DNA of 64,000 nucleotides from Thermoplasmatota archaeon (GTDB lineage: Archaea; Thermoplasmatota; JAKEGO01), in contig JANQNK010000003.1 of NCBI GenBank assembly GCA_028279595.1, positions 224,001-288,000 on the forward strand. Direction: 5' to 3'. Numbering within the stretch: position 1 is the stretch's first letter; the number at the start of each line of letters is the position of its first letter. A program made the position numbers and the translations under genes. This document shows, in pieces, positions 1 through 64,000 of this stretch. The notes under the pieces were generated by a model. The model did no database searches. It worked only from the letters and a program-made list of their open reading frames with translations, and had not been told where the DNA came from.

Positions 1-1928
1 ATGAACACGAAGTCGTGGGACCGCTCGATGACGGTCCTGTACCTCTCCTCGCTCTCCTTCAGGACCTCCGCCCACTGGCGTCTCTCCGTGATGTCCCTGA
101 CAGTGGCCTGAAGAACCCTCTTCCCGTGGAGCGTGAAGGCGGTCAGCCACACCTCTGCCGGGAAGTCGGTGCCATCCTTCCTCCGGTGGACCCACTCGAA
201 GCGGTTGTGGCCCTTCTCGAAGGCCGTTGCGATGCGCTCGTCCGCGGCCTCCATGGAATCGGTCCCGTCCGGCTGGGTGGGCGGGGACATGTCGGCGGGA
301 TGTGCGGTGACGAACTCGTCCATCGACGAAAGCCCGAACATCCTAAGTGTCGCCTCGTTGCAGTCGAAGAAGCCCTTCTCGTCGAGGAGCATTACAGCAT
401 CCATTGACGATTCGAAGAGCGTCCGGTAGCGTTCCTCGTTCTCCCTGAGGGCCATCTCGGCCTTCGTCCTCTCGGTCACGTCTATCATCTGCGTGACGTG
501 GCCTCCCTCGAAGAGCGAGAGCTCGAACTGGACCATCCTCTTGGTCCCGTCCCTGCAGGTGAGCTGGAATACGTTGGTCTCGGGCTCGAGCCCCGAGATG
601 ATGAGATTGATGTTCCGCCTGACCGCCTCGCGATACCCCTCGGTCGGATAGAGCTTCTCGTTCCACACGTCGATGTGCTCCATGTCCTCGTGGGTGTATC
701 CGGTGAGGGCCTCGGCGGCCGGATTGATCGAGATGATGGTCCCGTCGACGAGGACGACGATGGTGGGGATCGGGTTCTTCTCGATCGCGGCGAGTAGCCG
801 TTCCTCGGTCCTCGAGCGCTCCGCGGCCTCCGTCTGGAGCCGCTCGTTGGCCATTATGAGCTCGTCCGTGCATGCCTCGAGCTCCGCTATGTCCGCGTCG
901 TAGGGCTTCGCGGCGGCCTTCTCCGGAGGAATGGCCGGTCTCGCAATGCTCATGACCATCCGCTCGCCCTCGATGACCTGGATGTGGGAAATGAGCCTTA
1001 CCGGCAGGATGGTCCCGTCCTTCGCCCTGACGAGGGTGTCCATGGTCGCCTTTCCGTTCACGGTGAGGTCGTCGAGGTACCTGAAGATGTGTTCACGGTC
1101 CTCGGAGACGTCGAGGTCCTGCGGCTTCAGTTCGAGGAGTTCCTCGAGGGTGTATCCGAGACGTGCGCACCCGATCTCGTTCACTGCGACGAACTTGGCC
1201 GGTATCCCGTTCTCATCGAGCTCGTTCATCATCATCGGGTCTGCGATATCATCGAACAGATCGCTGATCCCACGGGCCAATAGCGGTTTACCCAGCATTA
1301 TGGACGGTTGAACGGGTTCCTGGTATTCGACAGGTGGCGTCCCTTCGACGTGCACCACCGGCTTGGGCCTCTCCTCTGCTATCCCGCCGAACGTTCTATG
1401 GACGACCTCCTCAGGTCCCATCTCGGACTGTGGAACCGCCTCGACCACTGTCGGCTCATCATCGTCATCCGGAGCCTCGTCTACCACAGGAGGTCCCACC
1501 AGAGATGCATCCGGGGCCGAGGAGTCCACCGGTCCTTGATATGGGATGGGTTCCGGCTCAACGATCGTACCTTCGGGGATATCGGCATCCGCTTCGAGTA
1601 CCGGGATCGCAGTGACATACTGTTTCGTCAGGGCCGCGTCACCGCTGAGGACGTCGTCGATGACGTCCGAGAGGTTCTTCCCCACCGGGACAAGGAGCAC
1701 GGTCGTGTCCGGGCTGCGCTCCCATATCTCCCTGGCGATCAGCATCTGGTCCGACCAGTCGACCTCCCGGTCGATGATAGCGATGGACAGGTCCTGAGTA
1801 CCAACGTGGGAATCAAGGAGGGACCAGTCGGTTATCGGTACGAACTCGGCGGGCTTTCCCTGGAGGGCGCTGGCTAGGCCTTCCAGAGCATGAGAACTCG
1901 TAACCAGCCCGATCCTTTCTCCCGCCAT
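1..1928 (-). CDS. Multi-PAS sensory protein with N-terminal degenerate receiver-like domain and Pro/Glu-rich linker; 3' end runs off the window
   Basis: Not in the ORF track because there is no stop in the window. Manual translation from ATG 1928 is open to base 1: MAGERIGLVTSSHALEGLASALQG...DLSIAIIDREVD...PDTTVLLV (REC-like), an acidic/Pro linker, then at least 3 PAS repeats (e.g. ERYRTLFESSMDAVMLLD...SPPTQPDG...WVHRRKDG...RDITER). TATA lies upstream. Confidence 0.85.
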   Translation of the reverse strand, partial: MAGERIGLVTSSHALEGLASALQGKPAEFVPITDWSLLDSHVGTQDLSIAIIDREVDWSDQMLIAREIWERSPDTTVLLVPVGKNLSDVIDDVLSGDAALTKQYVTAIPVLEADADIPEGTIVEPEPIPYQGPVDSSAPDASLVGPPVVDEAPDDDDEPTVVEAVPQSEMGPEEVVHRTFGGIAEERPKPVVHVEGTPPVEYQEPVQPSIMLGKPLLARGISDLFDDIADPMMMNELDENGIPAKFVAVNEIGCARLGYTLEELLELKPQDLDVSEDREHIFRYLDDLTVNGKATMDTLVRAKDGTILPVRLISHIQVIEGERMVMSIARPAIPPEKAAAKPYDADIAELEACTDELIMANERLQTEAAERSRTEERLLAAIEKNPIPTIVVLVDGTIISINPAAEALTGYTHEDMEHIDVWNEKLYPTEGYREAVRRNINLIISGLEPETNVFQLTCRDGTKRMVQFELSLFEGGHVTQMIDVTERTKAEMALRENEERYRTLFESSMDAVMLLDEKGFFDCNEATLRMFGLSSMDEFVTAHPADMSPPTQPDGTDSMEAADERIATAFEKGHNRFEWVHRRKDGTDFPAEVWLTAFTLHGKRVLQATVRDITERRQWAEVLKESEERYRTVIERSHDFVF

Positions 1929-1972
1929 TCGACCACAGTGCCCTCTGACCGGGGCAGTATAGTAATGGAGCG

Positions 1973-1980
1973 TTATAAAA
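1973..1980 (-). promoter_or_regulatory. Archaeal TATA box (TTTTATAA) with A-rich upstream segment
   Basis: Minus strand reads AATAAATAAAAACCTTTTATAA about 45 nt upstream of ATG 1928, in an otherwise GC-rich background. Confidence 0.6.
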
Positions 1981-2050
1981 GGTTTTTATTTATTGCTGGA
2001 CTGGCGGATACATTCGAGAGGACGATCGGCCTGACCATGCCTCTCGGGCT

Positions 2051-2446
2051 TCAGGACGTTATGGTACTACTTCCTTCCATTCCACGCAGGAGTAGCGCCC
2101 TTTCGACCACCGTGAGGATCTCAGCGTCGCAGAAGGGCTTGATTATCAGACCATGGGACCGGGTGCCATGGATCCTCTCCATCGTCGCATCGTCCGCATT
2201 GGCCGTGACATGGACGATCGATGCGTCGCACTTCCTGCTTATGATGCTCGATGCCTCGATCCCGTCCATATCCCCCTTCAAATGGACATCCATGAGGACG
2301 AGGTCCGGACCCTTCTCAATGACCTTCGACACGGCATCGAATCCCGTCCTGACCATATCGACGACCCTGTAGTTCCACTGTTCCAATCGCCTCTTGAGGT
2401 CCCTAGCGATGAGCATCTCGTCCTCTACAATGATTATCGTTCTCAT
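2051..2446 (-). CDS. Stand-alone response regulator (REC only)
   Basis: IIIVEDE...PDLVLMDVHL.G.MDG...VTA...IIKPF: acidic pocket, phospho-Asp, Thr and Lys are all present. GAGGT upstream. Confidence 0.92.
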   Translation of the reverse strand: MRTIIIVEDEMLIARDLKRRLEQWNYRVVDMVRTGFDAVSKVIEKGPDLVLMDVHLKGDMDGIEASSIISRKCDASIVHVTANADDATMERIHGTRSHGLIIKPFCDAEILTVVERALLLRGMEGSSTITS

Positions 2447-2455
2447 GGGGTGACC

Positions 2456-2908
2456 TCAAGCGTCTGATGGGCTCGGCTCGTTGTTGATCGATGCTGCCAG
2501 GTCCCTCGATAGGGGTTCCTCGACCATCCTGCACTGGTCATTCAGAGCTCGACGCATCACTACGGATTCGATTATCGAGACGAGTTCGTTGTCCGAGAAC
2601 GGTTTGATTATCACATCAGAGGACCTGAGTCCAAGGCGGTCCATTGTTGATGGGTCACTGCTCGCGGTCACGAAAAGAACTGCACTATCGCACTTTCTGG
2701 TGATGAATTCAATGGTCTCTATCCCATCCATGGCGCCCACAAGCTGGATGTCCATCAGGATGATATCGGGGCATGTCTCGATGGCCGTCGAGACCGCCTC
2801 CTCTCCCGTTCTGCTCATGCCGATGACCTCGTAGCCGAGCCTCTCGAGCCGGTGTTTGAGATCCGTGGCTATTACCATTTCATCCTCTACGATCAGAACC
2901 CTATTCAT
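2456..2908 (-). CDS. Stand-alone response regulator (REC with short C-terminal tail)
   Basis: MNRVLIVEDE...PDIILMDIQL.G.MDG...VTA...IIKPF. Start moved from 3031 to ATG 2908, which follows a GGAGGTG SD. Confidence 0.9.
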   Translation of the reverse strand: MNRVLIVEDEMVIATDLKHRLERLGYEVIGMSRTGEEAVSTAIETCPDIILMDIQLVGAMDGIETIEFITRKCDSAVLFVTASSDPSTMDRLGLRSSDVIIKPFSDNELVSIIESVVMRRALNDQCRMVEEPLSRDLAASINNEPSPSDA

Positions 2909-3069
2909 GAGGCCCACCTCCTGTTGCAGGGTTGGGGCCCGGGTAACGGGGGACCTTGCAAAAGGCGGAGGTGATGCCACCGATGCAGGTAGAAGACGCA
3001 ATATCGTCCCCGGACCCATGTGATTGTTCATCCTGATGAATCGAAATTCCCACTGTCCATCCCCCTTGT

Positions 3070-3255
3070 TCAGTTCCTGATATGGTTGACCTCGATGTTG
3101 TTCGCCTTCGAAGTGCAGACCATTGCCATCCAGGTCGACGGCCTTATTCCCAGTTCCTTGCTGATCTGTTTGATCTCATCGTAGATCTGCTCCTGGAGGG
3201 TGATCGTGACCCTGACCTTCCTGCCATCGTTCTGATGCACTTCGACGTCTTGCAT
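3070..3255 (-). CDS. Small ribbon-helix-helix (CopG/MetJ-like) DNA-binding protein
   Basis: KVRVTITL (alternating beta strand), QEQIYDEIKQISKELG (helix A plus Gly turn), IRPSTWMAMVC (helix B) is the RHH pattern. AT-rich promoter region upstream. Confidence 0.7.
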   Translation of the reverse strand: MQDVEVHQNDGRKVRVTITLQEQIYDEIKQISKELGIRPSTWMAMVCTSKANNIEVNHIRN

Positions 3256-3348
3256 GATACTACAAGGTGCTTTTCAAAACCATATTGTTTCTGTAAAGAA
3301 CGTGGAAAACGTTGAAAGAATCAGTTTTCGATCTTATCCCGGAACGGT

Positions 3349-5934
3349 CTATCTCTTGAACAGGCTCCTCCCCTTCTCCGTGAGGTCGAAGGATTTGGAC
3401 TTCCCTTTCCTCGTTTCGGATATGTAACCAAGCCCTGTCAGTTGATTCACGCGTTTCCTGGCGGTCGGCCGGCTGATCCTCAGCTCCTCCACGAGGGTAA
3501 GATATGTCGGGCTGATGTTCTTGTCGTGCTGGTCGACGATTAACCGGAGCACATCCATCAATTGAGCAGACAACATCGTTTCGTGGAGCGGCAGTAGGTC
3601 CTCGCATTCGATCTCCAGCTGTCGCATCTGGGATTCATCGATAGCATCCGGATTTGCAGCGATTATCACTATCAGGTCCTTGAGGTAGGCCAATTCCCTG
3701 ACCTCCTGGACGAATGCCAATGTCCTGTCGAACCCGTTCTTCGTTGATAGGTATCCGATACCATCGATCAGAACGGCCTCTCTGGGAGAGAGTCCCTCGA
3801 TGGTCCGCTCTATACCTTCAACGTCCGGCGAGAACGCCTCCTCGCTCTCTCGGCTGGCAAGCCAGTGGAAGTCGTACTCACCTTGGATGGACCGTCTGAA
3901 CGACTTCTCCGGCGTTCGCGAGAAGACCGTGGTATACAGGCCGATATTTAGCAGGTCCTGCAGGGACTCGAGAGAGCGGTCTGAAACCTTCTCCTTGACG
4001 AGGTAGGTTCCACCATCCTCGAGTCGATATCTCATCAATCGCCTTCTCAGTTCCATCTCAGCCTCCTTCCGGTGCGTGATGTCCCTCCCAGATGCGAAAA
4101 GGATGTTCTTATCCGGGTCCGGATTGATGGTCCATGCGACCCAGCGTGTACTTCCATCCTTCGCCATCATGAGGTCCTCGACCCGTAGGCTCCTCTCTCC
4201 CCGCTCCATGGCTTCTTTGATCCTAGCCAGGTTCTTCCCAACGGTCCGAGGGTGGATGATATCGAGGATCGATCGTGAGATCAGGTCCGTCTCCTCATAT
4301 CCCAGGATGTTATGGAATGATGAATTGACCTTCATGAACGTGTAATCCTCCAGGTCGACCATGCAGACGAGGTCCGATGATACCTCGAAGTAGCTCTCGA
4401 TCTCCCTTTCCATCTCCTTCCGCTCAGTAAGGTCGACGATGGTCTGGAAGAGGTACGTCTTTCCGCCGATCTCTATCAACTGACCGTGGAAGAGCCCGTA
4501 CTTCTCGGTCCCGTCCTTCGCTATCGCCTTCAGCTCGATCCCTGAATAGAGACCGTCCCTCCTGATCAGCTCCACGAGTGTCCCGACGTCAGCTGGATCG
4601 ACGATCGCAAGCTGGTCCCGTGTCTTCCCTATGATCTCATCCCTCTGGTATCCCAATTTCCGGATGCCGTTCTCGTTCATATCGATGATCCGGCCGTCCT
4701 CGAGGTTGCTGATGACAAGCACGTTCGGGCTAGTCTCGAACAGTTTGTGGAACTTTTCTTCGCTCTCCATTAGGGCCATTTCCGACTCCTTCCGTCGTGT
4801 TATGTCCCGCCCGATGGAGATCATGTACTTCGGCTCACCAGAATCGTCCTCGATGACCGAGACCTGGTATTCTGTAGGGACCCTTCGACCGTCCTTGCAT
4901 ATCAATTCCAGCTCGATCGTTCCGGTCCCTTCATCGATGACCGTCTGGATGAAAGAGCCAGCCTCTGCGAGGTCCTCTTCGCTGTAATACGAAGCCGGAG
5001 CCGGCATCCCGGCTATCTCCTCGTCGGTGTAGCCAGTGACATCGTTGAAGGCCTTGTTCCATCTGATCGCTTTTCCGGTCGCCGGTTCGAACAGGAAGAA
5101 TGTGTCCATCTGAGCGTCGAGGGCAGTATCGGTGAATTCCTTCTCCTCTAGAAGTGCCTTCTCCGCCCTCCGTCGCTCGCTGATATCCTTGGCGTACACG
5201 GCAATGCTCAAGACCTCCCCGTCCGTGTCGAAGACCGGATACAGACTGTTCTCGAAGTACCTTCCATCCCTTTCATCCTCGAACCTTACTGGCTTCTTTG
5301 TACCAACGACCATCTCGGCGTACTTCAATCTCGATTCCACCAGGGTTGGCGGCAGGTAGTCGGTTATTTCTGATCCGACCAATGCATCCGGACTTCTGCC
5401 AAGTCGGTCCGCCGCGATATCATTGATCGCCAAAATCCTTCCGCCCTCTCCGACCAGCATGGCGGACTCCAAGGGAGCGTTCAGGAGGGCCTTGAGCAGC
5501 TCCTCGTCCTGACGCATATGGTTCTCCCTTTCCATCTGCTCGGTGATATCACGGACTATCGCCTGGATTATCGTCTCCCCATCGAACTCGACGCAGTTGA
5601 GCGAGACCTCTGCGTCGAACTCGGTCCCGTCGAGTCTGGAATGCTTCCAGTAGAACCTCTGGTCCCTTCCCTTGACGCATGACGTGATCATCTCCTGTGC
5701 CTTATCCTTGGAAGACCTGCCATCCGGTTGTATCTCTGGAGAAAACTCCCATGGGCTCCGACCGATGATGTCCTCCTTCGATTTGCAACCGTAGATCTCG
5801 AGCGTTTTCGGGTTGCACTCCGTGAAGATTTCGCCATCCATCGTGAAGATGGCATCATTGGCCTTTTCGAACAGTGTCCGATATCTGATCTCCGACTCTG
5901 ATTGGGAATCTACTGCAGACTCACCTGCATTCAT
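3349..5934 (-). CDS. One-component regulator: about 5 PAS domains + DUF835 (inactivated KaiC-like) + C-terminal winged HTH
   Basis: Repeated PAS units end in RDITxRK. GGTYLVKE...VFSRTP...HWLA...AVLIDGIGYLSTKNGFDRTLAFVQEVRE...IIAANPDAIDE matches DUF835. PTYLTLVEELRISRPTARKRVNQLTGLGYI...LTEKG is a wHTH. Start set at ATG 5934 after GGGGTGA. Confidence 0.8.
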   Translation of the reverse strand: MNAGESAVDSQSESEIRYRTLFEKANDAIFTMDGEIFTECNPKTLEIYGCKSKEDIIGRSPWEFSPEIQPDGRSSKDKAQEMITSCVKGRDQRFYWKHSRLDGTEFDAEVSLNCVEFDGETIIQAIVRDITEQMERENHMRQDEELLKALLNAPLESAMLVGEGGRILAINDIAADRLGRSPDALVGSEITDYLPPTLVESRLKYAEMVVGTKKPVRFEDERDGRYFENSLYPVFDTDGEVLSIAVYAKDISERRRAEKALLEEKEFTDTALDAQMDTFFLFEPATGKAIRWNKAFNDVTGYTDEEIAGMPAPASYYSEEDLAEAGSFIQTVIDEGTGTIELELICKDGRRVPTEYQVSVIEDDSGEPKYMISIGRDITRRKESEMALMESEEKFHKLFETSPNVLVISNLEDGRIIDMNENGIRKLGYQRDEIIGKTRDQLAIVDPADVGTLVELIRRDGLYSGIELKAIAKDGTEKYGLFHGQLIEIGGKTYLFQTIVDLTERKEMEREIESYFEVSSDLVCMVDLEDYTFMKVNSSFHNILGYEETDLISRSILDIIHPRTVGKNLARIKEAMERGERSLRVEDLMMAKDGSTRWVAWTINPDPDKNILFASGRDITHRKEAEMELRRRLMRYRLEDGGTYLVKEKVSDRSLESLQDLLNIGLYTTVFSRTPEKSFRRSIQGEYDFHWLASRESEEAFSPDVEGIERTIEGLSPREAVLIDGIGYLSTKNGFDRTLAFVQEVRELAYLKDLIVIIAANPDAIDESQMRQLEIECEDLLPLHETMLSAQLMDVLRLIVDQHDKNISPTYLTLVEELRISRPTARKRVNQLTGLGYISETRKGKSKSFDLTEKGRSLFKR

Positions 5935-6072
5935 TGCAGTCACCCCGATGGATAATTTCCATCGTTCTGAATCCATTTAACCTTTTCCATGTTCTTTCAG
6001 GAAAACGGCTAGCCAGTAGGTAAATTGAAAGGGTGATTTTCAATGAAGTGGAAATAGTCACTAATGGTGGTC

Positions 6073-7611
6073 TCACTTGGCCTTGGGGAGTTCTATCCAG
6101 AACTTGCTGCCCTTGCCGGGGGCGGATTCGACACCAACATAACCGTTCATACGGTCCATTCCCTTCTTTACTATAGCCAATCCAAGGCCGGTACCGGGAT
6201 AGGACTCGAGGCTGTGCAACCTCTCGAAGACCTGGAATATCTTCTGCTGATACTCGAACGGGATCCCGATCCCGTTGTCCTCGACCCAGACCCGGACGAT
6301 GTTCTCCTCCTCCTCGGCGTAGATCCTCACGATCGGAACGACGTTCGGATCGACGAACTTGAAGGAGTTCGTCATGAGGTTCATGAAGACGGTGGTCAGG
6401 GTCGGCCTGTGGGCGATGACCTCGGGCAGAGGGTCGTCGACGAAGACGTCGGCCTCCTTCTCCTGGACCATCGTCTCGAGCTGGGCTACCGCGTCGAGCA
6501 CCACCGATTCGAGATGGACCCTCTCGGTCTCGATGTCAGGGATGTTGAGCCTGCTGTAGATGAGGAGGTCGGATATCAGCGAGTCCATGCGCCCCGAGGC
6601 CCCGACGATCCTGTTGAGGTAGTCGACACCTGTCTCGTCGAGCACCTCTCCGTAGTCCTCCATCAGGGCCTGGCTGAATCCCTCCATGGCCCTGAGAGGC
6701 GCCCTCAGGTCGTGTGAAACGGAATAGGCGAAGGTCTCCAGAGCGGCGTTCGCCTCGGCGAGCTCCTCGTTCGTGTCCTCGAGCTCGGAGGTCCTCTGAT
6801 CTACGAGGTCCTTCAGATGTTCCCGGTATCTGGTGAGCTCTGCTTCCGCAGCCTTCCTCTCGGATATATCACGGATCGCGACCACAAGGCCGGTTATCTC
6901 GCCCTGCTCGTTGTATATGAAGGAGCCCTCGAACTCAACGTCAAGGTCTCCCCGGGACGCCGTCCTGATCACGGATTCCTTCAGCCCCATGAGGGCGATG
7001 TGCGCACCCTGCTCCGCTCCCTTGGCATTGCTCTCGGCGCTGTGGTCCTTCACGCCCACGACGTCGATGACCTCGTTGAGAGGCCTGTCCATCGAGTCCT
7101 GGATGCTCCACCCGGTGATCTCCTCGGCCATCGGGTTCATGAAGGTGATCTTCCCATCGGTGTCGGAGGCGACGATTCCGTCCTTGATGCTGTTTAGCAC
7201 GGTGGAGAGCCACTTCTCGTTCTCCTTCATCCTCAGCTCCACGCCGTGCTTCGAGAGGGCCATCTCGATCGTCGTGTAGATCTCCCTCTCCACGAATGGC
7301 TTGATGATGTAGCCATACGGTTGGGTCCCCTTCGCCCTGTCCAGTGTCGTGTCGTCGGCGTATGCCGTGAGATAGACGATGGGGATATCCTCCTCGGCGC
7401 GTATCTTCTCGGCGGCGCTGATACCGTCCATCTTCCCCTTGAGCCTGATGTCCATTATGACGAGGTCGGGGAGCTCCTCGAGGGTCTGGTCAATAGCCTT
7501 CTTGCCGGACCCGACTATTCCGATAACGGTATAGCCCAATCTGTCCAGGGTGTTCGCGAGGTCCTTTCCGACCAGCTGTTCGTCCTCGACGATCAATATC
7601 CTAGCTCTCAT
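6073..7611 (-). CDS. Hybrid histidine kinase REC-PAS-HisKA-HATPase
   Basis: N-terminal REC (IVEDE, IMD, IIKPF), one PAS, H-box SVSHDLRAPL, N-box NLMTNSFKF, G-boxes DNGIGI and GTGLGL. Confidence 0.95.
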   Translation of the reverse strand: MRARILIVEDEQLVGKDLANTLDRLGYTVIGIVGSGKKAIDQTLEELPDLVIMDIRLKGKMDGISAAEKIRAEEDIPIVYLTAYADDTTLDRAKGTQPYGYIIKPFVEREIYTTIEMALSKHGVELRMKENEKWLSTVLNSIKDGIVASDTDGKITFMNPMAEEITGWSIQDSMDRPLNEVIDVVGVKDHSAESNAKGAEQGAHIALMGLKESVIRTASRGDLDVEFEGSFIYNEQGEITGLVVAIRDISERKAAEAELTRYREHLKDLVDQRTSELEDTNEELAEANAALETFAYSVSHDLRAPLRAMEGFSQALMEDYGEVLDETGVDYLNRIVGASGRMDSLISDLLIYSRLNIPDIETERVHLESVVLDAVAQLETMVQEKEADVFVDDPLPEVIAHRPTLTTVFMNLMTNSFKFVDPNVVPIVRIYAEEEENIVRVWVEDNGIGIPFEYQQKIFQVFERLHSLESYPGTGLGLAIVKKGMDRMNGYVGVESAPGKGSKFWIELPKAK

Positions 7612-10600
7612 CGCCCGTCTCCTCTTCTATCTTGAATACGATGTTGAACGACGTTCCCTTCTTCCTGTCGAGGTCGATCTCACCCTCGAGCTGGGACACG
7701 AGGGTGGTTACCAGTTCCAGTCCGAGGGTCTCGGTGTTACGGAAATCGATCTCTTCCGGGATCCCGGACCCGTTGTCCTTGATCCTGAGGGCCATCATCC
7801 CCCCGTCATCGGCCAGTGTCACCTCTATGCGCCCCTTCTGGCCCTCGGGGAACGCGTGCTTGAGGCTGTTGGAGATCAGTTCGTTGACTATGAGGCCGGC
7901 TGGAACACCCCGGTCGATGCCGATGAAGATCGGTTCTCCGTGGACGTCGAACCTGATCTTGTTCGGGTCGACCCCGTAGGATTGCATCAGATGGGTTCCA
8001 AGGCTCTCAATGTATTCGTAGAAATTGATCCTGGACAGGTCCTTTGATTGGTAGAGCTTGTCGTGGATGAGTGCCATTGACCTAACACGGTTCTGGCTCT
8101 CGTTGAAGACGGACCGCATGGCATCCTCGTCGATGTATCCCGCCTGGAGGTTGATCATTGACGAGATCACCTGCATGTTGTTCTTTACACGGTGGTGGAT
8201 CTCCTTCAGCATCACCTCCTTCTCGGCGAGGGAGTCACGGATCACCTTCTCGGCCCTCTTCCTCAGAGTGATGTCCCTGCAGATGAGCTCAAGCCCGGAT
8301 ACCTGCCCTCCTTTCGTGATCAATCCGGGGAATATCTCGAGCCAGGTGCGGCCCTCTCCAGTATCGATCTTCACCTCGATCGGACCTATGTCCTCCCCTT
8401 CAAGGAGTTGGAGGAACATCTCGAAATAATCGTCTATCCTGTCCTCCTCCACGAAGTCGAGGTCTGCGAACGAGCGCCCCCGAATGTCCTCCTTCGGGAA
8501 TATGGCGATGCTCGATGTCGCAGCGTTGTAATCCATGATCTTCCCTTCGGAATCGATGATCACGATGGCCTCCGGAGATGCGTCGAAGAGGTTGCGATAC
8601 CTTTCCTCACTCTCCATCAGGTCGATCTCCGACCTCTTTCTCTCGGTTACGTCGTGAAGTACCGTGATCACCCTTGTGACCTCGCCACCTTCGACCACCG
8701 GGATCTTCGAGGTCTCAGTGATGATCCTCCTCCCATCGATAACATTGTCTTCATTCGTTCCTAATGGTTCCCGGCCATCTATGACCTGATTGTACTCTTC
8801 CCACACGGTCGGGGGAAGGAAGGGAAAGATATCCGGGAGCTTCCTATCCATGAATGGCCCCTCGATACCCAACCCCGACGTCCACTCTGTGAACCTGTCG
8901 TTGTGGAGTACTATCCTCAGGTCTGTGTCGACCACATGGAGCGGGTCGATCATGGAATCGATCGTCGTCCTGTAGAACCTCTCGGACCGTCGGAGGGTCT
9001 GATCGGCCTTCATCCGTTCCGTGATGTCCCGGGTCATGCTCTGCATGTACTCCTTGCCGCCGAAGGAGACCTTGGTACTCTCGAACTCGATCGGGACGAG
9101 GGCGCCGCCCGGTTGCAGGAAGTCGAGCTCTGCGGAACCACCCTGCCCCTCCTTGGCGATCCTGAAGAAGGTCTTCCTTGCGGCATCGACCTTGTCCTCA
9201 GGTCTCAGTTCCCATATCCTCATACCACATAGGGAATCGTAATCCCTTCCCGTCTGCCTCTCGAACTCGGAGTTGCAATCGACGATCACTCCGGTCTCGA
9301 CGTCGATCAGGACTATCCCGTCCTTAGCCTCCTCGAACAACGATCTGTACTTCTCCTCGCTCTCCATGATAGCGACATTTACCCTCTTCCTCTCGGTGAT
9401 GTCCTTCGAAACTACACAGAGGGCATCCTGGCCGCCCACAGGGATGACCACACCGCTGACCTCGACGTCGATCTTCGTGCCGTCCTTCCGGATGTAGCTC
9501 CTCTCGCCGATGAACTTGCTCCTCTCGGCGAGCAGGTCCTCGATCTTGGAATCGATATCGTCCTTGGGGTGATCTATGAACGAATAGATCATGAGGTCGT
9601 CCATCTCGTTATCGTCATAGCCGATGAATCCCTGGAATGCAGCGTTCCATTCAGTGACCTTTCGGGTTTCAGGGTTCATGATGAATATTCCGTTGGGGCT
9701 CTGTTCTATAGCAGCCCGGTACTTGGCCTCGCTCTCCCTCAATGCCTCTTCCGCCTGCTTCCTCTCGGTGATGTCTGTGAAGGCTGCTACCATTACCCCT
9801 GGGGATGTCTGGAAGGCGTGTACCTCGAACGCGCCGGCGATCCTGTCGTCCTGATACTCGACATGCTCCGTCCTCCACGGTATACCGTTTCCAGCGGCCC
9901 GGCGGTACATGTCCGGTATCTCAGTCCCATCCAGCGGCGGGAACGCCTCCTCGATGGTCTTTCCGATGAACTGCTGGTTGTCAACACCTAGTATATCGTC
10001 GGCCGTACGGTTCGCACCGACGAAGACAAGGCGTCCGTCGTCGGAGAGAGCGTAGATGTGCATGCCGATGGGCGTCGAGTTGACTATGTTCCTGAACCCC
10101 TCCTCGCTCTCCCTGAGCGCCTTCTCGGCCGCCTTGCTCTCCGTGACGTCGCGGATGACCCCCTGGTACCATGTGCTCTCCCCATCGTCGCCCGTACGCA
10201 GCGTCGCTGTAAGCAGACAGTCCACGACCGCACCCTTCTTGTGATCAAGCTGGATCTCGAAGTCCCTGACGAACCCGCGGGATTCGATCTCGGAGATGAA
10301 CCGCGCCCTGTCCTTCGGGTCCCTGTAAAGCTCTGCGACGTTCATCTCCCGTAGTTCGGACATGGGATAGCCGAGGAGGTCGATACCTGCCTGGTTGAGC
10401 TCCACGAAGTTCCCGTCCCTCGTCGTGATGAAGACCGGGTCCCTGGAGCTCTCGAAAAGTGTCCTGAACTTCTCCTCCGAGACCTTCAGGGCATCGAGGA
10501 TCAATGCCTGTTCCGAAATGTCGGTGACGATGCCGAGGATCGCCCTGCCACCCTCGTAATCGATCAGTTTGGAGGTCACAATCGCCCGGATCTCGTCTCC

Positions 10601-11818
10601 ACGTTTCGTCAAGAGGGAGTACTCGTATGGATCGACATCCTTCCCCGCAGCGTGCTTGGCGAAGCTGTCCTTTACCGTGTCCAGTGAGGATGGTGCGATC
10701 AGCGACAGGAAATTGAAATCGGGTGAATAGAGCTCTTCACGCTTGTAGCCCATGACCTCCTCCGACTTCTGGTTCGCATATACGATCCTGCCCATGTGGT
10801 TGATGAATATCATGTTGGGTGACTGCTCGGCGAGGGTCCTGAACTTCTCCTCGTTCTCGCGGAGGACCACCTCGAAGGTCTTCCTTTCGAGGGCATTTCC
10901 GATGGTCTCACCCGTAAGACGCATGAGCCCGATGATGTCGTCCGCCCAGCCCTTCTCCATCTTCACGGAGTCGAAGCCGATGAACCCGATGATGGTATCG
11001 GAATAGACCATTGGAACGATGATCATCGACTTGATGCCCTCGCGCTCGAACTCCTCCTTCTCGGCCTGGGCCTCCGGTCCGAGGTCGGCGACCCTGGGGA
11101 CGTGGACGACCTCGTTCTTCTCGATCATCTTCAGCGACCACTCGAAGGCCTGCCTGGGAACATCCTTGAGATGCTCGATCATCGGTTGGATGTCCTCGGC
11201 ACACCACTCGTGGGTGTTGCTCATGGTATCGCCGTCGGACGAGAACTGGAATATGTAGCACCTGTCCACACCGGCGAACTCGCCCAGGAGCTGGAGGACG
11301 TGTCCGATCTCGTTGTCCACCTCGTCTGCAGGGACGTTGATGAAATCGGATGAGATGGTGGCGATCAAACGCTCGAACTCCATCCTGTATTCGATAGCTT
11401 CCTCCGCTCTCCTCTTCTCGGAGATGTCGCGGACGAACGCCCACATGCTCTCCGGCATTCCCTTCTCGTCACTGGTAAGATAAGTGACTATCTCGATGGG
11501 AAAGACGCTCTTGTCCTTCCGTATGTACTCCTTCTCGTAGATATCTGAGAAACCGCGTTTGAGGACCTGTTCTTGAATGACCTTCGCTTCCTCCTCGTGC
11601 CATCTCTCCGGCGTGATGTCCTCGTACGAAAGTTTGGCGAGCTCCTTATCCGAGTAGCCAAGCATGTCCCGAAATGCCGGGTTCGATTCGATGATCGTGC
11701 CTTCCATGTCGACCCTGGCGTAGCCGTCCCTGATGCGGTTGAACAGTTCCTGATATCCGTTCGGGGTCTTCTCGACCGCCTTCCTACCCGAACCTGATAC
11801 CTTCTTCTTATCCGCCAT
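7601..11818 (-). CDS. Cytoplasmic histidine kinase: PAS-GAF-multiple PAS-HisKA_2-HATPase
   Basis: GAF with DRCYIF...SNTHEWCA, about 8 PAS repeats, EIHHRVKNNMQVISS (HisKA_2), NELISNSLKHAF, DNGSG, TLGLELV. Start set at ATG 11818 (GGTGA SD). Overlaps the next gene by 11 nt. Confidence 0.93.
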   Translation of the reverse strand: MADKKKVSGSGRKAVEKTPNGYQELFNRIRDGYARVDMEGTIIESNPAFRDMLGYSDKELAKLSYEDITPERWHEEEAKVIQEQVLKRGFSDIYEKEYIRKDKSVFPIEIVTYLTSDEKGMPESMWAFVRDISEKRRAEEAIEYRMEFERLIATISSDFINVPADEVDNEIGHVLQLLGEFAGVDRCYIFQFSSDGDTMSNTHEWCAEDIQPMIEHLKDVPRQAFEWSLKMIEKNEVVHVPRVADLGPEAQAEKEEFEREGIKSMIIVPMVYSDTIIGFIGFDSVKMEKGWADDIIGLMRLTGETIGNALERKTFEVVLRENEEKFRTLAEQSPNMIFINHMGRIVYANQKSEEVMGYKREELYSPDFNFLSLIAPSSLDTVKDSFAKHAAGKDVDPYEYSLLTKRGDEIRAIVTSKLIDYEGGRAILGIVTDISEQALILDALKVSEEKFRTLFESSRDPVFITTRDGNFVELNQAGIDLLGYPMSELREMNVAELYRDPKDRARFISEIESRGFVRDFEIQLDHKKGAVVDCLLTATLRTGDDGESTWYQGVIRDVTESKAAEKALRESEEGFRNIVNSTPIGMHIYALSDDGRLVFVGANRTADDILGVDNQQFIGKTIEEAFPPLDGTEIPDMYRRAAGNGIPWRTEHVEYQDDRIAGAFEVHAFQTSPGVMVAAFTDITERKQAEEALRESEAKYRAAIEQSPNGIFIMNPETRKVTEWNAAFQGFIGYDDNEMDDLMIYSFIDHPKDDIDSKIEDLLAERSKFIGERSYIRKDGTKIDVEVSGVVIPVGGQDALCVVSKDITERKRVNVAIMESEEKYRSLFEEAKDGIVLIDVETGVIVDCNSEFERQTGRDYDSLCGMRIWELRPEDKVDAARKTFFRIAKEGQGGSAELDFLQPGGALVPIEFESTKVSFGGKEYMQSMTRDITERMKADQTLRRSERFYRTTIDSMIDPLHVVDTDLRIVLHNDRFTEWTSGLGIEGPFMDRKLPDIFPFLPPTVWEEYNQVIDGREPLGTNEDNVIDGRRIITETSKIPVVEGGEVTRVITVLHDVTERKRSEIDLMESEERYRNLFDASPEAIVIIDSEGKIMDYNAATSSIAIFPKEDIRGRSFADLDFVEEDRIDDYFEMFLQLLEGEDIGPIEVKIDTGEGRTWLEIFPGLITKGGQVSGLELICRDITLRKRAEKVIRDSLAEKEVMLKEIHHRVKNNMQVISSMINLQAGYIDEDAMRSVFNESQNRVRSMALIHDKLYQSKDLSRINFYEYIESLGTHLMQSYGVDPNKIRFDVHGEPIFIGIDRGVPAGLIVNELISNSLKHAFPEGQKGRIEVTLADDGGMMALRIKDNGSGIPEEIDFRNTETLGLELVTTLVSQLEGEIDLDRKKGTSFNIVFKIEEETGDES

Positions 11819-11855
11819 GCCGTCACCGTCGGGACCTGCCGTATCGAGTTCTAAG

Positions 11856-11863
11856 TTAAATAA
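11856..11863 (-). promoter_or_regulatory. Probable TATA box (TTATTTAA) for the 7601-11818 kinase
   Basis: AT-rich octamer about 38 nt upstream of ATG 11818, in a short intergenic gap. Confidence 0.5.
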
Positions 11864-11885
11864 GGTTACTGCCGTCCAGCGGTGT

Positions 11886-14624
11886 TCACTCCGTGAACCC
11901 GATGACGAACCGGGTCCCATCGTCCCGGGAGAGCTCTATGGACCCCTCGATCTGCTCCACCAGCGTGGTCACGAGCTCCATCCCCAGTGACTTCGTGTCC
12001 CTGAAGTCGATGTCCTGGGGGATGCCTATCCCGTCGTCGCTGTAATCGATCGTTATCCTCCCGCCGGATTCCCCCTCGAAATTGACGAGGATCCTACCTC
12101 CCCGTCCATCGGGGAATGCATGCTTCAGGGAGTTCGAGATGAGTTCGTTGAGGATCAGTCCGACGGGCACCGCTCTGTCGATCCCAAGCTTGATGTCCGA
12201 ACCGTCGACCCGGATCGTGATACCGGATGCGTCCGCACCGTACGAATGGATCAGCTGACCCCCGAGTGTCTGGGTGTACTCCATCAGGTCCACGCCGGAG
12301 AGGTCCGCCGACTGGTAGAGCTTGTTGTGGATCAATCCCATCGATTTCACGCGGTTCTGGCTCTCGTCGAAGATCTTGAGCATGTCCTCATCCTCTATGT
12401 ACGTGGCCTGGAGGCTCAGCATGCTCGAGATCACCTGCATGTTGTTCTTGACCCTGTGGTGGATCTCCTTCAGTAGCACTTCCTTCTCCTTCAACGAGTC
12501 CTCGATCAGGGCCGCCGCCCTCTTCCTCTGGGTGATGTCGTGGATAATACCCTGATACCCGATGGCGAGGCCCTTCTCGTCCTTGCGGACGGACGAGGTT
12601 ATGATGCAATCGATGACGCTCCCGTCCTTCCTCCGGAACTGCGTCTCGAAGTCCTTCACGTAGCCCTTCTGCTCGATCTCCTTCTGAAAGACGAACCTTT
12701 CCTCGGGGTTTACATATATCTGGTCAGCAGGCAGGTCCTCGATGTCCTGCGGCGAATAGCCAAGCAGGGCGTAGGCCGCTGGATTGAGGTCGACGATCGT
12801 CCCGTCGCGTCGAGTGATATAGACCGCGTCCATCGACTGCTCGAAGAGGGACTTGTACCTCTGTTCGCTCTCCAGATGCTTCATCTCACCGAGCTTGCGT
12901 GCAGTGATGTTCTCCATTTCGCCGATGATGTACATGGGATCCCCCTCGGAATCCCTGGCGAGCACGACAGTGAGATTCACCCAGATGATGTTCCCATCCT
13001 TGCGGACGGCTCTCTGTTCGATGGTGAAGGCTGGGATCCGTCCCTGCATCAGCTTCGACATCAGATCGAAGCTCTCCTGCATGTGGTCCGCATGGGTGAT
13101 GTCCATCCAGGTCATCTTGAGGATCTCATCCTGCGTGTATCCGACCATATCGCAAGCGACCTGGTTGAACTTCACGAACTTGCCCTCCGGAGTGGCCAAG
13201 GCCCTTCCGATGGTGGCATGGTCGAACGCCAGCCGAAACATCTCCTCGCTCTCTTCGAGGACCCTCGCGGACCTTGCCCTCTCGCTGATGTCTCGGACGA
13301 ACACGAGAGTTGCCGGGCTTCCTTGATAATCGATGATATTAGCGTTTATCTCCACAGGGACACTTCCTCCGCTGCCCTTGACCGTGATCTCGTAGACACT
13401 CTCGACAGCCTCACCTCTCTTTCGGCGCTCATAACGCTCCATGGTCGCCTTCCGGTCCTCGGGCGAGATCAAGGATGAGAAGTCCGTCGTCGAGATATCC
13501 TCCTCGGTCAGTCCTGTGATTTCCAGGACCCTGTCGTTCCAGAAGACAACCCTGTCGTTCTGGAGTACGGCGATCCCGTCATTCCCCTTCTCGAAGATGG
13601 AGGAGTACTGCACCTCCAGCTCCCGCCTGGCGTGCTCGGCCCGGTTCCTTTCGGTCACATCCTTCGTGATGACCTGGATCGCCACGATCTCCCCGCCCTT
13701 GCGGACCAATCCGGGTAGGATCTCCAGGTCCAGTCGGACGTCCCCCTCCTCGATGACGACCTCGAACGGCTCGACCTCCTCGCCCGCGATGATCCTTTCG
13801 AAGATCCCCATTAGTCGCTCCAATTCGTCCTCGGGGACCAGGCCAAGCTCGAAGAACGTCTTTCCAATCACATTCTCACGCGGTAGGCCCAATATGTGTG
13901 ACTGGACGCCGTTGTAGTCTATGATCACTCCGTCGGTATCCATGATGGCTATACCTTCAGGAGAGGACTCGAAGAGGTTCCGGTAGCGCCACTCGCTGTC
14001 CACCATGGCCTCGACAGCCAAGCGCTTCTGTAGAAGGACAGATGCTACCCTGACGAATGTCTCGATGGTCGTCTTCTCCTTGAGTCCCGGACTGCGGAGG
14101 ATGAGGGAGATGTTGCCGAAGATCTGTCCCTCCCAGGAGAGGTCTATGGAGTGGATCTCCTTAATACCCAATATCTTCTCGACGGTCCTCGAGACCCCCT
14201 TCGACAATTTTCCCGAGGTCAGCGTGTGGAGATTGTCGGGGAGTCTAACGATCTCCCCCCGATCGAGGTCGAATCCCTCCCTCTCGAAGATCGGGAACTC
14301 CATTCCCACGGGATCCCGTTTCAAGGTGTCCATGAGGAGCTTCGAACCCTTTCCCAGGCCCACCAGTGACCGTATGGTGGATATCTCCTTCTGCTCGTCG
14401 ATCTCGCTGATGACGACGATCCCGTCACCGATCAATTCCTGGACCTTCTCGGCTACGAAAAGATATGCGTCATCGTCCGCCGACAGTTCCACCATGGCGG
14501 TCGATGTCTCGGCAAGCCAATCCAGTCCGTGGGTCCTTGACTGCGGGCCAGTCGCGGAGGACCTCCTCATCCTTCGTCCTTTCTCCGATGCCCGTCCAAC
14601 CCTGCCTTTTCCTTCGGCCGTCAT
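11886..14624 (-). CDS. Cytoplasmic histidine kinase: GAF-like + 4 PAS + HisKA_2-HATPase
   Basis: Four PAS repeats, EIHHRVKNNMQVISSML, NELISNSLKHAF, DDGIG, SLGMELV. Start is ATG 14624 or TTG 14630. Confidence 0.93.
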   Translation of the reverse strand: MTAEGKGRVGRASEKGRRMRRSSATGPQSRTHGLDWLAETSTAMVELSADDDAYLFVAEKVQELIGDGIVVISEIDEQKEISTIRSLVGLGKGSKLLMDTLKRDPVGMEFPIFEREGFDLDRGEIVRLPDNLHTLTSGKLSKGVSRTVEKILGIKEIHSIDLSWEGQIFGNISLILRSPGLKEKTTIETFVRVASVLLQKRLAVEAMVDSEWRYRNLFESSPEGIAIMDTDGVIIDYNGVQSHILGLPRENVIGKTFFELGLVPEDELERLMGIFERIIAGEEVEPFEVVIEEGDVRLDLEILPGLVRKGGEIVAIQVITKDVTERNRAEHARRELEVQYSSIFEKGNDGIAVLQNDRVVFWNDRVLEITGLTEEDISTTDFSSLISPEDRKATMERYERRKRGEAVESVYEITVKGSGGSVPVEINANIIDYQGSPATLVFVRDISERARSARVLEESEEMFRLAFDHATIGRALATPEGKFVKFNQVACDMVGYTQDEILKMTWMDITHADHMQESFDLMSKLMQGRIPAFTIEQRAVRKDGNIIWVNLTVVLARDSEGDPMYIIGEMENITARKLGEMKHLESEQRYKSLFEQSMDAVYITRRDGTIVDLNPAAYALLGYSPQDIEDLPADQIYVNPEERFVFQKEIEQKGYVKDFETQFRRKDGSVIDCIITSSVRKDEKGLAIGYQGIIHDITQRKRAAALIEDSLKEKEVLLKEIHHRVKNNMQVISSMLSLQATYIEDEDMLKIFDESQNRVKSMGLIHNKLYQSADLSGVDLMEYTQTLGGQLIHSYGADASGITIRVDGSDIKLGIDRAVPVGLILNELISNSLKHAFPDGRGGRILVNFEGESGGRITIDYSDDGIGIPQDIDFRDTKSLGMELVTTLVEQIEGSIELSRDDGTRFVIGFTE

Positions 14625-14719
14625 ATCCAACCACCCTCACCTAGACCATAGGTCCCGGTTCCGCCGACCAGCCTTTGGCTCTATGTATAACATCGTTCAC
14701 GATAATGAACCTTCGCACT

Positions 14720-15163
14720 CTAATCTTCAGGCTTCGCCAGCTGCACCGAGCAGTAGAGGTTGACCGCCTTGGCGAGCTCGAGGTACTCCTCGAACTTGAC
14801 GGGTTTGACGAGATAGAAGTTGGCTCCAAGCTCGTCAGCCTTGTCGACGTCGGCACCGGACTTTGAGGATGTCAGCATCACGACCGGCAGCTCCTTCAGG
14901 TCCTTGTGTCCCCGTATCCACTTGAGCAGTTCGTGACCGGAGATACGCGGCATGTTGACATCCAGCAGTACCATCGACGGGAACGGGTGCTTCTTCCTGT
15001 CACTGTATGGCTTCTTACCCTCGAGATATGCCTTGGCGCTCTCTCCGTCCTCGACAGCTTCCACGGGATAGGGCATCTCCGTCTTCTTGAACGCCCTCTT
15101 TATCAGAAGTATATCGTTGGGATCGTCGTCGACGAGGAGTATCGTGTTCTTCGAGGCCGTCAT
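14720..15163 (-). CDS. Rcp1-like stand-alone response regulator
   Basis: ILLVDDDPNDILLIKRAF...DGESAKAYL.G...P.MVLLDVNMPRISGHELL...LPVVMLTSS...D...LGAN.YLVKP is the Rcp1-type receiver pattern. Confidence 0.88.
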   Translation of the reverse strand: MTASKNTILLVDDDPNDILLIKRAFKKTEMPYPVEAVEDGESAKAYLEGKKPYSDRKKHPFPSMVLLDVNMPRISGHELLKWIRGHKDLKELPVVMLTSSKSGADVDKADELGANFYLVKPVKFEEYLELAKAVNLYCSVQLAKPED

Positions 15164-15308
15164 ATCGGGGTGAATATGTCAGGAGCGGATATATAGATTG
15201 TCATACATCGAACGGCGCTGGGTTCGCCCCGCCACCGTCCATTCCGGTGGTTCCCACCCACTCAAGGCCAAGAATGCTGGAGCGGGACCAGTTGAGCAGG
15301 GTCAGGGC

Positions 15309-18300
15309 CTACACCATCGGGCTCACTGTCAGGATGTAACCCTTGATCTCGTTCCCGACCCGGCGGGGGCAGACGTTCGCGTGGAACCTCTTCCTTCCCT
15401 CGGTCATCGCGGCGGTGATCTTGGTAGCGGCCCGCCCCTCCCTGAGGGCGTCCTTCATGGTCTCGATAAACTCGCGCCTCTCCGTGACGAGTCGTTCGAC
15501 CGGGCTCCCGACGATCGCCTCCTCCGGTGCTCCAAGCATCGTCGAGGCCCTCGCGCTCATGTGGAGCACGGTCCTGTCCACGTCGATCACAACGACGCCC
15601 ATCCCGGGCAGTGAATCTATTACGCTCTTGAGGAAGTTGATCCGTCCGGAGAGGTTGTCGCGCTCGGCCCTGTCGCCCGTGGCGTCCGAAAGGTCCCCGT
15701 GCACGCCGATGAGCTTGCCTGACCCGTCGTAGATGGCCTCCAGGTGCTCCGACACGTAGACGGTCCTACCGTCCTTCCGGAGGACCCTGTATTCGTCGTT
15801 GGGCTCGAACTCCTTGAACTTGATCAATTTCAATAGCTTCTTCTTCAGATGATCGGCGTCCTCCGGGTGCACGATCTTCGTAAGGAAGTAGGGTATCCCC
15901 ATCGCCTCGTCGGACTCATATCCGAGGAGCCGTTCAGTATCACCGGTGACCTCCTCCAGCTCCCCGCCCGTGCTCATCCTGAAATGGACGGTCCCCGGCT
16001 CCGCCGCGGCCGCGATCCTCTCCTTGATCGGAGAACCTATGAGGTGCATCGCCTCCGGTCCCCGGACCACGCGCCACTCGACCTGGAGATCGCCGCCCGT
16101 TTTCATGAGTATCGGGAACTCGAACGTGTCGGACGACCCGAGGGCAGTGTCCGCCTCGCCCTTCTTGACCACCGGCACAATGTCGTGCCACATCGTCCCC
16201 TCGATGTCCGACGCTGTGAACCCCGTCGTCTCGAGGAACGCTCCGTTGGCGTGGACTATTCGCCTCTCCTTGGAGACCCGCAGGTAGAGTTCGCTGAGGG
16301 ATTCCATGATCTCGCCGTTCATGGCGATCTCACGCTCCCTGTCCTCCACGGTCGTGTGCATCTCGCCGATCTTCCCCTTGAGTGTCTCTATCTCGGACCG
16401 AAGGTCGTCGCCCTTTCCTGTCGAGTCCGTGACGTCCCTCATGAACCCGAGGATCTGGTCGGAGTCCGGTCCTGCAGGCGTCAATTTCGTCCAGGTGTGG
16501 CCTGGTCCGCCCGCGGGCCGCTCGATACGGAGCGGCAGTTCCCGCGACTCGCCCTTGGCCGCCCTGCCGATGGCCTCCGAGAGGCCGGTCCGGTCCTCCT
16601 CGACCGCGAGCTGGCCGAGCCTCTTGCCCAGTATCTCGTCGACGGGCCTCCCCGTCAATATGGATGCGGCGGCGTTCGCCGATGTGATCTTCCCGGAGCC
16701 GTCGATCGTGAGGATCGGATCGAGCGCGCTCTCGATGAGTCCGTCCCTTTCGGCCATTACCCTATCGATGTCGCCCTCGAGTTCTGTGGCCTTCGATCCG
16801 AGCTCCCTCTCGAGCTCCTTCCGCTCGGTAAGGTCCGCGGTCCGGTCCCTCAGGGTGGTTACCGCCGTGTGGACACCGTCCTCCGTGCTCAGGACAGACC
16901 TCATCGAGGCCGGGATCGACCTCCCGTCGGCACCGATGACGTCCATGGAATAGTCCATCGCACCGTCCGCGAGCAGGGAACCCATTATCTCGGGTATCGC
17001 AGCCCTTCCCTCCTCCGAGATCAGTTCGACGAGCGGCATCCCCCTCAGCTTCCCTGCCTTGTGGCCGAAGAGCGACGCCGCGCCCTCGTTCACCTCGACG
17101 ATGTCCCCCGGGGACCCCTCGTCAGTGACCGTGTGGACTATGACCGCGTCCGGTATCCCGTCCAGCAGCCGTCGGTGATCGGCCTCGGCGGACCGTCGAG
17201 CCGAACGGGCCTCCTCGATATCGACCTCGGCCTGGACCGAACTCGATATGTCGCGGACGAATCCCATCACGGCGGGCCTTCCGTCGTGGAGCGTGGGGGC
17301 GAAGGACATCCTCAGAGGCACGTCCTTCCCGTCCTCGAGCAGTCCCGTGACCATGAATGAGGAACCCTTCCCGCCGGCCTCACCGGCGGAGGAGAGTGCG
17401 TCCCTGACCCTCTCCCGGTCCTCGTCCGCGATAATGTCGGCGACCTCGGAGCCGATGAGGCCATCACGGTCCCTTCCCGTGATCACTGCGAGCTTGTCGT
17501 TGGCGTTGACGAAGACCCCTTCTAATGCCATGTAGGTGCCGTCCTCCGTGGCGTCCCCGACACCGTCGAACATGGTGCTGAACGCCTCGTTCTCGCTCGA
17601 GAGTGATGCCACAGTTCCGTATGTGAACCCCCTGTCCACTGCGATGGATGCGACATCGGACAGGTCGAGCGCGGTCGCCCTCTCCCGGCGTGTGAAATGA
17701 TCGCCCTCCTTCCTGCAGAGGTAGATCGACCCGACAAGGTCCTCACCCTTCATCACGGGCATGACCATGATGAAGCCGACCCCGGCACCGTTCAGGGTCG
17801 TCTCGAATTCGGTTGTGGACCCGTCGGCCGACAGGTCCTTGACCATGAGCTGTCCGAGGTTCACGAGTTCGGTGAGCTGGGCGATCGGCATATCGACGGC
17901 CGTGCCCGGCTCGATGTCGAGCGCACCATCTGGATAGATGCCGTACACCCTTGGCGATCCGTCCTCGACAGTGAGGACGGCCGCATCGCAGTTGGTGAGC
18001 TCCACGAGATGCCCCATGGACCCGGAGATGATGGAATCGTTGTCCGCGGGGGTGATCACCGCCTTCTGCATCGACATGACCGCCCTCAGGACGCCGGTCC
18101 GGGTGTCGAGTTCCTCCGAACCCACGAGCCTGTTGAAGAATATGCCGACGTTCGTCTTCACCGCCGTCAGGAGCACGCCTTCCGGCGGTGCGCCTCCGGT
18201 CACGAGCACGCCGACCATGTCCTTCCCCGAGAAGATCGGCACGTGGGTAAGGTCCCCGTCGGCTATGTCCAGCCCCTCCTCTGGGGCCATCGTGACGGTG

Positions 18301-20918
18301 TCCCTAGTCTCCTTGAGCGTCTTGACGTTCAGGACGTCCTGATGAAGGACGGAGTACTTGTCTGTGGCTCCTTTGGGGAGGGATGAATGGGCGATCAGGT
18401 CGTACCGTTTCGTCTCCGGGTTCCTCATGTAGAACGCCTGCGGACCCTCACCCAGCCACTGGGCAGTCCAGCCGACGAGAGCGTTCCCCGCCTCGCCGGT
18501 GTCCGGAGCGGCGGCAAGCTTGAGCGCCAACTCCTGGAAAGAGCCCATCGCCTCCATCTGGGATGACATGGATGACTCCGTCTCGCTGGCCTTCGCCTCC
18601 AGCTTCGCGGTGTAACCCTCGATCTGCCTCTCCATCTCGATACGCCGCGTGACGTCCCTGGCGACTCCGATCAGGACGGTACCGGCAGGGGTAACACCCT
18701 GTCTCCTCAACCCCTCCACGACGGGATCGGCGACGACGGACTCGAACACCTCCAGCATCCTCTCCCCGTCGGGGGTCTTGACCGTTATGAAAGCCGGCGT
18801 ATCGTCGCTCGCCGGCCTGTCCGTGAAGAGGGTCTTCGCGACCCTGTCCTCCTCCTCGGCTATGATGGTCGAAGCGCTGACCGGCGTGTCGTCCACGCCG
18901 AGCATGCTCTTTCCCGAAGGGGTCAGGTACTGGATGTCCCCCTTGGAGTCCCGGATGTAGACGATGTCAACAAGGGCATCCTCGACCGCGGACATGATGT
19001 CGGTCATCCCGGAGAGCTTCTGAAGGCTCTCCTCGATGGTCCCGGTGGCCTCGGCCTTCTCCTTCTCGGTGGTGCTCCTGAGCTCCTCGATCTCGCCCTC
19101 GAGCTTTCCCGCGTACTCCTTGAGCTTCTTCTGCAACTCCTTCTCGGGCGTGTGGTCGAGCAGGACTGCGGTGACGTTCTTCCCGGTCCTGTACGACGTG
19201 ATCTGAACGGGGACCTTCTGCCCGCCGATCTCGTACTCCGCCACCGTGGAGAACCTTCCCTCCTTGATGAAGTCCCTCAGGACCTTCCTGTCCAGGCCGA
19301 GGGCCTCGGTCAGGCGCATGCCCGTACCGTCGACGCCCGTAAGTTCGGTTGCGCTCTCGGGCCACATGACGACCTCCTCCTCGTTGGCAATTATGAGGGC
19401 AAGGCCGCTCTGGGTCAGCGCGTCGCGATCGCGCATCAGGGACATCGCTTCGGACCGCGTCTTCTCGATCCTGACCTCGAAGTCCGTTATGTCCGTGAAT
19501 GTGAGTATCCTTCCGCCTTCCGTCCTGCCGACCCTCACCTCGTACTGCTTCCCGTCGTGCGAGAACTCGGCGCTATCAGTGCCCTCCTCGACGAGGAGCG
19601 GCGCGAGAGCCTTGGAGAGGTCTGCGATCTTCGATCCCCCCGACACCCCGAACGTCTCTCCGGCCGTCGAGGAGAACGATGTTATCGTTCCATCCACATC
19701 CACGAGCATGACGGGCGTCGGCATGCTCCCGATGGTCGCGGAGAGGTCGGCCATCTCCCGCTCTCCGGTGAGGTCGTACCAGACGAGGTGGAACAGCGCT
19801 CCTCCCTCCGACGTGGTGACCTCCAGCCTGTGAACGGTGCCGGCGAACGGCAGTTCCGCGGTCGCCCTGCCATCCTTCGCCGCGACCTCGAGGACGTCGA
19901 AGACCGCCTGTCTCGAGTCGCCCTCGAGGACCTCGAAGAGTGACCCATGCTTGACACCCACCAGCTTCTCGGCTGCGGGATTCATGAATGCGATCTCGCC
20001 TCCCGTCCGCAGTATCGCCATCGGGTACTCCGCCCTCTCGGCGAGTACCCTGTACGACTCCGAACTCGCCTTCACCCTCGCGTCACGGACCTCCTTCTCC
20101 AGGTATCCGCTGATGACGTCGGCGAGGAGCTCCATGGTGTTCTTCAGGGCCGGCGTGAACGAGTCCGGCTGGAAGGATCCGAATGTGACCGCTCCCTGGA
20201 CCTGGCGTTCGACGATGAGGGGATAGGCTGCGTCGGCCTTCACGCCGTCCTCCATGTGGAGGCTGTCGATGGGAAAGAGGTTCTTCTCCTCCTCCAGGGA
20301 CTGTCTGACGACCGGCTGCCTCGAAGACACCACACCGCTGAGGTGGGTGTAGTTCGGAGGTATGATCAATCCCGCGCGGCTCACCTGCTTGTCCCTTACC
20401 CAGCTGTGGATGACCGAGAACTGGTTGATGTCAGCGCTGTACGTGTAGGTGGTCACTGAATCGATGGCGAGGGAGGAGACCTCGTCGAGGACCTTTCCGA
20501 GGAACTCGTCCATGGACTTGGAGGAAAGGAGATACCGGAATATCGAGAGGTACTCCGATGTCATCGCGGACGCCGGTGTCCCGCTTATGATGACGACCGC
20601 CCCCTCCGTACCGTCCATCCCCTTGAACTCGGTCCATCTTGTGGACATGTCGACGGGGGTCATCCCCCTCCGCTCGATGGGGACCGACAGTTCCGCGACC
20701 CCCTGCTTCCGGAGCTCCTCCGCCACCGCGCGGAGGGTCTCCTCCCGGACCGCCTCGGGGAAGAGGACCTCGAACGGCATGCCGAGCAGCTCCGCAGCGG
20801 TCCATCCGAGACCTCGGACCCGCTCGGTGCAGTACCAGACCGCTCCGTCCTTGTTCAGGATGATCATGATGTCGGGTGTCGCTTCGAGGACTGCCTCGAT
20901 CATGCCCTTTTCGTACAA
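15309..20918 (-). CDS. Giant cytoplasmic PAS/GAF multi-sensor protein with coiled-coil spacers and no recognisable output domain
   Basis: About 10 divergent PAS-like units (e.g. IVHPEDAD...EYRVLRKDG..VYVSE), about 3 GAF-like units (e.g. AAYPLIVERQVQGAVTFGS) and heptad-rich linkers. No H-box, HATPase, HTH or TM. Start is TTG 20918 or ATG 20903. Confidence 0.8.
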   Translation of the reverse strand: MYEKGMIEAVLEATPDIMIILNKDGAVWYCTERVRGLGWTAAELLGMPFEVLFPEAVREETLRAVAEELRKQGVAELSVPIERRGMTPVDMSTRWTEFKGMDGTEGAVVIISGTPASAMTSEYLSIFRYLLSSKSMDEFLGKVLDEVSSLAIDSVTTYTYSADINQFSVIHSWVRDKQVSRAGLIIPPNYTHLSGVVSSRQPVVRQSLEEEKNLFPIDSLHMEDGVKADAAYPLIVERQVQGAVTFGSFQPDSFTPALKNTMELLADVISGYLEKEVRDARVKASSESYRVLAERAEYPMAILRTGGEIAFMNPAAEKLVGVKHGSLFEVLEGDSRQAVFDVLEVAAKDGRATAELPFAGTVHRLEVTTSEGGALFHLVWYDLTGEREMADLSATIGSMPTPVMLVDVDGTITSFSSTAGETFGVSGGSKIADLSKALAPLLVEEGTDSAEFSHDGKQYEVRVGRTEGGRILTFTDITDFEVRIEKTRSEAMSLMRDRDALTQSGLALIIANEEEVVMWPESATELTGVDGTGMRLTEALGLDRKVLRDFIKEGRFSTVAEYEIGGQKVPVQITSYRTGKNVTAVLLDHTPEKELQKKLKEYAGKLEGEIEELRSTTEKEKAEATGTIEESLQKLSGMTDIMSAVEDALVDIVYIRDSKGDIQYLTPSGKSMLGVDDTPVSASTIIAEEEDRVAKTLFTDRPASDDTPAFITVKTPDGERMLEVFESVVADPVVEGLRRQGVTPAGTVLIGVARDVTRRIEMERQIEGYTAKLEAKASETESSMSSQMEAMGSFQELALKLAAAPDTGEAGNALVGWTAQWLGEGPQAFYMRNPETKRYDLIAHSSLPKGATDKYSVLHQDVLNVKTLKETRDTVTMAPEEGLDIADGDLTHVPIFSGKDMVGVLVTGGAPPEGVLLTAVKTNVGIFFNRLVGSEELDTRTGVLRAVMSMQKAVITPADNDSIISGSMGHLVELTNCDAAVLTVEDGSPRVYGIYPDGALDIEPGTAVDMPIAQLTELVNLGQLMVKDLSADGSTTEFETTLNGAGVGFIMVMPVMKGEDLVGSIYLCRKEGDHFTRRERATALDLSDVASIAVDRGFTYGTVASLSSENEAFSTMFDGVGDATEDGTYMALEGVFVNANDKLAVITGRDRDGLIGSEVADIIADEDRERVRDALSSAGEAGGKGSSFMVTGLLEDGKDVPLRMSFAPTLHDGRPAVMGFVRDISSSVQAEVDIEEARSARRSAEADHRRLLDGIPDAVIVHTVTDEGSPGDIVEVNEGAASLFGHKAGKLRGMPLVELISEEGRAAIPEIMGSLLADGAMDYSMDVIGADGRSIPASMRSVLSTEDGVHTAVTTLRDRTADLTERKELERELGSKATELEGDIDRVMAERDGLIESALDPILTIDGSGKITSANAAASILTGRPVDEILGKRLGQLAVEEDRTGLSEAIGRAAKGESRELPLRIERPAGGPGHTWTKLTPAGPDSDQILGFMRDVTDSTGKGDDLRSEIETLKGKIGEMHTTVEDREREIAMNGEIMESLSELYLRVSKERRIVHANGAFLETTGFTASDIEGTMWHDIVPVVKKGEADTALGSSDTFEFPILMKTGGDLQVEWRVVRGPEAMHLIGSPIKERIAAAAEPGTVHFRMSTGGELEEVTGDTERLLGYESDEAMGIPYFLTKIVHPEDADHLKKKLLKLIKFKEFEPNDEYRVLRKDGRTVYVSEHLEAIYDGSGKLIGVHGDLSDATGDRAERDNLSGRINFLKSVIDSLPGMGVVVIDVDRTVLHMSARASTMLGAPEEAIVGSPVERLVTERREFIETMKDALREGRAATKITAAMTEGRKRFHANVCPRRVGNEIKGYILTVSPMV

Positions 20919-20999
20919 GCGTAATCCCCCTTGCGGGAACGCAATGGCGACGGCATTATAACTTACTTTTGGAACGTGGCGCCGGAACTCCTGGGAGCG

Positions 21000-21113
21000 T
21001 CAGAACCTGGCGATCATCCTCGACCCACACTTCTTGCATCTGGTCATGAACGAGATGTACTCCGTCCATTTCGACCTCTGCCATTGATGGCCGCACCTCA
21101 GGCACTTCACCAC
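21000..21113 (-). CDS. 37-aa zinc-ribbon microprotein (CxxC-x18-CxxC)
   Basis: GTG 21113 to TGA 21000 gives MVKCLRCGHQWQRSKWTEYISFMTRCKKCGSRMIARF. GGAGGT SD lies just upstream and a TTTATCTA TATA-like box further up. Too short for the ORF track. Confidence 0.75.
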   Translation of the reverse strand: MVKCLRCGHQWQRSKWTEYISFMTRCKKCGSRMIARF

Positions 21114-21174
21114 GGTACCTCCGGTGTCCTTGGATGTCTGATGAGATAGATAAACCATTCACTGCGAGGGCCGA

Positions 21175-22638
21175 TCAACGGACGAAGGACTCGTGCATCC
21201 ACCTGTTCTCGATCCTCGAGTAGTAGACGTAGGTCCCCGCGAGGATGTAGATTGCTATGCCCATGAGCATGAACTGGACCAGGTCCTGGTACTCGTCCCT
21301 GCCGAGCACTCCGTACAGCGCGGCAGCCATGCTGAGCGGCAGCGCGCCGAGGACGGTGAACAGTGCCAGGAACTTCGGCTCGAGGAGCATCTCCGCCGTC
21401 CGGAATCCCGTGAGGTAGGCCATGACCACACCCATGAAGACGGACCCTATCAGGACTATCGGAAGGGCGACGAACATCGCCATGGCGTCGACGAAGAGGA
21501 GCCCGATGCCCACGGCCATGAGGACCGAGACCAGTGCGGACATCATGAAGTGTAGCTTGAGCTTCGCCCTGATCACGTCCGCCGGGGAGATGGGCAGGAC
21601 CTGGTAGCTGTTGAGGTAGTCCGAACCCGAGATCATGTAGTAGATGAGCATCCCGAAGAAGCCCATCGTCAGTGCGTAGAACTCCGGTCCGAAGGCGAGC
21701 TCGTCGGAGATCGTGTCGGACAGGATCTTGATCATGAACAGGGCGCCCATGGGCATGACGAAGGTGAATGCGATCTTAGCCGTGCCGCCGGAGCGCTTCA
21801 TGTCGAGGAACTCCTTCGCCACGAGGAGGCTGTCGAACCCTGTGAACGAGAACCGCTCCTCCGTCCTGTCGAGTATGCTCTCCGCCGTGTGCTCCTTGGA
21901 CTCCCACTTCTCCTTGGAGAACGCGATGGCCATCGCGGAAAAGGCCATGATGGCCGAGAAGCTCATCATGCCGAGGGCGAACGCCGTTCCGATATCGGCT
22001 CCGGAATACTTCAGGAGGTTGAGCCCGACCGGAGGCACTATCCACTTGACCGGGATGTCGGCCAGGACCGCCAGGACCACGAGGGCGCCGAGGGAGCCGA
22101 TGAGTGCCGACCCGAGCCCCTTTGACCTGATGTAGGCCATTGATATAGCGAAGGCGAGGGCGAATCCCAGGGTGAACGTCAGGAACATGCAGCCTGCGAG
22201 AACAGCGACCCCGATCACGGTGAAGTCCGTCATGGGAAGCGCCGCAGCCCCGAGGAGGCCTATAGATATCGGTGCCAGGATGATCGTGCTGTAGAAGAGG
22301 ATGTCCTTCACGTAGATCAGGAAGTAGATCCTCTTCACCTCGATGGGGAGGTAGGGCTGTTGCGCCACCAGGAGCTTGATGTCGCCGAAGCGCTTCTCGG
22401 CGATCTCCGGTGCCATGAAGGCGAACCCGCCGAGGATGAGCCCCGTCATCATGACGCTCATCTGGAGGAGGAGAACCATCTGCCTGACGTCCATCTCGGG
22501 GACGAGCGTTCCCTGGAGGACCCCGCCGAAGAAAACTCCGATGAGGATCAGCACGGGAAGGAGGATGAAGTTCTGGCCGCCAATGGCTATGTGCATCCTG
22601 TACTCTTCCTTCCACAGTGTCCTCAGGAGCTCCGCCAG
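21175..22638 (-). CDS. Multi-pass membrane protein, probable ABC exporter permease
   Basis: About 12 hydrophobic segments in two halves, each with a ...LP(I)...(I/V) motif, directly downstream of an ABC ATPase. The ORF-track start is 22596; an in-frame CTG at 22638 follows a GGGGTGA SD. Confidence 0.75.
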   Translation of the reverse strand: MAELLRTLWKEEYRMHIAIGGQNFILLPVLILIGVFFGGVLQGTLVPEMDVRQMVLLLQMSVMMTGLILGGFAFMAPEIAEKRFGDIKLLVAQQPYLPIEVKRIYFLIYVKDILFYSTIILAPISIGLLGAAALPMTDFTVIGVAVLAGCMFLTFTLGFALAFAISMAYIRSKGLGSALIGSLGALVVLAVLADIPVKWIVPPVGLNLLKYSGADIGTAFALGMMSFSAIMAFSAMAIAFSKEKWESKEHTAESILDRTEERFSFTGFDSLLVAKEFLDMKRSGGTAKIAFTFVMPMGALFMIKILSDTISDELAFGPEFYALTMGFFGMLIYYMISGSDYLNSYQVLPISPADVIRAKLKLHFMMSALVSVLMAVGIGLLFVDAMAMFVALPIVLIGSVFMGVVMAYLTGFRTAEMLLEPKFLALFTVLGALPLSMAAALYGVLGRDEYQDLVQFMLMGIAIYILAGTYVYYSRIENRWMHESFVR

Positions 22639-22642
22639 ACCA

Positions 22643-23395
22643 TCACCCCTCGTAATCGAAACCGTCCATGTAATACTGGTCCGCGCCGCCGACGAGCCTC
22701 ATGAAGATCTGCTCGAGGTTCTCGTTCGGTCGGCTCCTGAGCTGGGACATCGTCCCCTCTCCGATCATGACACCCCTGTTGATGATCGCAAGCCTGTCGC
22801 AGAGCTTCTCGGCGATCTCCAGGATATGGGTGTTCATGAAGATGGTGCCTCCCCTCTGGATGTAGTTGGCCAGGTAGGCCCGCACCTTCCTCTGGAAGAT
22901 CGGGTCGAGGTTGATGAAGGGTTCGTCGAGGAAGACGAGCGAGGTCTCGGGCATCAGCGTCGCCGCGAGCATGACCTTCTGCCTCATCCCCTTTGACAGG
23001 TCCTTGCAGAGCGTCTCCCGCTTCTCCTCGATCTTGAAGAAGTCGATCCACTCGCCGATCTTACCCTCGAAGTTCTCCATTTCCCTTATGCGGGCGACGA
23101 AGTAGAGGTACTCCTCGACGGTGAGGAAGCTGGGAGGCGACTCCGTCTCCGGCATTATCGCGATCTCCTTCTTGACCTTGAAGGGGTCCTGCATGACGTT
23201 GAAGTTGAAGATGAACGCGTTCCCGGAGGTCGGGGCGATCTGGCTGGTGAGGATCTTCAGGAGCGTGGTCTTGCCCGCACCGTTCGGTCCGCACAGGCCG
23301 TAGAAGGAGCCCTGGGGGATCGACATGCTAACCCCGGAGAGGGCGGTGAAGTCCCCGAACTGCTTGACGATGTTCTCCGCGACTATGACCTTCAT
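22643..23395 (-). CDS. ABC transporter ATP-binding protein (ABC-2/drug-exporter type)
   Basis: Walker A GPNGAGKTT, signature LSKGMRQK, Walker B VFLDEP, H-loop NTH. Confidence 0.95.
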   Translation of the reverse strand: MKVIVAENIVKQFGDFTALSGVSMSIPQGSFYGLCGPNGAGKTTLLKILTSQIAPTSGNAFIFNFNVMQDPFKVKKEIAIMPETESPPSFLTVEEYLYFVARIREMENFEGKIGEWIDFFKIEEKRETLCKDLSKGMRQKVMLAATLMPETSLVFLDEPFINLDPIFQRKVRAYLANYIQRGGTIFMNTHILEIAEKLCDRLAIINRGVMIGEGTMSQLRSRPNENLEQIFMRLVGGADQYYMDGFDYEG

Positions 23396-23414
23396 GAGGG
23401 GACATCACGGGTAC

Positions 23415-23424
23415 TTTATATAAA
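23415..23424 (-). promoter_or_regulatory. TATA box (TTTATATAAA) of the ABC operon
   Basis: Strong TATA about 20 nt upstream of ATG 23395, implying a very short or absent leader. Confidence 0.6.
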
Positions 23425-23462
23425 AATACTTTTAGAAACCCTTCCCGTTCTCCGAAGTCGGC

Positions 23463-24332
23463 TCATCCCTTCCCCTTTCGTTTCTGGGTACCTCTCTTCG
23501 ATCTGGTCCCAGACGGGGGATACCTGGTCGTCGTCATCCCGGCCGACCTGTACACAAGGTAGAAGCCGATGATCGAGATGACGGACCCAGCCACCAGCTG
23601 CCAGATTGGCGGTACATCCCCATGGTCGAACAGGAGCATTGCGTTCCCGATCGACAGGACCACCGCTGAACACCCGATCCTCCGCCGAACCCTGTATGCT
23701 CGACGGGTGGCGGCCTTTCCCTCTTTCACGGCAACGATGATGATCGCGTGCAGGACGAGGATCGCGCTCAGCAGTTCTATGAGCTCCTCGGAGAGCACCG
23801 AGCCCCCCTCCGTGAGGTCCATCACCTCGCCCCCGGCCAGGATGATCAGTCCCAGGGTGAGTATGATGGCGGCCGTCCTGTGTCTGACGACCGCACGCCA
23901 CAGGAGGGGAAGGAAGAGCAGGAGGAACGGGATGGCGAACATGAGGGTACCGGCGAACGATTCCCTGAGCCACAGGTCCCAGTTGTTCTCCATGAAAAGC
24001 ATCAGCACCGCGCTCACGAAGACCCCTGAAGGCACGATCTTCGGCATGAGCTCGTCAGCCCAGCCTGCCGGTGAGATGACGATCCCTTCCCGTCCACGCG
24101 CGTCCACCCACATTGGAACGCACAAGGCCACGATCAGGATGTAACAGATCCTCGTAACTATCTCGGGCGGCATGTACTCGCCCTCGATCCCCAGGTCGTT
24201 TAGCCCGGACACGTTGGCGGCGAGGGCGTAGACGAAGACCAGGAACAGGCTTACCGAGAGGTAGTAGACGACTGACATCTCGGACGGTCCCAGCAGTGGT
24301 TTTCGCTTTGGCTCGGGCCTTCTCCTCGACAT
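23463..24332 (-). CDS. Uncharacterised multi-pass membrane protein
   Basis: About 8 hydrophobic helices with basic N- and C-termini. Start set at ATG 24332 after GGGGAG. Confidence 0.7.
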   Translation of the reverse strand: MSRRRPEPKRKPLLGPSEMSVVYYLSVSLFLVFVYALAANVSGLNDLGIEGEYMPPEIVTRICYILIVALCVPMWVDARGREGIVISPAGWADELMPKIVPSGVFVSAVLMLFMENNWDLWLRESFAGTLMFAIPFLLLFLPLLWRAVVRHRTAAIILTLGLIILAGGEVMDLTEGGSVLSEELIELLSAILVLHAIIIVAVKEGKAATRRAYRVRRRIGCSAVVLSIGNAMLLFDHGDVPPIWQLVAGSVISIIGFYLVYRSAGMTTTRYPPSGTRSKRGTQKRKGKG

Positions 24333-24500
24333 GCTCCCCCGGAATCGTATGCATGGGGCAGTGAAAAGGTTATCCATCAGCCATTTCTAAACTATTAAAT
24401 ATCCAGGCGTCGATTGACATGTCGTTCCGGGACCCCGCCTGGGTGCGAGGTGCCCCAGGGCTATCGCCGTACGGGGTCCGGACCGATGCAGGTGACGAAA

Positions 24501-27500
24501 ATGAAGAGAGCGATAACTATCTGTCTGCTAGCGGTCGCATTCCTTGCGGTCGTTGCGATGTTCATGCCCGGAGCGGAGGCAGTGAACAGGACGTGGACCG
24601 GGTCCACGAACACTGCCTGGGCGAACGGCAACAACTGGAACCCGACAGGGGTTCCGTCGTCGTCCGACCACGTGTTCATACCGAACGTTGCGAACGATCC
24701 GGTGATCTCCGTGGACGCCGAGACGAACAACCTCAGGCTCAATGCCTCGGCACACCTTTCCGTCGATGGGGCGACCCTCGACGTGAACGGTGAGACGTAC
24801 ACGGTGTCGGGCTCGGAGATCGACCTCACCAACAACGCGACGATCGTACATTTCCGCGGGATCGTCCATGCCTACGGAGCGGTGAACTGTTCGGATTCCA
24901 CGACGACGGTCCACTGTCATGACAGCTTCTACATGCACAACAACTACATCTCCGGTCTCTCGACGATCTATGCCGAGGGTTCCGGTTCGTATTACTTCTA
25001 CCAGGGCGGGGCGACGAAGGATTACTACGACTTCGTCGTCAACGGCTCGTCGACCGATGCCAGGATGTCCGCCCCATGGTCGGTCGTAAAGAACAACCTG
25101 ACTGTCGCCGACGGGGTCTTCGACCCGTACGCGCGGACGACCTTGATACGGGGCAACCTCATTGTGGACGGCGAGCTCGAGATGTCCCGGGCGGCGGACG
25201 AGATAATCGTCAAGGGCGACATCCATTTCAACAACGGGAGCACGACCGACGTGTCCACTGGTGTCCTGTCCTGCTGGGGCGAGTGGTACATCAGGGACAC
25301 AGCGGAGATGCAGTTCACTGGCAGCCACGAGAGCATCATGAACGGGTCGACGATGACATGGCACACGATGGAGTGCCACAGTCCGGACAGTCACTTCAAC
25401 ATGCTCTCGATCGAAAAGACTGGGAACAACGTGGAACTCGCCGGAACGGAGCCCGTGAACGTCACTGACGATCTCAGGATAGAAATGAGCGTCCAGAACC
25501 AGATATTCGACGTTTATCACGGAGGCCTTGTCGTCCATGGAGACGTCGCAGTGAACAGGGGAGGTTTCGAGTTCTGGGGCGTCGGCGTGGCGGACGTCAT
25601 GGGAAATGTGACCGTGGCAACGGTCGGGAAGATCCGTTTCGAGAACGTGGGACGCCTGAACGTCGGTCGGAACCTCACCCTCAACGGAGACCTGTTCTTC
25701 AGCCACACCAACGGAGGCACGACCTCCGTGGATGGTATCACCTGGATCCAGAACGGCGGGCAGATCGTATACAATAGCCAGTTCGGCGAGTTCCTCGCCG
25801 GGGGTGCGATCTACCTCAACAACACATGCTCGATCGACATGTCCGCTGGCAATGCATACCTGAACCAGACCCTGAACAGCTTCTTCTATGTCAGGGACCT
25901 GGTCAACCTCAGGAACGACGACGCCCGCCTCAATATCGGACACATGTGGATAACTGGCGGCGGACATGTGAATTGCCATGGTTACTCTCCCGAGATCGGA
26001 GTGAAGAACCACTGGTACGATTACGGGACGTTCACCCACGGTACGTCCACCGTGACCTTCACCGAGACCTGGACATTCCTATACAACGAATTCGCCTTCT
26101 GGAACGTCGTCGTCGACAAGTTATGGAAGATGCAGCTGAGCGATGACACGACGATCAACGGGACGTTGGTGGTCGACGGCGGGACGCTGGACATCTACGA
26201 CGAATCCCTCAGGGTCAACGGCAGCGGACCACTCAACTATGGAGGTACGGATTACACCGGTCTCGTCGTCCTCGACGGCGCGATCGAGATGGACGACGCA
26301 GCGGACTTCATAGAGGTCAACAGCGATGTCTACTGGGGTGCAGACTCGACGGCCATCATTACCAACGGAACCATCAACTGTACCGGCAACTGGACCTTCG
26401 CTTCCGGGTCGGATGTCAACCTGACCGGAAGGAACACCGTCAACCTCAACGGGAGTGTGAACCTGGTCTTCTCTGGAGACCTCGACCGTTACCTCTGGAC
26501 CAATTCGACATCGTCGAGTTTCAACCACCTGAACATCACCGGATGGGGGACCATTTTCGGTGACGAGGTCGTCACATGGATCGACGGTACCGAGACGGTG
26601 GTGGTCGACGGCCACCTCAGCAAGTTCGGTAGAGGTGGCGACGTGATCATGGGCTCGTCGGCGTTCGAGGTCTGGGGGAACGTCAACATCTCCGAGGGTC
26701 TGATATGGCTCGACGGTCCGGGCTCCATCGACGTACACGGGGACCTGTTCGTCTACGATGACATCGGAGGAGTTTCCGATGACGGGACCTTGTGGTTAGG
26801 GGCGAACGCCACAAAGACCGGCGAAGGCACAGTCGATGTGGCCGGAAGGTTCTGGACCTCGGGCAGAGTTTCGTTCCGCGGGCTTGGCGGGAACCTCACG
26901 GTTGCCGAGTACCTCACCATTGCGTCAATGGGCGGCCTGGAGTTCGTCGGGACCGCCGGGAACATCTCGACCCATACGATCTACAAGGAAGGGGGAAGCG
27001 GATTCGCGATCTACTCCAACGATACCACGATCGACGTGCACGACCTCATAGTCAACACGAGCATGGTGGTCGGGAAGCGTAAGACCCCGACATTCCTGAT
27101 CTCGGGCGACTTCGACTGGGCGGGTTCCCTGTGGATCGAGCCAGGCCACTCCGAGTTCAGGCTCGATGGGACCGGGAGCCAGACAATGGACAGCGGGTTC
27201 ACCTACTGGGGCGTCGTCATCGACAAGCCGTCCGGGGATGCGGACTGGGATGGTCACATCTTCGTGGAGAGCTACTTCGCGGTACACCGGGGCGGTTTCG
27301 AGCTGGACAACAAGGTGTTGAGGGTGTACGGCAATGGAACGACGGCGGACGGTTACTCCAGGGGGACCGGTCTCTTCCGCGGGTTCATCGTCGAGGACGC
27401 CTACTTCAACATGACCACTGCCAATGCCAACCTGTGGGTACGGACGGTATATCTCTTCTCCGGAAGCAAGGGCAACTTCAGCGACGGTCAGATCCATTGC

Positions 27501-30500
27501 AACTACTACTGGTACGTCGAGGTCGGGTCGTTCATCAACATGACCGGGACGACGACATACTTCGACGGCGATCCGAGCAGTTTCCTCTATGTCTATTCCC
27601 CAGTGTTCAGCTTCTACCGCCTCATCATCGCGAAGGACAGCGTATACGCCATGACCATCGGGAGCATCCACACTCAACTAGTGGTGGTGAAGGACAACCT
27701 CACGGTGAACATGGGCGGCTACGAGGACCCGGTGAACGTCAGGGGAGACCTGTTCGTGGGCGGTCATCTCGAGGTCAGGGAAGGCGTGATGCACTTCTAC
27801 GACGAGAGCAACACGAGGGTCAAGAGGGGCATGTACATCAATGGCGATGGTTCATCGAAGTTCGGTCATGCGATCGGTGGCGCGAACCTCGACATAGGCG
27901 GGGAGCTCTCCATCGCGGGTTACGGTATGCACTTCAACGACACCGGAGGGAACGTGACAGTGGGCTGCACCACGTGGATCGATTCCGTCCTCGGCTTCAA
28001 CGCCGAGAACGGGAACGTCACGACGTTCTCGACATACGAGATCGAGGTGAATGGTACTGGTATCCTTTACGTCGCATCCAACGAGACCTACATCTCCACC
28101 GACCTGGACATCAGCTATTCCGGGACGATCCGGGTCGAGGACGAGGCGAAGCCGAGGTTCACTGTGCGCGATGACTGGCACTCCGGCGGCGGGACCTTCC
28201 AGTCCGGCATGAGTGAGGTCTGGTTCGAGGGGGACCTCTACCAGTACATCTCACCCGAGCGGTTCTGGATCGTCGTGATCAATAAGACCGACTTCAACGC
28301 CTATCCATCCGGAGCGAACCTGACCATCAAGTCTTGCCTCTTCGTCCTCCAGGGGGTCTACGATGCATGGTTGCACACGACCCACGTCAACATGTCATCG
28401 CCTGGATTCCTCTACAACGGGACCTACTACACAGGTTTCGTCAACTACGGCGGAGTCCTCAGGATGACCAATACCCAGAGCGTCATGGACATCAACGGTC
28501 CAACGGTTTGGGGTCCGATGAGCCAGGACGACATCCAGGATGGGGAGATGTACTGCAACGGTTCCTGGAACTTCACGGCCGGTTCCCAGGCGAGCCTCGA
28601 CAACATCACCGTGACGTTCGACGGGAACAACTACGACACGTACTTCAACTGGGTGACCGTCCAGTCCCACAGCACGATGAGCTACTTCACGGACCTCGTC
28701 CTGTCGAGGGATTCGGGACAGGGGGTCGCTCTCGATCATCCTTCGACAGTACCCCTTCTGGTGGAGGGGGATATCGTCTCAAGTGGCAATTTCGCAGTCC
28801 TCCATTCGACCATGAACGTCACTGGCAGCTGGAACCAGACTGCAGGGCTCCTCATGGTGAACACGGAATTCTGGAACGTGGTCGGAACGACCCACCTGTT
28901 CATCGGCGGTGATCTGTACGTTCAATCCGGTGCTACCCTCTATTACCAATCCAATTACTTCAACAGCACCATAGAATGTGCGGACCTGGTGATAAATGGA
29001 ACTCTCACGGTCTCCTCGATGCTACACCAGAACTGGCTGAACGCGAGCGGGTCATCGGTCATCAGCGGGATCGCCAACATATTCGGTCTCGGAGCCTGGA
29101 ACACAGGCGGAACACTGACCATCGCCACGGGAGCCTCAGTCTACGTTTCCGGAAACAGATACCACATCAATGCATCACTATCCGTGATTCTGCAAAGCGG
29201 TACCAACACAAGGCTCTACTCCGACGGCGTACACCTGAGGGCGGGAGCCTATTTCTCCCTCTTCGGCACGCTAGACTGCGATGGCTTTACCCCCGAGATA
29301 CATGTCGGCGCCGACTGGTCGTCCAGTCCGGGAGCCACCTTCGATCCGGGAGAGAGCACGGTCTTCTTCGAGGGCACTGGTGTAAGCACTACCATCGACA
29401 ACACCGAGAGGTTCCACAACATCCACGTCGACATCGTATCAAGGAACCTCACCCTCGTGACGGGCGACATATCATGTCACGACCTGAACCTGACCTCGGG
29501 GACGATCGAGCTCGACGATCACAGCCTGACGGTCCGAAACGACTTCTTCGGTCACGATAGGTTCGAGATGGACGGCGATATCTGGTTCAACGTCAGCGGC
29601 AACGTCAACTGGCACAACGGGAGTGTTGCTGATATCATCCGGGGCTCCTGCATCGTTTCCGAGGACCTCTTGATAGATAACGGAGCAGACGTAACCTACG
29701 GACCATCGTCACTCCTGAGGTTCAACAGCAGCAGAACGAGCCGATGGTTGAACAACGATCCAGGATCGGACTTCGGCGATGTCGAGATCAACAAATCGAG
29801 CCGTCTGTATGCCGTCCGGGGCTATACGATATACATGGACAGCCTCGCTGTCAACAACAAGGGATCCCAACTCCAGATACACCTGCAAACGCAACGCATC
29901 GTCGTTGATGGAGACCTTGAACTCATACGGGGAACACTCAACCCGCACACTAATTCGAATGTCACAGTGAACGGGACATTGACATGCCATAATCGATCAT
30001 TCCTCGATCTCGAATGGACAACCCTCAATGCAGATACCCTCATCATCGATGGGAAGATGTACCTCAATGGTACTTCAGGCGATGTCTGGGTCGGTGGCTC
30101 TGCATACATCCCGGGAAGCGAGATCATTTGGAACAGGGTCTCCGATATGATCGTCCTTGGTGATATGTGGGTCAACATCACGGGCATCGTGAACATGAGT
30201 GCCTCCTCCGGCTACCTCGAGATATTCGGGGACCTCAACATATACGGCCTCGTCGATCTGTCCAACGATTACGCCACCCTGACCGTGCATGGAGACCTGC
30301 AGGTCTGGCCACTTGGCGGCGGGACACTCAGAGTAAGGGACAATGCGGAACCGGATATCTATCTGTACGGTCACTTCAACGGCCTCGGACCGGCCTCTGT
30401 CTTCGAACCAGGCCATTCGGTATTCCATCTGATGGGCCCCAACTATCAGAGCCTCGAGGACCGGTTCGATTACTGGGGCGTCGTGGTCGAGAAGAACGGC

Positions 30501-32903
30501 TCATACGCGCGGTTCGAGGGGAACCCGGGAAACACCGCCCACATCCGATCGTTCCTTGTGATCGAGACGGGAACGTTCAACCTGATGGACGCTTCTGTCA
30601 TGGTCAATTCCAGCGGCAGCGGTCACTCGATATGGCCAGACTCCTTCGTGGGTTTCGCGAACTACGGTGGATACTTCGTCATGTCGAACGAGAACGGGTC
30701 CCTGGATGTCAATGGACCCGTCTACTGGGGCGATACCTCCACCGAATACATCACTGATGGCGACATCCACGTATCTGGCAATTGGCACATAGAGAGCGGA
30801 GCCCTCATGACCCTGACCGACAAGAACCATGTGCATTTCGATGGGAACGAGTCTGCGATGTACTACGGATACGCCAACGGCTCCCAGTTCCGGAACGTCA
30901 CCGTCGAGAAGGACCCGACCCTTGCCCTGACCTTCGGGGGCGGGATCATGAACGTCACCCACACATTGACGATCGATTCGACGGCTGGTATCGACGTCTG
31001 GAACTCGACCCTCGAGGCATTCGGCATCGTCCACGACGATGGCGAGTTGAACGTCTCAGGACCTGACGGAGAGCTGTACGTCTGGGACACCATCGCGATG
31101 GACAGTACCTCTACTCTGTCCATGAGCAACGATTCCTATGCCTACATCAAGGACTTCACGGGAATGGGCACGATCTGGCTCGGGAACAGGACGAACCTGA
31201 CGATAGTGGACGATCTGTGGATGCCCACCGGAACCCTGAATCCAGGGAGGTCCGTCGTACACTTCACGGGAGGAGCAGCCACGAGCATCGATATCGGTGG
31301 GTCCTTCCACGACCTCACCGCGGATAAATCCGGGATAACCCAGGTCGGTCTGAACGACGAGACCTTCATCGAGGGCGACCTGACTATACTGATGGCCGCC
31401 TTCTACCCGCAGGCTCACAACATCCACATCGGCGGCGACTTCTACTGCTCACCCTCCGCGTGGTTCGCCCAGGCCTCATCCGATCCGGGAGAGGTGATAT
31501 TCAATGGCATGAAGGTCCAGTACCTCAGGTCCGGCGGAACGAACTCCAACCACGACTTCCAGAACATCACGGTCAAGGGAACCGGCACCGAGGTCCGTGT
31601 CGTCGATCACTCGATGTCGATAACTGACAGACTGACGATCGGGAGCGGGACCGAGTTCAGGTTCGCCGCTGACAACGAGACGTTCTACACCGGATCCGGC
31701 GGCGTGATCAATGATGGCGTGTTCAGGGTCATCTCAGACCACGGTCCCATCGATTTCGAGGTCTATGCAGGAAGCGACATCATCAACAACGGGTCGATGC
31801 ACCTCGTGGATGCGTCATGGACAAGAGCAATTCATGTCTACTCCTCGTCACCGGGGACGCAGTGGAACCTGATCGACAACACCGCCTCCAAATCGGTTCC
31901 GAACGTCTTCCACGCGAACGTCTCGGACTCCGACGCCACAGGTGGGAACACCATCTATGCTGGCAGCGGGTACAACCATGACGACGGGAACAACGACAAC
32001 TGGGTGTTCAGCGCCCGCATCAACCTCTGGTTCCACGACAACGACGGATACTCGATGAACCTCACCGTTTACAGGTTCGACAGTCCGGTGACCATCTCCG
32101 GGACCACCGGAATCTGGGACTGGGCCGACGAGAACAGAACCGCCACGCTCCAGGATGAGTACGTCATCACCACGAACGAGGAGAGGTACTACACCGAGGA
32201 CACCACATCATGGACGGTGACGTCCGAGATCAACGCGGACGTATACTACTACCGACAATGGAGGCCGTCGATCACGCTCGACGGGACCGACACCAGTCAC
32301 ACGGTCGGAGCATACTACACCGCTCTAGGCGGTACTACCAGCCAATCCAGCCAACACACCTCATGGTCGAGGTGGGTCGACAACGGCACTGCGCTGAGCT
32401 TTGACAAGGACGCCTCCGGGACGCCGGCTAGACATACAAGCGAAGACTTCAGTGCGTCCCCGTGGGACCCCGTTGGCTCTGCGTTCACGCGGACCGTTTC
32501 CTATTCAGGGAACGACGTGCCGGAGCTCTACAACGGATCGATGGACCCGTCCGGAGGGAACGTCACGACCATGTTCAACTTCACGGTCGAGTACTGGGAC
32601 GCGGACAACGACACGCCTTTGTTCGTCTATGTGAACATCGACGGGACGAACTACAGCATGGACAAGGTCGACTCAGGCGATAACGACTACACTGACGGCT
32701 GCGAATACTACTACGAGACCCTTCTGTCTGGCGGAGACCACGACTACTACTTCATCTGCAACGACTCGTATGCAACGAACCAGACATCTACAGAGAACAC
32801 CGGTACGATCATTCCCGAGTTCGGGATCCTGCCAGTGATGATCTCGATGATGGCCGTTGGCGCAGCAATATCCTGGAGGCGGAGGAGAAAGGGTCTCCGA
32901 TGA
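24501..32903 (+). CDS. Giant secreted beta-solenoid surface glycoprotein with PEF(G)-CTERM tail (paralog A, about 2800 aa)
   Basis: GGTGA SD then MKRAITICLLAVAFLAVVAMFMPGAEA signal peptide, WTG...W...NW.P.GVP cap, recurring ~360-aa beta-rich modules, many N-x-S/T sequons, C-terminal IIPEFG-TM-WRRRRK. Confidence 0.88.
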   Translation: MKRAITICLLAVAFLAVVAMFMPGAEAVNRTWTGSTNTAWANGNNWNPTGVPSSSDHVFIPNVANDPVISVDAETNNLRLNASAHLSVDGATLDVNGETYTVSGSEIDLTNNATIVHFRGIVHAYGAVNCSDSTTTVHCHDSFYMHNNYISGLSTIYAEGSGSYYFYQGGATKDYYDFVVNGSSTDARMSAPWSVVKNNLTVADGVFDPYARTTLIRGNLIVDGELEMSRAADEIIVKGDIHFNNGSTTDVSTGVLSCWGEWYIRDTAEMQFTGSHESIMNGSTMTWHTMECHSPDSHFNMLSIEKTGNNVELAGTEPVNVTDDLRIEMSVQNQIFDVYHGGLVVHGDVAVNRGGFEFWGVGVADVMGNVTVATVGKIRFENVGRLNVGRNLTLNGDLFFSHTNGGTTSVDGITWIQNGGQIVYNSQFGEFLAGGAIYLNNTCSIDMSAGNAYLNQTLNSFFYVRDLVNLRNDDARLNIGHMWITGGGHVNCHGYSPEIGVKNHWYDYGTFTHGTSTVTFTETWTFLYNEFAFWNVVVDKLWKMQLSDDTTINGTLVVDGGTLDIYDESLRVNGSGPLNYGGTDYTGLVVLDGAIEMDDAADFIEVNSDVYWGADSTAIITNGTINCTGNWTFASGSDVNLTGRNTVNLNGSVNLVFSGDLDRYLWTNSTSSSFNHLNITGWGTIFGDEVVTWIDGTETVVVDGHLSKFGRGGDVIMGSSAFEVWGNVNISEGLIWLDGPGSIDVHGDLFVYDDIGGVSDDGTLWLGANATKTGEGTVDVAGRFWTSGRVSFRGLGGNLTVAEYLTIASMGGLEFVGTAGNISTHTIYKEGGSGFAIYSNDTTIDVHDLIVNTSMVVGKRKTPTFLISGDFDWAGSLWIEPGHSEFRLDGTGSQTMDSGFTYWGVVIDKPSGDADWDGHIFVESYFAVHRGGFELDNKVLRVYGNGTTADGYSRGTGLFRGFIVEDAYFNMTTANANLWVRTVYLFSGSKGNFSDGQIHCNYYWYVEVGSFINMTGTTTYFDGDPSSFLYVYSPVFSFYRLIIAKDSVYAMTIGSIHTQLVVVKDNLTVNMGGYEDPVNVRGDLFVGGHLEVREGVMHFYDESNTRVKRGMYINGDGSSKFGHAIGGANLDIGGELSIAGYGMHFNDTGGNVTVGCTTWIDSVLGFNAENGNVTTFSTYEIEVNGTGILYVASNETYISTDLDISYSGTIRVEDEAKPRFTVRDDWHSGGGTFQSGMSEVWFEGDLYQYISPERFWIVVINKTDFNAYPSGANLTIKSCLFVLQGVYDAWLHTTHVNMSSPGFLYNGTYYTGFVNYGGVLRMTNTQSVMDINGPTVWGPMSQDDIQDGEMYCNGSWNFTAGSQASLDNITVTFDGNNYDTYFNWVTVQSHSTMSYFTDLVLSRDSGQGVALDHPSTVPLLVEGDIVSSGNFAVLHSTMNVTGSWNQTAGLLMVNTEFWNVVGTTHLFIGGDLYVQSGATLYYQSNYFNSTIECADLVINGTLTVSSMLHQNWLNASGSSVISGIANIFGLGAWNTGGTLTIATGASVYVSGNRYHINASLSVILQSGTNTRLYSDGVHLRAGAYFSLFGTLDCDGFTPEIHVGADWSSSPGATFDPGESTVFFEGTGVSTTIDNTERFHNIHVDIVSRNLTLVTGDISCHDLNLTSGTIELDDHSLTVRNDFFGHDRFEMDGDIWFNVSGNVNWHNGSVADIIRGSCIVSEDLLIDNGADVTYGPSSLLRFNSSRTSRWLNNDPGSDFGDVEINKSSRLYAVRGYTIYMDSLAVNNKGSQLQIHLQTQRIVVDGDLELIRGTLNPHTNSNVTVNGTLTCHNRSFLDLEWTTLNADTLIIDGKMYLNGTSGDVWVGGSAYIPGSEIIWNRVSDMIVLGDMWVNITGIVNMSASSGYLEIFGDLNIYGLVDLSNDYATLTVHGDLQVWPLGGGTLRVRDNAEPDIYLYGHFNGLGPASVFEPGHSVFHLMGPNYQSLEDRFDYWGVVVEKNGSYARFEGNPGNTAHIRSFLVIETGTFNLMDASVMVNSSGSGHSIWPDSFVGFANYGGYFVMSNENGSLDVNGPVYWGDTSTEYITDGDIHVSGNWHIESGALMTLTDKNHVHFDGNESAMYYGYANGSQFRNVTVEKDPTLALTFGGGIMNVTHTLTIDSTAGIDVWNSTLEAFGIVHDDGELNVSGPDGELYVWDTIAMDSTSTLSMSNDSYAYIKDFTGMGTIWLGNRTNLTIVDDLWMPTGTLNPGRSVVHFTGGAATSIDIGGSFHDLTADKSGITQVGLNDETFIEGDLTILMAAFYPQAHNIHIGGDFYCSPSAWFAQASSDPGEVIFNGMKVQYLRSGGTNSNHDFQNITVKGTGTEVRVVDHSMSITDRLTIGSGTEFRFAADNETFYTGSGGVINDGVFRVISDHGPIDFEVYAGSDIINNGSMHLVDASWTRAIHVYSSSPGTQWNLIDNTASKSVPNVFHANVSDSDATGGNTIYAGSGYNHDDGNNDNWVFSARINLWFHDNDGYSMNLTVYRFDSPVTISGTTGIWDWADENRTATLQDEYVITTNEERYYTEDTTSWTVTSEINADVYYYRQWRPSITLDGTDTSHTVGAYYTALGGTTSQSSQHTSWSRWVDNGTALSFDKDASGTPARHTSEDFSASPWDPVGSAFTRTVSYSGNDVPELYNGSMDPSGGNVTTMFNFTVEYWDADNDTPLFVYVNIDGTNYSMDKVDSGDNDYTDGCEYYYETLLSGGDHDYYFICNDSYATNQTSTENTGTIIPEFGILPVMISMMAVGAAISWRRRRKGLR
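32511..32903 (+). repeat. Shared C-terminal Ig-like stalk + PEFG-CTERM module (further copies start at 39995, 45262 and 46940)
   Basis: N..PEL.NG..DP..GN..T..NFTV.Y.D...D.P.FVY.NIDGTN..M.K...GDHDYYF...TGT..PEFG occurs in four consecutive genes. 32 nt are identical between 32736-32767 and 45487-45518. Confidence 0.9.
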
Positions 32904-32917
32904 GGTCGTGTCGGTCC

Positions 32918-33002
32918 CGAGCTCGTCCGTTCTGATCTCAACGAATCTGCTGCACCTATTTCGGGGTAAACCGCAGATCCGTCTGGATCGGACATGAGTT
33001 CG
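32918..33002. other. Long imperfect inverted repeat/stem-loop downstream of paralog A
   Basis: Nested pairings: CGAGCTCGT/ATGAGTTCG, TCTGATC/GATCGGA, ACGAATCTGC/GCAGATCCGT, ACCT/GGGT. Confidence 0.5.
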
Positions 33003-33091
33003 TCAGGCCAACGAGGTCTTAAGTGTCCGATCTCTCCCACCCGCCCATCGTGACCCGTGCAGGTGAGAGTCCATCGACGTTGTGTCCAGTC

Positions 33092-33109
33092 TATAACAGT
33101 TATATAACT
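33092..33109 (+). promoter_or_regulatory. TATA region of paralog B overlapped by the palindrome TATAACAGTTATA
   Basis: Sequence CTATAACAGTTATATAACT; a related motif occurs at 57602-57639. Confidence 0.55.
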
Positions 33110-33181
33110 TCGAATCGATACCCATCCAGGTGACCGTCGGGTGGTCTGGGGTATCGCCCGGTCGGTTGAACGGGTGATGAT

Positions 33182-36100
33182 ATGAGGATGCTCAGAGCGA
33201 TATTGTGCTTGATGCTTGTTCTAGCAGTCGTTGTAGTGCTGGCCCCTATGAGTGCTGAGGCAGAGACCAAGGTCTGGACCGGTTCCACCAACACGGCCTG
33301 GGCCCAGGGGAACAACTGGAATCCGACGGGGGTGCCGGGTTCGACGGACGTGGTGTACATCCCGGACGTGTCGAACGATCCGGTGGTCCAGGCAGACGCC
33401 ACGGTCAAGATGGTCCAGATCAACGACTCGGCGGTGCTGACCATCGACGGGGCGACGTTCAATGTGACCAACCGGATCATCATCAAGAGCGATGTGGCGG
33501 ACGGCTCTCTCGAACTGTCGAACGACCTCAACGGTGTCAACGTCGAGAGCATATACAACTACGGGTCCATACTCGTCAATTCCGGGAGGACCCCGATGGT
33601 GAACCTCAGCCATCTCTATTCCTACAGTGGATCGACGATCAAGAGCGGGTTCTCGACCTTCACCTTCGTGGGAGCGGGTAACAACACTGCATACATGGAC
33701 GTTATCGATCCACTCTACAACGTCATTATCGACGCGCCCACTGCAACTCTCATGATGAACGGGACCTATGGCCTGGACGCCGATGGTCAATTTCGAATAA
33801 TCGACGGCAAGCTGGACCCCACAGGGAAGGAGATGGTCGTCTCATATCTCTACTGTTACGATGAGATAGAGATGGAGACCGGCGACTGGCTCCATGTGAC
33901 AGGAGATGCCAACTTCTACAACGGCTCGTACCTGCACGGAGACAACGGGACCCTGACGATCGATGACGACCTCTACATCGGCAGGGGCTCGACGATCGAG
34001 CTCGAGGGCTCCCACCATTTCAATATCACCGAGTTCCACTGGGGCTCGAACCTCAACCTCCATGAGGATTCAGCCCAATTCAACGATGTGACGATCGACA
34101 AGGGATACGGACACGTCGCTCTGAACACCAACATGACGATCAACGGGACCCTCACCGTCTCTCGCGGGGTCTTCAAGGTTATCGATGTGGATTCCCTCTC
34201 GGTCAGGTATCTTGTTGTACATTCCAACGGCCACGTCCAGCAGTCACGGGATTCGAACGTCACGGTTACGGAAGATGTCTCCCTCTACTCCGGGAGCAGA
34301 TATGAGCTCGGTAACGGCACGAACGACTGGCACGGCGGAAGCCTCGCCATCGGGAGGGACATCGACATCAGCGGTCGTCTCTGGCTCTTCGGGAGGGGTG
34401 GTGAGATCGTCCTTACCCGTCACATGCGAATATATGGTTCCGGAAACCTGACGTTCTATGGAGGGAACCTCACGACCGTTGGTCCTTCCTCCGGTGCATA
34501 CACGTACGGAGGCAGCGATACCTACATCCATTCCTCCAACACGACCATCACATTCGACACCTACACCCATTACGCCGGATGCAGATGGTGGGTCAACCGA
34601 TCGGCAAGCCCGACCATCGTATTCAAGAGCTACATATACAACGCCGGAACGGTGACCGCCTACACTCCAGGCCTCAGCACGATCGTTGCCTATGGTAACT
34701 ATGTCGCATCGAACCTGGACTCCGACATCCCCGTCCGGAACCTCGTCATAAACAAGACCTCAGGTCACTTCAAGCCCTCGTACGGGCCTGGAACGTTGAA
34801 CATCAGCGGATCCCTACTGCTCATCGACGGAGAGCTCGACATCAGGGGTGAGGAAGGTTACAACATAGTCGTCAACGGTTCGGATGGCATCATGCACGAA
34901 GGCCAAATGTATCGTGGGTTCGCCAACATCGGAGGGGAGCTGCTCATGGAGACCTGGAACGACTCGCTCGAGGTCTCGGGCGGTGTCTACTGGGGTCCAG
35001 ACAGCGAGGCGACCGTTGACACAGGATGGATCCACTGCCGTGGGAACTGGACCTTCGCAGCCGGATCGAGCATCAACCTCACCGGCAATAACACGGTCCG
35101 TTTCTTCGGCGGGATGATGGGATACAGCTACCAGCTGTGGATGAACTCGTCGGCCTCAAGCTTCTGCAACGTGCTACATGGCATGGGGATGACGTCAAGC
35201 TTTGTCAATGGGACCGTACCGATGGTCATCGATAACAATTTGACCTTTACCAGCCTCAACGCCATGTTCGTCGAGGATGGCGCCGAACTGATCGTGTGGG
35301 GAGACGCCAACGTCACTTCGATCCTCTACGTGAACGAGGGAGGTGATGTCTACATCCACGGGAACCTCACTGTAGCAGGGGGACCAGGGCGACTCGACTT
35401 CGGCCTCAACTCCACCTCGGACTATGGGGGTTCTCTGCACGTAAACGGGTGGATGTCGGTCTGGAATCCCGTCAACTTCTACATGGACGGCGGGAATCTC
35501 ACCGTCGATGGGAACGCAACGATACATCGTACTGGATACATCATGTTCAAGACCCATGGTGGGAACATGAGCGCGGGGAACATCTCCATCAATGATGGAG
35601 GTGCTTTAAGGATCTACACTACCAATACGACCATCGACACCGCCCAGTTGAGGAGCTACGGCGAACTCAACATCAGCAACAGTGTGAGACCTGTCCTGCG
35701 TATCAGCGGACGCTTCAACTGGTTGAACGGGGACTTCAGACTGGGCCGTTCCGAGGTCAGGGCCGTGGGGACCAGCGATCAGAGGTTCGAGGACAGTCAC
35801 CCGTACTGGGGCCTCGTCATCGACAAGCCGTCCGGTAACCTTACATTCGAGGCACCGTTCCCGATCGTGGCCCAGTCGTACATCGGCGTCGCACAGGGTA
35901 CTTTAGCGGTGGGTGGTTACACGATACAATGCGAGGGCGAGGGATCCTTCGGCACCGATGGTTACGTCATTGGAGTGAATCGGTACCCTGGATTCATAAT
36001 GGACGGCGGGGTCCTGGACATGAACCACACATCGGGCGTCCTTGAGGTCGATCGGTTCCTCCGCTGGTTCGATGGGACTGCGAATGGTTCATCCGGAACG

Positions 36101-39100
36101 ATCATCACTGACGCGAGCTGGACCGTATATGCTGGCGTCGACGCCGACATCCAGTGTCCAGTTGTCATGACCTCCAATGATGTCTATGCACGTACCTTCA
36201 CGATGCACAGCTCCGATTTCACGTTCAACGACCTGATAATCAACACATCCACAAGGATGACCCAGACCAGTTACAGCAGTCATCCCATCCACGTGACGGG
36301 GGACCTGTGGATCAACAATACCGACAACTACGACGAGTTCAACATCACCAAGGGTTTGGTGGTGGACGGCGACATCAACATCCGGATCGGATCATTGGTC
36401 CTCAGCAATGGCGCCGAGGTTACCGTGGGCGGCGACGTGGAGCAGCTCCCCGCCAGGTGGAACGGATGGTTGCGTATATACAACGGTTCGATGGATATCG
36501 GCGGTTACTATCACTGCGACGGATGGGGTGTCGACGTGTCCTACCATGGCGGTTCGATGGACATCACTGGCCCTCTATGGATCGACTCTCAGCTCCCGCC
36601 TGCTGGACCTGGATTCTATGTTGGACAGAAACCGGGGTACTCGTTCGATCTGACGGCGGAGTTCATCCGGATCAATGCTACCGGATACATGAACCTGTCC
36701 TCTGACAACACGAGGATAGTAAGTCAGGCAGATCTGATCAACCATGGTTCCCTCCGTTCATGGGGCGATGCGATGCCGGATATCGTGACATACGATGACA
36801 TAGAGGGATCGGGGACCTTCAATCTCGGGCACAGTTCGATATGGTACGAGGGCGACAACGCGTTCCAGGACGTCCGCGACCTTCCCTACTGGAACCTGGT
36901 GATCAACAAGACTTCGGGAGTGGCGCGATCACAGTCCGACATCTCCGTCGAGTCCTGCCTGTTCATCATGAACGGGACCTACGACATGAACGGCTACAAG
37001 CTCTGGGTGAACAGCAGCGGGAACAGCTTCATATGGAACGGGACGCACTACAGCGGTTTCGTCAACTATGGAGGCATCCTGTTCTACCAGACCTCCGACG
37101 AGGAGCTCCACGTGAACGGACCGGTCTCATGGGGACCTGGTGTGAACCAGACCTTCGACATGGGGACGATCTACGTCAACGGCTCCTGGGAGTTCATGGC
37201 AGGGTCCCAGGTCAACCTCACGGGAACCCACCTCGTCTACTTCTGGGGTCGAAACTGGTTCGGACCGTATATCTCATGGGCGCCGATCTACTCGAACAGC
37301 ACGACGAGTTGGTTCAACGACATCACAATCGACAGGGACTTCGGTTTTGGACAGTACACTTCGGAGAAGTCAACGGAAACCGTCGTCGTCAAAGGTGACA
37401 TGGACCATGACGGTGGATTGTTCGAGATCTATGCGTCCACGATGTACGTGGTCGGGAATGTCGATAACAGGGGCCAGTCGTTCTACGTGGAAGGGACCAC
37501 GGTCTTTGGGAACGCATCCCTGACGGTCGATGGTGACTTCTACTCACAGTCCGGCTCCTCACTCAATGTCTTCGGTAGTGCATCATATGCCTGGTCAAGG
37601 ATGACCTGCAGCTATCTCTACGTGAACGGCTCACTCAATCTGAAGTCCTACTCATCGGTGCACGCTGGCGAGAACATCTGGATATCCGGCTCCATCGACT
37701 ACGACCAAGCGGGCTTCCAGTGGGCCGAGGTGATATCCGACGGGAACATATACGTCAGTTCTCCTGGCAACGTCGACATGAGCGGTATCGGGAGGTCCCA
37801 TCTCAACACGACATCGGGATTCATCGTGGTCTACAACGGAGCCACCCTCGACCTGAGGGGCAATGCCCAGGTGACCGCGTGGACCCATTTCCACCCATAC
37901 GGGACCGTCATCTGCACCGGATGGTGGCCCGAGATCAATGTCGGCAACGCTTGGTATTCCGATACCTCCGGCGACTTCAGGCCCGGCTGGAGCCAGGTCA
38001 CCTTCTTCAAGGCGGGGACGTCATACATCAAGGACACCGAGGACTTCGCAGACATAATCCTCAACAAGACCTCTGGACTCCTTTACCTCTACGATGGGGA
38101 CCTGAACTGCACGGACCTGGACATCGAGAGTGGAACCTTCGACCTCAATGGATACAACCTGACGGTCACTGACGACCTCACCGTCTGGGGGTCCCTCGAG
38201 ATGGACCACGACGGATGGATAAACGTGACACACGAGGTCAACTGGATGAACGGGAGCACCGAGGATATCACCAACGGAACGATCCAGTGCGACGGCCTGT
38301 GGTACATCGAGGACGGAGCCGACATGACCTTCGAGTACCCGGTACACGTCTACCTGAACGCGTCCACGGACGTGATCGTGGACGATCCCGACTCGTACTT
38401 CGACAACCTCACGTTCAGGCTCATGGGTGGTGGATTGACCGCTTACATCAACGGGACCGAGGCATTGAACGCCACAAGCGTGCTCAAGATCGATGACAAG
38501 GTGACCGTCCGCCTCATCGGAGGGAGCATAGAGGCCACGCAACTCTTGCTCTACTACGCAAGCGAGTTGAACGTTTCGTCGCCGGATTCGACACTCCACG
38601 TTTGGGATTATCTGTACATGGACAGCTTTACCGAACTGATGCTGGACAACGGATCCTACGCGATGGTCCAGGACTTCTTCCCGGCTCAGGACATCTACGT
38701 GATGAACGGATCGAACCTGACCGTGGTCGACGACCTCATCGGCGGCAGGATCCTCTCAAGGGATGGCGATGTGTACATCGATGATGGTGCTTCGACCTCA
38801 TTGAACACCAAGGGACGATTCCACAACCTGACGTTCGGCGGGGGAGCCTCGGTCTACGCGAGGATGTGGATAGGAGGTGACCTGCGGATACTGGGAGGAA
38901 CTGTCTACCCGCAGGACAATGACGTCGGTATCCTCGGTGATTACTATTGTTCGAAGACGGCTGCATTCCGGCCGGCGAACGGGAGCAGGTTGGTGTTCAA
39001 CGGCACAGGGAGACAGTTCATGGAGACCGGCGGTACGGACTCCAACCACGAACTCTGGGACCTGATAATCAATCACACGACACTGATAGTCCAGAACGGT

Positions 39101-40378
39101 TCGCTCTCCGTCAAGAACAACATTACTGTCATGGACCTCTCCATGCTCTGGATAAAAGCGGACAACATGACATTGTACACCGGTGAGGACGGCCTATGGA
39201 ATGACGGCTCCTTCCTCTTCGAAGGCCCGAAAGGGAAGAACTCGATCGTGTTCTACGCCGGGACCAATGTGACGACCGATGGCTACTTCGTCATCACGGG
39301 GAACCCGACCTACAGGACGATAGTCAGATCGTCATCTGCGGGCACCCAGTGGAATTTCAACGATTCGACCCCCGAGCAGTCCTTGCCATCGTTCGATCGC
39401 ATCCGGGTCCGGGATTCGGATGCCACCTCCGGAGACACCATCTACGCTGACGGGACGAGCGTCGATGCTGGCAACAATGACAACTGGGCCTTCGGGAAGC
39501 CGCTGACCCTGGACCTGTCGGGACTCGAGGGTCAATACGCGAACCTGACTGTCGAGCAACAGGGCCTTACGACCTACGTCTACCTTACGGACGGTATCAC
39601 CGAGTCCTGGGCCGACAGCGGCACGACAGCGACTCTCGTGGAAGAGTACTCCGTTTCATCGACAGAGAGGTATTACACCGAGGACACCACATCATGGTCG
39701 ATGTCCGGGAACGTCTCTGCGAGCGTGACCTTCTATAGACAGTGGAAGCCGACGATCACTCTTGACGGAACCGACGCGAGCCACACAGTGACGGCGTATT
39801 ACACGGTCCTGGGTGGCAATTCGAGCCAATCGGGCCAGCACACCTCCTGGTCCAGGTGGGTGGACAACGGTTCAGCACTGAGCTTCGACGAGTTCGCGAC
39901 CGGTGATCCCGAAAGGCACACGGGCGAGGATTTCGACATCCCGCCATGGGATCCGTTGACATCCGCTCTGGTCTACACTCTCGACTACGCCGAGAACGAG
40001 GTCCCGGAGCTCCACAACGGGAACATGGACCCCGCTAGCGGGAACCTCTCGACGCTGTTCAACTTCACCGTCGAGTACTGGGACTCGAACGATGACGCGC
40101 CATTGTTCGTCTACGTCAACATCGACGGCACCAACTACACGATGAACAAGACCGACCGGAGCGACCACGACTACACCGACGGTTGCGAGTACCACTACGA
40201 GACCTACCTCTCCGGTGGCGACCACGACTACTACTTCATTGCGAACGACACGTATTCGACGAACCAGACGGCGATGGAGAGCACTGGAACGGTCATTCCC
40301 GAATTCGGTCCGACCGTGGTCATCGTATCGATGATGGCCGTCGGCGTCGCCGTGATCTGGAGGCGTAGACGCCGGTAG
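33182..40378 (+). CDS. Giant secreted beta-solenoid surface glycoprotein with PEF(G)-CTERM tail (paralog B, 2398 aa)
   Basis: Signal peptide, same WTGSTNTAWA.GNNWNPTGVP cap as paralog A, same modules, VIPEFG-TM-WRRRRR. Confidence 0.88.
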   Translation: MRMLRAILCLMLVLAVVVVLAPMSAEAETKVWTGSTNTAWAQGNNWNPTGVPGSTDVVYIPDVSNDPVVQADATVKMVQINDSAVLTIDGATFNVTNRIIIKSDVADGSLELSNDLNGVNVESIYNYGSILVNSGRTPMVNLSHLYSYSGSTIKSGFSTFTFVGAGNNTAYMDVIDPLYNVIIDAPTATLMMNGTYGLDADGQFRIIDGKLDPTGKEMVVSYLYCYDEIEMETGDWLHVTGDANFYNGSYLHGDNGTLTIDDDLYIGRGSTIELEGSHHFNITEFHWGSNLNLHEDSAQFNDVTIDKGYGHVALNTNMTINGTLTVSRGVFKVIDVDSLSVRYLVVHSNGHVQQSRDSNVTVTEDVSLYSGSRYELGNGTNDWHGGSLAIGRDIDISGRLWLFGRGGEIVLTRHMRIYGSGNLTFYGGNLTTVGPSSGAYTYGGSDTYIHSSNTTITFDTYTHYAGCRWWVNRSASPTIVFKSYIYNAGTVTAYTPGLSTIVAYGNYVASNLDSDIPVRNLVINKTSGHFKPSYGPGTLNISGSLLLIDGELDIRGEEGYNIVVNGSDGIMHEGQMYRGFANIGGELLMETWNDSLEVSGGVYWGPDSEATVDTGWIHCRGNWTFAAGSSINLTGNNTVRFFGGMMGYSYQLWMNSSASSFCNVLHGMGMTSSFVNGTVPMVIDNNLTFTSLNAMFVEDGAELIVWGDANVTSILYVNEGGDVYIHGNLTVAGGPGRLDFGLNSTSDYGGSLHVNGWMSVWNPVNFYMDGGNLTVDGNATIHRTGYIMFKTHGGNMSAGNISINDGGALRIYTTNTTIDTAQLRSYGELNISNSVRPVLRISGRFNWLNGDFRLGRSEVRAVGTSDQRFEDSHPYWGLVIDKPSGNLTFEAPFPIVAQSYIGVAQGTLAVGGYTIQCEGEGSFGTDGYVIGVNRYPGFIMDGGVLDMNHTSGVLEVDRFLRWFDGTANGSSGTIITDASWTVYAGVDADIQCPVVMTSNDVYARTFTMHSSDFTFNDLIINTSTRMTQTSYSSHPIHVTGDLWINNTDNYDEFNITKGLVVDGDINIRIGSLVLSNGAEVTVGGDVEQLPARWNGWLRIYNGSMDIGGYYHCDGWGVDVSYHGGSMDITGPLWIDSQLPPAGPGFYVGQKPGYSFDLTAEFIRINATGYMNLSSDNTRIVSQADLINHGSLRSWGDAMPDIVTYDDIEGSGTFNLGHSSIWYEGDNAFQDVRDLPYWNLVINKTSGVARSQSDISVESCLFIMNGTYDMNGYKLWVNSSGNSFIWNGTHYSGFVNYGGILFYQTSDEELHVNGPVSWGPGVNQTFDMGTIYVNGSWEFMAGSQVNLTGTHLVYFWGRNWFGPYISWAPIYSNSTTSWFNDITIDRDFGFGQYTSEKSTETVVVKGDMDHDGGLFEIYASTMYVVGNVDNRGQSFYVEGTTVFGNASLTVDGDFYSQSGSSLNVFGSASYAWSRMTCSYLYVNGSLNLKSYSSVHAGENIWISGSIDYDQAGFQWAEVISDGNIYVSSPGNVDMSGIGRSHLNTTSGFIVVYNGATLDLRGNAQVTAWTHFHPYGTVICTGWWPEINVGNAWYSDTSGDFRPGWSQVTFFKAGTSYIKDTEDFADIILNKTSGLLYLYDGDLNCTDLDIESGTFDLNGYNLTVTDDLTVWGSLEMDHDGWINVTHEVNWMNGSTEDITNGTIQCDGLWYIEDGADMTFEYPVHVYLNASTDVIVDDPDSYFDNLTFRLMGGGLTAYINGTEALNATSVLKIDDKVTVRLIGGSIEATQLLLYYASELNVSSPDSTLHVWDYLYMDSFTELMLDNGSYAMVQDFFPAQDIYVMNGSNLTVVDDLIGGRILSRDGDVYIDDGASTSLNTKGRFHNLTFGGGASVYARMWIGGDLRILGGTVYPQDNDVGILGDYYCSKTAAFRPANGSRLVFNGTGRQFMETGGTDSNHELWDLIINHTTLIVQNGSLSVKNNITVMDLSMLWIKADNMTLYTGEDGLWNDGSFLFEGPKGKNSIVFYAGTNVTTDGYFVITGNPTYRTIVRSSSAGTQWNFNDSTPEQSLPSFDRIRVRDSDATSGDTIYADGTSVDAGNNDNWAFGKPLTLDLSGLEGQYANLTVEQQGLTTYVYLTDGITESWADSGTTATLVEEYSVSSTERYYTEDTTSWSMSGNVSASVTFYRQWKPTITLDGTDASHTVTAYYTVLGGNSSQSGQHTSWSRWVDNGSALSFDEFATGDPERHTGEDFDIPPWDPLTSALVYTLDYAENEVPELHNGNMDPASGNLSTLFNFTVEYWDSNDDAPLFVYVNIDGTNYTMNKTDRSDHDYTDGCEYHYETYLSGGDHDYYFIANDTYSTNQTAMESTGTVIPEFGPTVVIVSMMAVGVAVIWRRRRR

Positions 40379-40545
40379 ACCAGTACCGATACGGTCAAAA
40401 TGACCCAGGACCCCGATCCGGAGGAATTACACCTGTCCAGTCATGTCAAGTACTTGCAGTAAGCATAAATACAGCCAGGTCGATATCTCAAGACGACTGG
40501 ACCCGGGGCGACTGAACGTGGGTCCTGTCATGAATGGGTGATCAG

Positions 40546-43500
40546 ATGCGTGGATGGAGACATTTTGGATTCGTATTGATAGTGATAGCGGCCCTCACAG
40601 TATTGGCCCTGCCAGCGGTCGAGGGCGAGATCAAGGATTGGACCGGCACGACGAACTCGAACTGGGGGACCGCCTCCAACTGGGACCCCTCCGGGGTTCC
40701 GACGTCGTCGGACAACATCTACATCGACGACCAGACGAACGATCCGGTCATTCAGACTGATGCTGTGGCATATGGCATCTACATAAATGGGTCCGGGATC
40801 CTGGACATCGACGGTGCGACCCTGAACGGCAGTTACATACAGGTAGAGGACGGGGGCACGCTCGACCTGACCAACGACGCGACGATCGTCAACCTTCGTC
40901 AGAGCCTTCACCTCTACGGGAAGCTCGATTGCGGAGCTTCCAACACACCCGAGATCAACCTCAGGCGCATCTACATGACCTCCACGTCATCGACCAGTCC
41001 AGGCTGGTCGACGGTTACCTTTGTCGGAGGAAACCCTGGAAGTGTCTTCAACAACGGATACGAGGAGCTGTGGGACGTTGTGATCGACGAGGACACCGCG
41101 GTCAATGTCACCAGTGGAGACCTCATCATATTGAACGACTTCACTATAACCAATGGCTCCTTCGACCCTAACGGTCATCTCGTGGAGGTCGGGGATAACC
41201 TCCGATGCTTCGACAGGATAGTCATGAACGATCTCGACGACAACATATCGATCGATGGCAGGTCATACTTCTATTCTGGATCGAACCTCTCCGGCGACGA
41301 TGGTGTACTCCATCTGAAGGATTGGACTACGTTCGAGATCGGCTCGAAGGCGAACTTCACAGGGAAACATATGCTACTGTCCACAGGAGCGGGGGATATA
41401 TACTACGACATCTGGAGCCCCGATGTCAGGTTCAACAATGTCACGACCAACAAATCGAGCTCCTTCGTGGCCGTTAGAGGGTACCTGTGGGTCCACGAGA
41501 CGATCACGGTCGAGTATGGGTATTTCTATGTTCTCTACGGAGGCAATCCTTACAATGTTACGACGACCAATCTGACGATCCAGGACAATGGGATCTTCTA
41601 TCTCTACCAGTGGGCCACTGTGAACGTGACGAACGACATCGACATTCTCGACGGAGGAGAGATCATCCTCGGTCGGAGCACAACATGGGGCGGGACGTTG
41701 AACGCGAACAATGACATCTTTAGCTTCGGGGATATCACCTTCCAGACCGGTGGCGGCAATCTCAACGTGGGTGATGACCTGTTCATCTACTCAACAGCGA
41801 ACGTCACCATGCACGCGGGAAATATCACGGGAACGACGGACACCATCCTTTATCTCTATGGCGATCTCTACATCAATACCAACGATACCACGGTCTACTT
41901 CCACAATTGGTACATCTACGGTTCCAGCCAGATGTGGGTGGCAAACCAGGCGACCCCGGAGCTCCAGTGGTCCGGCATGATCTACGAGCAGGGATCGCCG
42001 AACGTGTGGCATCCCGGTCACAGCACGTTCATGGCGGTCGGTGTCAACTTCCCTGCTATCGACGCGAGGTTCTCATATTACGGTGTCGGCGTCAATCTGA
42101 CGTCCGGCTTCATGGCACCGGGATACGACGATATCCTGTACATCGATAGCCATCTGGTCATCATCAACGGTGCGTTCCGGATGAATGATAGGACAGTTCG
42201 TATCAACGGGTCCGGGTCCTACATGTACGATGGCATGGAATACACGGGATTCGCGAACATCGGCGGCGAGCTGACCATGGAGAGCGACGACGAGTACCTG
42301 ATGTCATATGGTCACGGCGGCGTCTACTGGGGCCCTGACAGCACCTCGGACGTCGATGCCGGTTCCATCAACTGCTCCGGCGATTGGGTGTTCGCAGCGG
42401 GTTCGGACGCAAACCTCAGGGGTACGAACATGGTAAGACAGCAGGACCTCGGGGTCGAGTCCACCTATTGGATCAACTCCTCGGACAGCAGCTTCCAGAA
42501 CGTCACCATCAATTCGATATTCGCCGCCTCGCATCTGAACGGGACGGAGACCATGGTGGTCAAGGGCGATCTCACGATAAACGGACTTACCGCCTTCGTG
42601 GTCGACGGCAACGATCTCGAGGTCCAGGGTGACCTCAACGGGACCGGCGGGAATCTGTGGGTCCTCGGAACTGACAATTCGGTCGAGGTCCAGGGGGATG
42701 CGTACATGATGGGTAGTTCCCTGAACCTGGGTCAGGCCTCCTCCTCGAGCGAGGGTGGGACCGTCGAGATCGATGGATATCTCTCGATCGACGAGGGTCT
42801 CAACTTCGAGGAGGGAGAGGGCGAGGTCACAGTAGGCGAGACACTGTTCGTATCATCGACCGGGGTCGTCTCCTTCGATGGTACGAAAGGGACGCTCACA
42901 GCAGGGAGCATGATCTTGAACAGTTCGAGCGACGTCAACCTCACCGGTTCAGGTGAATACGTGATCAACGTCCTGGGCGACCTGAGGATAAACGGAGTCC
43001 TCAACATGACCAACGATAACGCAATCCTGAGGGTCGGCGGTGACCTGATCCTCCCCGATGGCCATCTGGACTGCGGCCCCAAGTACGAGCCCGAGATATT
43101 CATTGGCGGCGACTTCGACTGGCTGTTCGGAGGTCTTAACTTCACCGCGGGTCACAGCACCGTGTTCATCGATGGATCCGGCGACCAGAAGATTGACAAC
43201 GACTTCCGCTTCTACGGTCTGGTCGTGAACAAGACCGGCGGTGAGATGTACTTCGAATGGAGCCATCCCGGCGATCGGGACATCCCGAAGTTCGAGTCCT
43301 TCTTCTTCATCGAGGCGGGCACCTTCAACATGAGGAACACGAGCATCAGGGTCTGCGGCAACGGGTCCGGTTACCAGGGAGTCGCACTCTACACCGGGTT
43401 CGTGAACCTGGGCGGCCACTTCGTAATGCAGAATGGATCGTCCACCCTAGAGGCTTTCGAGGACATCCTCTGGGGTTCCACTGCGACCGGGAACGTGACC

Positions 43501-45648
43501 AACGGGACAATCGTCGCCCATGACAACTGGATCGTCCAGGGCAACGGATACATGGAGCTCGGCGGCGACAATCTGGTCTTCCACAAGGGTGGCGATACTT
43601 CCCTGTTCAATTTCGTCGGCGAAGCCATCTTCAACAACTTCACGATGCGGAAGTGGTCGGACAACTACGAGACCTTGATCGTCGGTGAGGGCGGGATGAA
43701 CGTCACGAATCTACTGAACATCTATGGCGATTCCAACATGGAGGTCAGATCGAAGCTGGAAGCTACCTACATCGACCTGTATGGTAACTCCCTCCTCAAC
43801 ATGTCTTTCAACGTCAGCGAGCTGCGCGTCTGGGAGACGATCGAAACGAGCTCGGGTGCGGAGGTCCGCGTGGGAGACAACGCATATGCGATGACCCGGA
43901 ACATCACTGGAAGCGGGGACATATACCTTGGAACGAACACGAACCTGACGCTACGTCAGAACATGTGGATGAATCCGACCACAACACTGTATCCCGGAAT
44001 GTCCACTGTCTATTTCGGAGGCAAGAACACCACACAGGTACGACTATACAACGGTGGCTTCTACAATGTGATCGTCGCCAAATACCGGATCGGGAACAGG
44101 GCCGTCCTCATGTATACTGCTTCGGATTACTACATCGACGGGAACCTGACCCTGAGGAACGGTACCTTCTACTCAAATGGACGGATCTTCCACCTTAAGG
44201 GCAACTTTGATAACAACGGATGGTGCAGGTTCGATCCATCCCCGAGCGGATACTTCGTCTTCGACGGTGGTGGTACTCAGTACATCCAGACGGGCGGGGA
44301 CTTCGGTAATGTCGGATTCGAGGACCTGAGGGTGGAGTCGTCGACCCAGGTTATCGTCCAGAACTACTCGATGAGGATCGATGGAATACTCCTGATAGAG
44401 GGCGGTTCGGCGTACCAGTTCAAGTCAGAGGATGGTACGCTCACTCTAGGAGACCGCGGAATGTTCAATGATGGAACGTTCCATGTATGGCCCTCCTCCG
44501 GTAAGGGAAAGTTCGTCGTGACGGCCGGAACGACCGTGACGAACAATGCGACGATGTACCTCGTGGGAAACACCGAACAAGCGCCACTTCGCATCAGGTC
44601 CTCCTCGGACGGGACTCAATGGAACCTCGAGGACAACACCGCATCAGATCAACAACCTCACGTTCAGCGTGCCCTTGTCAAGGATTCCGACGCCAGCGGC
44701 GGGAACACAATCTATACATGGATGTACTGCGTGGACCAGGGCAATAACGAAAACTGGGTGTTCTCCCATCCGTTGACGATATACATCACCGGGCTCGAGG
44801 GACACGACGTCAATCTCACCTGGACCCAGAGGAACTCCACCGGTTCGGCACCGATTTCCTTTTCGGTCCTCGTGTTCTCGGACAACGACACCACCGCATC
44901 TATCGAGGACCTCTATACTGTATCATCCACCGAACGGTACTACACCGAGGATACGACGTCATGGGACGTGACTGATAACACGACCGTCTATGTCAACTTC
45001 TACAGACAGTGGAAACCGACGATCACCCTTGATGGCACCGATGCATCTCACACCGTATCCGCATACTACACGGCTCTCGGTGGGAACACCAGCCAGAGCG
45101 GACAGCACACGTCCTGGTCGAGGTGGTGCGACAACGGTTCCAGACTATCGTTCAGCAAGGACGCCACCGGATCTCCGCCGAGCCACACCAGCGAGGACTT
45201 CACAAGGGACCCATGGGACCCGCTAACGTCGGCACTCGTGAAGACCGTCTACTACGAAGGGAACGTCAAACCGGAGCTGAAGAACGGCACCATGGACCCG
45301 TCCGGCGGCAACCTGACGACGGTATTCAACTTCACCGTGGAGTATTGGGATGACAACAACGATATCCCGCTGTTCGTCTACGTGAACATAGACGGCACGA
45401 ACTACTCGATGGAGAAGGTCCAGAAGGGCGACCACGATTACACCGACGGTTGCGAATACTACTACGAGACCAAGCTGTCCGGCGGCGACCACGACTACTA
45501 CTTCATCTGCAACGACTCTTACGAGACGACCCAGACCTCGTCCGAATCCACGGGCACGATAGTTCCGGAGTTCGGGATGCTGACGGTATTGATCTCGGTC
45601 ATGATGGTCGGCGTCGCTGTCATGTGGAGGCGCCGTAGAAGACATTGA
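40546..45648 (+). CDS. Giant secreted beta-solenoid surface glycoprotein with PEF(G)-CTERM tail (paralog C, about 1700 aa)
   Basis: GGGTGA SD then ATG 40546, signal peptide, WTGTTNSNWGTASNWDPSGVP cap, fewer modules, IVPEFG-TM-WRRRRRH. Confidence 0.88.
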   Translation: MRGWRHFGFVLIVIAALTVLALPAVEGEIKDWTGTTNSNWGTASNWDPSGVPTSSDNIYIDDQTNDPVIQTDAVAYGIYINGSGILDIDGATLNGSYIQVEDGGTLDLTNDATIVNLRQSLHLYGKLDCGASNTPEINLRRIYMTSTSSTSPGWSTVTFVGGNPGSVFNNGYEELWDVVIDEDTAVNVTSGDLIILNDFTITNGSFDPNGHLVEVGDNLRCFDRIVMNDLDDNISIDGRSYFYSGSNLSGDDGVLHLKDWTTFEIGSKANFTGKHMLLSTGAGDIYYDIWSPDVRFNNVTTNKSSSFVAVRGYLWVHETITVEYGYFYVLYGGNPYNVTTTNLTIQDNGIFYLYQWATVNVTNDIDILDGGEIILGRSTTWGGTLNANNDIFSFGDITFQTGGGNLNVGDDLFIYSTANVTMHAGNITGTTDTILYLYGDLYINTNDTTVYFHNWYIYGSSQMWVANQATPELQWSGMIYEQGSPNVWHPGHSTFMAVGVNFPAIDARFSYYGVGVNLTSGFMAPGYDDILYIDSHLVIINGAFRMNDRTVRINGSGSYMYDGMEYTGFANIGGELTMESDDEYLMSYGHGGVYWGPDSTSDVDAGSINCSGDWVFAAGSDANLRGTNMVRQQDLGVESTYWINSSDSSFQNVTINSIFAASHLNGTETMVVKGDLTINGLTAFVVDGNDLEVQGDLNGTGGNLWVLGTDNSVEVQGDAYMMGSSLNLGQASSSSEGGTVEIDGYLSIDEGLNFEEGEGEVTVGETLFVSSTGVVSFDGTKGTLTAGSMILNSSSDVNLTGSGEYVINVLGDLRINGVLNMTNDNAILRVGGDLILPDGHLDCGPKYEPEIFIGGDFDWLFGGLNFTAGHSTVFIDGSGDQKIDNDFRFYGLVVNKTGGEMYFEWSHPGDRDIPKFESFFFIEAGTFNMRNTSIRVCGNGSGYQGVALYTGFVNLGGHFVMQNGSSTLEAFEDILWGSTATGNVTNGTIVAHDNWIVQGNGYMELGGDNLVFHKGGDTSLFNFVGEAIFNNFTMRKWSDNYETLIVGEGGMNVTNLLNIYGDSNMEVRSKLEATYIDLYGNSLLNMSFNVSELRVWETIETSSGAEVRVGDNAYAMTRNITGSGDIYLGTNTNLTLRQNMWMNPTTTLYPGMSTVYFGGKNTTQVRLYNGGFYNVIVAKYRIGNRAVLMYTASDYYIDGNLTLRNGTFYSNGRIFHLKGNFDNNGWCRFDPSPSGYFVFDGGGTQYIQTGGDFGNVGFEDLRVESSTQVIVQNYSMRIDGILLIEGGSAYQFKSEDGTLTLGDRGMFNDGTFHVWPSSGKGKFVVTAGTTVTNNATMYLVGNTEQAPLRIRSSSDGTQWNLEDNTASDQQPHVQRALVKDSDASGGNTIYTWMYCVDQGNNENWVFSHPLTIYITGLEGHDVNLTWTQRNSTGSAPISFSVLVFSDNDTTASIEDLYTVSSTERYYTEDTTSWDVTDNTTVYVNFYRQWKPTITLDGTDASHTVSAYYTALGGNTSQSGQHTSWSRWCDNGSRLSFSKDATGSPPSHTSEDFTRDPWDPLTSALVKTVYYEGNVKPELKNGTMDPSGGNLTTVFNFTVEYWDDNNDIPLFVYVNIDGTNYSMEKVQKGDHDYTDGCEYYYETKLSGGDHDYYFICNDSYETTQTSSESTGTIVPEFGMLTVLISVMMVGVAVMWRRRRRH

Positions 45649-45745
45649 TTTCCGACCGATCAGCGTCCGTGATCATACGTACGAGCTGCACATTTCAGTG
45701 GACACCATTATTAACGCTAATCACACTCACCGTATTGGTGTTAGA

Positions 45746-47323
45746 ATGAAGGCGGTGGTTCTTGGTAGTCTTGTTGTCCTTGCTGTTGTGTCCATAATGA
45801 TCATACCCACCGTTTCGGGAGACCAGGGTGACATCCTGTGGGATGAGACCTTCGGCGGTACCGATGAGGACCGGGGCAGGTACGCCACGGAAACATCAGA
45901 CGGCGGTTTCATCATGACCGGCGAGTCGAAATCATACGGTTCCGGGAACAGGGACCTTTGGCTCCTCAAGACGGACGAGAACGGGTCCGAGGAGTGGAAC
46001 GAGACCTTCGGCGGTTCAGGTGAGGACCTCGGCTTCGTTGTGCAAGAGACCTCGGATGGAGAGTTCGTGGTCTGTGGCTTCACGAGCCCTGGCACCAATA
46101 GGAACCAGCGGGATCTCTGGATAGTCAAGACGTTCGCTAACGGGACATTGAACTGGAGCCGGACCTACGGAGGGACCTCGCAGGAAGAGGGCCGTTTCCT
46201 CATAGAGACCGATGACGGTGGGCTGATTTTCACCGGATTCACCGGTTCATACGGTTCGGGAGGCTTGGACATCTGGGTGATCAAGACCTACGCCAACGGA
46301 ACGGAGCAATGGAACGAGACCTACGGCTGGCAGTACCGCGACGAGGGCCACTCCATCCGTCCTACGAGTGACGGTGGATACATATTGGGTGGCAGGGGTG
46401 CACCCCCAAGCGGCGGGGGCGGCCAGGACCTCGTACTAATGAAGATCGACGACGAGGGAACCCTCGATTGGACCGAAACATGGGGGGGCTCCGGAATGGA
46501 CGAGGCCTGGGACGCTCAGGAGATCGAAGGAGGGGACATCCTCGTTTCCGGCAGGACGTTCTCGTACGGTCAGGGAAATGGAGACCTGTATCTGATCAAG
46601 ACCGACGGCAACGGATCCGAGGAGTTCGAGAAGACCTACGGCGGCTCGAAGGAGGACCTCGGCAAGCTCTTCACCGAAACCCCGGATGGAAATTACGCCA
46701 TTATCGGCAGAACCCGTTCGTACGTTTCAGGAGGATCCAGCGACATAGACATCTGGCTCCTCGTCGTTGACAGCGATGGGGTCGAGATCGTGAACGAGAC
46801 CTATGCCGGGAACGGATGGGACGAGGCCAGGAGCATTCTCATGACCTCAGACGGCAACTACATCATTGCTGGTTCCTACGGCGATACAGACAGGGACGAG
46901 ACCCATTTCTGGCTCCTGAAGCTCGAGGGGCCTCCCCCGAACGTCGCTCCAGAACTCGTGAACGGGGACCACGATCCCAAGAACGGGAACACCTACACAT
47001 GGTACAACTTCACGGTCACATACAGGGACGCCAACAACGACACGCCTGCATTCGTCTACGCCAACATCGACGGGACGAACCATTCCATGGACAAGGTGAA
47101 CTCGACCGACGACGATTTCGTTGGCGGTGTGGACTATCATTACAGGACCCGGCTGACCGCCGGCGACCACGACTACTATTTCGTGACGGACGACGGTGTC
47201 CATACCAACTCCACCACTGTAAGGACCACAGGGACGGTGATCCCTGAGTTCGGGTCCCTTGCAGTAATGATCTCCGTGACCATGTTCGCCATGGTCCTCA
47301 TCTGGGCCAGACGGAGACGGTAA
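45746..47323 (+). CDS. Secreted beta-propeller protein with the same stalk and PEF(G)-CTERM tail
   Basis: Signal peptide from ATG 45746, about 7 repeats of W..T(F/Y)GG...D.G....ET.DGG....G...S.G.G..D.WL.KTD..G, then the shared stalk and VIPEFG-TM-WARRRR. Confidence 0.85.
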   Translation: MKAVVLGSLVVLAVVSIMIIPTVSGDQGDILWDETFGGTDEDRGRYATETSDGGFIMTGESKSYGSGNRDLWLLKTDENGSEEWNETFGGSGEDLGFVVQETSDGEFVVCGFTSPGTNRNQRDLWIVKTFANGTLNWSRTYGGTSQEEGRFLIETDDGGLIFTGFTGSYGSGGLDIWVIKTYANGTEQWNETYGWQYRDEGHSIRPTSDGGYILGGRGAPPSGGGGQDLVLMKIDDEGTLDWTETWGGSGMDEAWDAQEIEGGDILVSGRTFSYGQGNGDLYLIKTDGNGSEEFEKTYGGSKEDLGKLFTETPDGNYAIIGRTRSYVSGGSSDIDIWLLVVDSDGVEIVNETYAGNGWDEARSILMTSDGNYIIAGSYGDTDRDETHFWLLKLEGPPPNVAPELVNGDHDPKNGNTYTWYNFTVTYRDANNDTPAFVYANIDGTNHSMDKVNSTDDDFVGGVDYHYRTRLTAGDHDYYFVTDDGVHTNSTTVRTTGTVIPEFGSLAVMISVTMFAMVLIWARRRR

Positions 47324-47434
47324 GGGGAAGGGATCCCAGCATCGCCCGGTCCGATGCCTTCCCGCCCTGCGGGACCGATGCCGTCGGGTGATGGCGGACA
47401 GCCGCGAATTCCCTTGTGATCCATTCGGCTCCCC
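47324..47434. other. GC-rich nested stem-loop immediately after the last PEFG gene (possible terminator or stability element)
   Basis: CATCGCCCGG/TCGGGTGATG (47340-47393) encloses TCCCGC/GCGGGA; outer pairings AAGGGA/TCCCTT and GGGGA/TCCCC. Confidence 0.35.
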
Positions 47435-47498
47435 GTCGATGCATTTATATAATTCCGCAAGGATTCGAACATTGCTTTTGCGAAGAGGTTGACCTCGA

Positions 47499-48122
47499 AT
47501 GATGGAAGCGGTTATCTCGCTGAAGACCCCGGATACATGGGTCAGCAACCTGGCGAAGAAGTTCGATATCCACATCAAGGTCCTCGATTGCATTCCCGAC
47601 GATGGGAAGATGAGGGACCTCGCTGAGATCGCCCTCAACCGGAACGAGCTCGATCCGATCATCGAGGAGATCAAGGGGATGGAGAACGTCCTTTCAGTGG
47701 ACGTCGAGCAGGTCGAGCGGGACCGGGCCTGGGTCGTCGTGCACACGAACGAGTGCCTTGGTTGCTGTCTGCTCCGGGACCACGATTGCTTCCTGATAAT
47801 CGCCGAGACAGGGAAGGAGGGCGAGATACTGTGGAAGCTCGTCTTCACCGAGAAGCGCCACCTCCAGGAGCTCGTGTGGGACCTGAAGGAGACGGGCATC
47901 GAGGTCAAGATACACAAGATAAGCAAGTTCACGGAGAAGGAGTCGCTCACCGAGAGGCAGGAGATGATGATACGACAGGCCCTCGCCCTCGGCTACTACG
48001 ACTTCCCGAAGAGGATCGGGATCAGGGAGCTGGCGGAGAAGTTCGATGTCTCCACCGCGACCCTGAGCGAGACCCTGAGGAGGGGTCAGAAGAAGATCCT
48101 CGAGGACTACTTCCAGAAGTGA
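47499..48122 (+). CDS. Transcriptional regulator with C-terminal HTH_10 (Bat-like) domain
   Basis: LTERQEMMIRQALALGYYDFPKRIGIRELAEKFDVSTATLSETLRRGQKKIL. TATA TTTATATA at 47444-47451. Confidence 0.9.
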   Translation: MMEAVISLKTPDTWVSNLAKKFDIHIKVLDCIPDDGKMRDLAEIALNRNELDPIIEEIKGMENVLSVDVEQVERDRAWVVVHTNECLGCCLLRDHDCFLIIAETGKEGEILWKLVFTEKRHLQELVWDLKETGIEVKIHKISKFTEKESLTERQEMMIRQALALGYYDFPKRIGIRELAEKFDVSTATLSETLRRGQKKILEDYFQK

Positions 48123-48165
48123 GGGCCGGACTGACGATCATTCAGCCACAAGGGACAGTGAAACG

Positions 48166-48510
48166 ATGTTGAGGACGAAATCGGTGTACGAGGGACTGTC
48201 GGACGAGGACGGCATGCGAGTGCTGGTGATGAGGGAGTGGCCCCGCAATATCGAGCGGGACCAGATCGACGAGTGGATCGTCGAGCTCTCTCCCAGCGAG
48301 GAGCTCGACATGGAGTGGAACAACCGGAAGATCGAGTGGGAGGAGTACGTCGAGCGTTACAAGGCAGAGGTCGCCGACCAGGTCACCCACATGAAGTTCC
48401 TGAAGGAGCTCTCCCAGAGGAAGGACGTGACCCTCCTCTGCTGGGAGGGGATGGAGGACCGGTGCCACCGCAAGATCCTCAAGGAGCTCATCGAGGCCAT
48501 CGACGCCTGA
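48166..48510 (+). CDS. DUF488 / YeaO-family protein
   Basis: K.VY....EDG.RVLV.R.WPR...D.W..EL.PS.EL...W.EY..RY..E...VTLLC...CHR.IL pattern. Confidence 0.85.
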   Translation: MLRTKSVYEGLSDEDGMRVLVMREWPRNIERDQIDEWIVELSPSEELDMEWNNRKIEWEEYVERYKAEVADQVTHMKFLKELSQRKDVTLLCWEGMEDRCHRKILKELIEAIDA

Positions 48511-48617
48511 ATCCGATCCAATTCCTTTTCCTGACCACGGCCACCCCATACCGTCTAACGTCGGTCCATTAACCATTTCGGGGCAACGGCCTTAAAGGGT
48601 AGCGGGGTTCCCAGACC

Positions 48618-48920
48618 ATGGTGACAGAAGCAGCGGTCGTGCAGGCCATGAAGAAGGCCACGGAACCTGCAACCGGGATAACCCTGTTCGATCTGGGTTT
48701 CATAGACGATGTCCGGATCGAGGAGGACACGGTGTTCATCATCGTCGTCCCCCACTGCAACTGTCCGTTCATGCCCATACTTCTCGAGGACCTCTACAGG
48801 GTCACCTCGGACGTTCCCGGCGTGGAGAGCGTCGAAATCGAGGTGAACTGGGAGGCCAAGTGGCACCAGGGCAGGATGACCGTTGAGGGCAAGAAGCACC
48901 TCGGCATCGTTGCCAAGTGA
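48618..48920 (+). CDS. DUF59 / SufT-like metal-sulfur cluster assembly protein
   Basis: EPATGITLFDLGFIDDVRI...CPF...VPGVESVEIEVNWE..W...RMT.EGK..LG. Confidence 0.8.
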   Translation: MVTEAAVVQAMKKATEPATGITLFDLGFIDDVRIEEDTVFIIVVPHCNCPFMPILLEDLYRVTSDVPGVESVEIEVNWEAKWHQGRMTVEGKKHLGIVAK

Positions 48921-49010
48921 ACCATTGGCGTCGGATCTGATACTTGAATTCCATTCTACACAGCGTGAGCCCTTTCCTACATGAAGGCCTGACCACCGAC
49001 CCGCAGGTGC

Positions 49011-52000
49011 CTACCGTTTCCTACCACCGATCGGGATGTAACCCAGGAACACCGCTATCAGGAACACGATCACCAGCACCGCGGCCATCGGGATGACAAG
49101 ACCGGCAAGGCCCTCGTCTTCGCTCTTCTCCTTCGGGACAACGACGTTGATGACCGTATCCGCGGTCTCCCCATGGTCGTCCGCGATGATCCGGACCGTG
49201 TAGACGCCGGGCTTGATGGGTCTGACCGTGACCATCACCGATGTGTCGTCCTCCGGGTCCAGTGTGACCTCGACGTCGTCAAGGGTCACGTCCAGTCCCG
49301 CCGGGTCGTGCACCGTTGAAAGGGATATGGTAGATTCGTAATTGCCCATGTTCCCCACCTTCACGTAGAAGGTCATGGTCTTCCGGGCCCTGTCCGAGTT
49401 CTTTCCGTCCACGGATATCGTCGGCGAGTAGTACGGGTCCTCCTGGTTGTCGATCGTGATGATGATCATGTCGGAGTCGGTCGCTCCCTCGAAGTCGGTC
49501 GCCCGGACCCGAAGGTTGTACTCGGCGTCCGAGAGCTCGAGCGTATCGAGGGTGTAGGAGTAGATGTCATCACCCTCGTAGTCCATCTCCTCGACGACCT
49601 CTCCGACGAGGAGCTCGACCGTGTCGATGGTCCTGTCGTCTGTGACCTTCGCCGTGACCTCGACGAGGCCATCGACCTTCCCCGACGACGGGGTCTGTAT
49701 CTTGACCTTCGGGTCCTCGTTGACGTTGTCGATCTCCACCGACCATGATCTGAATGCCACATTCCCGAGGGTGTCCTTCGCCCTGACGTCGATGGTGTGA
49801 GGCCCCTCCATCAGGGACCTGGTATCCCATGGGATGCGCCACGTGTCCCCGTCCTGCTCCATGTCCTCCCATGTTGAGACGAGGTAGGCGGAGACCTCAT
49901 CGATGTTCGGGTCGATGGTCCTTACCTTGACGGTGATATTGCCCTCGACGGAGTCGCCCTCCTTCGGGTTGTTTACCCGTATCTCGGGCTCCGTGTTGTC
50001 CACCTCGATATTGACGTACGTCTCGTTCACGGATCCGTTCGTGTCGGTGACGCGGAACTCGAGCCTGACCGTGCCGTCGTCGGCCTCGGTCGTATCGATA
50101 TCGCCTCTCCAGATGGAGTTCTTGGAACCGCCCTGGCTCTTCCATAGGTCCATCCAGTCCCCGCCGTCGATGGACGCCTCGACGTTTTCGATGCCGAAGT
50201 CGTCCTTCACCGTCACCTGGACCTCCATGTCCCCGCCGAACACACCGTCCAGCGGTTCGTCGATCCATATGTACGGAAGGTGATTGACGTTGTTCGTCTC
50301 CCTCTCGATGGTCTCCTCGGTAACGTGTCCGACCATGTCGATGGCCCTGAACGTGATGGTGTGATCCCCGTCGGACACCGACCCGGAGTTCCAGACCGCC
50401 TGCCATCGATCGTAGTTCTGCTGTTCCAGGTCGTCCCATCCTCCGCCATCTATGCTGTACTCGACGGCGACGATGGTGTCGTCGACGACGTCGGCCTTCA
50501 ATTTCACATATCCCGTCAATGTGCCTGAGGGGACGATGGTATCGAGTGTGGGATACTTGCTGTCCTTTATGAATGAGAATGACTCGGTGACCTCGTTGTC
50601 AACGGTGTCGTTGGCCCTGATCTTGACCAGGTAGCTTCCGTCATCCCTCGGGTCCCAATCGTAGTAGAACTCGTCGTCGATATGGTCCATGGTCTTCCAG
50701 CTTGTCGAGCCGATCCTGATCTGGACCTGGGCCAGGTTGTCGTCGTCCACGGTCAGGGTTATGTTGATGCTCTCCTCGAAGGCGGTGCCGTTCACAGGAG
50801 TGACGTCCTCGAGGACCGGCGCTGTCGTGTCCAGCAGGACGCTGCCCGACTTCTGCCGGGTGCTCCCGTCGCTGTCCTCCGCCCTGATCGTGAATCCGAC
50901 GTTCCCGTTGAGGCCGGACGTGTCCCATTCGTATCTGTACTTGTTCTCGCTGGTTCCGTTCTCCATCTCGATCCAGCTACCGTCATCGGGCCTGAACAGC
51001 ACGGAGTCGATGCCCCTGTCGTCGATGACCTCGACCCTGACCGTTACGCCGACCCCGTACAGGTCGTCGTCCGGTTCGATGATCGTTATCACTGGAAGGT
51101 CGTTCACATTGTCGACGGAGACGTCAATGGAACCGTAACCCTCGTTCCCGGCGACGTCGCGGCATCTGACCTTGAGGGTCATCTCGCCGTCGGCCGCCTC
51201 GGTCGAATCCCAGTCGTAAGTGTAATTGGACCCATTGACGGACATCTTCGACCATCCGCCCTCGGCCTTGAAATGCACCGTGTCAATGTCGGACTCGTCG
51301 ATGTCCGCCTTCACGACCACGGTCCCGGCGACCGTGTCGTCCTGGTCCGGATCGAGTATGTCGACCACTGGCCACGTGTTGTCGAAATCGAGGTCCCACG
51401 ACGTCTGGTTCGTGTTCCCGGCGTCGTCGGAAGCCCTCACGGATACCGTATGCTCCCCGTCGAGATAGGTCGACGTATCGATGTATGCGTAGTAGGGGTC
51501 GTCCATGAACATGTTGCCCCAGTCCCCGTCGTCGACCCGGAACCACACCTCGTCGATCCTCTCATCGGCGATGCTGGCCCTTATCTTGATCGTCTCCTTG
51601 ACGGTCCCGTTGGGACCGAGCGGTACGATCTCCGGGGGAGTGTTGTCCACGGTCACGTTGATCGTCATGGTCTCGGTCTGGTCCTGCGTGTCGTGGACAC
51701 GGACGTGGATGTCGTGTATCCCGTCCTCGACCGATGTGGACGACCAGTCCGCCACCCATGAATCGTCGTCCTCCATCATGTCGGTCCATGAGGCATCATC
51801 GTCGATCCTGTAGTCCACCTTCGATATGCCTTCGTCGTCCGTCGCATTGGCGGCTATGCGGACAGTACCGAAGACCAGCGCACCGTTCGCGGGTTCCAGG
51901 ATCTCGACTGCCGGAGGGCTGTCGACGTTGTTGACGTAGACCGTCAGGTCGTCCATGCCCCCGTTCCCAAGGCTGTCGATGACGCTCAGCTCGATGTCGA

Positions 52001-55000
52001 CATCGCCGTCCTCGACCTCCTGGGTGTTCCAGTCGGTCTCCCAGGTCCCCGAGGTGCTGTTACCGGAGGTCAGGTTCAATGAGGTCCAGTCGCCGCCGAC
52101 CGAATACTCCACCGAGTCGACCCCCGAGACGTCGGATACATCGACCGAGATCGTGATGGTCCCGTTGACCTCCTCGTCCTCCACCGGTGTGACGAACTCC
52201 GCGTCTGGGGGTGTGTTGTCCACCGTGACGTTCCGGTAGGCATCCCCTCGATTCCCTGCATGGTCGAACGCCCTCACCTGGATGACGTGGTCGCCGTCTG
52301 CGACCGTCTTCGTGTCCCAGTCCTCGTGCCCGTCCGAGGACATCCAAGATCCGCCTGCGATCCTGATATCGGAGGACTCCACGCCGCTTGTGTCGTCATC
52401 CGTTGTGAAATCGATCGGCGTCATGTCGGCCACGTGCTGCCCCTCGTCGGGAGCCACGAAGGTCACTTCGGGCGGTGTGTTGTCAACTGTGAAGTCGACA
52501 TCCACATAGGTGACGTTGTCCGTCGAATTGGTCGAACGGACCTCGATGGTGTAGTTGCCGTCCGAGAAAGATGTGGAGTTGAAGGTCGCGTTCCAGACGC
52601 CATCCCCTTCGGACCCCTCCTTGAGCTGCATGTCGGACCACGCGCCGTCGTCCACGCGCCATTCGACGCTCACTATGCCGTCGGAGTCCCTCGCATGGAC
52701 GAGGACCTCCTTTTCGCCGGCTATGAAGTCGCCCTCCTCCGGAGCGAGGATCTCCGTGACCCTCGAGACATTGACGAATCCAGCGAACACGATGTCATCG
52801 ATGTAGAGACCCTCTCCGTCATCGTCATCGCCGTCGTGCATCACATGGAATGCGATGGTCACGTTGAATCCTTCGTAATCGTTGAGCGGGACCACGGCAG
52901 TGTCCCAGCGACCCTCAATCCCGCGGAGCGTCGTGAGCCGTTCCCATGACTCGCCATCGTCGGTCGTGATGTTGAGCTCGGCCGAGTCGCCCTCCATGTC
53001 GAAGTAGTATCTGAACCTCATGACTCCCTGCTTGATCGAGAGGAGGGAGATGTCCCTCGAGAGAGACGCGTCACCCGATCCGGTGCTGTAGTTACCGGTG
53101 GAGTCGCTGCCGTACCTCCATGAGTGCGTACCGCTCCTTGACCTCTCGTCCGATATGTCCCAGATGGACTCCGACGTCCATCCCGTGTCGGCCTCGCAGT
53201 CGTCGTCCAGGAGGACCTTCAGGACCGAGATCACGCCGTCGAGCACATTGTTCTCCATGGCCGTCTCGTTGCTGACCTGTTCTACCGCCATCGAGACGTT
53301 GAACGTCCCGTTCATGCTGGGTATGTGGTCGATCGCGACCTCCTCGAACCCGCCGGCAGCGAGGGTCACAGTAGTGGAGTTCACCTCGTCACCGTCTATC
53401 TCGAGTACGACGTCGAACATCTCGCTGCCCGTACCGAGGTTGTGTACGATGGCCGTGAAGGTGGCCGTGACGTTCCTTTCCACGTACCTGTCGAAGGTGA
53501 GATCGACGATGGCGCCATCGTGGTCCACCTCGTCCCGGACCAGGGACCTCACGAGCTGTCGTCCGAAGCGTGTGTTGTCATCCTCGTCCAGGTTGTCGTT
53601 CGCGAACAGTCCGATATCGGAGGTGGCGAATATGGTCCCTTCACCGAATCCCGTGATGACACCCTGGAGGATGCTGTCATCCTCGGGGTAGTCCCAGAAC
53701 AGCGGAGGCCCCGATACCTGGGCATGAGGCCTCTTCAGATAGAGGGCCTCGACCCCCTCGGTCGACTCGTGCTCCTCGATGTTGGTCGTACGGCCCTCAC
53801 GGCCCGGCCACGACCCCCACGAGATGTTGAGTCCGCTGCCCAAGAGGTTCGCTGGTTCGAGCAGGTCCGTCACGATGAACAGGCCCTTTCCGGTCCTCAC
53901 GAAGTCATGGACGGCCGAGATCTCCTCGTCCTCCATGTTGGCCGTCCTGAGAAGCATCAGCTCGTCAAGGTGGGCGATGTCCTCGTACCTCAGCTCCGTA
54001 TCGATCTCCTCGAAGTCGAAACCAAGGTCCATTAGATATGAAATGAAGTCGCCATGGTCCGTCATGTTCCCGTGGAACGTGTGGATCCCCAAAGTCCCAG
54101 TCCCATAGAACACGTCCATGTTGGTCCAGGTGGCGTCGTTCCCGGGGGTGTCATCGCCTGCCTCGACAGAGCCGACGACCCTGAAGTATCCCTCGTCCTC
54201 GATGGAGACGTCGAAGGTGAGGTTCTCCCACTCGCGGGAGTCGAGCGATGAGACGTTCCTGACGATCGTGGTGCCCGCGACGTCGATGGAGACGTTGATG
54301 TCCGACATCTCGTCGATCCCGAGATTGATGAGAGTGATGTCGACCTCGAAGGACTCGTTAGGCCTGACGATATCGGGCGCCGAGATCCTGGCCACACCGA
54401 GATCCTCCGACTTGAGGGTCCTGCTCAGCCAGGACGCTGAATTGATCGGGAAGAGGGCGTTGTCCTCCTCGTCGAGGTCGCCGTCCCTGAGGAAGTCGTC
54501 GTCCGTGACCACGACCATCCGACCCTCGCCGTACTCGACGGCAGCGGATATGTTCGCTCCGTTCGACGAGTTGAACAGGAGATCGCTGTCTCCGATCTCC
54601 AGGGACGCATCCGGCGACCTGAAGTAGAGCGACGATATCCCATCGGTGACGGGATGGTCCTCGATGGTGTGCGCCGTATCGTTCTGTTTGCCCGGAACCG
54701 TGGACCAGTTCAATCCCATGGGCCCGGTGAGCATCCCGTACGACTCCGGATCGTCATCTGCAAGCATCAGGACGCCGCCGCCGAGGCGGACGTAGTCCTG
54801 GAGCTCGAGGATGTACGATACTGACAAAACGCCAGGACCCGGGATGATGACCAACCGGGACCTCAGCATCTCGGCAAGGTCCATACCGTACTCCGACCCG
54901 TTCGATATCCTGTAGCCGTCGTCCGCCAGGAGCGAAAGGAGGTCGCCGTGGTCCGACGCGTCCCCGTTGACGTCGTCGATGAGGATACGGCCCTTGTCCG

Positions 55001-57572
55001 TGTATATGGTGATGGTGAAGTTGAGCTCGTTGTTGTCCTCGGCGTCCTCGCCGGAGACGGGTTCCGCCCAGACCGACAGCTCGTAGTCGCCGGCCTCATC
55101 GGTGCTCCATTCGAGCTCGACCTGCTCCGTGTCGCCGGAGTCGATGTCCACGGTCGTCGAGTCCTCGGTCAGGCCGTCGAGGATCAGCTTAACCTCGACG
55201 TCAGTCTCGTCCCTCAATCCGAGGTTCTCGAGCGTTGCAGTGACCGTGACCTCCTCCCCGACCTCGGCCCTCTCCGGGGCCGAAACGTCGGTGACGGCGA
55301 TATCATGTTCGGTCCCGCCCACCTCGATCTCGAACTCGTCGGTCCATGTGTGGCCCGGAATGTCCTCAAAATCGAGCTGGAACGTCAGGTTCTCGCCCAC
55401 GGGGGCCGACGATGAGAGCTTGAAGTCGTAGTCACCAAGGCTCCATGCGGTCTGTCCCGCCCCCACGTTCCCGTAGCCCTCCTCGGCGTCGGTGATGTTT
55501 ACGTACGGTGAGGTCGTGCTGAGGGTCCCCTGGAGGCCCGTGGCCGTCTGGCTTCCGATGTTCCTGACCTGGAGGTTCAGCTCGATGGTCTCCCCGGGAT
55601 TGACGATCCCGTCGCCGTTCCCGCTGCTGGAACCAAGGCTGTCGTCGTCCACCAGATGGTCGTTGTAGATGATGTTCGGCACCGGCAGGACGCTGATCGT
55701 GTGCGACACCTTCGACGCCCGTACGCCGTTGGTCCAGGCCTTTGCCTCGACATCGAAATCGGTTGCGAGGTTGACTGTCGGTGCATCGGAATCGAACTCC
55801 ACCTTGACCTCGCACTCCTGATAGAAGTCGATGTCCTCGGTGTGTATCAGGGTGCCCTCGAAGGTCCAGTACCCGTCCGAGCTCGTGGGATTGGTGTTGG
55901 ATGACGAGTAATCGACCCCGCCGTCGGCCGTGACCTTGATGTTGGTCGGCTTGCTCCAATCGTCGGGTATCGTCACCCTGAACGTGGTCTCGTCGTTCTC
56001 GATGGTGTAGGGGGTCCTCGTGACCGGGAGGGTGGCCTCGAACGTGACCTCCTTCGTTCCGGTATCGACCTCGTCAGGGCCGTCGACGTCGGTCCTCGTG
56101 AGGTCCTCGGCGCGCTTCACGGCGCCGTAGCCGTCGACCTGTCCGTATCCCCAGGCCCTGTCCCACTTCTCGCTGTACTGGGGCCTGTCAGTGCCAGCCC
56201 TGTCCTGTGCGGTATCGGCCAGGATCTGCTTGAGGTCCAGTTCGTATCTCGGAGCGCCCGGCCTAAGGCTCGGGTTCGCCTGAAGCATGAGAGCGATCAA
56301 TCCGCCCACCGACGGTGTGGACATGCTGGTGCCCGAACTTGCAGCGAGAAGGACGGCGCTCCATGAGACCGCCGAAGTCACACCTGTACCCACTGCCGTG
56401 ACGTGAGGTTTCATCTCGTCGTAGACGTCCGAATCCCCATCGTCGCCCCGCGGGCCACGGGCGGAGAACCCGGATATGGTGTCGTCCCCCCTGGTTATCG
56501 TGTTGTGATCGTCATGCGAACCGACGTTGATGCACCTGTCCGCAGCACCCGGCATCGCGAGGCCGTTGTTGTTCGGTCCGTTGTTTCCTGCCGCGACCGT
56601 ACAAACGATCCCTACCTCGACGGCGTCGTTCACTGCCTGCGATGTCTGGTCGTTCCCGTTGGACGCTCCCCCGCCGAAGCTCATGCTGAGGACCGGAACG
56701 CCGTCGTTGGCCGGACCGTCGTTCTCCCAGTCGGTCTCGTTGTTGTCGATGCACCAGTCTATGGCGGCCAGGACGCCCGCGAGGTTCAGATTGGTGAGCG
56801 AACCGACCCTGATATCGATCAGCCTGGACTCTGGCGCCGGACCCTGATGGTCCGTGCCGGTCCCTATCGCATCGCCGGCCACGTGCGTCCCGTGGCCCGA
56901 ATCGGACGCCTCGGGGTTGACGCCAGCCCCGCCGATAAGGACACCGGTGACCGCGTCCGCCCCCGCGATGAGCTTGGGGTCGAAGGTCAGCGGATTGTCA
57001 TCCATGTCGTCGACCATCGTGTGGCCGACCGGTATCTGGTCGTTCACTCCTGAGTCCATGATGGCGACGTTGATCCCGTCGCCCTTATAGCCGAGCTCCC
57101 AAGCGGTGTATGGGCTGAACTCGGCCGACTCCCTGACCTTGATGTTCGGGATAGCCATGTCGAGCATGTACTCCATCTCTGGAGGGACCTCGAGCAGGAG
57201 CAGCCCCTTGAGCCTGACCAGGGTCGGGAGGTCATCGCTGTCGACGTTCTCGAGGACGATGGTCTCGAAGTTGTGAGCGGCGTAGACGACCTCGAATCCC
57301 CGTTCCTCGAGCCATTCCACGTCCCCTTCGGTGGGGATGTGGTCCACGGCCGCGAGGACGAGGTCGAAGACCTCACGCTGGCCGAGATAGGCCCTGTCCA
57401 GGAGGTCGTCGATGCCGTTCCCGTTCTCGTCGCGGTAATACCCCGACCACCAGCCGTCCGGACGGTCGCCGAGGGTGGGTGCACCCTTGACCTCCTCCGA
57501 CGTGGCGAGTACGGGGATTAGGCTAGATACCATAAGCATGAATACTACCAGTGCTGTCGTCCTCATCGTCAT
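49011..57572 (-). CDS. Giant membrane-anchored S8 subtilisin-like serine protease with CARDB-like, two GIFT/DUF4350-like, one beta-sandwich and more than 10 Ig-like domains
   Basis: Signal peptide, propeptide, triad IAIMDSG / GHGTHVAG / SGTSMSTP, oxyanion VAAGN, many ...VDNTPP Ig repeats, C-terminal TM plus GRKR. Start is 57572 or 57566 given the TATA at about 57606-57616. Confidence 0.9.
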   Translation of the reverse strand: MTMRTTALVVFMLMVSSLIPVLATSEEVKGAPTLGDRPDGWWSGYYRDENGNGIDDLLDRAYLGQREVFDLVLAAVDHIPTEGDVEWLEERGFEVVYAAHNFETIVLENVDSDDLPTLVRLKGLLLLEVPPEMEYMLDMAIPNIKVRESAEFSPYTAWELGYKGDGINVAIMDSGVNDQIPVGHTMVDDMDDNPLTFDPKLIAGADAVTGVLIGGAGVNPEASDSGHGTHVAGDAIGTGTDHQGPAPESRLIDIRVGSLTNLNLAGVLAAIDWCIDNNETDWENDGPANDGVPVLSMSFGGGASNGNDQTSQAVNDAVEVGIVCTVAAGNNGPNNNGLAMPGAADRCINVGSHDDHNTITRGDDTISGFSARGPRGDDGDSDVYDEMKPHVTAVGTGVTSAVSWSAVLLAASSGTSMSTPSVGGLIALMLQANPSLRPGAPRYELDLKQILADTAQDRAGTDRPQYSEKWDRAWGYGQVDGYGAVKRAEDLTRTDVDGPDEVDTGTKEVTFEATLPVTRTPYTIENDETTFRVTIPDDWSKPTNIKVTADGGVDYSSSNTNPTSSDGYWTFEGTLIHTEDIDFYQECEVKVEFDSDAPTVNLATDFDVEAKAWTNGVRASKVSHTISVLPVPNIIYNDHLVDDDSLGSSSGNGDGIVNPGETIELNLQVRNIGSQTATGLQGTLSTTSPYVNITDAEEGYGNVGAGQTAWSLGDYDFKLSSSAPVGENLTFQLDFEDIPGHTWTDEFEIEVGGTEHDIAVTDVSAPERAEVGEEVTVTATLENLGLRDETDVEVKLILDGLTEDSTTVDIDSGDTEQVELEWSTDEAGDYELSVWAEPVSGEDAEDNNELNFTITIYTDKGRILIDDVNGDASDHGDLLSLLADDGYRISNGSEYGMDLAEMLRSRLVIIPGPGVLSVSYILELQDYVRLGGGVLMLADDDPESYGMLTGPMGLNWSTVPGKQNDTAHTIEDHPVTDGISSLYFRSPDASLEIGDSDLLFNSSNGANISAAVEYGEGRMVVVTDDDFLRDGDLDEEDNALFPINSASWLSRTLKSEDLGVARISAPDIVRPNESFEVDITLINLGIDEMSDINVSIDVAGTTIVRNVSSLDSREWENLTFDVSIEDEGYFRVVGSVEAGDDTPGNDATWTNMDVFYGTGTLGIHTFHGNMTDHGDFISYLMDLGFDFEEIDTELRYEDIAHLDELMLLRTANMEDEEISAVHDFVRTGKGLFIVTDLLEPANLLGSGLNISWGSWPGREGRTTNIEEHESTEGVEALYLKRPHAQVSGPPLFWDYPEDDSILQGVITGFGEGTIFATSDIGLFANDNLDEDDNTRFGRQLVRSLVRDEVDHDGAIVDLTFDRYVERNVTATFTAIVHNLGTGSEMFDVVLEIDGDEVNSTTVTLAAGGFEEVAIDHIPSMNGTFNVSMAVEQVSNETAMENNVLDGVISVLKVLLDDDCEADTGWTSESIWDISDERSRSGTHSWRYGSDSTGNYSTGSGDASLSRDISLLSIKQGVMRFRYYFDMEGDSAELNITTDDGESWERLTTLRGIEGRWDTAVVPLNDYEGFNVTIAFHVMHDGDDDDGEGLYIDDIVFAGFVNVSRVTEILAPEEGDFIAGEKEVLVHARDSDGIVSVEWRVDDGAWSDMQLKEGSEGDGVWNATFNSTSFSDGNYTIEVRSTNSTDNVTYVDVDFTVDNTPPEVTFVAPDEGQHVADMTPIDFTTDDDTSGVESSDIRIAGGSWMSSDGHEDWDTKTVADGDHVIQVRAFDHAGNRGDAYRNVTVDNTPPDAEFVTPVEDEEVNGTITISVDVSDVSGVDSVEYSVGGDWTSLNLTSGNSTSGTWETDWNTQEVEDGDVDIELSVIDSLGNGGMDDLTVYVNNVDSPPAVEILEPANGALVFGTVRIAANATDDEGISKVDYRIDDDASWTDMMEDDDSWVADWSSTSVEDGIHDIHVRVHDTQDQTETMTINVTVDNTPPEIVPLGPNGTVKETIKIRASIADERIDEVWFRVDDGDWGNMFMDDPYYAYIDTSTYLDGEHTVSVRASDDAGNTNQTSWDLDFDNTWPVVDILDPDQDDTVAGTVVVKADIDESDIDTVHFKAEGGWSKMSVNGSNYTYDWDSTEAADGEMTLKVRCRDVAGNEGYGSIDVSVDNVNDLPVITIIEPDDDLYGVGVTVRVEVIDDRGIDSVLFRPDDGSWIEMENGTSENKYRYEWDTSGLNGNVGFTIRAEDSDGSTRQKSGSVLLDTTAPVLEDVTPVNGTAFEESINITLTVDDDNLAQVQIRIGSTSWKTMDHIDDEFYYDWDPRDDGSYLVKIRANDTVDNEVTESFSFIKDSKYPTLDTIVPSGTLTGYVKLKADVVDDTIVAVEYSIDGGGWDDLEQQNYDRWQAVWNSGSVSDGDHTITFRAIDMVGHVTEETIERETNNVNHLPYIWIDEPLDGVFGGDMEVQVTVKDDFGIENVEASIDGGDWMDLWKSQGGSKNSIWRGDIDTTEADDGTVRLEFRVTDTNGSVNETYVNIEVDNTEPEIRVNNPKEGDSVEGNITVKVRTIDPNIDEVSAYLVSTWEDMEQDGDTWRIPWDTRSLMEGPHTIDVRAKDTLGNVAFRSWSVEIDNVNEDPKVKIQTPSSGKVDGLVEVTAKVTDDRTIDTVELLVGEVVEEMDYEGDDIYSYTLDTLELSDAEYNLRVRATDFEGATDSDMIIITIDNQEDPYYSPTISVDGKNSDRARKTMTFYVKVGNMGNYESTISLSTVHDPAGLDVTLDDVEVTLDPEDDTSVMVTVRPIKPGVYTVRIIADDHGETADTVINVVVPKEKSEDEGLAGLVIPMAAVLVIVFLIAVFLGYIPIGGRKR

Positions 57573-57601
57573 CACACCGCTTACTGACATCCATTCCAAA
57601 C

Positions 57602-57640
57602 ACAGTTATAAATATATCTGTATCCCCGTAACTGTTATAT
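57602..57640. promoter_or_regulatory. Divergent promoter region with TATA boxes and TAAC(A/T)GTTA motifs
   Basis: ACAGTTATAAATATA and TAACTGTTATAT lie between the divergent protease and receptor-like genes. Confidence 0.5.
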
Positions 57641-57754
57641 TAGACCCGAAGGGCCAGGCATCGCGGACGGGTGTCGGACAATGTTATCACCGTCAAGTCC
57701 AGAACCCTGTCTGCGGGAAGGGTCAAATTAAAGTAGGAGCCCTGACATAGATAC

Positions 57755-60700
57755 GTGATGACATTAGCACGTACTCTCTCGATTTTGCTTGTCCTCACAT
57801 TATGCCTCATAGCGATCGGCTCGTCAACGGCGTCCCACTGGAACGGCACCCGGGGAGGCCCCGACCGCAATTCAGCGTACGATTCGGACCTATCCACCCC
57901 GCTTGGGATCGAATGGTCCTTCGAGGGGAACGGGGAGCTCAGGACCCCGCTGGTCAGCGGCGATTCCGCACTGTTCTCGTCCCTCGTAAGGAAGGTCTAC
58001 GCTGTCGACATCACCAACGGCAGCCAGATATGGGAGTCCGGTGTCGATTCCTACTCCGTGAAACAGCAGGAGATAATCGGCGACAGGCTCTACGTCAAGG
58101 CCGGTAACAGGATACTCAACATCAGCATCGAGAACGGGAGCCGTACGATGTTCACCGTACCAGGTGGACCGAGCTCGGCTCCGATCGCGTTCGGCCCGTA
58201 CCTGATGCTGGTCAATTCCACACATCTCCTCGCATACAGGAACGACACTCTCGACTGGGGTGTGGGATTCACGGGGTCCCCGTCGCTCCCCGCGACAGAC
58301 GGCGATCACATCTTCCTGCGTGCGGGCACGGACCTGTATCGCGTCGACATCGGCGGAGCACAGACATCGGTCACCCTGGCGGGAAGTGGTGGTTCCCCCA
58401 CGGTCGCGAACAACAGGGTGTACATAGGCACCGACACGATGATCTACGAGTTCAGGACGAACCTGGTGGAGAACAGGTCGATCAACGCGTCCTACAACAA
58501 GAAGGCCCTCGCCGTCACCGATTCCCTGGTCGCGGTCTCGGGTTCGAACATCATCTCCTACTCGATGGCCAACTTCAGCCAGGAATGGTCCGTGACCCTC
58601 GATTACGAGATCACGACGCCACCGATAGTGTTCATCGACCACATTGCGGTGGGCACCGAGTGCGGCGTCTCCGTCGTGACGGTGGACGGCACCCACGTCC
58701 AGGACCTGGACATCGATGACGAGGTTCTCGGATGCATAGCTCCGCTGGACGACGGTATCCTCGCCGCGACCGACGGCGGATACCTCTTCAAGTTCTCCCG
58801 CGACCAGGACGGCGATACCGTCGCGGACGTGGTGGACGACTTTCCCACCGAACCCACCCAGTGGATCGATTCCGACGGGGACGGATACGGCGACAACCAG
58901 ACCGGCGTCATGCCCGATCTGTTCCTTGAGGAGCCGACGCAGTGGAACGACACCGATGGTGACGGCTACGGGGACAATCCGGAAGGCGTCGATCCCGACG
59001 ACCTCCCGCTCGAGCCGACCCAGTGGAACGACACGGACGGCGACGGGCACGGCGACAACCAGACCGGATTCGAGCCGGACAGGTTCATAGACGAGCCGAC
59101 CCAGTGGTCGGACATCGACAATGACGGTTACGGCGACAACGCCAGCGGGGTCGATCCAGACGTCTTCCCGACGGTGGGGACCCAGTGGAACGACACCGAT
59201 GGGGACGGTTACGGCGACAACAGGATCGGCGTGGATCCCGACCTTTTCCCTCTGGAACCATCCCAGTGGGCCGATGTCGACGGCGACGGATACGGCGACA
59301 ACGCTTCCGGGGTGAACCCCGACATGCTTCCATCGAGCCCGACCCAGTGGAACGACTCCGACGGCGACGGCTACGGCGACAACATGAACGGACTGGACCC
59401 CGACCTGTTCCAGGACGATCCGACCCAGTGGTTCGACGACGACGGGGACGGTTACGGCGACAACACCACCGGGAACGAACCGGACAAATTCCCTGGCGTT
59501 CCCTCGCAGTGGAACGACACCGACGGGGACGGATTCGGCGACAATCAGGACGGGGTGTCCGCCGACAGGTTCATCCAGGACCCGACACAGTGGTTCGACC
59601 GCGATACCGACGGATACGGTGACAATCCCAACGGCACGGATTTCGATGCATTCCCTGACGACCCTACCCAGTGGAACGACACCGATGAGGACGGATACGG
59701 CGACGAGCCGGACGGCCTGCATCCCGATGCCTTCCCCTATGACCCGAACGAGTGGAACGACACGGACGGCGACGGTGTAGGCGACAACACGGACCTCTAT
59801 CCGTTCGATGCGGACAACGACGGGACCGTGGACGAAATGGACGCCTTCCCGCTCGATGCCGCAGCGGCAAAGGACACGGACGGAGACGGTCACCCGGACG
59901 AGTGGAACCCCGGACACAATACGTCCACCTCGACCACTGGACTGACCCTGGACGCCTTCCCGAGGAAGGCCAGCCAGTGGTACGACAGGGACGGCGACGG
60001 ATATGGAGACAACCCAACGGGAGCCCAGCCCGATGCATTCCCCGACGACCCCGTTGACTGGGTCGACTCCGACGGGGACCTCGTCGGCGACAACACCGAC
60101 CCATTCCCGGACGACGCCACCGAGTGGGAGGACACCGACGGCGACGGGATCGGGAACAACGCCGACCTGTATCCGAAGGACAGGGACAACGACGGCCACC
60201 CGGACCGGAAGGACGACTTCCCGGACGACCCTGACGAATGGGCCGATTCCGACGGGGACGGCATCGGGGACAAGTCCGACATCATACCCATGCACAATAC
60301 CCATTTCGCCTACCTCATCACTGCCATAGTCCTCGCGATAATACCGATCATCGGAGCAGTGGCGTACAGGAGGAGGCAGGAGGAGAGGCGGAAGAGGATC
60401 AAGGCCGGCATCAAGGCCGTCTCGGCGGGCCGGACCAGCATCGCCAGCAAGGGCGAGCGCAGGCGCGTCGGCGGGTACGTAAGCGAGGCAAAGAAGGCCG
60501 TTGCGACCGGTGAGCTCGAGAGGGCGGACAAGATGCTCAGGAAGGGCGAGGCGGAGTCGCATCGCGCCCGGTACATCGAGGAGATGTACAAAAGGTACCG
60601 CGGACACCTGGACCACCTGCACAGGACCATGGTGGCAAAGGGAATGGCGACGACCGAGGTCTCCAAGCTGGTCAAGGAGTCGCGGACAGGACCACTTCCG

Positions 60701-61345
60701 AAGAGGGTCGATTCCCTGATGAAGGGAGTGTCCGAGGCCACGAAGGCGCTGCAGGCACACGAGACCGCCACCATGCTGACCAACGAGCTGAAGGGCGCAG
60801 CCAGGGAGCTCGAGGACCGCGGATACGCGGTCGGCGGGCTCAAGTCCGAGAGCGCAATGGTCGCGGCCCTGATCGAGGAGGGCAACTACCGCCGGACGTT
60901 CAAGCTCATCATGCCCATTATCGGGCACATCAGGTACCTGCAGGGGCTTCCGAGGGGTTCGGAGAGGCCCAAGGACGAGGTCGACAAGCTCATCAACACC
61001 AGGAACGTACTTACCGGAGGCGATCCTGAGGCGATCATCAGGCTGTTCAAGGAGTCGATGGGAAAGGTCAAGACCGACACCTGGGACGACCTCATAACTG
61101 TGAAGGGTCCAGAACCATGGGGCATCGACATCGCTAACGCCTCCAAGGCCGTCACACCGACCGCCATGGACGACGCCGCGGTCAACCTCGCGCTCCACAA
61201 CCTGAAGTACATCTACGTGTTCTCGGGGATCGGGTTCACCCCTGACGCGCTCGCGAGGTCCATGGAGATGCGGATCGTCAGGCCGATGAGCGTCAACGAG
61301 GCGATGTACCTGATATGGTCCACGGCACCTCCGGTCCAGGAGTGA
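57755..61345 (+). CDS. Single-pass membrane protein: PQQ/BamB-like beta-propeller, thrombospondin-type-3-like Ca-binding repeats, TM, helical cytoplasmic region and degenerate Mrr-like domain
   Basis: Signal peptide, W...RGGPDRN and VYAVDITNGSQIWE propeller motifs, DxDGDGYGDN repeats, TM FAYLITAIVLAIIPIIGAVAY followed by RRR, C-terminal YIYVFSGIGFTPDA. Confidence 0.82.
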   Translation: MMTLARTLSILLVLTLCLIAIGSSTASHWNGTRGGPDRNSAYDSDLSTPLGIEWSFEGNGELRTPLVSGDSALFSSLVRKVYAVDITNGSQIWESGVDSYSVKQQEIIGDRLYVKAGNRILNISIENGSRTMFTVPGGPSSAPIAFGPYLMLVNSTHLLAYRNDTLDWGVGFTGSPSLPATDGDHIFLRAGTDLYRVDIGGAQTSVTLAGSGGSPTVANNRVYIGTDTMIYEFRTNLVENRSINASYNKKALAVTDSLVAVSGSNIISYSMANFSQEWSVTLDYEITTPPIVFIDHIAVGTECGVSVVTVDGTHVQDLDIDDEVLGCIAPLDDGILAATDGGYLFKFSRDQDGDTVADVVDDFPTEPTQWIDSDGDGYGDNQTGVMPDLFLEEPTQWNDTDGDGYGDNPEGVDPDDLPLEPTQWNDTDGDGHGDNQTGFEPDRFIDEPTQWSDIDNDGYGDNASGVDPDVFPTVGTQWNDTDGDGYGDNRIGVDPDLFPLEPSQWADVDGDGYGDNASGVNPDMLPSSPTQWNDSDGDGYGDNMNGLDPDLFQDDPTQWFDDDGDGYGDNTTGNEPDKFPGVPSQWNDTDGDGFGDNQDGVSADRFIQDPTQWFDRDTDGYGDNPNGTDFDAFPDDPTQWNDTDEDGYGDEPDGLHPDAFPYDPNEWNDTDGDGVGDNTDLYPFDADNDGTVDEMDAFPLDAAAAKDTDGDGHPDEWNPGHNTSTSTTGLTLDAFPRKASQWYDRDGDGYGDNPTGAQPDAFPDDPVDWVDSDGDLVGDNTDPFPDDATEWEDTDGDGIGNNADLYPKDRDNDGHPDRKDDFPDDPDEWADSDGDGIGDKSDIIPMHNTHFAYLITAIVLAIIPIIGAVAYRRRQEERRKRIKAGIKAVSAGRTSIASKGERRRVGGYVSEAKKAVATGELERADKMLRKGEAESHRARYIEEMYKRYRGHLDHLHRTMVAKGMATTEVSKLVKESRTGPLPKRVDSLMKGVSEATKALQAHETATMLTNELKGAARELEDRGYAVGGLKSESAMVAALIEEGNYRRTFKLIMPIIGHIRYLQGLPRGSERPKDEVDKLINTRNVLTGGDPEAIIRLFKESMGKVKTDTWDDLITVKGPEPWGIDIANASKAVTPTAMDDAAVNLALHNLKYIYVFSGIGFTPDALARSMEMRIVRPMSVNEAMYLIWSTAPPVQE
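58859..59749 (+). repeat. 11 tandem 81-nt (27-aa) coding repeats QWxDxDGDGYGDNxxGxxPDxFxxxPT
   Basis: CAGTGG recurs at 58859, 58940 and so on with an 81-nt period up to the EW unit at 59750. Looser copies continue to about 60280. Confidence 0.9.
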
Positions 61346-61485
61346 GCGGCAAGACGGGCGGTCCGAATAATACCATCATATTCCACCCGATGCTTGGAAT
61401 AATTCATAACCCAGCTTGAATTTCTTATTATGGAATGTAACATGGTAGAGACAAATGTATTATATACAAATATAGTAAAGCGGCT

Positions 61486-64000
61486 ATGAAAGCTAGGGTT
61501 TGGCCAGTGCTATTATTTCTGATCGGATTGTTATTAATCCCGGCCCCCTCGGCCAGCGGGGACGCGGGGGATTTCACCCACTTCGTGCTAGGCGAGGAGA
61601 TGACCGCAACCTGGTGCGGTTTCTGTCCCACCGCGGCCGAACAGTTGTCCGACATCTACTACAACGACAGCTACGAGTTCTACTACGTAGCCCTTATCAC
61701 GGACGTCAATGACAAGGCCGACGACAGGACTGGCGACTATCCGACCTTCCAGGGCTATCCGACCGTCTACTTCGACGGCGGATTCCGCGAGCGGACGGGA
61801 GCCCAGGACGACAAGTCCGCTTATCAACAGGACATCGAGGACTCTGGCGAGAGGGTCGATACGCCGGTTGCGATCGAGCTCAATATGTCCTACCTCGGCG
61901 ACAGCGAAATATACGTCAAGGTACGCCTTCGATGGGACGAGGACGGAACGATCGTCAACACTGACCTCCAGGTGTTCCTCAGGGTATACATCACGGAGAT
62001 AACGTCGAGGTACTACAATGCCGACGACAAGCCCTACCACTTCGGCTTCCTCGATTACGCGTTCGAGGAGGGGGTCGACCTCGATCCACACGAGTGGTGG
62101 GAGAGCGAGACGACATGGGTCGGCGCCGACCACGAGGATGCCAACGGAGACGATTTCGGGGACATCGATTACAGCAACATTGCACTCGTGGCTGCGGTCT
62201 TCAATGACGAGAGCAGCGACACCGACGACTACAGCCTAAACTGCACCGCGGCCATCGCACCCCACCTGACCATAACGGACCCGTTCGATAACACGACCCA
62301 GAATGGAGACTTCGACCTCAAGGTCGAAGCCACGCCCCATTATACGGAGGCCGACCCTGCATCGATATCCAAGATCGAGTACTCGTTCGGCGAGGATGGA
62401 TGGACCGACCTCGACGAGGCCGTCGGGGACGAATGGAGCACATCGGTGGACACCACATCGCTCGAGAACGGATGGCACACCCTCCACGTACGTGCGACCG
62501 ATTCGAAGAACACGACGATGGAGACCAACGTCAGCTTCGAGCTCGATGGCGAGGACACCTTCGCTCCTGTCGTGGAGTTCGTGTCCCCCGACGATGGAGG
62601 GACGATGTCGGGTGATGTCGAGATAATCGCGGAGATCACAGATCATTCAAACTTCACGGCCGAGTTCAGGGTAGGCTCGGGCGGATGGACCGAGCTGGAC
62701 CATCTCTCGGATGACACCTACAAGGCAACATGGGATTCCACCGAGGTCACCGACGGGGATCAGACGATCACGATCCTCGCGATGGATGAGCACGACAACG
62801 ACGGGTTCCATCACCTCGACATCGTTGTCGACAACCTGAATGTCGAGATGACCTCCCCCAGATCGGGGACCGAGGTGGAGAACATAGTGGACATCGCCGC
62901 CACCGCCGTCAACACAGCCGAGATCGATTACGCTGAGCTTCTGATCGACGGTGAGGACATCGAGGAATTGGAGGTGGACGGTAGCGACATCGCAGGAGAA
63001 TGGAACTCGCGGTCCGTGGACAATGGCGAGCACTCCTTGACGGTCATCGTGTATGACACGATCGGGAACGAGGCTGCCGATACCGTGACGGTCGACGTGG
63101 ACAACGACGTCAACGACGAGGAACCCCCCGAACTGATCGTTGACTCCCCTTCGGAGGGCGAGGAGATAGGCTCGACCTACAGGCTCGAAGCCACGGCCAA
63201 CGACGAGAACGGCATCGACCGAGTGGAGTTCAGGTTCGTCGACGGGGATTGGACCGAGATGGACCATGGCGACGGGGACGATTATTCCCACGACCTCAAT
63301 ACCAGGGAGATGGAGAACGGGGACTATGTGCTCGAGTTCCGCGCCCAGGACAGCTCGGCGAACAAGGCCACGGTCTCTTTGAACGTCACCGTCCATAACG
63401 AGGTGGACGAGGAGGCCCCGGAAATCGAACCCCGCAATCCGATAGAGGGTGACCTGGTCTCCCTCGATGACACATTCCAGGTGGTGCTGCACGCCGTTGA
63501 CGACAGCGAAATGGCCATTGTAGAGTCCAGGCTGGACTCCGGGGACTGGCGGGAGATGGAGTACGACGAGGACCTGTCAGCGGAATATGATACGGATACC
63601 TATTCATTCACATATGATGGCACTCACAACGAGTTCAACGATCTGGAGGATGGTACCCACACCATCGCGTTCCGAGCCTCGGACGGTTCGGATAACACGG
63701 CAGAGGAGGAGGTCGAGTTCACGACCGATTCCACTCCGCCCGTGATAACCCTTGACCTCCCCTCGTTCATCAGCGGCGAGGTCGAGATGGGTTACGTGCT
63801 GGATGACATGTCCGACATATCAAGCCTTGAGGTGGGGATCGCCGGGGACGTACTCGATTCCATAGACCATCCCGATGGTGAAGGCACCCTGGTGCTGGAC
63901 CTCTCGGAGGTGGAGGATGGGCAGGTCGATCTCTGGGCGATCGCGGTCGACATGGCGGGAAACGAGGGTACCGGCGAACACGAGGCCACGGTCGATAATA
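61486..64000 (+). CDS. Secreted Omp28-like thioredoxin-fold (CxxC) protein with tandem Ig-like domains; 3' end runs off the window
   Basis: Not in the ORF track because there is no stop. ATG 61486 gives the MKARVWPVLLFLIGLLLIPAPSASG signal peptide, then FTHFVLGEEMTATWCGFCP...GYPTVYFDGG (CxxC and cis-Pro motif), then Ig repeats like those of the protease. TATA TTATATA about 20 nt upstream suggests a leaderless mRNA. Confidence 0.85.
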   Translation, partial: MKARVWPVLLFLIGLLLIPAPSASGDAGDFTHFVLGEEMTATWCGFCPTAAEQLSDIYYNDSYEFYYVALITDVNDKADDRTGDYPTFQGYPTVYFDGGFRERTGAQDDKSAYQQDIEDSGERVDTPVAIELNMSYLGDSEIYVKVRLRWDEDGTIVNTDLQVFLRVYITEITSRYYNADDKPYHFGFLDYAFEEGVDLDPHEWWESETTWVGADHEDANGDDFGDIDYSNIALVAAVFNDESSDTDDYSLNCTAAIAPHLTITDPFDNTTQNGDFDLKVEATPHYTEADPASISKIEYSFGEDGWTDLDEAVGDEWSTSVDTTSLENGWHTLHVRATDSKNTTMETNVSFELDGEDTFAPVVEFVSPDDGGTMSGDVEIIAEITDHSNFTAEFRVGSGGWTELDHLSDDTYKATWDSTEVTDGDQTITILAMDEHDNDGFHHLDIVVDNLNVEMTSPRSGTEVENIVDIAATAVNTAEIDYAELLIDGEDIEELEVDGSDIAGEWNSRSVDNGEHSLTVIVYDTIGNEAADTVTVDVDNDVNDEEPPELIVDSPSEGEEIGSTYRLEATANDENGIDRVEFRFVDGDWTEMDHGDGDDYSHDLNTREMENGDYVLEFRAQDSSANKATVSLNVTVHNEVDEEAPEIEPRNPIEGDLVSLDDTFQVVLHAVDDSEMAIVESRLDSGDWREMEYDEDLSAEYDTDTYSFTYDGTHNEFNDLEDGTHTIAFRASDGSDNTAEEEVEFTTDSTPPVITLDLPSFISGEVEMGYVLDDMSDISSLEVGIAGDVLDSIDHPDGEGTLVLDLSEVEDGQVDLWAIAVDMAGNEGTGEHEATVDN

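Follow-up and report, generated by a model that had tools for sequence, protein, structure and literature searches.

A Thermoplasmata locus with three old paralogs predicted to encode beta-helical, C-terminally anchored surface rods

Introduction

The closest described counterparts of the proteins reported here are the passengers of type Va autotransporters. Vag8 of Bordetella (7AKV), Ag43 of E. coli (7KOB) and Fap2 each form a single-chain, right-handed beta-helix rod, as is predicted for the products of the archaeal genes A, B and C. In the Fusobacterium adhesin Fap2, a 47-nm rod, the rod serves as spacer and the tip as binding site (PMC12397386). Giant size, a distal N-terminal tip and a cell-proximal C-terminal end are common to both groups. 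Unlike autotransporters, A–C have neither a beta-barrel translocator nor an outer membrane, and a PEF-type tail behind a stalk would act as anchor; no autotransporter family was matched in A–D by Pfam search, and the C-terminus consists of the stalk and a single helix. A further difference from autotransporter passengers is that the helix is assembled from six distinct 360-aa module classes.

Archaeosortase substrates (PGF-CTERM/ArtA, PEF-CTERM/ArtC (PMC5244752) and PEFG-CTERM) resemble A–D in their three-part C-terminal signal, and A–C also in being exported, sequon-rich proteins. PEFG-CTERM proteins were described from ammonia-oxidising Thaumarchaeota. Adhesin-like proteins of the gut methanogens Methanobrevibacter and Methanosphaera are described as multigene families with complex domain architecture (PMC11532034). 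By this description, they are likened to A–C as archaeal surface multigene families. Adhesin-like proteins of gut methanogens have other repeat and anchor types, and we know of none with a PEF tail or a series of 360-aa modules.

The cell surface of uncultured Thermoplasmata is poorly characterised. Here, a 64,000-nt stretch of DNA (the window) from an uncultured Thermoplasmata archaeon of a coral metagenome (genome 86% complete) was analysed. Its genes A, B and C form an old paralogous set and probably encode exported, C-terminally anchored surface rods for adhesion or spacing.

Results

Gene locations and shared ends

The four open reading frames A–D were found in one orientation where an initial annotation had placed them (Table 1). 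For B, the start at ATG 33182 yields a proper signal peptide, which the database start (P0005, 2376 aa) removes. Size does descend, from A to C as had been noticed and on to D, but the chance of a descending order for three items is 1/6, so that the order alone carries no meaning. A search of sequencing runs returned a single DNA run with the sequence, from a coral metagenome and perhaps the source sample itself, and listed no RNA run.

Table 1. Positions of genes A–D and their segments in the window
Feature	Position	Strand	Remarks
Gene A	24501..32903	+	2800 aa from ATG 24501; signal peptide, N-cap, modules 1-2-3-4-5-L, terminal solenoid + C-cap, stalk, tail
Gene A, open frame	from 24414	+	2829 aa
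Gene A, database version (P0160)	24486		ATG start
A N-cap	24582..24950	+	W-x-G...W...NW...P motif; weakly G8-like
A modules m1–m5 + short mL	24951..31241	+
A module borders	24951, 26037, 27141, 28203, 29346, 30408, 31242
A terminal solenoid segment	31242..31988	+	C-cap at end (SSS-GTQWN ... DSDA ... GNN-NW-F)
A stalk region	31989..32822	+	three segments; segment 3 a beta-sandwich-type domain
A tail	32823..32900	+	IPEFG, hydrophobic helix, RRRRK
Gene B	33182..40378	+	2398 aa; modules 1-2-3-4-L
B modules m1–m4 + short mL	33644..38755	+
B module borders	33644, 34667, 35741, 36824, 37982, 38756
B terminal solenoid segment	38756..39466	+	with C-cap
B stalk region and tail	39467..40375	+	IPEFG, helix, RRRRR
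Gene C	40534..45648	+	1704 aa; modules 1-2-L
C modules m1, m2 + short mL	40999..43992	+
C module borders	40999, 42013, 43147, 43993
C-m2	42013-43146	+	structure-modelled module
C terminal solenoid segment	43993..44730	+	with C-cap
C stalk region	44731..45558	+	stalk1 44731-45000, stalk2 45001-45300, stalk3 45301-45558
C tail	45559..45645	+	VPEFG, hydrophobic helix, RRRRRH
Gene D	45746..47323	+	525 aa from ATG 45746; open from 45698; signal peptide
D beta-propeller head	~45830-46942
D stalk3-type domain	46982-47236
D tail	47237-47320		IPEFG

A, B and C have the same N-cap, C-cap motif, C-terminal stalk of ~300 aa and IPEFG-hydrophobic-RRRR tail and differ in module number, as described initially. 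Against the G8 domain (PF10162; threshold 22.9 bits), scores were 30.6 (B), 23.1 (C) and 21.2 bits (A); a single stretch above threshold by itself was present in C only, in the N-cap (residues 50–148). Gene D was correctly read as a beta-propeller head on the last stalk domain with the same tail: its last domain aligns with stalk domain 3 (E 1e-24) and its head with the CylK beta-propeller (E 2e-12). With the stalk as query, no related locus was found in genome contigs, and metagenome contigs contained two distant loci only, which have the ERYYTEDT unit in common with the stalk and contain no solenoid.

Module homology and positional classes

Cutting A, B and C at the marker coordinates (module borders in Table 1) gave 14 segments of 362/368/354/381/354/278 aa (A), 341/358/361/386/258 aa (B) and 338/378/282 aa (C), which reproduces the proposed 5, 4 and 2 full modules (~340–385 aa) plus one short module each. 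In single-sequence phmmer searches among the segments, the highest scores were 181 bits for a pair from different paralogs and 66 bits for a pair from the same protein, while composition-shuffled controls reached at most 2.7 bits; many pairs scored near zero, so that homology of all 14 depends on chained strong links. The suggested ~360-aa periodicity was recovered with separate 120-aa tiles of A, which rematched A, B and C at ~360-aa offsets (phmmer). BLASTP of A against itself showed the diagonal alone and no repeats, because the modules are too diverged (16–37% identity). An HMM built from the same modules is circular and served for border placement only.

In the module tree, the modules fell into six positional classes, with A composed of 1-2-3-4-5-L, B of 1-2-3-4-L and C of 1-2-L. 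Five of these classes have bootstrap values of 92–99%; class L, the short terminal one, has no clade support and is defined by position and length. B-mL gives an ambiguous signal for a hybrid origin from classes 5 and L, with 34% identity to the first 207 residues of A-m5 and 30% to the whole of A-mL. Protein P0009 has the classes 1-4-5-L. All six classes are present in A, in its ortholog and, combined, across the two fragments from a second genome of the same order (G002); class 5 is missing from B, and classes 3–5 are missing from C. From this distribution, internal module loss from a six-module form would be the most economical origin of the shorter paralogs B and C.

Orthologs, age and constraint

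A is 60% identical to and collinear with P0159 (5+1 modules in both), and B is 62% identical to P0006 (4+1 modules in both). Comparison with these orthologs, as the initial annotation had proposed, thus showed conserved module counts, with 0–6 gap columns per module. In both pairs identity rises from the tip to the foot: it is 40–42% in m1, 54–70% in the middle modules and 76–91% in stalk2–3. The stalk region is also the most conserved part of C. In every region, dS between paralogs A, B and C is at least 1; this saturation of synonymous sites indicates that the paralogs are old. It extends to the stalk, by which recent gene conversion was ruled out as the source of stalk conservation. The dN/dS values, 0.12–0.17 in stalk2–3 and 0.40–0.56 in module 2, are unreliable for the same reason, and the quicker change of the tip may reflect relaxed constraint instead of change driven by partners.

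The strictly kept ortholog lengths and the strong conservation of the foot, which points to docking on an invariant component of the cell, would also fit structural envelope proteins, i.e. parts of a glycoprotein coat or layered glycocalyx that set its thickness without a specific partner. Sequons are likewise in 2.2–2.9-fold excess, with 89, 88 and 54 in A, B and C against 38, 31 and 24 in shuffled sequences, and the proteins are probably heavily N-glycosylated. However, the family is uncommon in the phylum itself: among 40 related genomes, one gave strong matches and two others a weak single match each, which is unexpected for a core envelope part, and a fast-changing tip fits outward-facing interaction better. 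We therefore regard a purely structural envelope role as unlikely. In G002, the gene downstream of the module protein is not a paralog.

Tail, export and archaeosortases

A Sec-type signal peptide was found on each of A, B and C. The tails had been called PEFG-type archaeosortase signals. Their resemblance to sorting signals holds: motif, hydrophobic helix and C-terminal basic cluster form the generic three-part archaeosortase signal and recur genome-wide. Membership in PEFG-CTERM does not. Unlike the named archaeosortase substrates, the tails stay below the PEFG-CTERM (TIGR04296) cut-off of 25 bits (A 10.2, C 12.6, D 14.2–18.0 bits; no match for B), and PEF-CTERM (TIGR03024) did not match the four 40-aa tails even at E up to 10.

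A PF09721 search for the archaeosortase expected from these tails detected two genes. One is ArtA (141 bits, above cut-off). For the other, the closest family is ArtC (TIGR03762; 51.1 bits, cut-off 100), and it passes the general exosortase/archaeosortase signature TIGR04178 (42.7 vs 23 bits). ArtE (TIGR04124, cut-off 95 bits) was not found among the two PF09721 genes of the 86%-complete genome; its sole match was a secondary one of 34.7 bits on the ArtA protein. Other tail-bearing proteins were recovered as well: ~20 otherwise unrelated ORFs end in (V/I)PEF at a fixed distance before a helix and an Arg cluster, and ~16 end in PGF.

Alternatively, the tail might be a C-terminal membrane anchor only, making A–D type I membrane proteins that undergo no archaeosortase cleavage and receive no lipid. 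This would agree with tail scores that reach the cut-off in none of the sorting-signal models and with a second archaeosortase below the ArtC cut-off, as well as with the position of the ArtC-like gene at G000:C14:105384-106079, on a contig other than that of A–D. The fixed spacing of (V/I)PEF in so many unrelated ORFs argues against it, as does the match in number between two tail classes (PGF, PEF) and two sortases. The PEF-type tail is, moreover, kept in the orthologs and in G002, whose module proteins carry a VIPEF tail and which retains an enzyme orthologous to the ArtC-like one (48% identity), a co-occurrence seen in two genomes. A plain anchor is accordingly held to be clearly unlikely, somewhat more so than an envelope role. 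For a sortase-type tail, the divergent ArtC-like archaeosortase is the likely candidate enzyme. ArtA processing of PGF-CTERM proteins is the model for tail cleavage and lipid anchoring; by analogy, the IPEFG-helix-Arg tail would be cut, and a lipid anchor put in place, by the ArtC-like enzyme.

Predicted fold and relatives of the module

The AlphaFold2 model of C-m2 is a right-handed beta-helix (pLDDT 91.3, pTM 0.89), a high-confidence prediction in line with the solenoid fold assumed initially. In a VIA-align comparison with 48,161 representative PDB chains, the best 50 matches were all right-handed beta-helices. The Vag8 passenger ranked first (Z 22.1 over 311 aligned residues, rmsd 3.9), and Ag43b reached Z 17.8. 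With the same model, a Foldseek search of the PDB had no hit at E ≤0.001, and ESM Atlas queries with the module and with stalk1–2 gave nothing beyond unnamed clusters or scores <0.9. A second model covers C residues 872–1704 and was calculated from a four-row alignment. Vag8 aligned to its residues 1–366 (Z 20.2), a stretch that spans the mL/terminal border at 282/283; the expected continuity of the helix is thus predicted for the mL/terminal-segment junction of C, the sole junction modelled, with low confidence at the junction itself (residues 272–281, pLDDT <50). The stalk region of this model has no confident fold (pLDDT <50).

On these models, A, B and C would each form one continuous right-handed beta-helix above the stalk. 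With the Fap2 beta-helix (47 nm for 2905 residues) or a rise of 0.48 nm per turn of ~25 residues as the scale, the rods are estimated at roughly 40–47, 33–39 and 22–26 nm, respectively. The products had been called filaments, but they are predicted as single-chain rods, and filament formation found no support.

Pfam and NCBIfam searches confirmed that no curated family covers the proteins. The earlier statement that they match no described archaeal family holds in this sense; the module itself is no orphan, since its profile matched 1,882 cluster representatives at E ≤1e-3, including 209 at ≤1e-30. These relatives are mostly giant bacterial proteins, which no Pfam family covers either. In the bacterial giants (P0008–P0155) the module also recurs, most commonly at a spacing of 300–350 aa. 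The W-x-G...W...NW cap stands at the start of 50 of 161 proteins examined (those of the window included), and the C-cap motif occurs in few. The giants differ from A–D at the C-terminus, where they have other sorting domains (type IX tail, FN3-like ends) and neither stalk segments 1–2 nor a PEF tail. The type IX secretion tail (Por_Secre_tail, PF18962) was present in three of four bacterial relatives scanned (P0022, P0039, P0041) and absent from A–D (Pfam search).

Many structural matches at Z 13–17 are lyases, epimerases and tailspike depolymerases, and stalk domain 3 resembles one of the accessory modules, a beta-sandwich, in PspXan9 (6FHJ, E 7.7e-16), which is a multimodular xanthanase. Both would suit surface-bound polysaccharide degraders, with modules that are strung enzymes of the pectate-lyase or tailspike-depolymerase type, and not passive rods. 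This reading is improbable: the fold is common to all beta-helices whatever their function, the best structural matches are non-enzymatic autotransporter passengers (Vag8, Ag43b), and no glycoside hydrolase or lyase family was matched (Pfam, NCBIfam). In the alignment of the 14 modules no acidic or basic residue is invariant, the invariant positions being G, S, G, G and F only. A contact-dependent toxin or two-partner-secretion filament was rejected, as no toxin or TPS domain is present and the C-terminus is anchored.

Discussion

As anchored surface rods, A, B and C are a variant of known surface adhesin-type proteins and no separate kind. From the membrane outward, each would consist of the conserved three-segment region of ~300 aa, followed by the continuous beta-helix with the N-terminal cap at its tip. 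The helix would be assembled from ancient, non-interchangeable classes in the order 1-2-3-4-5-L, so that the same tip (cap, m1, m2) and the same foot (L, C-cap, stalk) are held at three distances. D would use the same kind of foot domain and anchor to display a propeller. Fast divergence of the tip and slow divergence of the foot would be expected of a tip that encounters changing external partners and a foot that contacts a constant component of the cell. The most likely role is adhesion or spacing, and the contact could be with particles, with other cells or with the surface of a host.

The locus offers a clean test case for long archaeal surface rods, in which a module also used by giant bacterial proteins is joined to a stalk of archaeal type and to an anchor of the sortase type. 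Its PEF-type tail class, ArtC-like archaeosortase and beta-helix module family (~1,900 representatives, no Pfam entry) all lie outside curated models. Apparent whole-module differences between paralogs, almost indel-free ortholog lengths and conservation that increases towards the foot all speak for rod length as a plausible target of selection.

More tentatively, the paralogs might be fixed molecular rulers that hold one tip at ~25, 35 and 45 nm above the membrane. Their heights would be kept indel-free across genera since the distance to a partner surface matters, and the common foot would dock A–D to one envelope component via an unclassified PEF-type archaeosortase system. We consider this elaboration unlikely, to about the same degree as a purely structural envelope role. 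The partner surface of such rulers could belong to a host, to prey or to a neighbouring cell, or be made up of glycoprotein coat layers.

Gene layout and protein ends

Between 24.4 and 47.3 kb of the window lie four ORFs, all in the same orientation: the neighbouring paralogs A, B and C, which encode modular beta-helix proteins, and D. The tandem array of paralogs described in the initial annotation was confirmed at its position. Intergenic gaps are 278 bp (A-B), 155 bp (B-C) and 49 bp (C-D). Judged by eye, a TATA-like AT-rich stretch lies 35–110 bp upstream of the start of each gene, so separate promoters instead of a single operon are possible. The database version of B (P0005, 2376 aa) has a start that would cut off the signal peptide; ATG 33182 is therefore the better start. 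All four proteins carry a Sec-type signal peptide at the N-terminus; at the C-terminus, (I/V)PEFG is followed by a hydrophobic helix of ~20 residues and then RRRR.

Coordinates of features in the window, in the source genome (G000) and at metagenomic loci
Feature	Position	Strand	Upstream TATA-like stretch (by eye)	Remark
A ORF	24414-32903	+	24393-24405	likely start ATG 24486 or 24501
B ORF	33182-40378	+	33090-33115	
C ORF	40534-45648	+	40456-40475	
D ORF	45698-47323	+	45700-45712	likely start ATG 45746
PAS/GAF-rich sensor	7601-11920	-		1439 aa; HisKA_2 + HATPase domains
PAS/GAF-rich sensor	15309-20918	-		1869 aa
ABC-transporter group	21175-24377	-		ATPase 22643-23395 between ORFs of 473 and 304 aa
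HTH_10 regulator	47499-48122	+		207 aa; bacterio-opsin-activator type
Exported subtilase	49011-57599	-		2862 aa; 12 Big_7 + CARDB, DUF4350, Big_3_3, PKD-type domains
PQQ-like propeller	57755-61345	+		
Big_7 repeats	61486-63999	+		
Stalk segment 3	G000 C1:146671-152448			ORF carrying this 6FHJ-like beta-sandwich domain
Stalk segment 3	G000 C10:12919-19083			same
Stalk segment 3	G000 C2:15667-19434			same
Stalk segment 3	G000 C4:146739-150374			same
Stalk segment 3	G000 C18:271615-272373			same
Tail/archaeosortase locus	L001:1306-2439	-		listed with the two tail classes and two archaeosortases
Tail/archaeosortase locus	L002:1408-2268	+		same
Metagenomic ORF	L016:7810-10698	+		963 aa; ends at contig edge

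Module array

For module analysis, A, B and C were cut at the marker coordinates of the initial annotation into 14 segments (A, 362/368/354/381/354/278 aa; B, 341/358/361/386/258 aa; C, 338/378/282 aa). Single-sequence phmmer gave up to 181 bits between paralogs and up to 66 bits within one protein; shuffled modules scored ≤2.7 bits. Since many segment pairs scored near zero, the case for homology of all 14 depends on a chain of strong links. Independent 120-aa tiles of A re-matched A, B and C at ~360-aa offsets. Scores, tiles and shuffles bore out the proposed periodicity and the counts of 5, 4 and 2 full modules plus one short one. A BLAST self-comparison was blank and showed no module repeats, because inter-module identity is just 16–37%. 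Downstream of the short last module, a further ~240-aa solenoid stretch starts like a module (profile positions 1–66) and is closed by the C-cap motif (SSS-GTQWN...DSDA...GNN-NW-F) quoted previously.

Predicted fold

Module 2 of C was modelled with AlphaFold2 from the 14-module alignment, giving an all-beta model with ~43 short strands (pLDDT 91.3, pTM 0.89). Foldseek returned no significant match for this model. VIA-align against 48,161 PDB chains placed right-handed beta-helices at all top 50 ranks, with the Vag8 passenger first (Z 22.1, 311 residues aligned, rmsd 3.9), followed by Ag43b (Z 17.8) and then tapirin, TibA, HMW1 and tailspikes. The solenoid claimed from the sequence is thus predicted to be a right-handed beta-helix. 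A second model (C residues 872–1704) was weaker (pLDDT 58) and again formed a beta-helix over its residues 1–510; its last 320 residues, the stalk, had pLDDT <50. Vag8 aligned to its residues 1–366 (Z 20.2), spanning the module border 282/283. The expected continuous helix therefore appears uninterrupted at this one modelled junction, where local confidence falls below 50 (residues 272–281).

Relatives of the module

Pfam gave only borderline G8 matches and NCBIfam nothing. A word-based search retrieved just B, its ortholog P0006 and a single distant protein. When 1.84 billion cluster representatives were searched exhaustively with a profile, 1,882 matched at E ≤1e-3 and 209 at E ≤1e-30. The proteins had been described as matching no known archaeal family; this holds for the solenoid in Pfam and NCBIfam, but the module is no orphan. 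Judged by their ends, most among the matches listed look bacterial, and Por_Secre_tail was present in 3 of 4 relatives scanned. Across 10 scanned relatives, no Pfam family covered the solenoid apart from one weak G8 match. Many relatives start with the W-x-G...W...NW cap and a few have the C-cap motif; their commonest module spacing is 300–350 aa. Few proteins share the A/B/C stalk and tail: this sub-family comprises A, B, C, P0159, P0006, P0009 and fragments from G002, a genome of the same order. Of the 40 related genomes searched, a single one gave strong module matches and two others a weak single match each. P0015, a related partial protein, is labelled 'Thermoplasmata archaeon'. Only one sequencing run contains window DNA: a coral metagenome, possibly the source sample.

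Module classes and orthologs

A maximum-likelihood tree of 37 modules from A, B, C and relatives gave six positional classes, five with 92–99% bootstrap; class L (short terminal) formed no supported clade and is defined by position and length. Module order is 1-2-3-4-5-L in A and its ortholog P0159, 1-2-3-4-L in B and P0006, 1-2-L in C and 1-4-5-L in the metagenomic relative P0009. The N-terminal G002 fragment has 1-2 and the beginning of another module, interrupted by the contig end; the C-terminal one has 3-4-5-L. On the simplest reading, the shorter paralogs would be the six-module form minus internal modules; the midpoint root served for drawing only, so that loss instead of gain is inferred.

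Module numbers were also compared between orthologs. A and P0159 (60% overall, collinear) both have 5+1 modules, with identities of 42% (m1), 54–63% (m2–m5), 76% (mL) and 80%/91% (stalk 2/3). B and P0006 (62% overall) both have 4+1, with 40% (m1), 62–70% (middle), 66% (mL) and 78%/76% (stalk 2/3). Gap columns number 0–6 per module; length is thus tightly held while sequence drifts. Divergence is fastest in the membrane-distal module and slowest in the foot. P0006 lacks 24 residues within the otherwise highly conserved stalk domain 3, a gap that is either genuine or due to faulty assembly or gene calling.

Stalk and gene D

Pairwise identity among A, B and C is 70–75% over their final 215 residues, compared with 33–40% for module 2. 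Synonymous sites are saturated in all regions, stalk included (dS at least 1), and the paralogs are therefore old. With stalk dN/dS of 0.12–0.17, this saturation points to purifying selection as the source of stalk conservation and rules out recent gene conversion.

In the source genome, stalk segments 1 and 2 are confined to A, B and C. The L016 ORF has their ERYYTEDT...YY-x-QYK unit without a solenoid module, so this element also exists beyond the A/B/C family. Segment 3, a ~86-aa repeat domain, is a common building block of surface proteins in this genome. Its match in PspXan9, a xanthanase of many modules, lies in an accessory part of the enzyme (6FHJ residues 810–920, E 7.7e-16). Tandem copies are found in several other giant ORFs; a 252-aa protein ending in the same TGTVIPEFG tail and D also carry the domain. 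The D head, with repeating ~50-aa blades, matches the CylK beta-propeller (E 2e-12), as expected for a propeller placed on the last stalk domain.

C-terminal tail and glycosylation

The genome (2.29 Mb, 86% complete) was checked for sortases and similar tails, and two archaeosortase genes, ~16 ORFs with a PGF-type tail and ~20 with a (V/I)PEF-type tail were found. NAPEKVPEF precedes the tail in many PEF proteins. One archaeosortase is ArtA (141 bits, cut-off 75); the other fits ArtC best (51 bits, below the cut-off of 100). The A-D tails had been assigned to the PEFG-CTERM type, a name applied in the literature to ammonia-oxidising Thaumarchaeota. They reached 10–18 bits with that model (cut-off 25) and had no match to the PEF-CTERM model, so this assignment was dropped. 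The partner signal of ArtC is PEF-CTERM (PMC5244752). G002 encodes module proteins that bear a VIPEF tail, together with an orthologous ArtC-like enzyme (48% identical). From the failed models, the ArtC-like enzyme and this co-occurrence, the tail is read as a putative PEF-type signal of no established class, with a divergent ArtC-like sortase as its likely enzyme; a plain membrane anchor is the rival. Cleavage and lipid attachment would follow by analogy with ArtA.

A, B and C contain 89, 88 and 54 N-x-S/T sequons, compared with 38±6, 31±5 and 24±4 in composition-matched shuffles; heavy N-glycosylation is likely.

Proposed function

A, B and C are a variant among known sortase-type anchored beta-helix surface proteins, and the initial annotation was largely right on modules, fold and shared ends. 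They would be exported via Sec, N-glycosylated and anchored through the PEF-type tail. The conserved foot would carry a rigid beta-helix whose distal tip comprises the N-terminal cap and modules 1-2. Solenoids of about 2450, 2040 and 1345 residues were scaled by Fap2 (2905 residues span 47 nm; PMC12397386) and by ~25 residues per 0.48-nm coil, giving estimated spans of roughly 40–47, 33–39 and 22–26 nm. An enzyme array and a purely structural coat are rival readings. No invariant charged residue was found across the modules; this, the tip-to-foot conservation gradient and the kept lengths fit rods holding a putative binding tip at set distances, as an adhesin or spacer would.

Neighbourhood

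Downstream, the subtilase, the PQQ-like propeller and the Big_7 repeats make a surface-protein island on the contig. The HTH_10 protein, between D and the giant subtilase, could control either. The ORFs beside the ABC-transporter ATPase had no family match, and this group is transcribed divergently from A.
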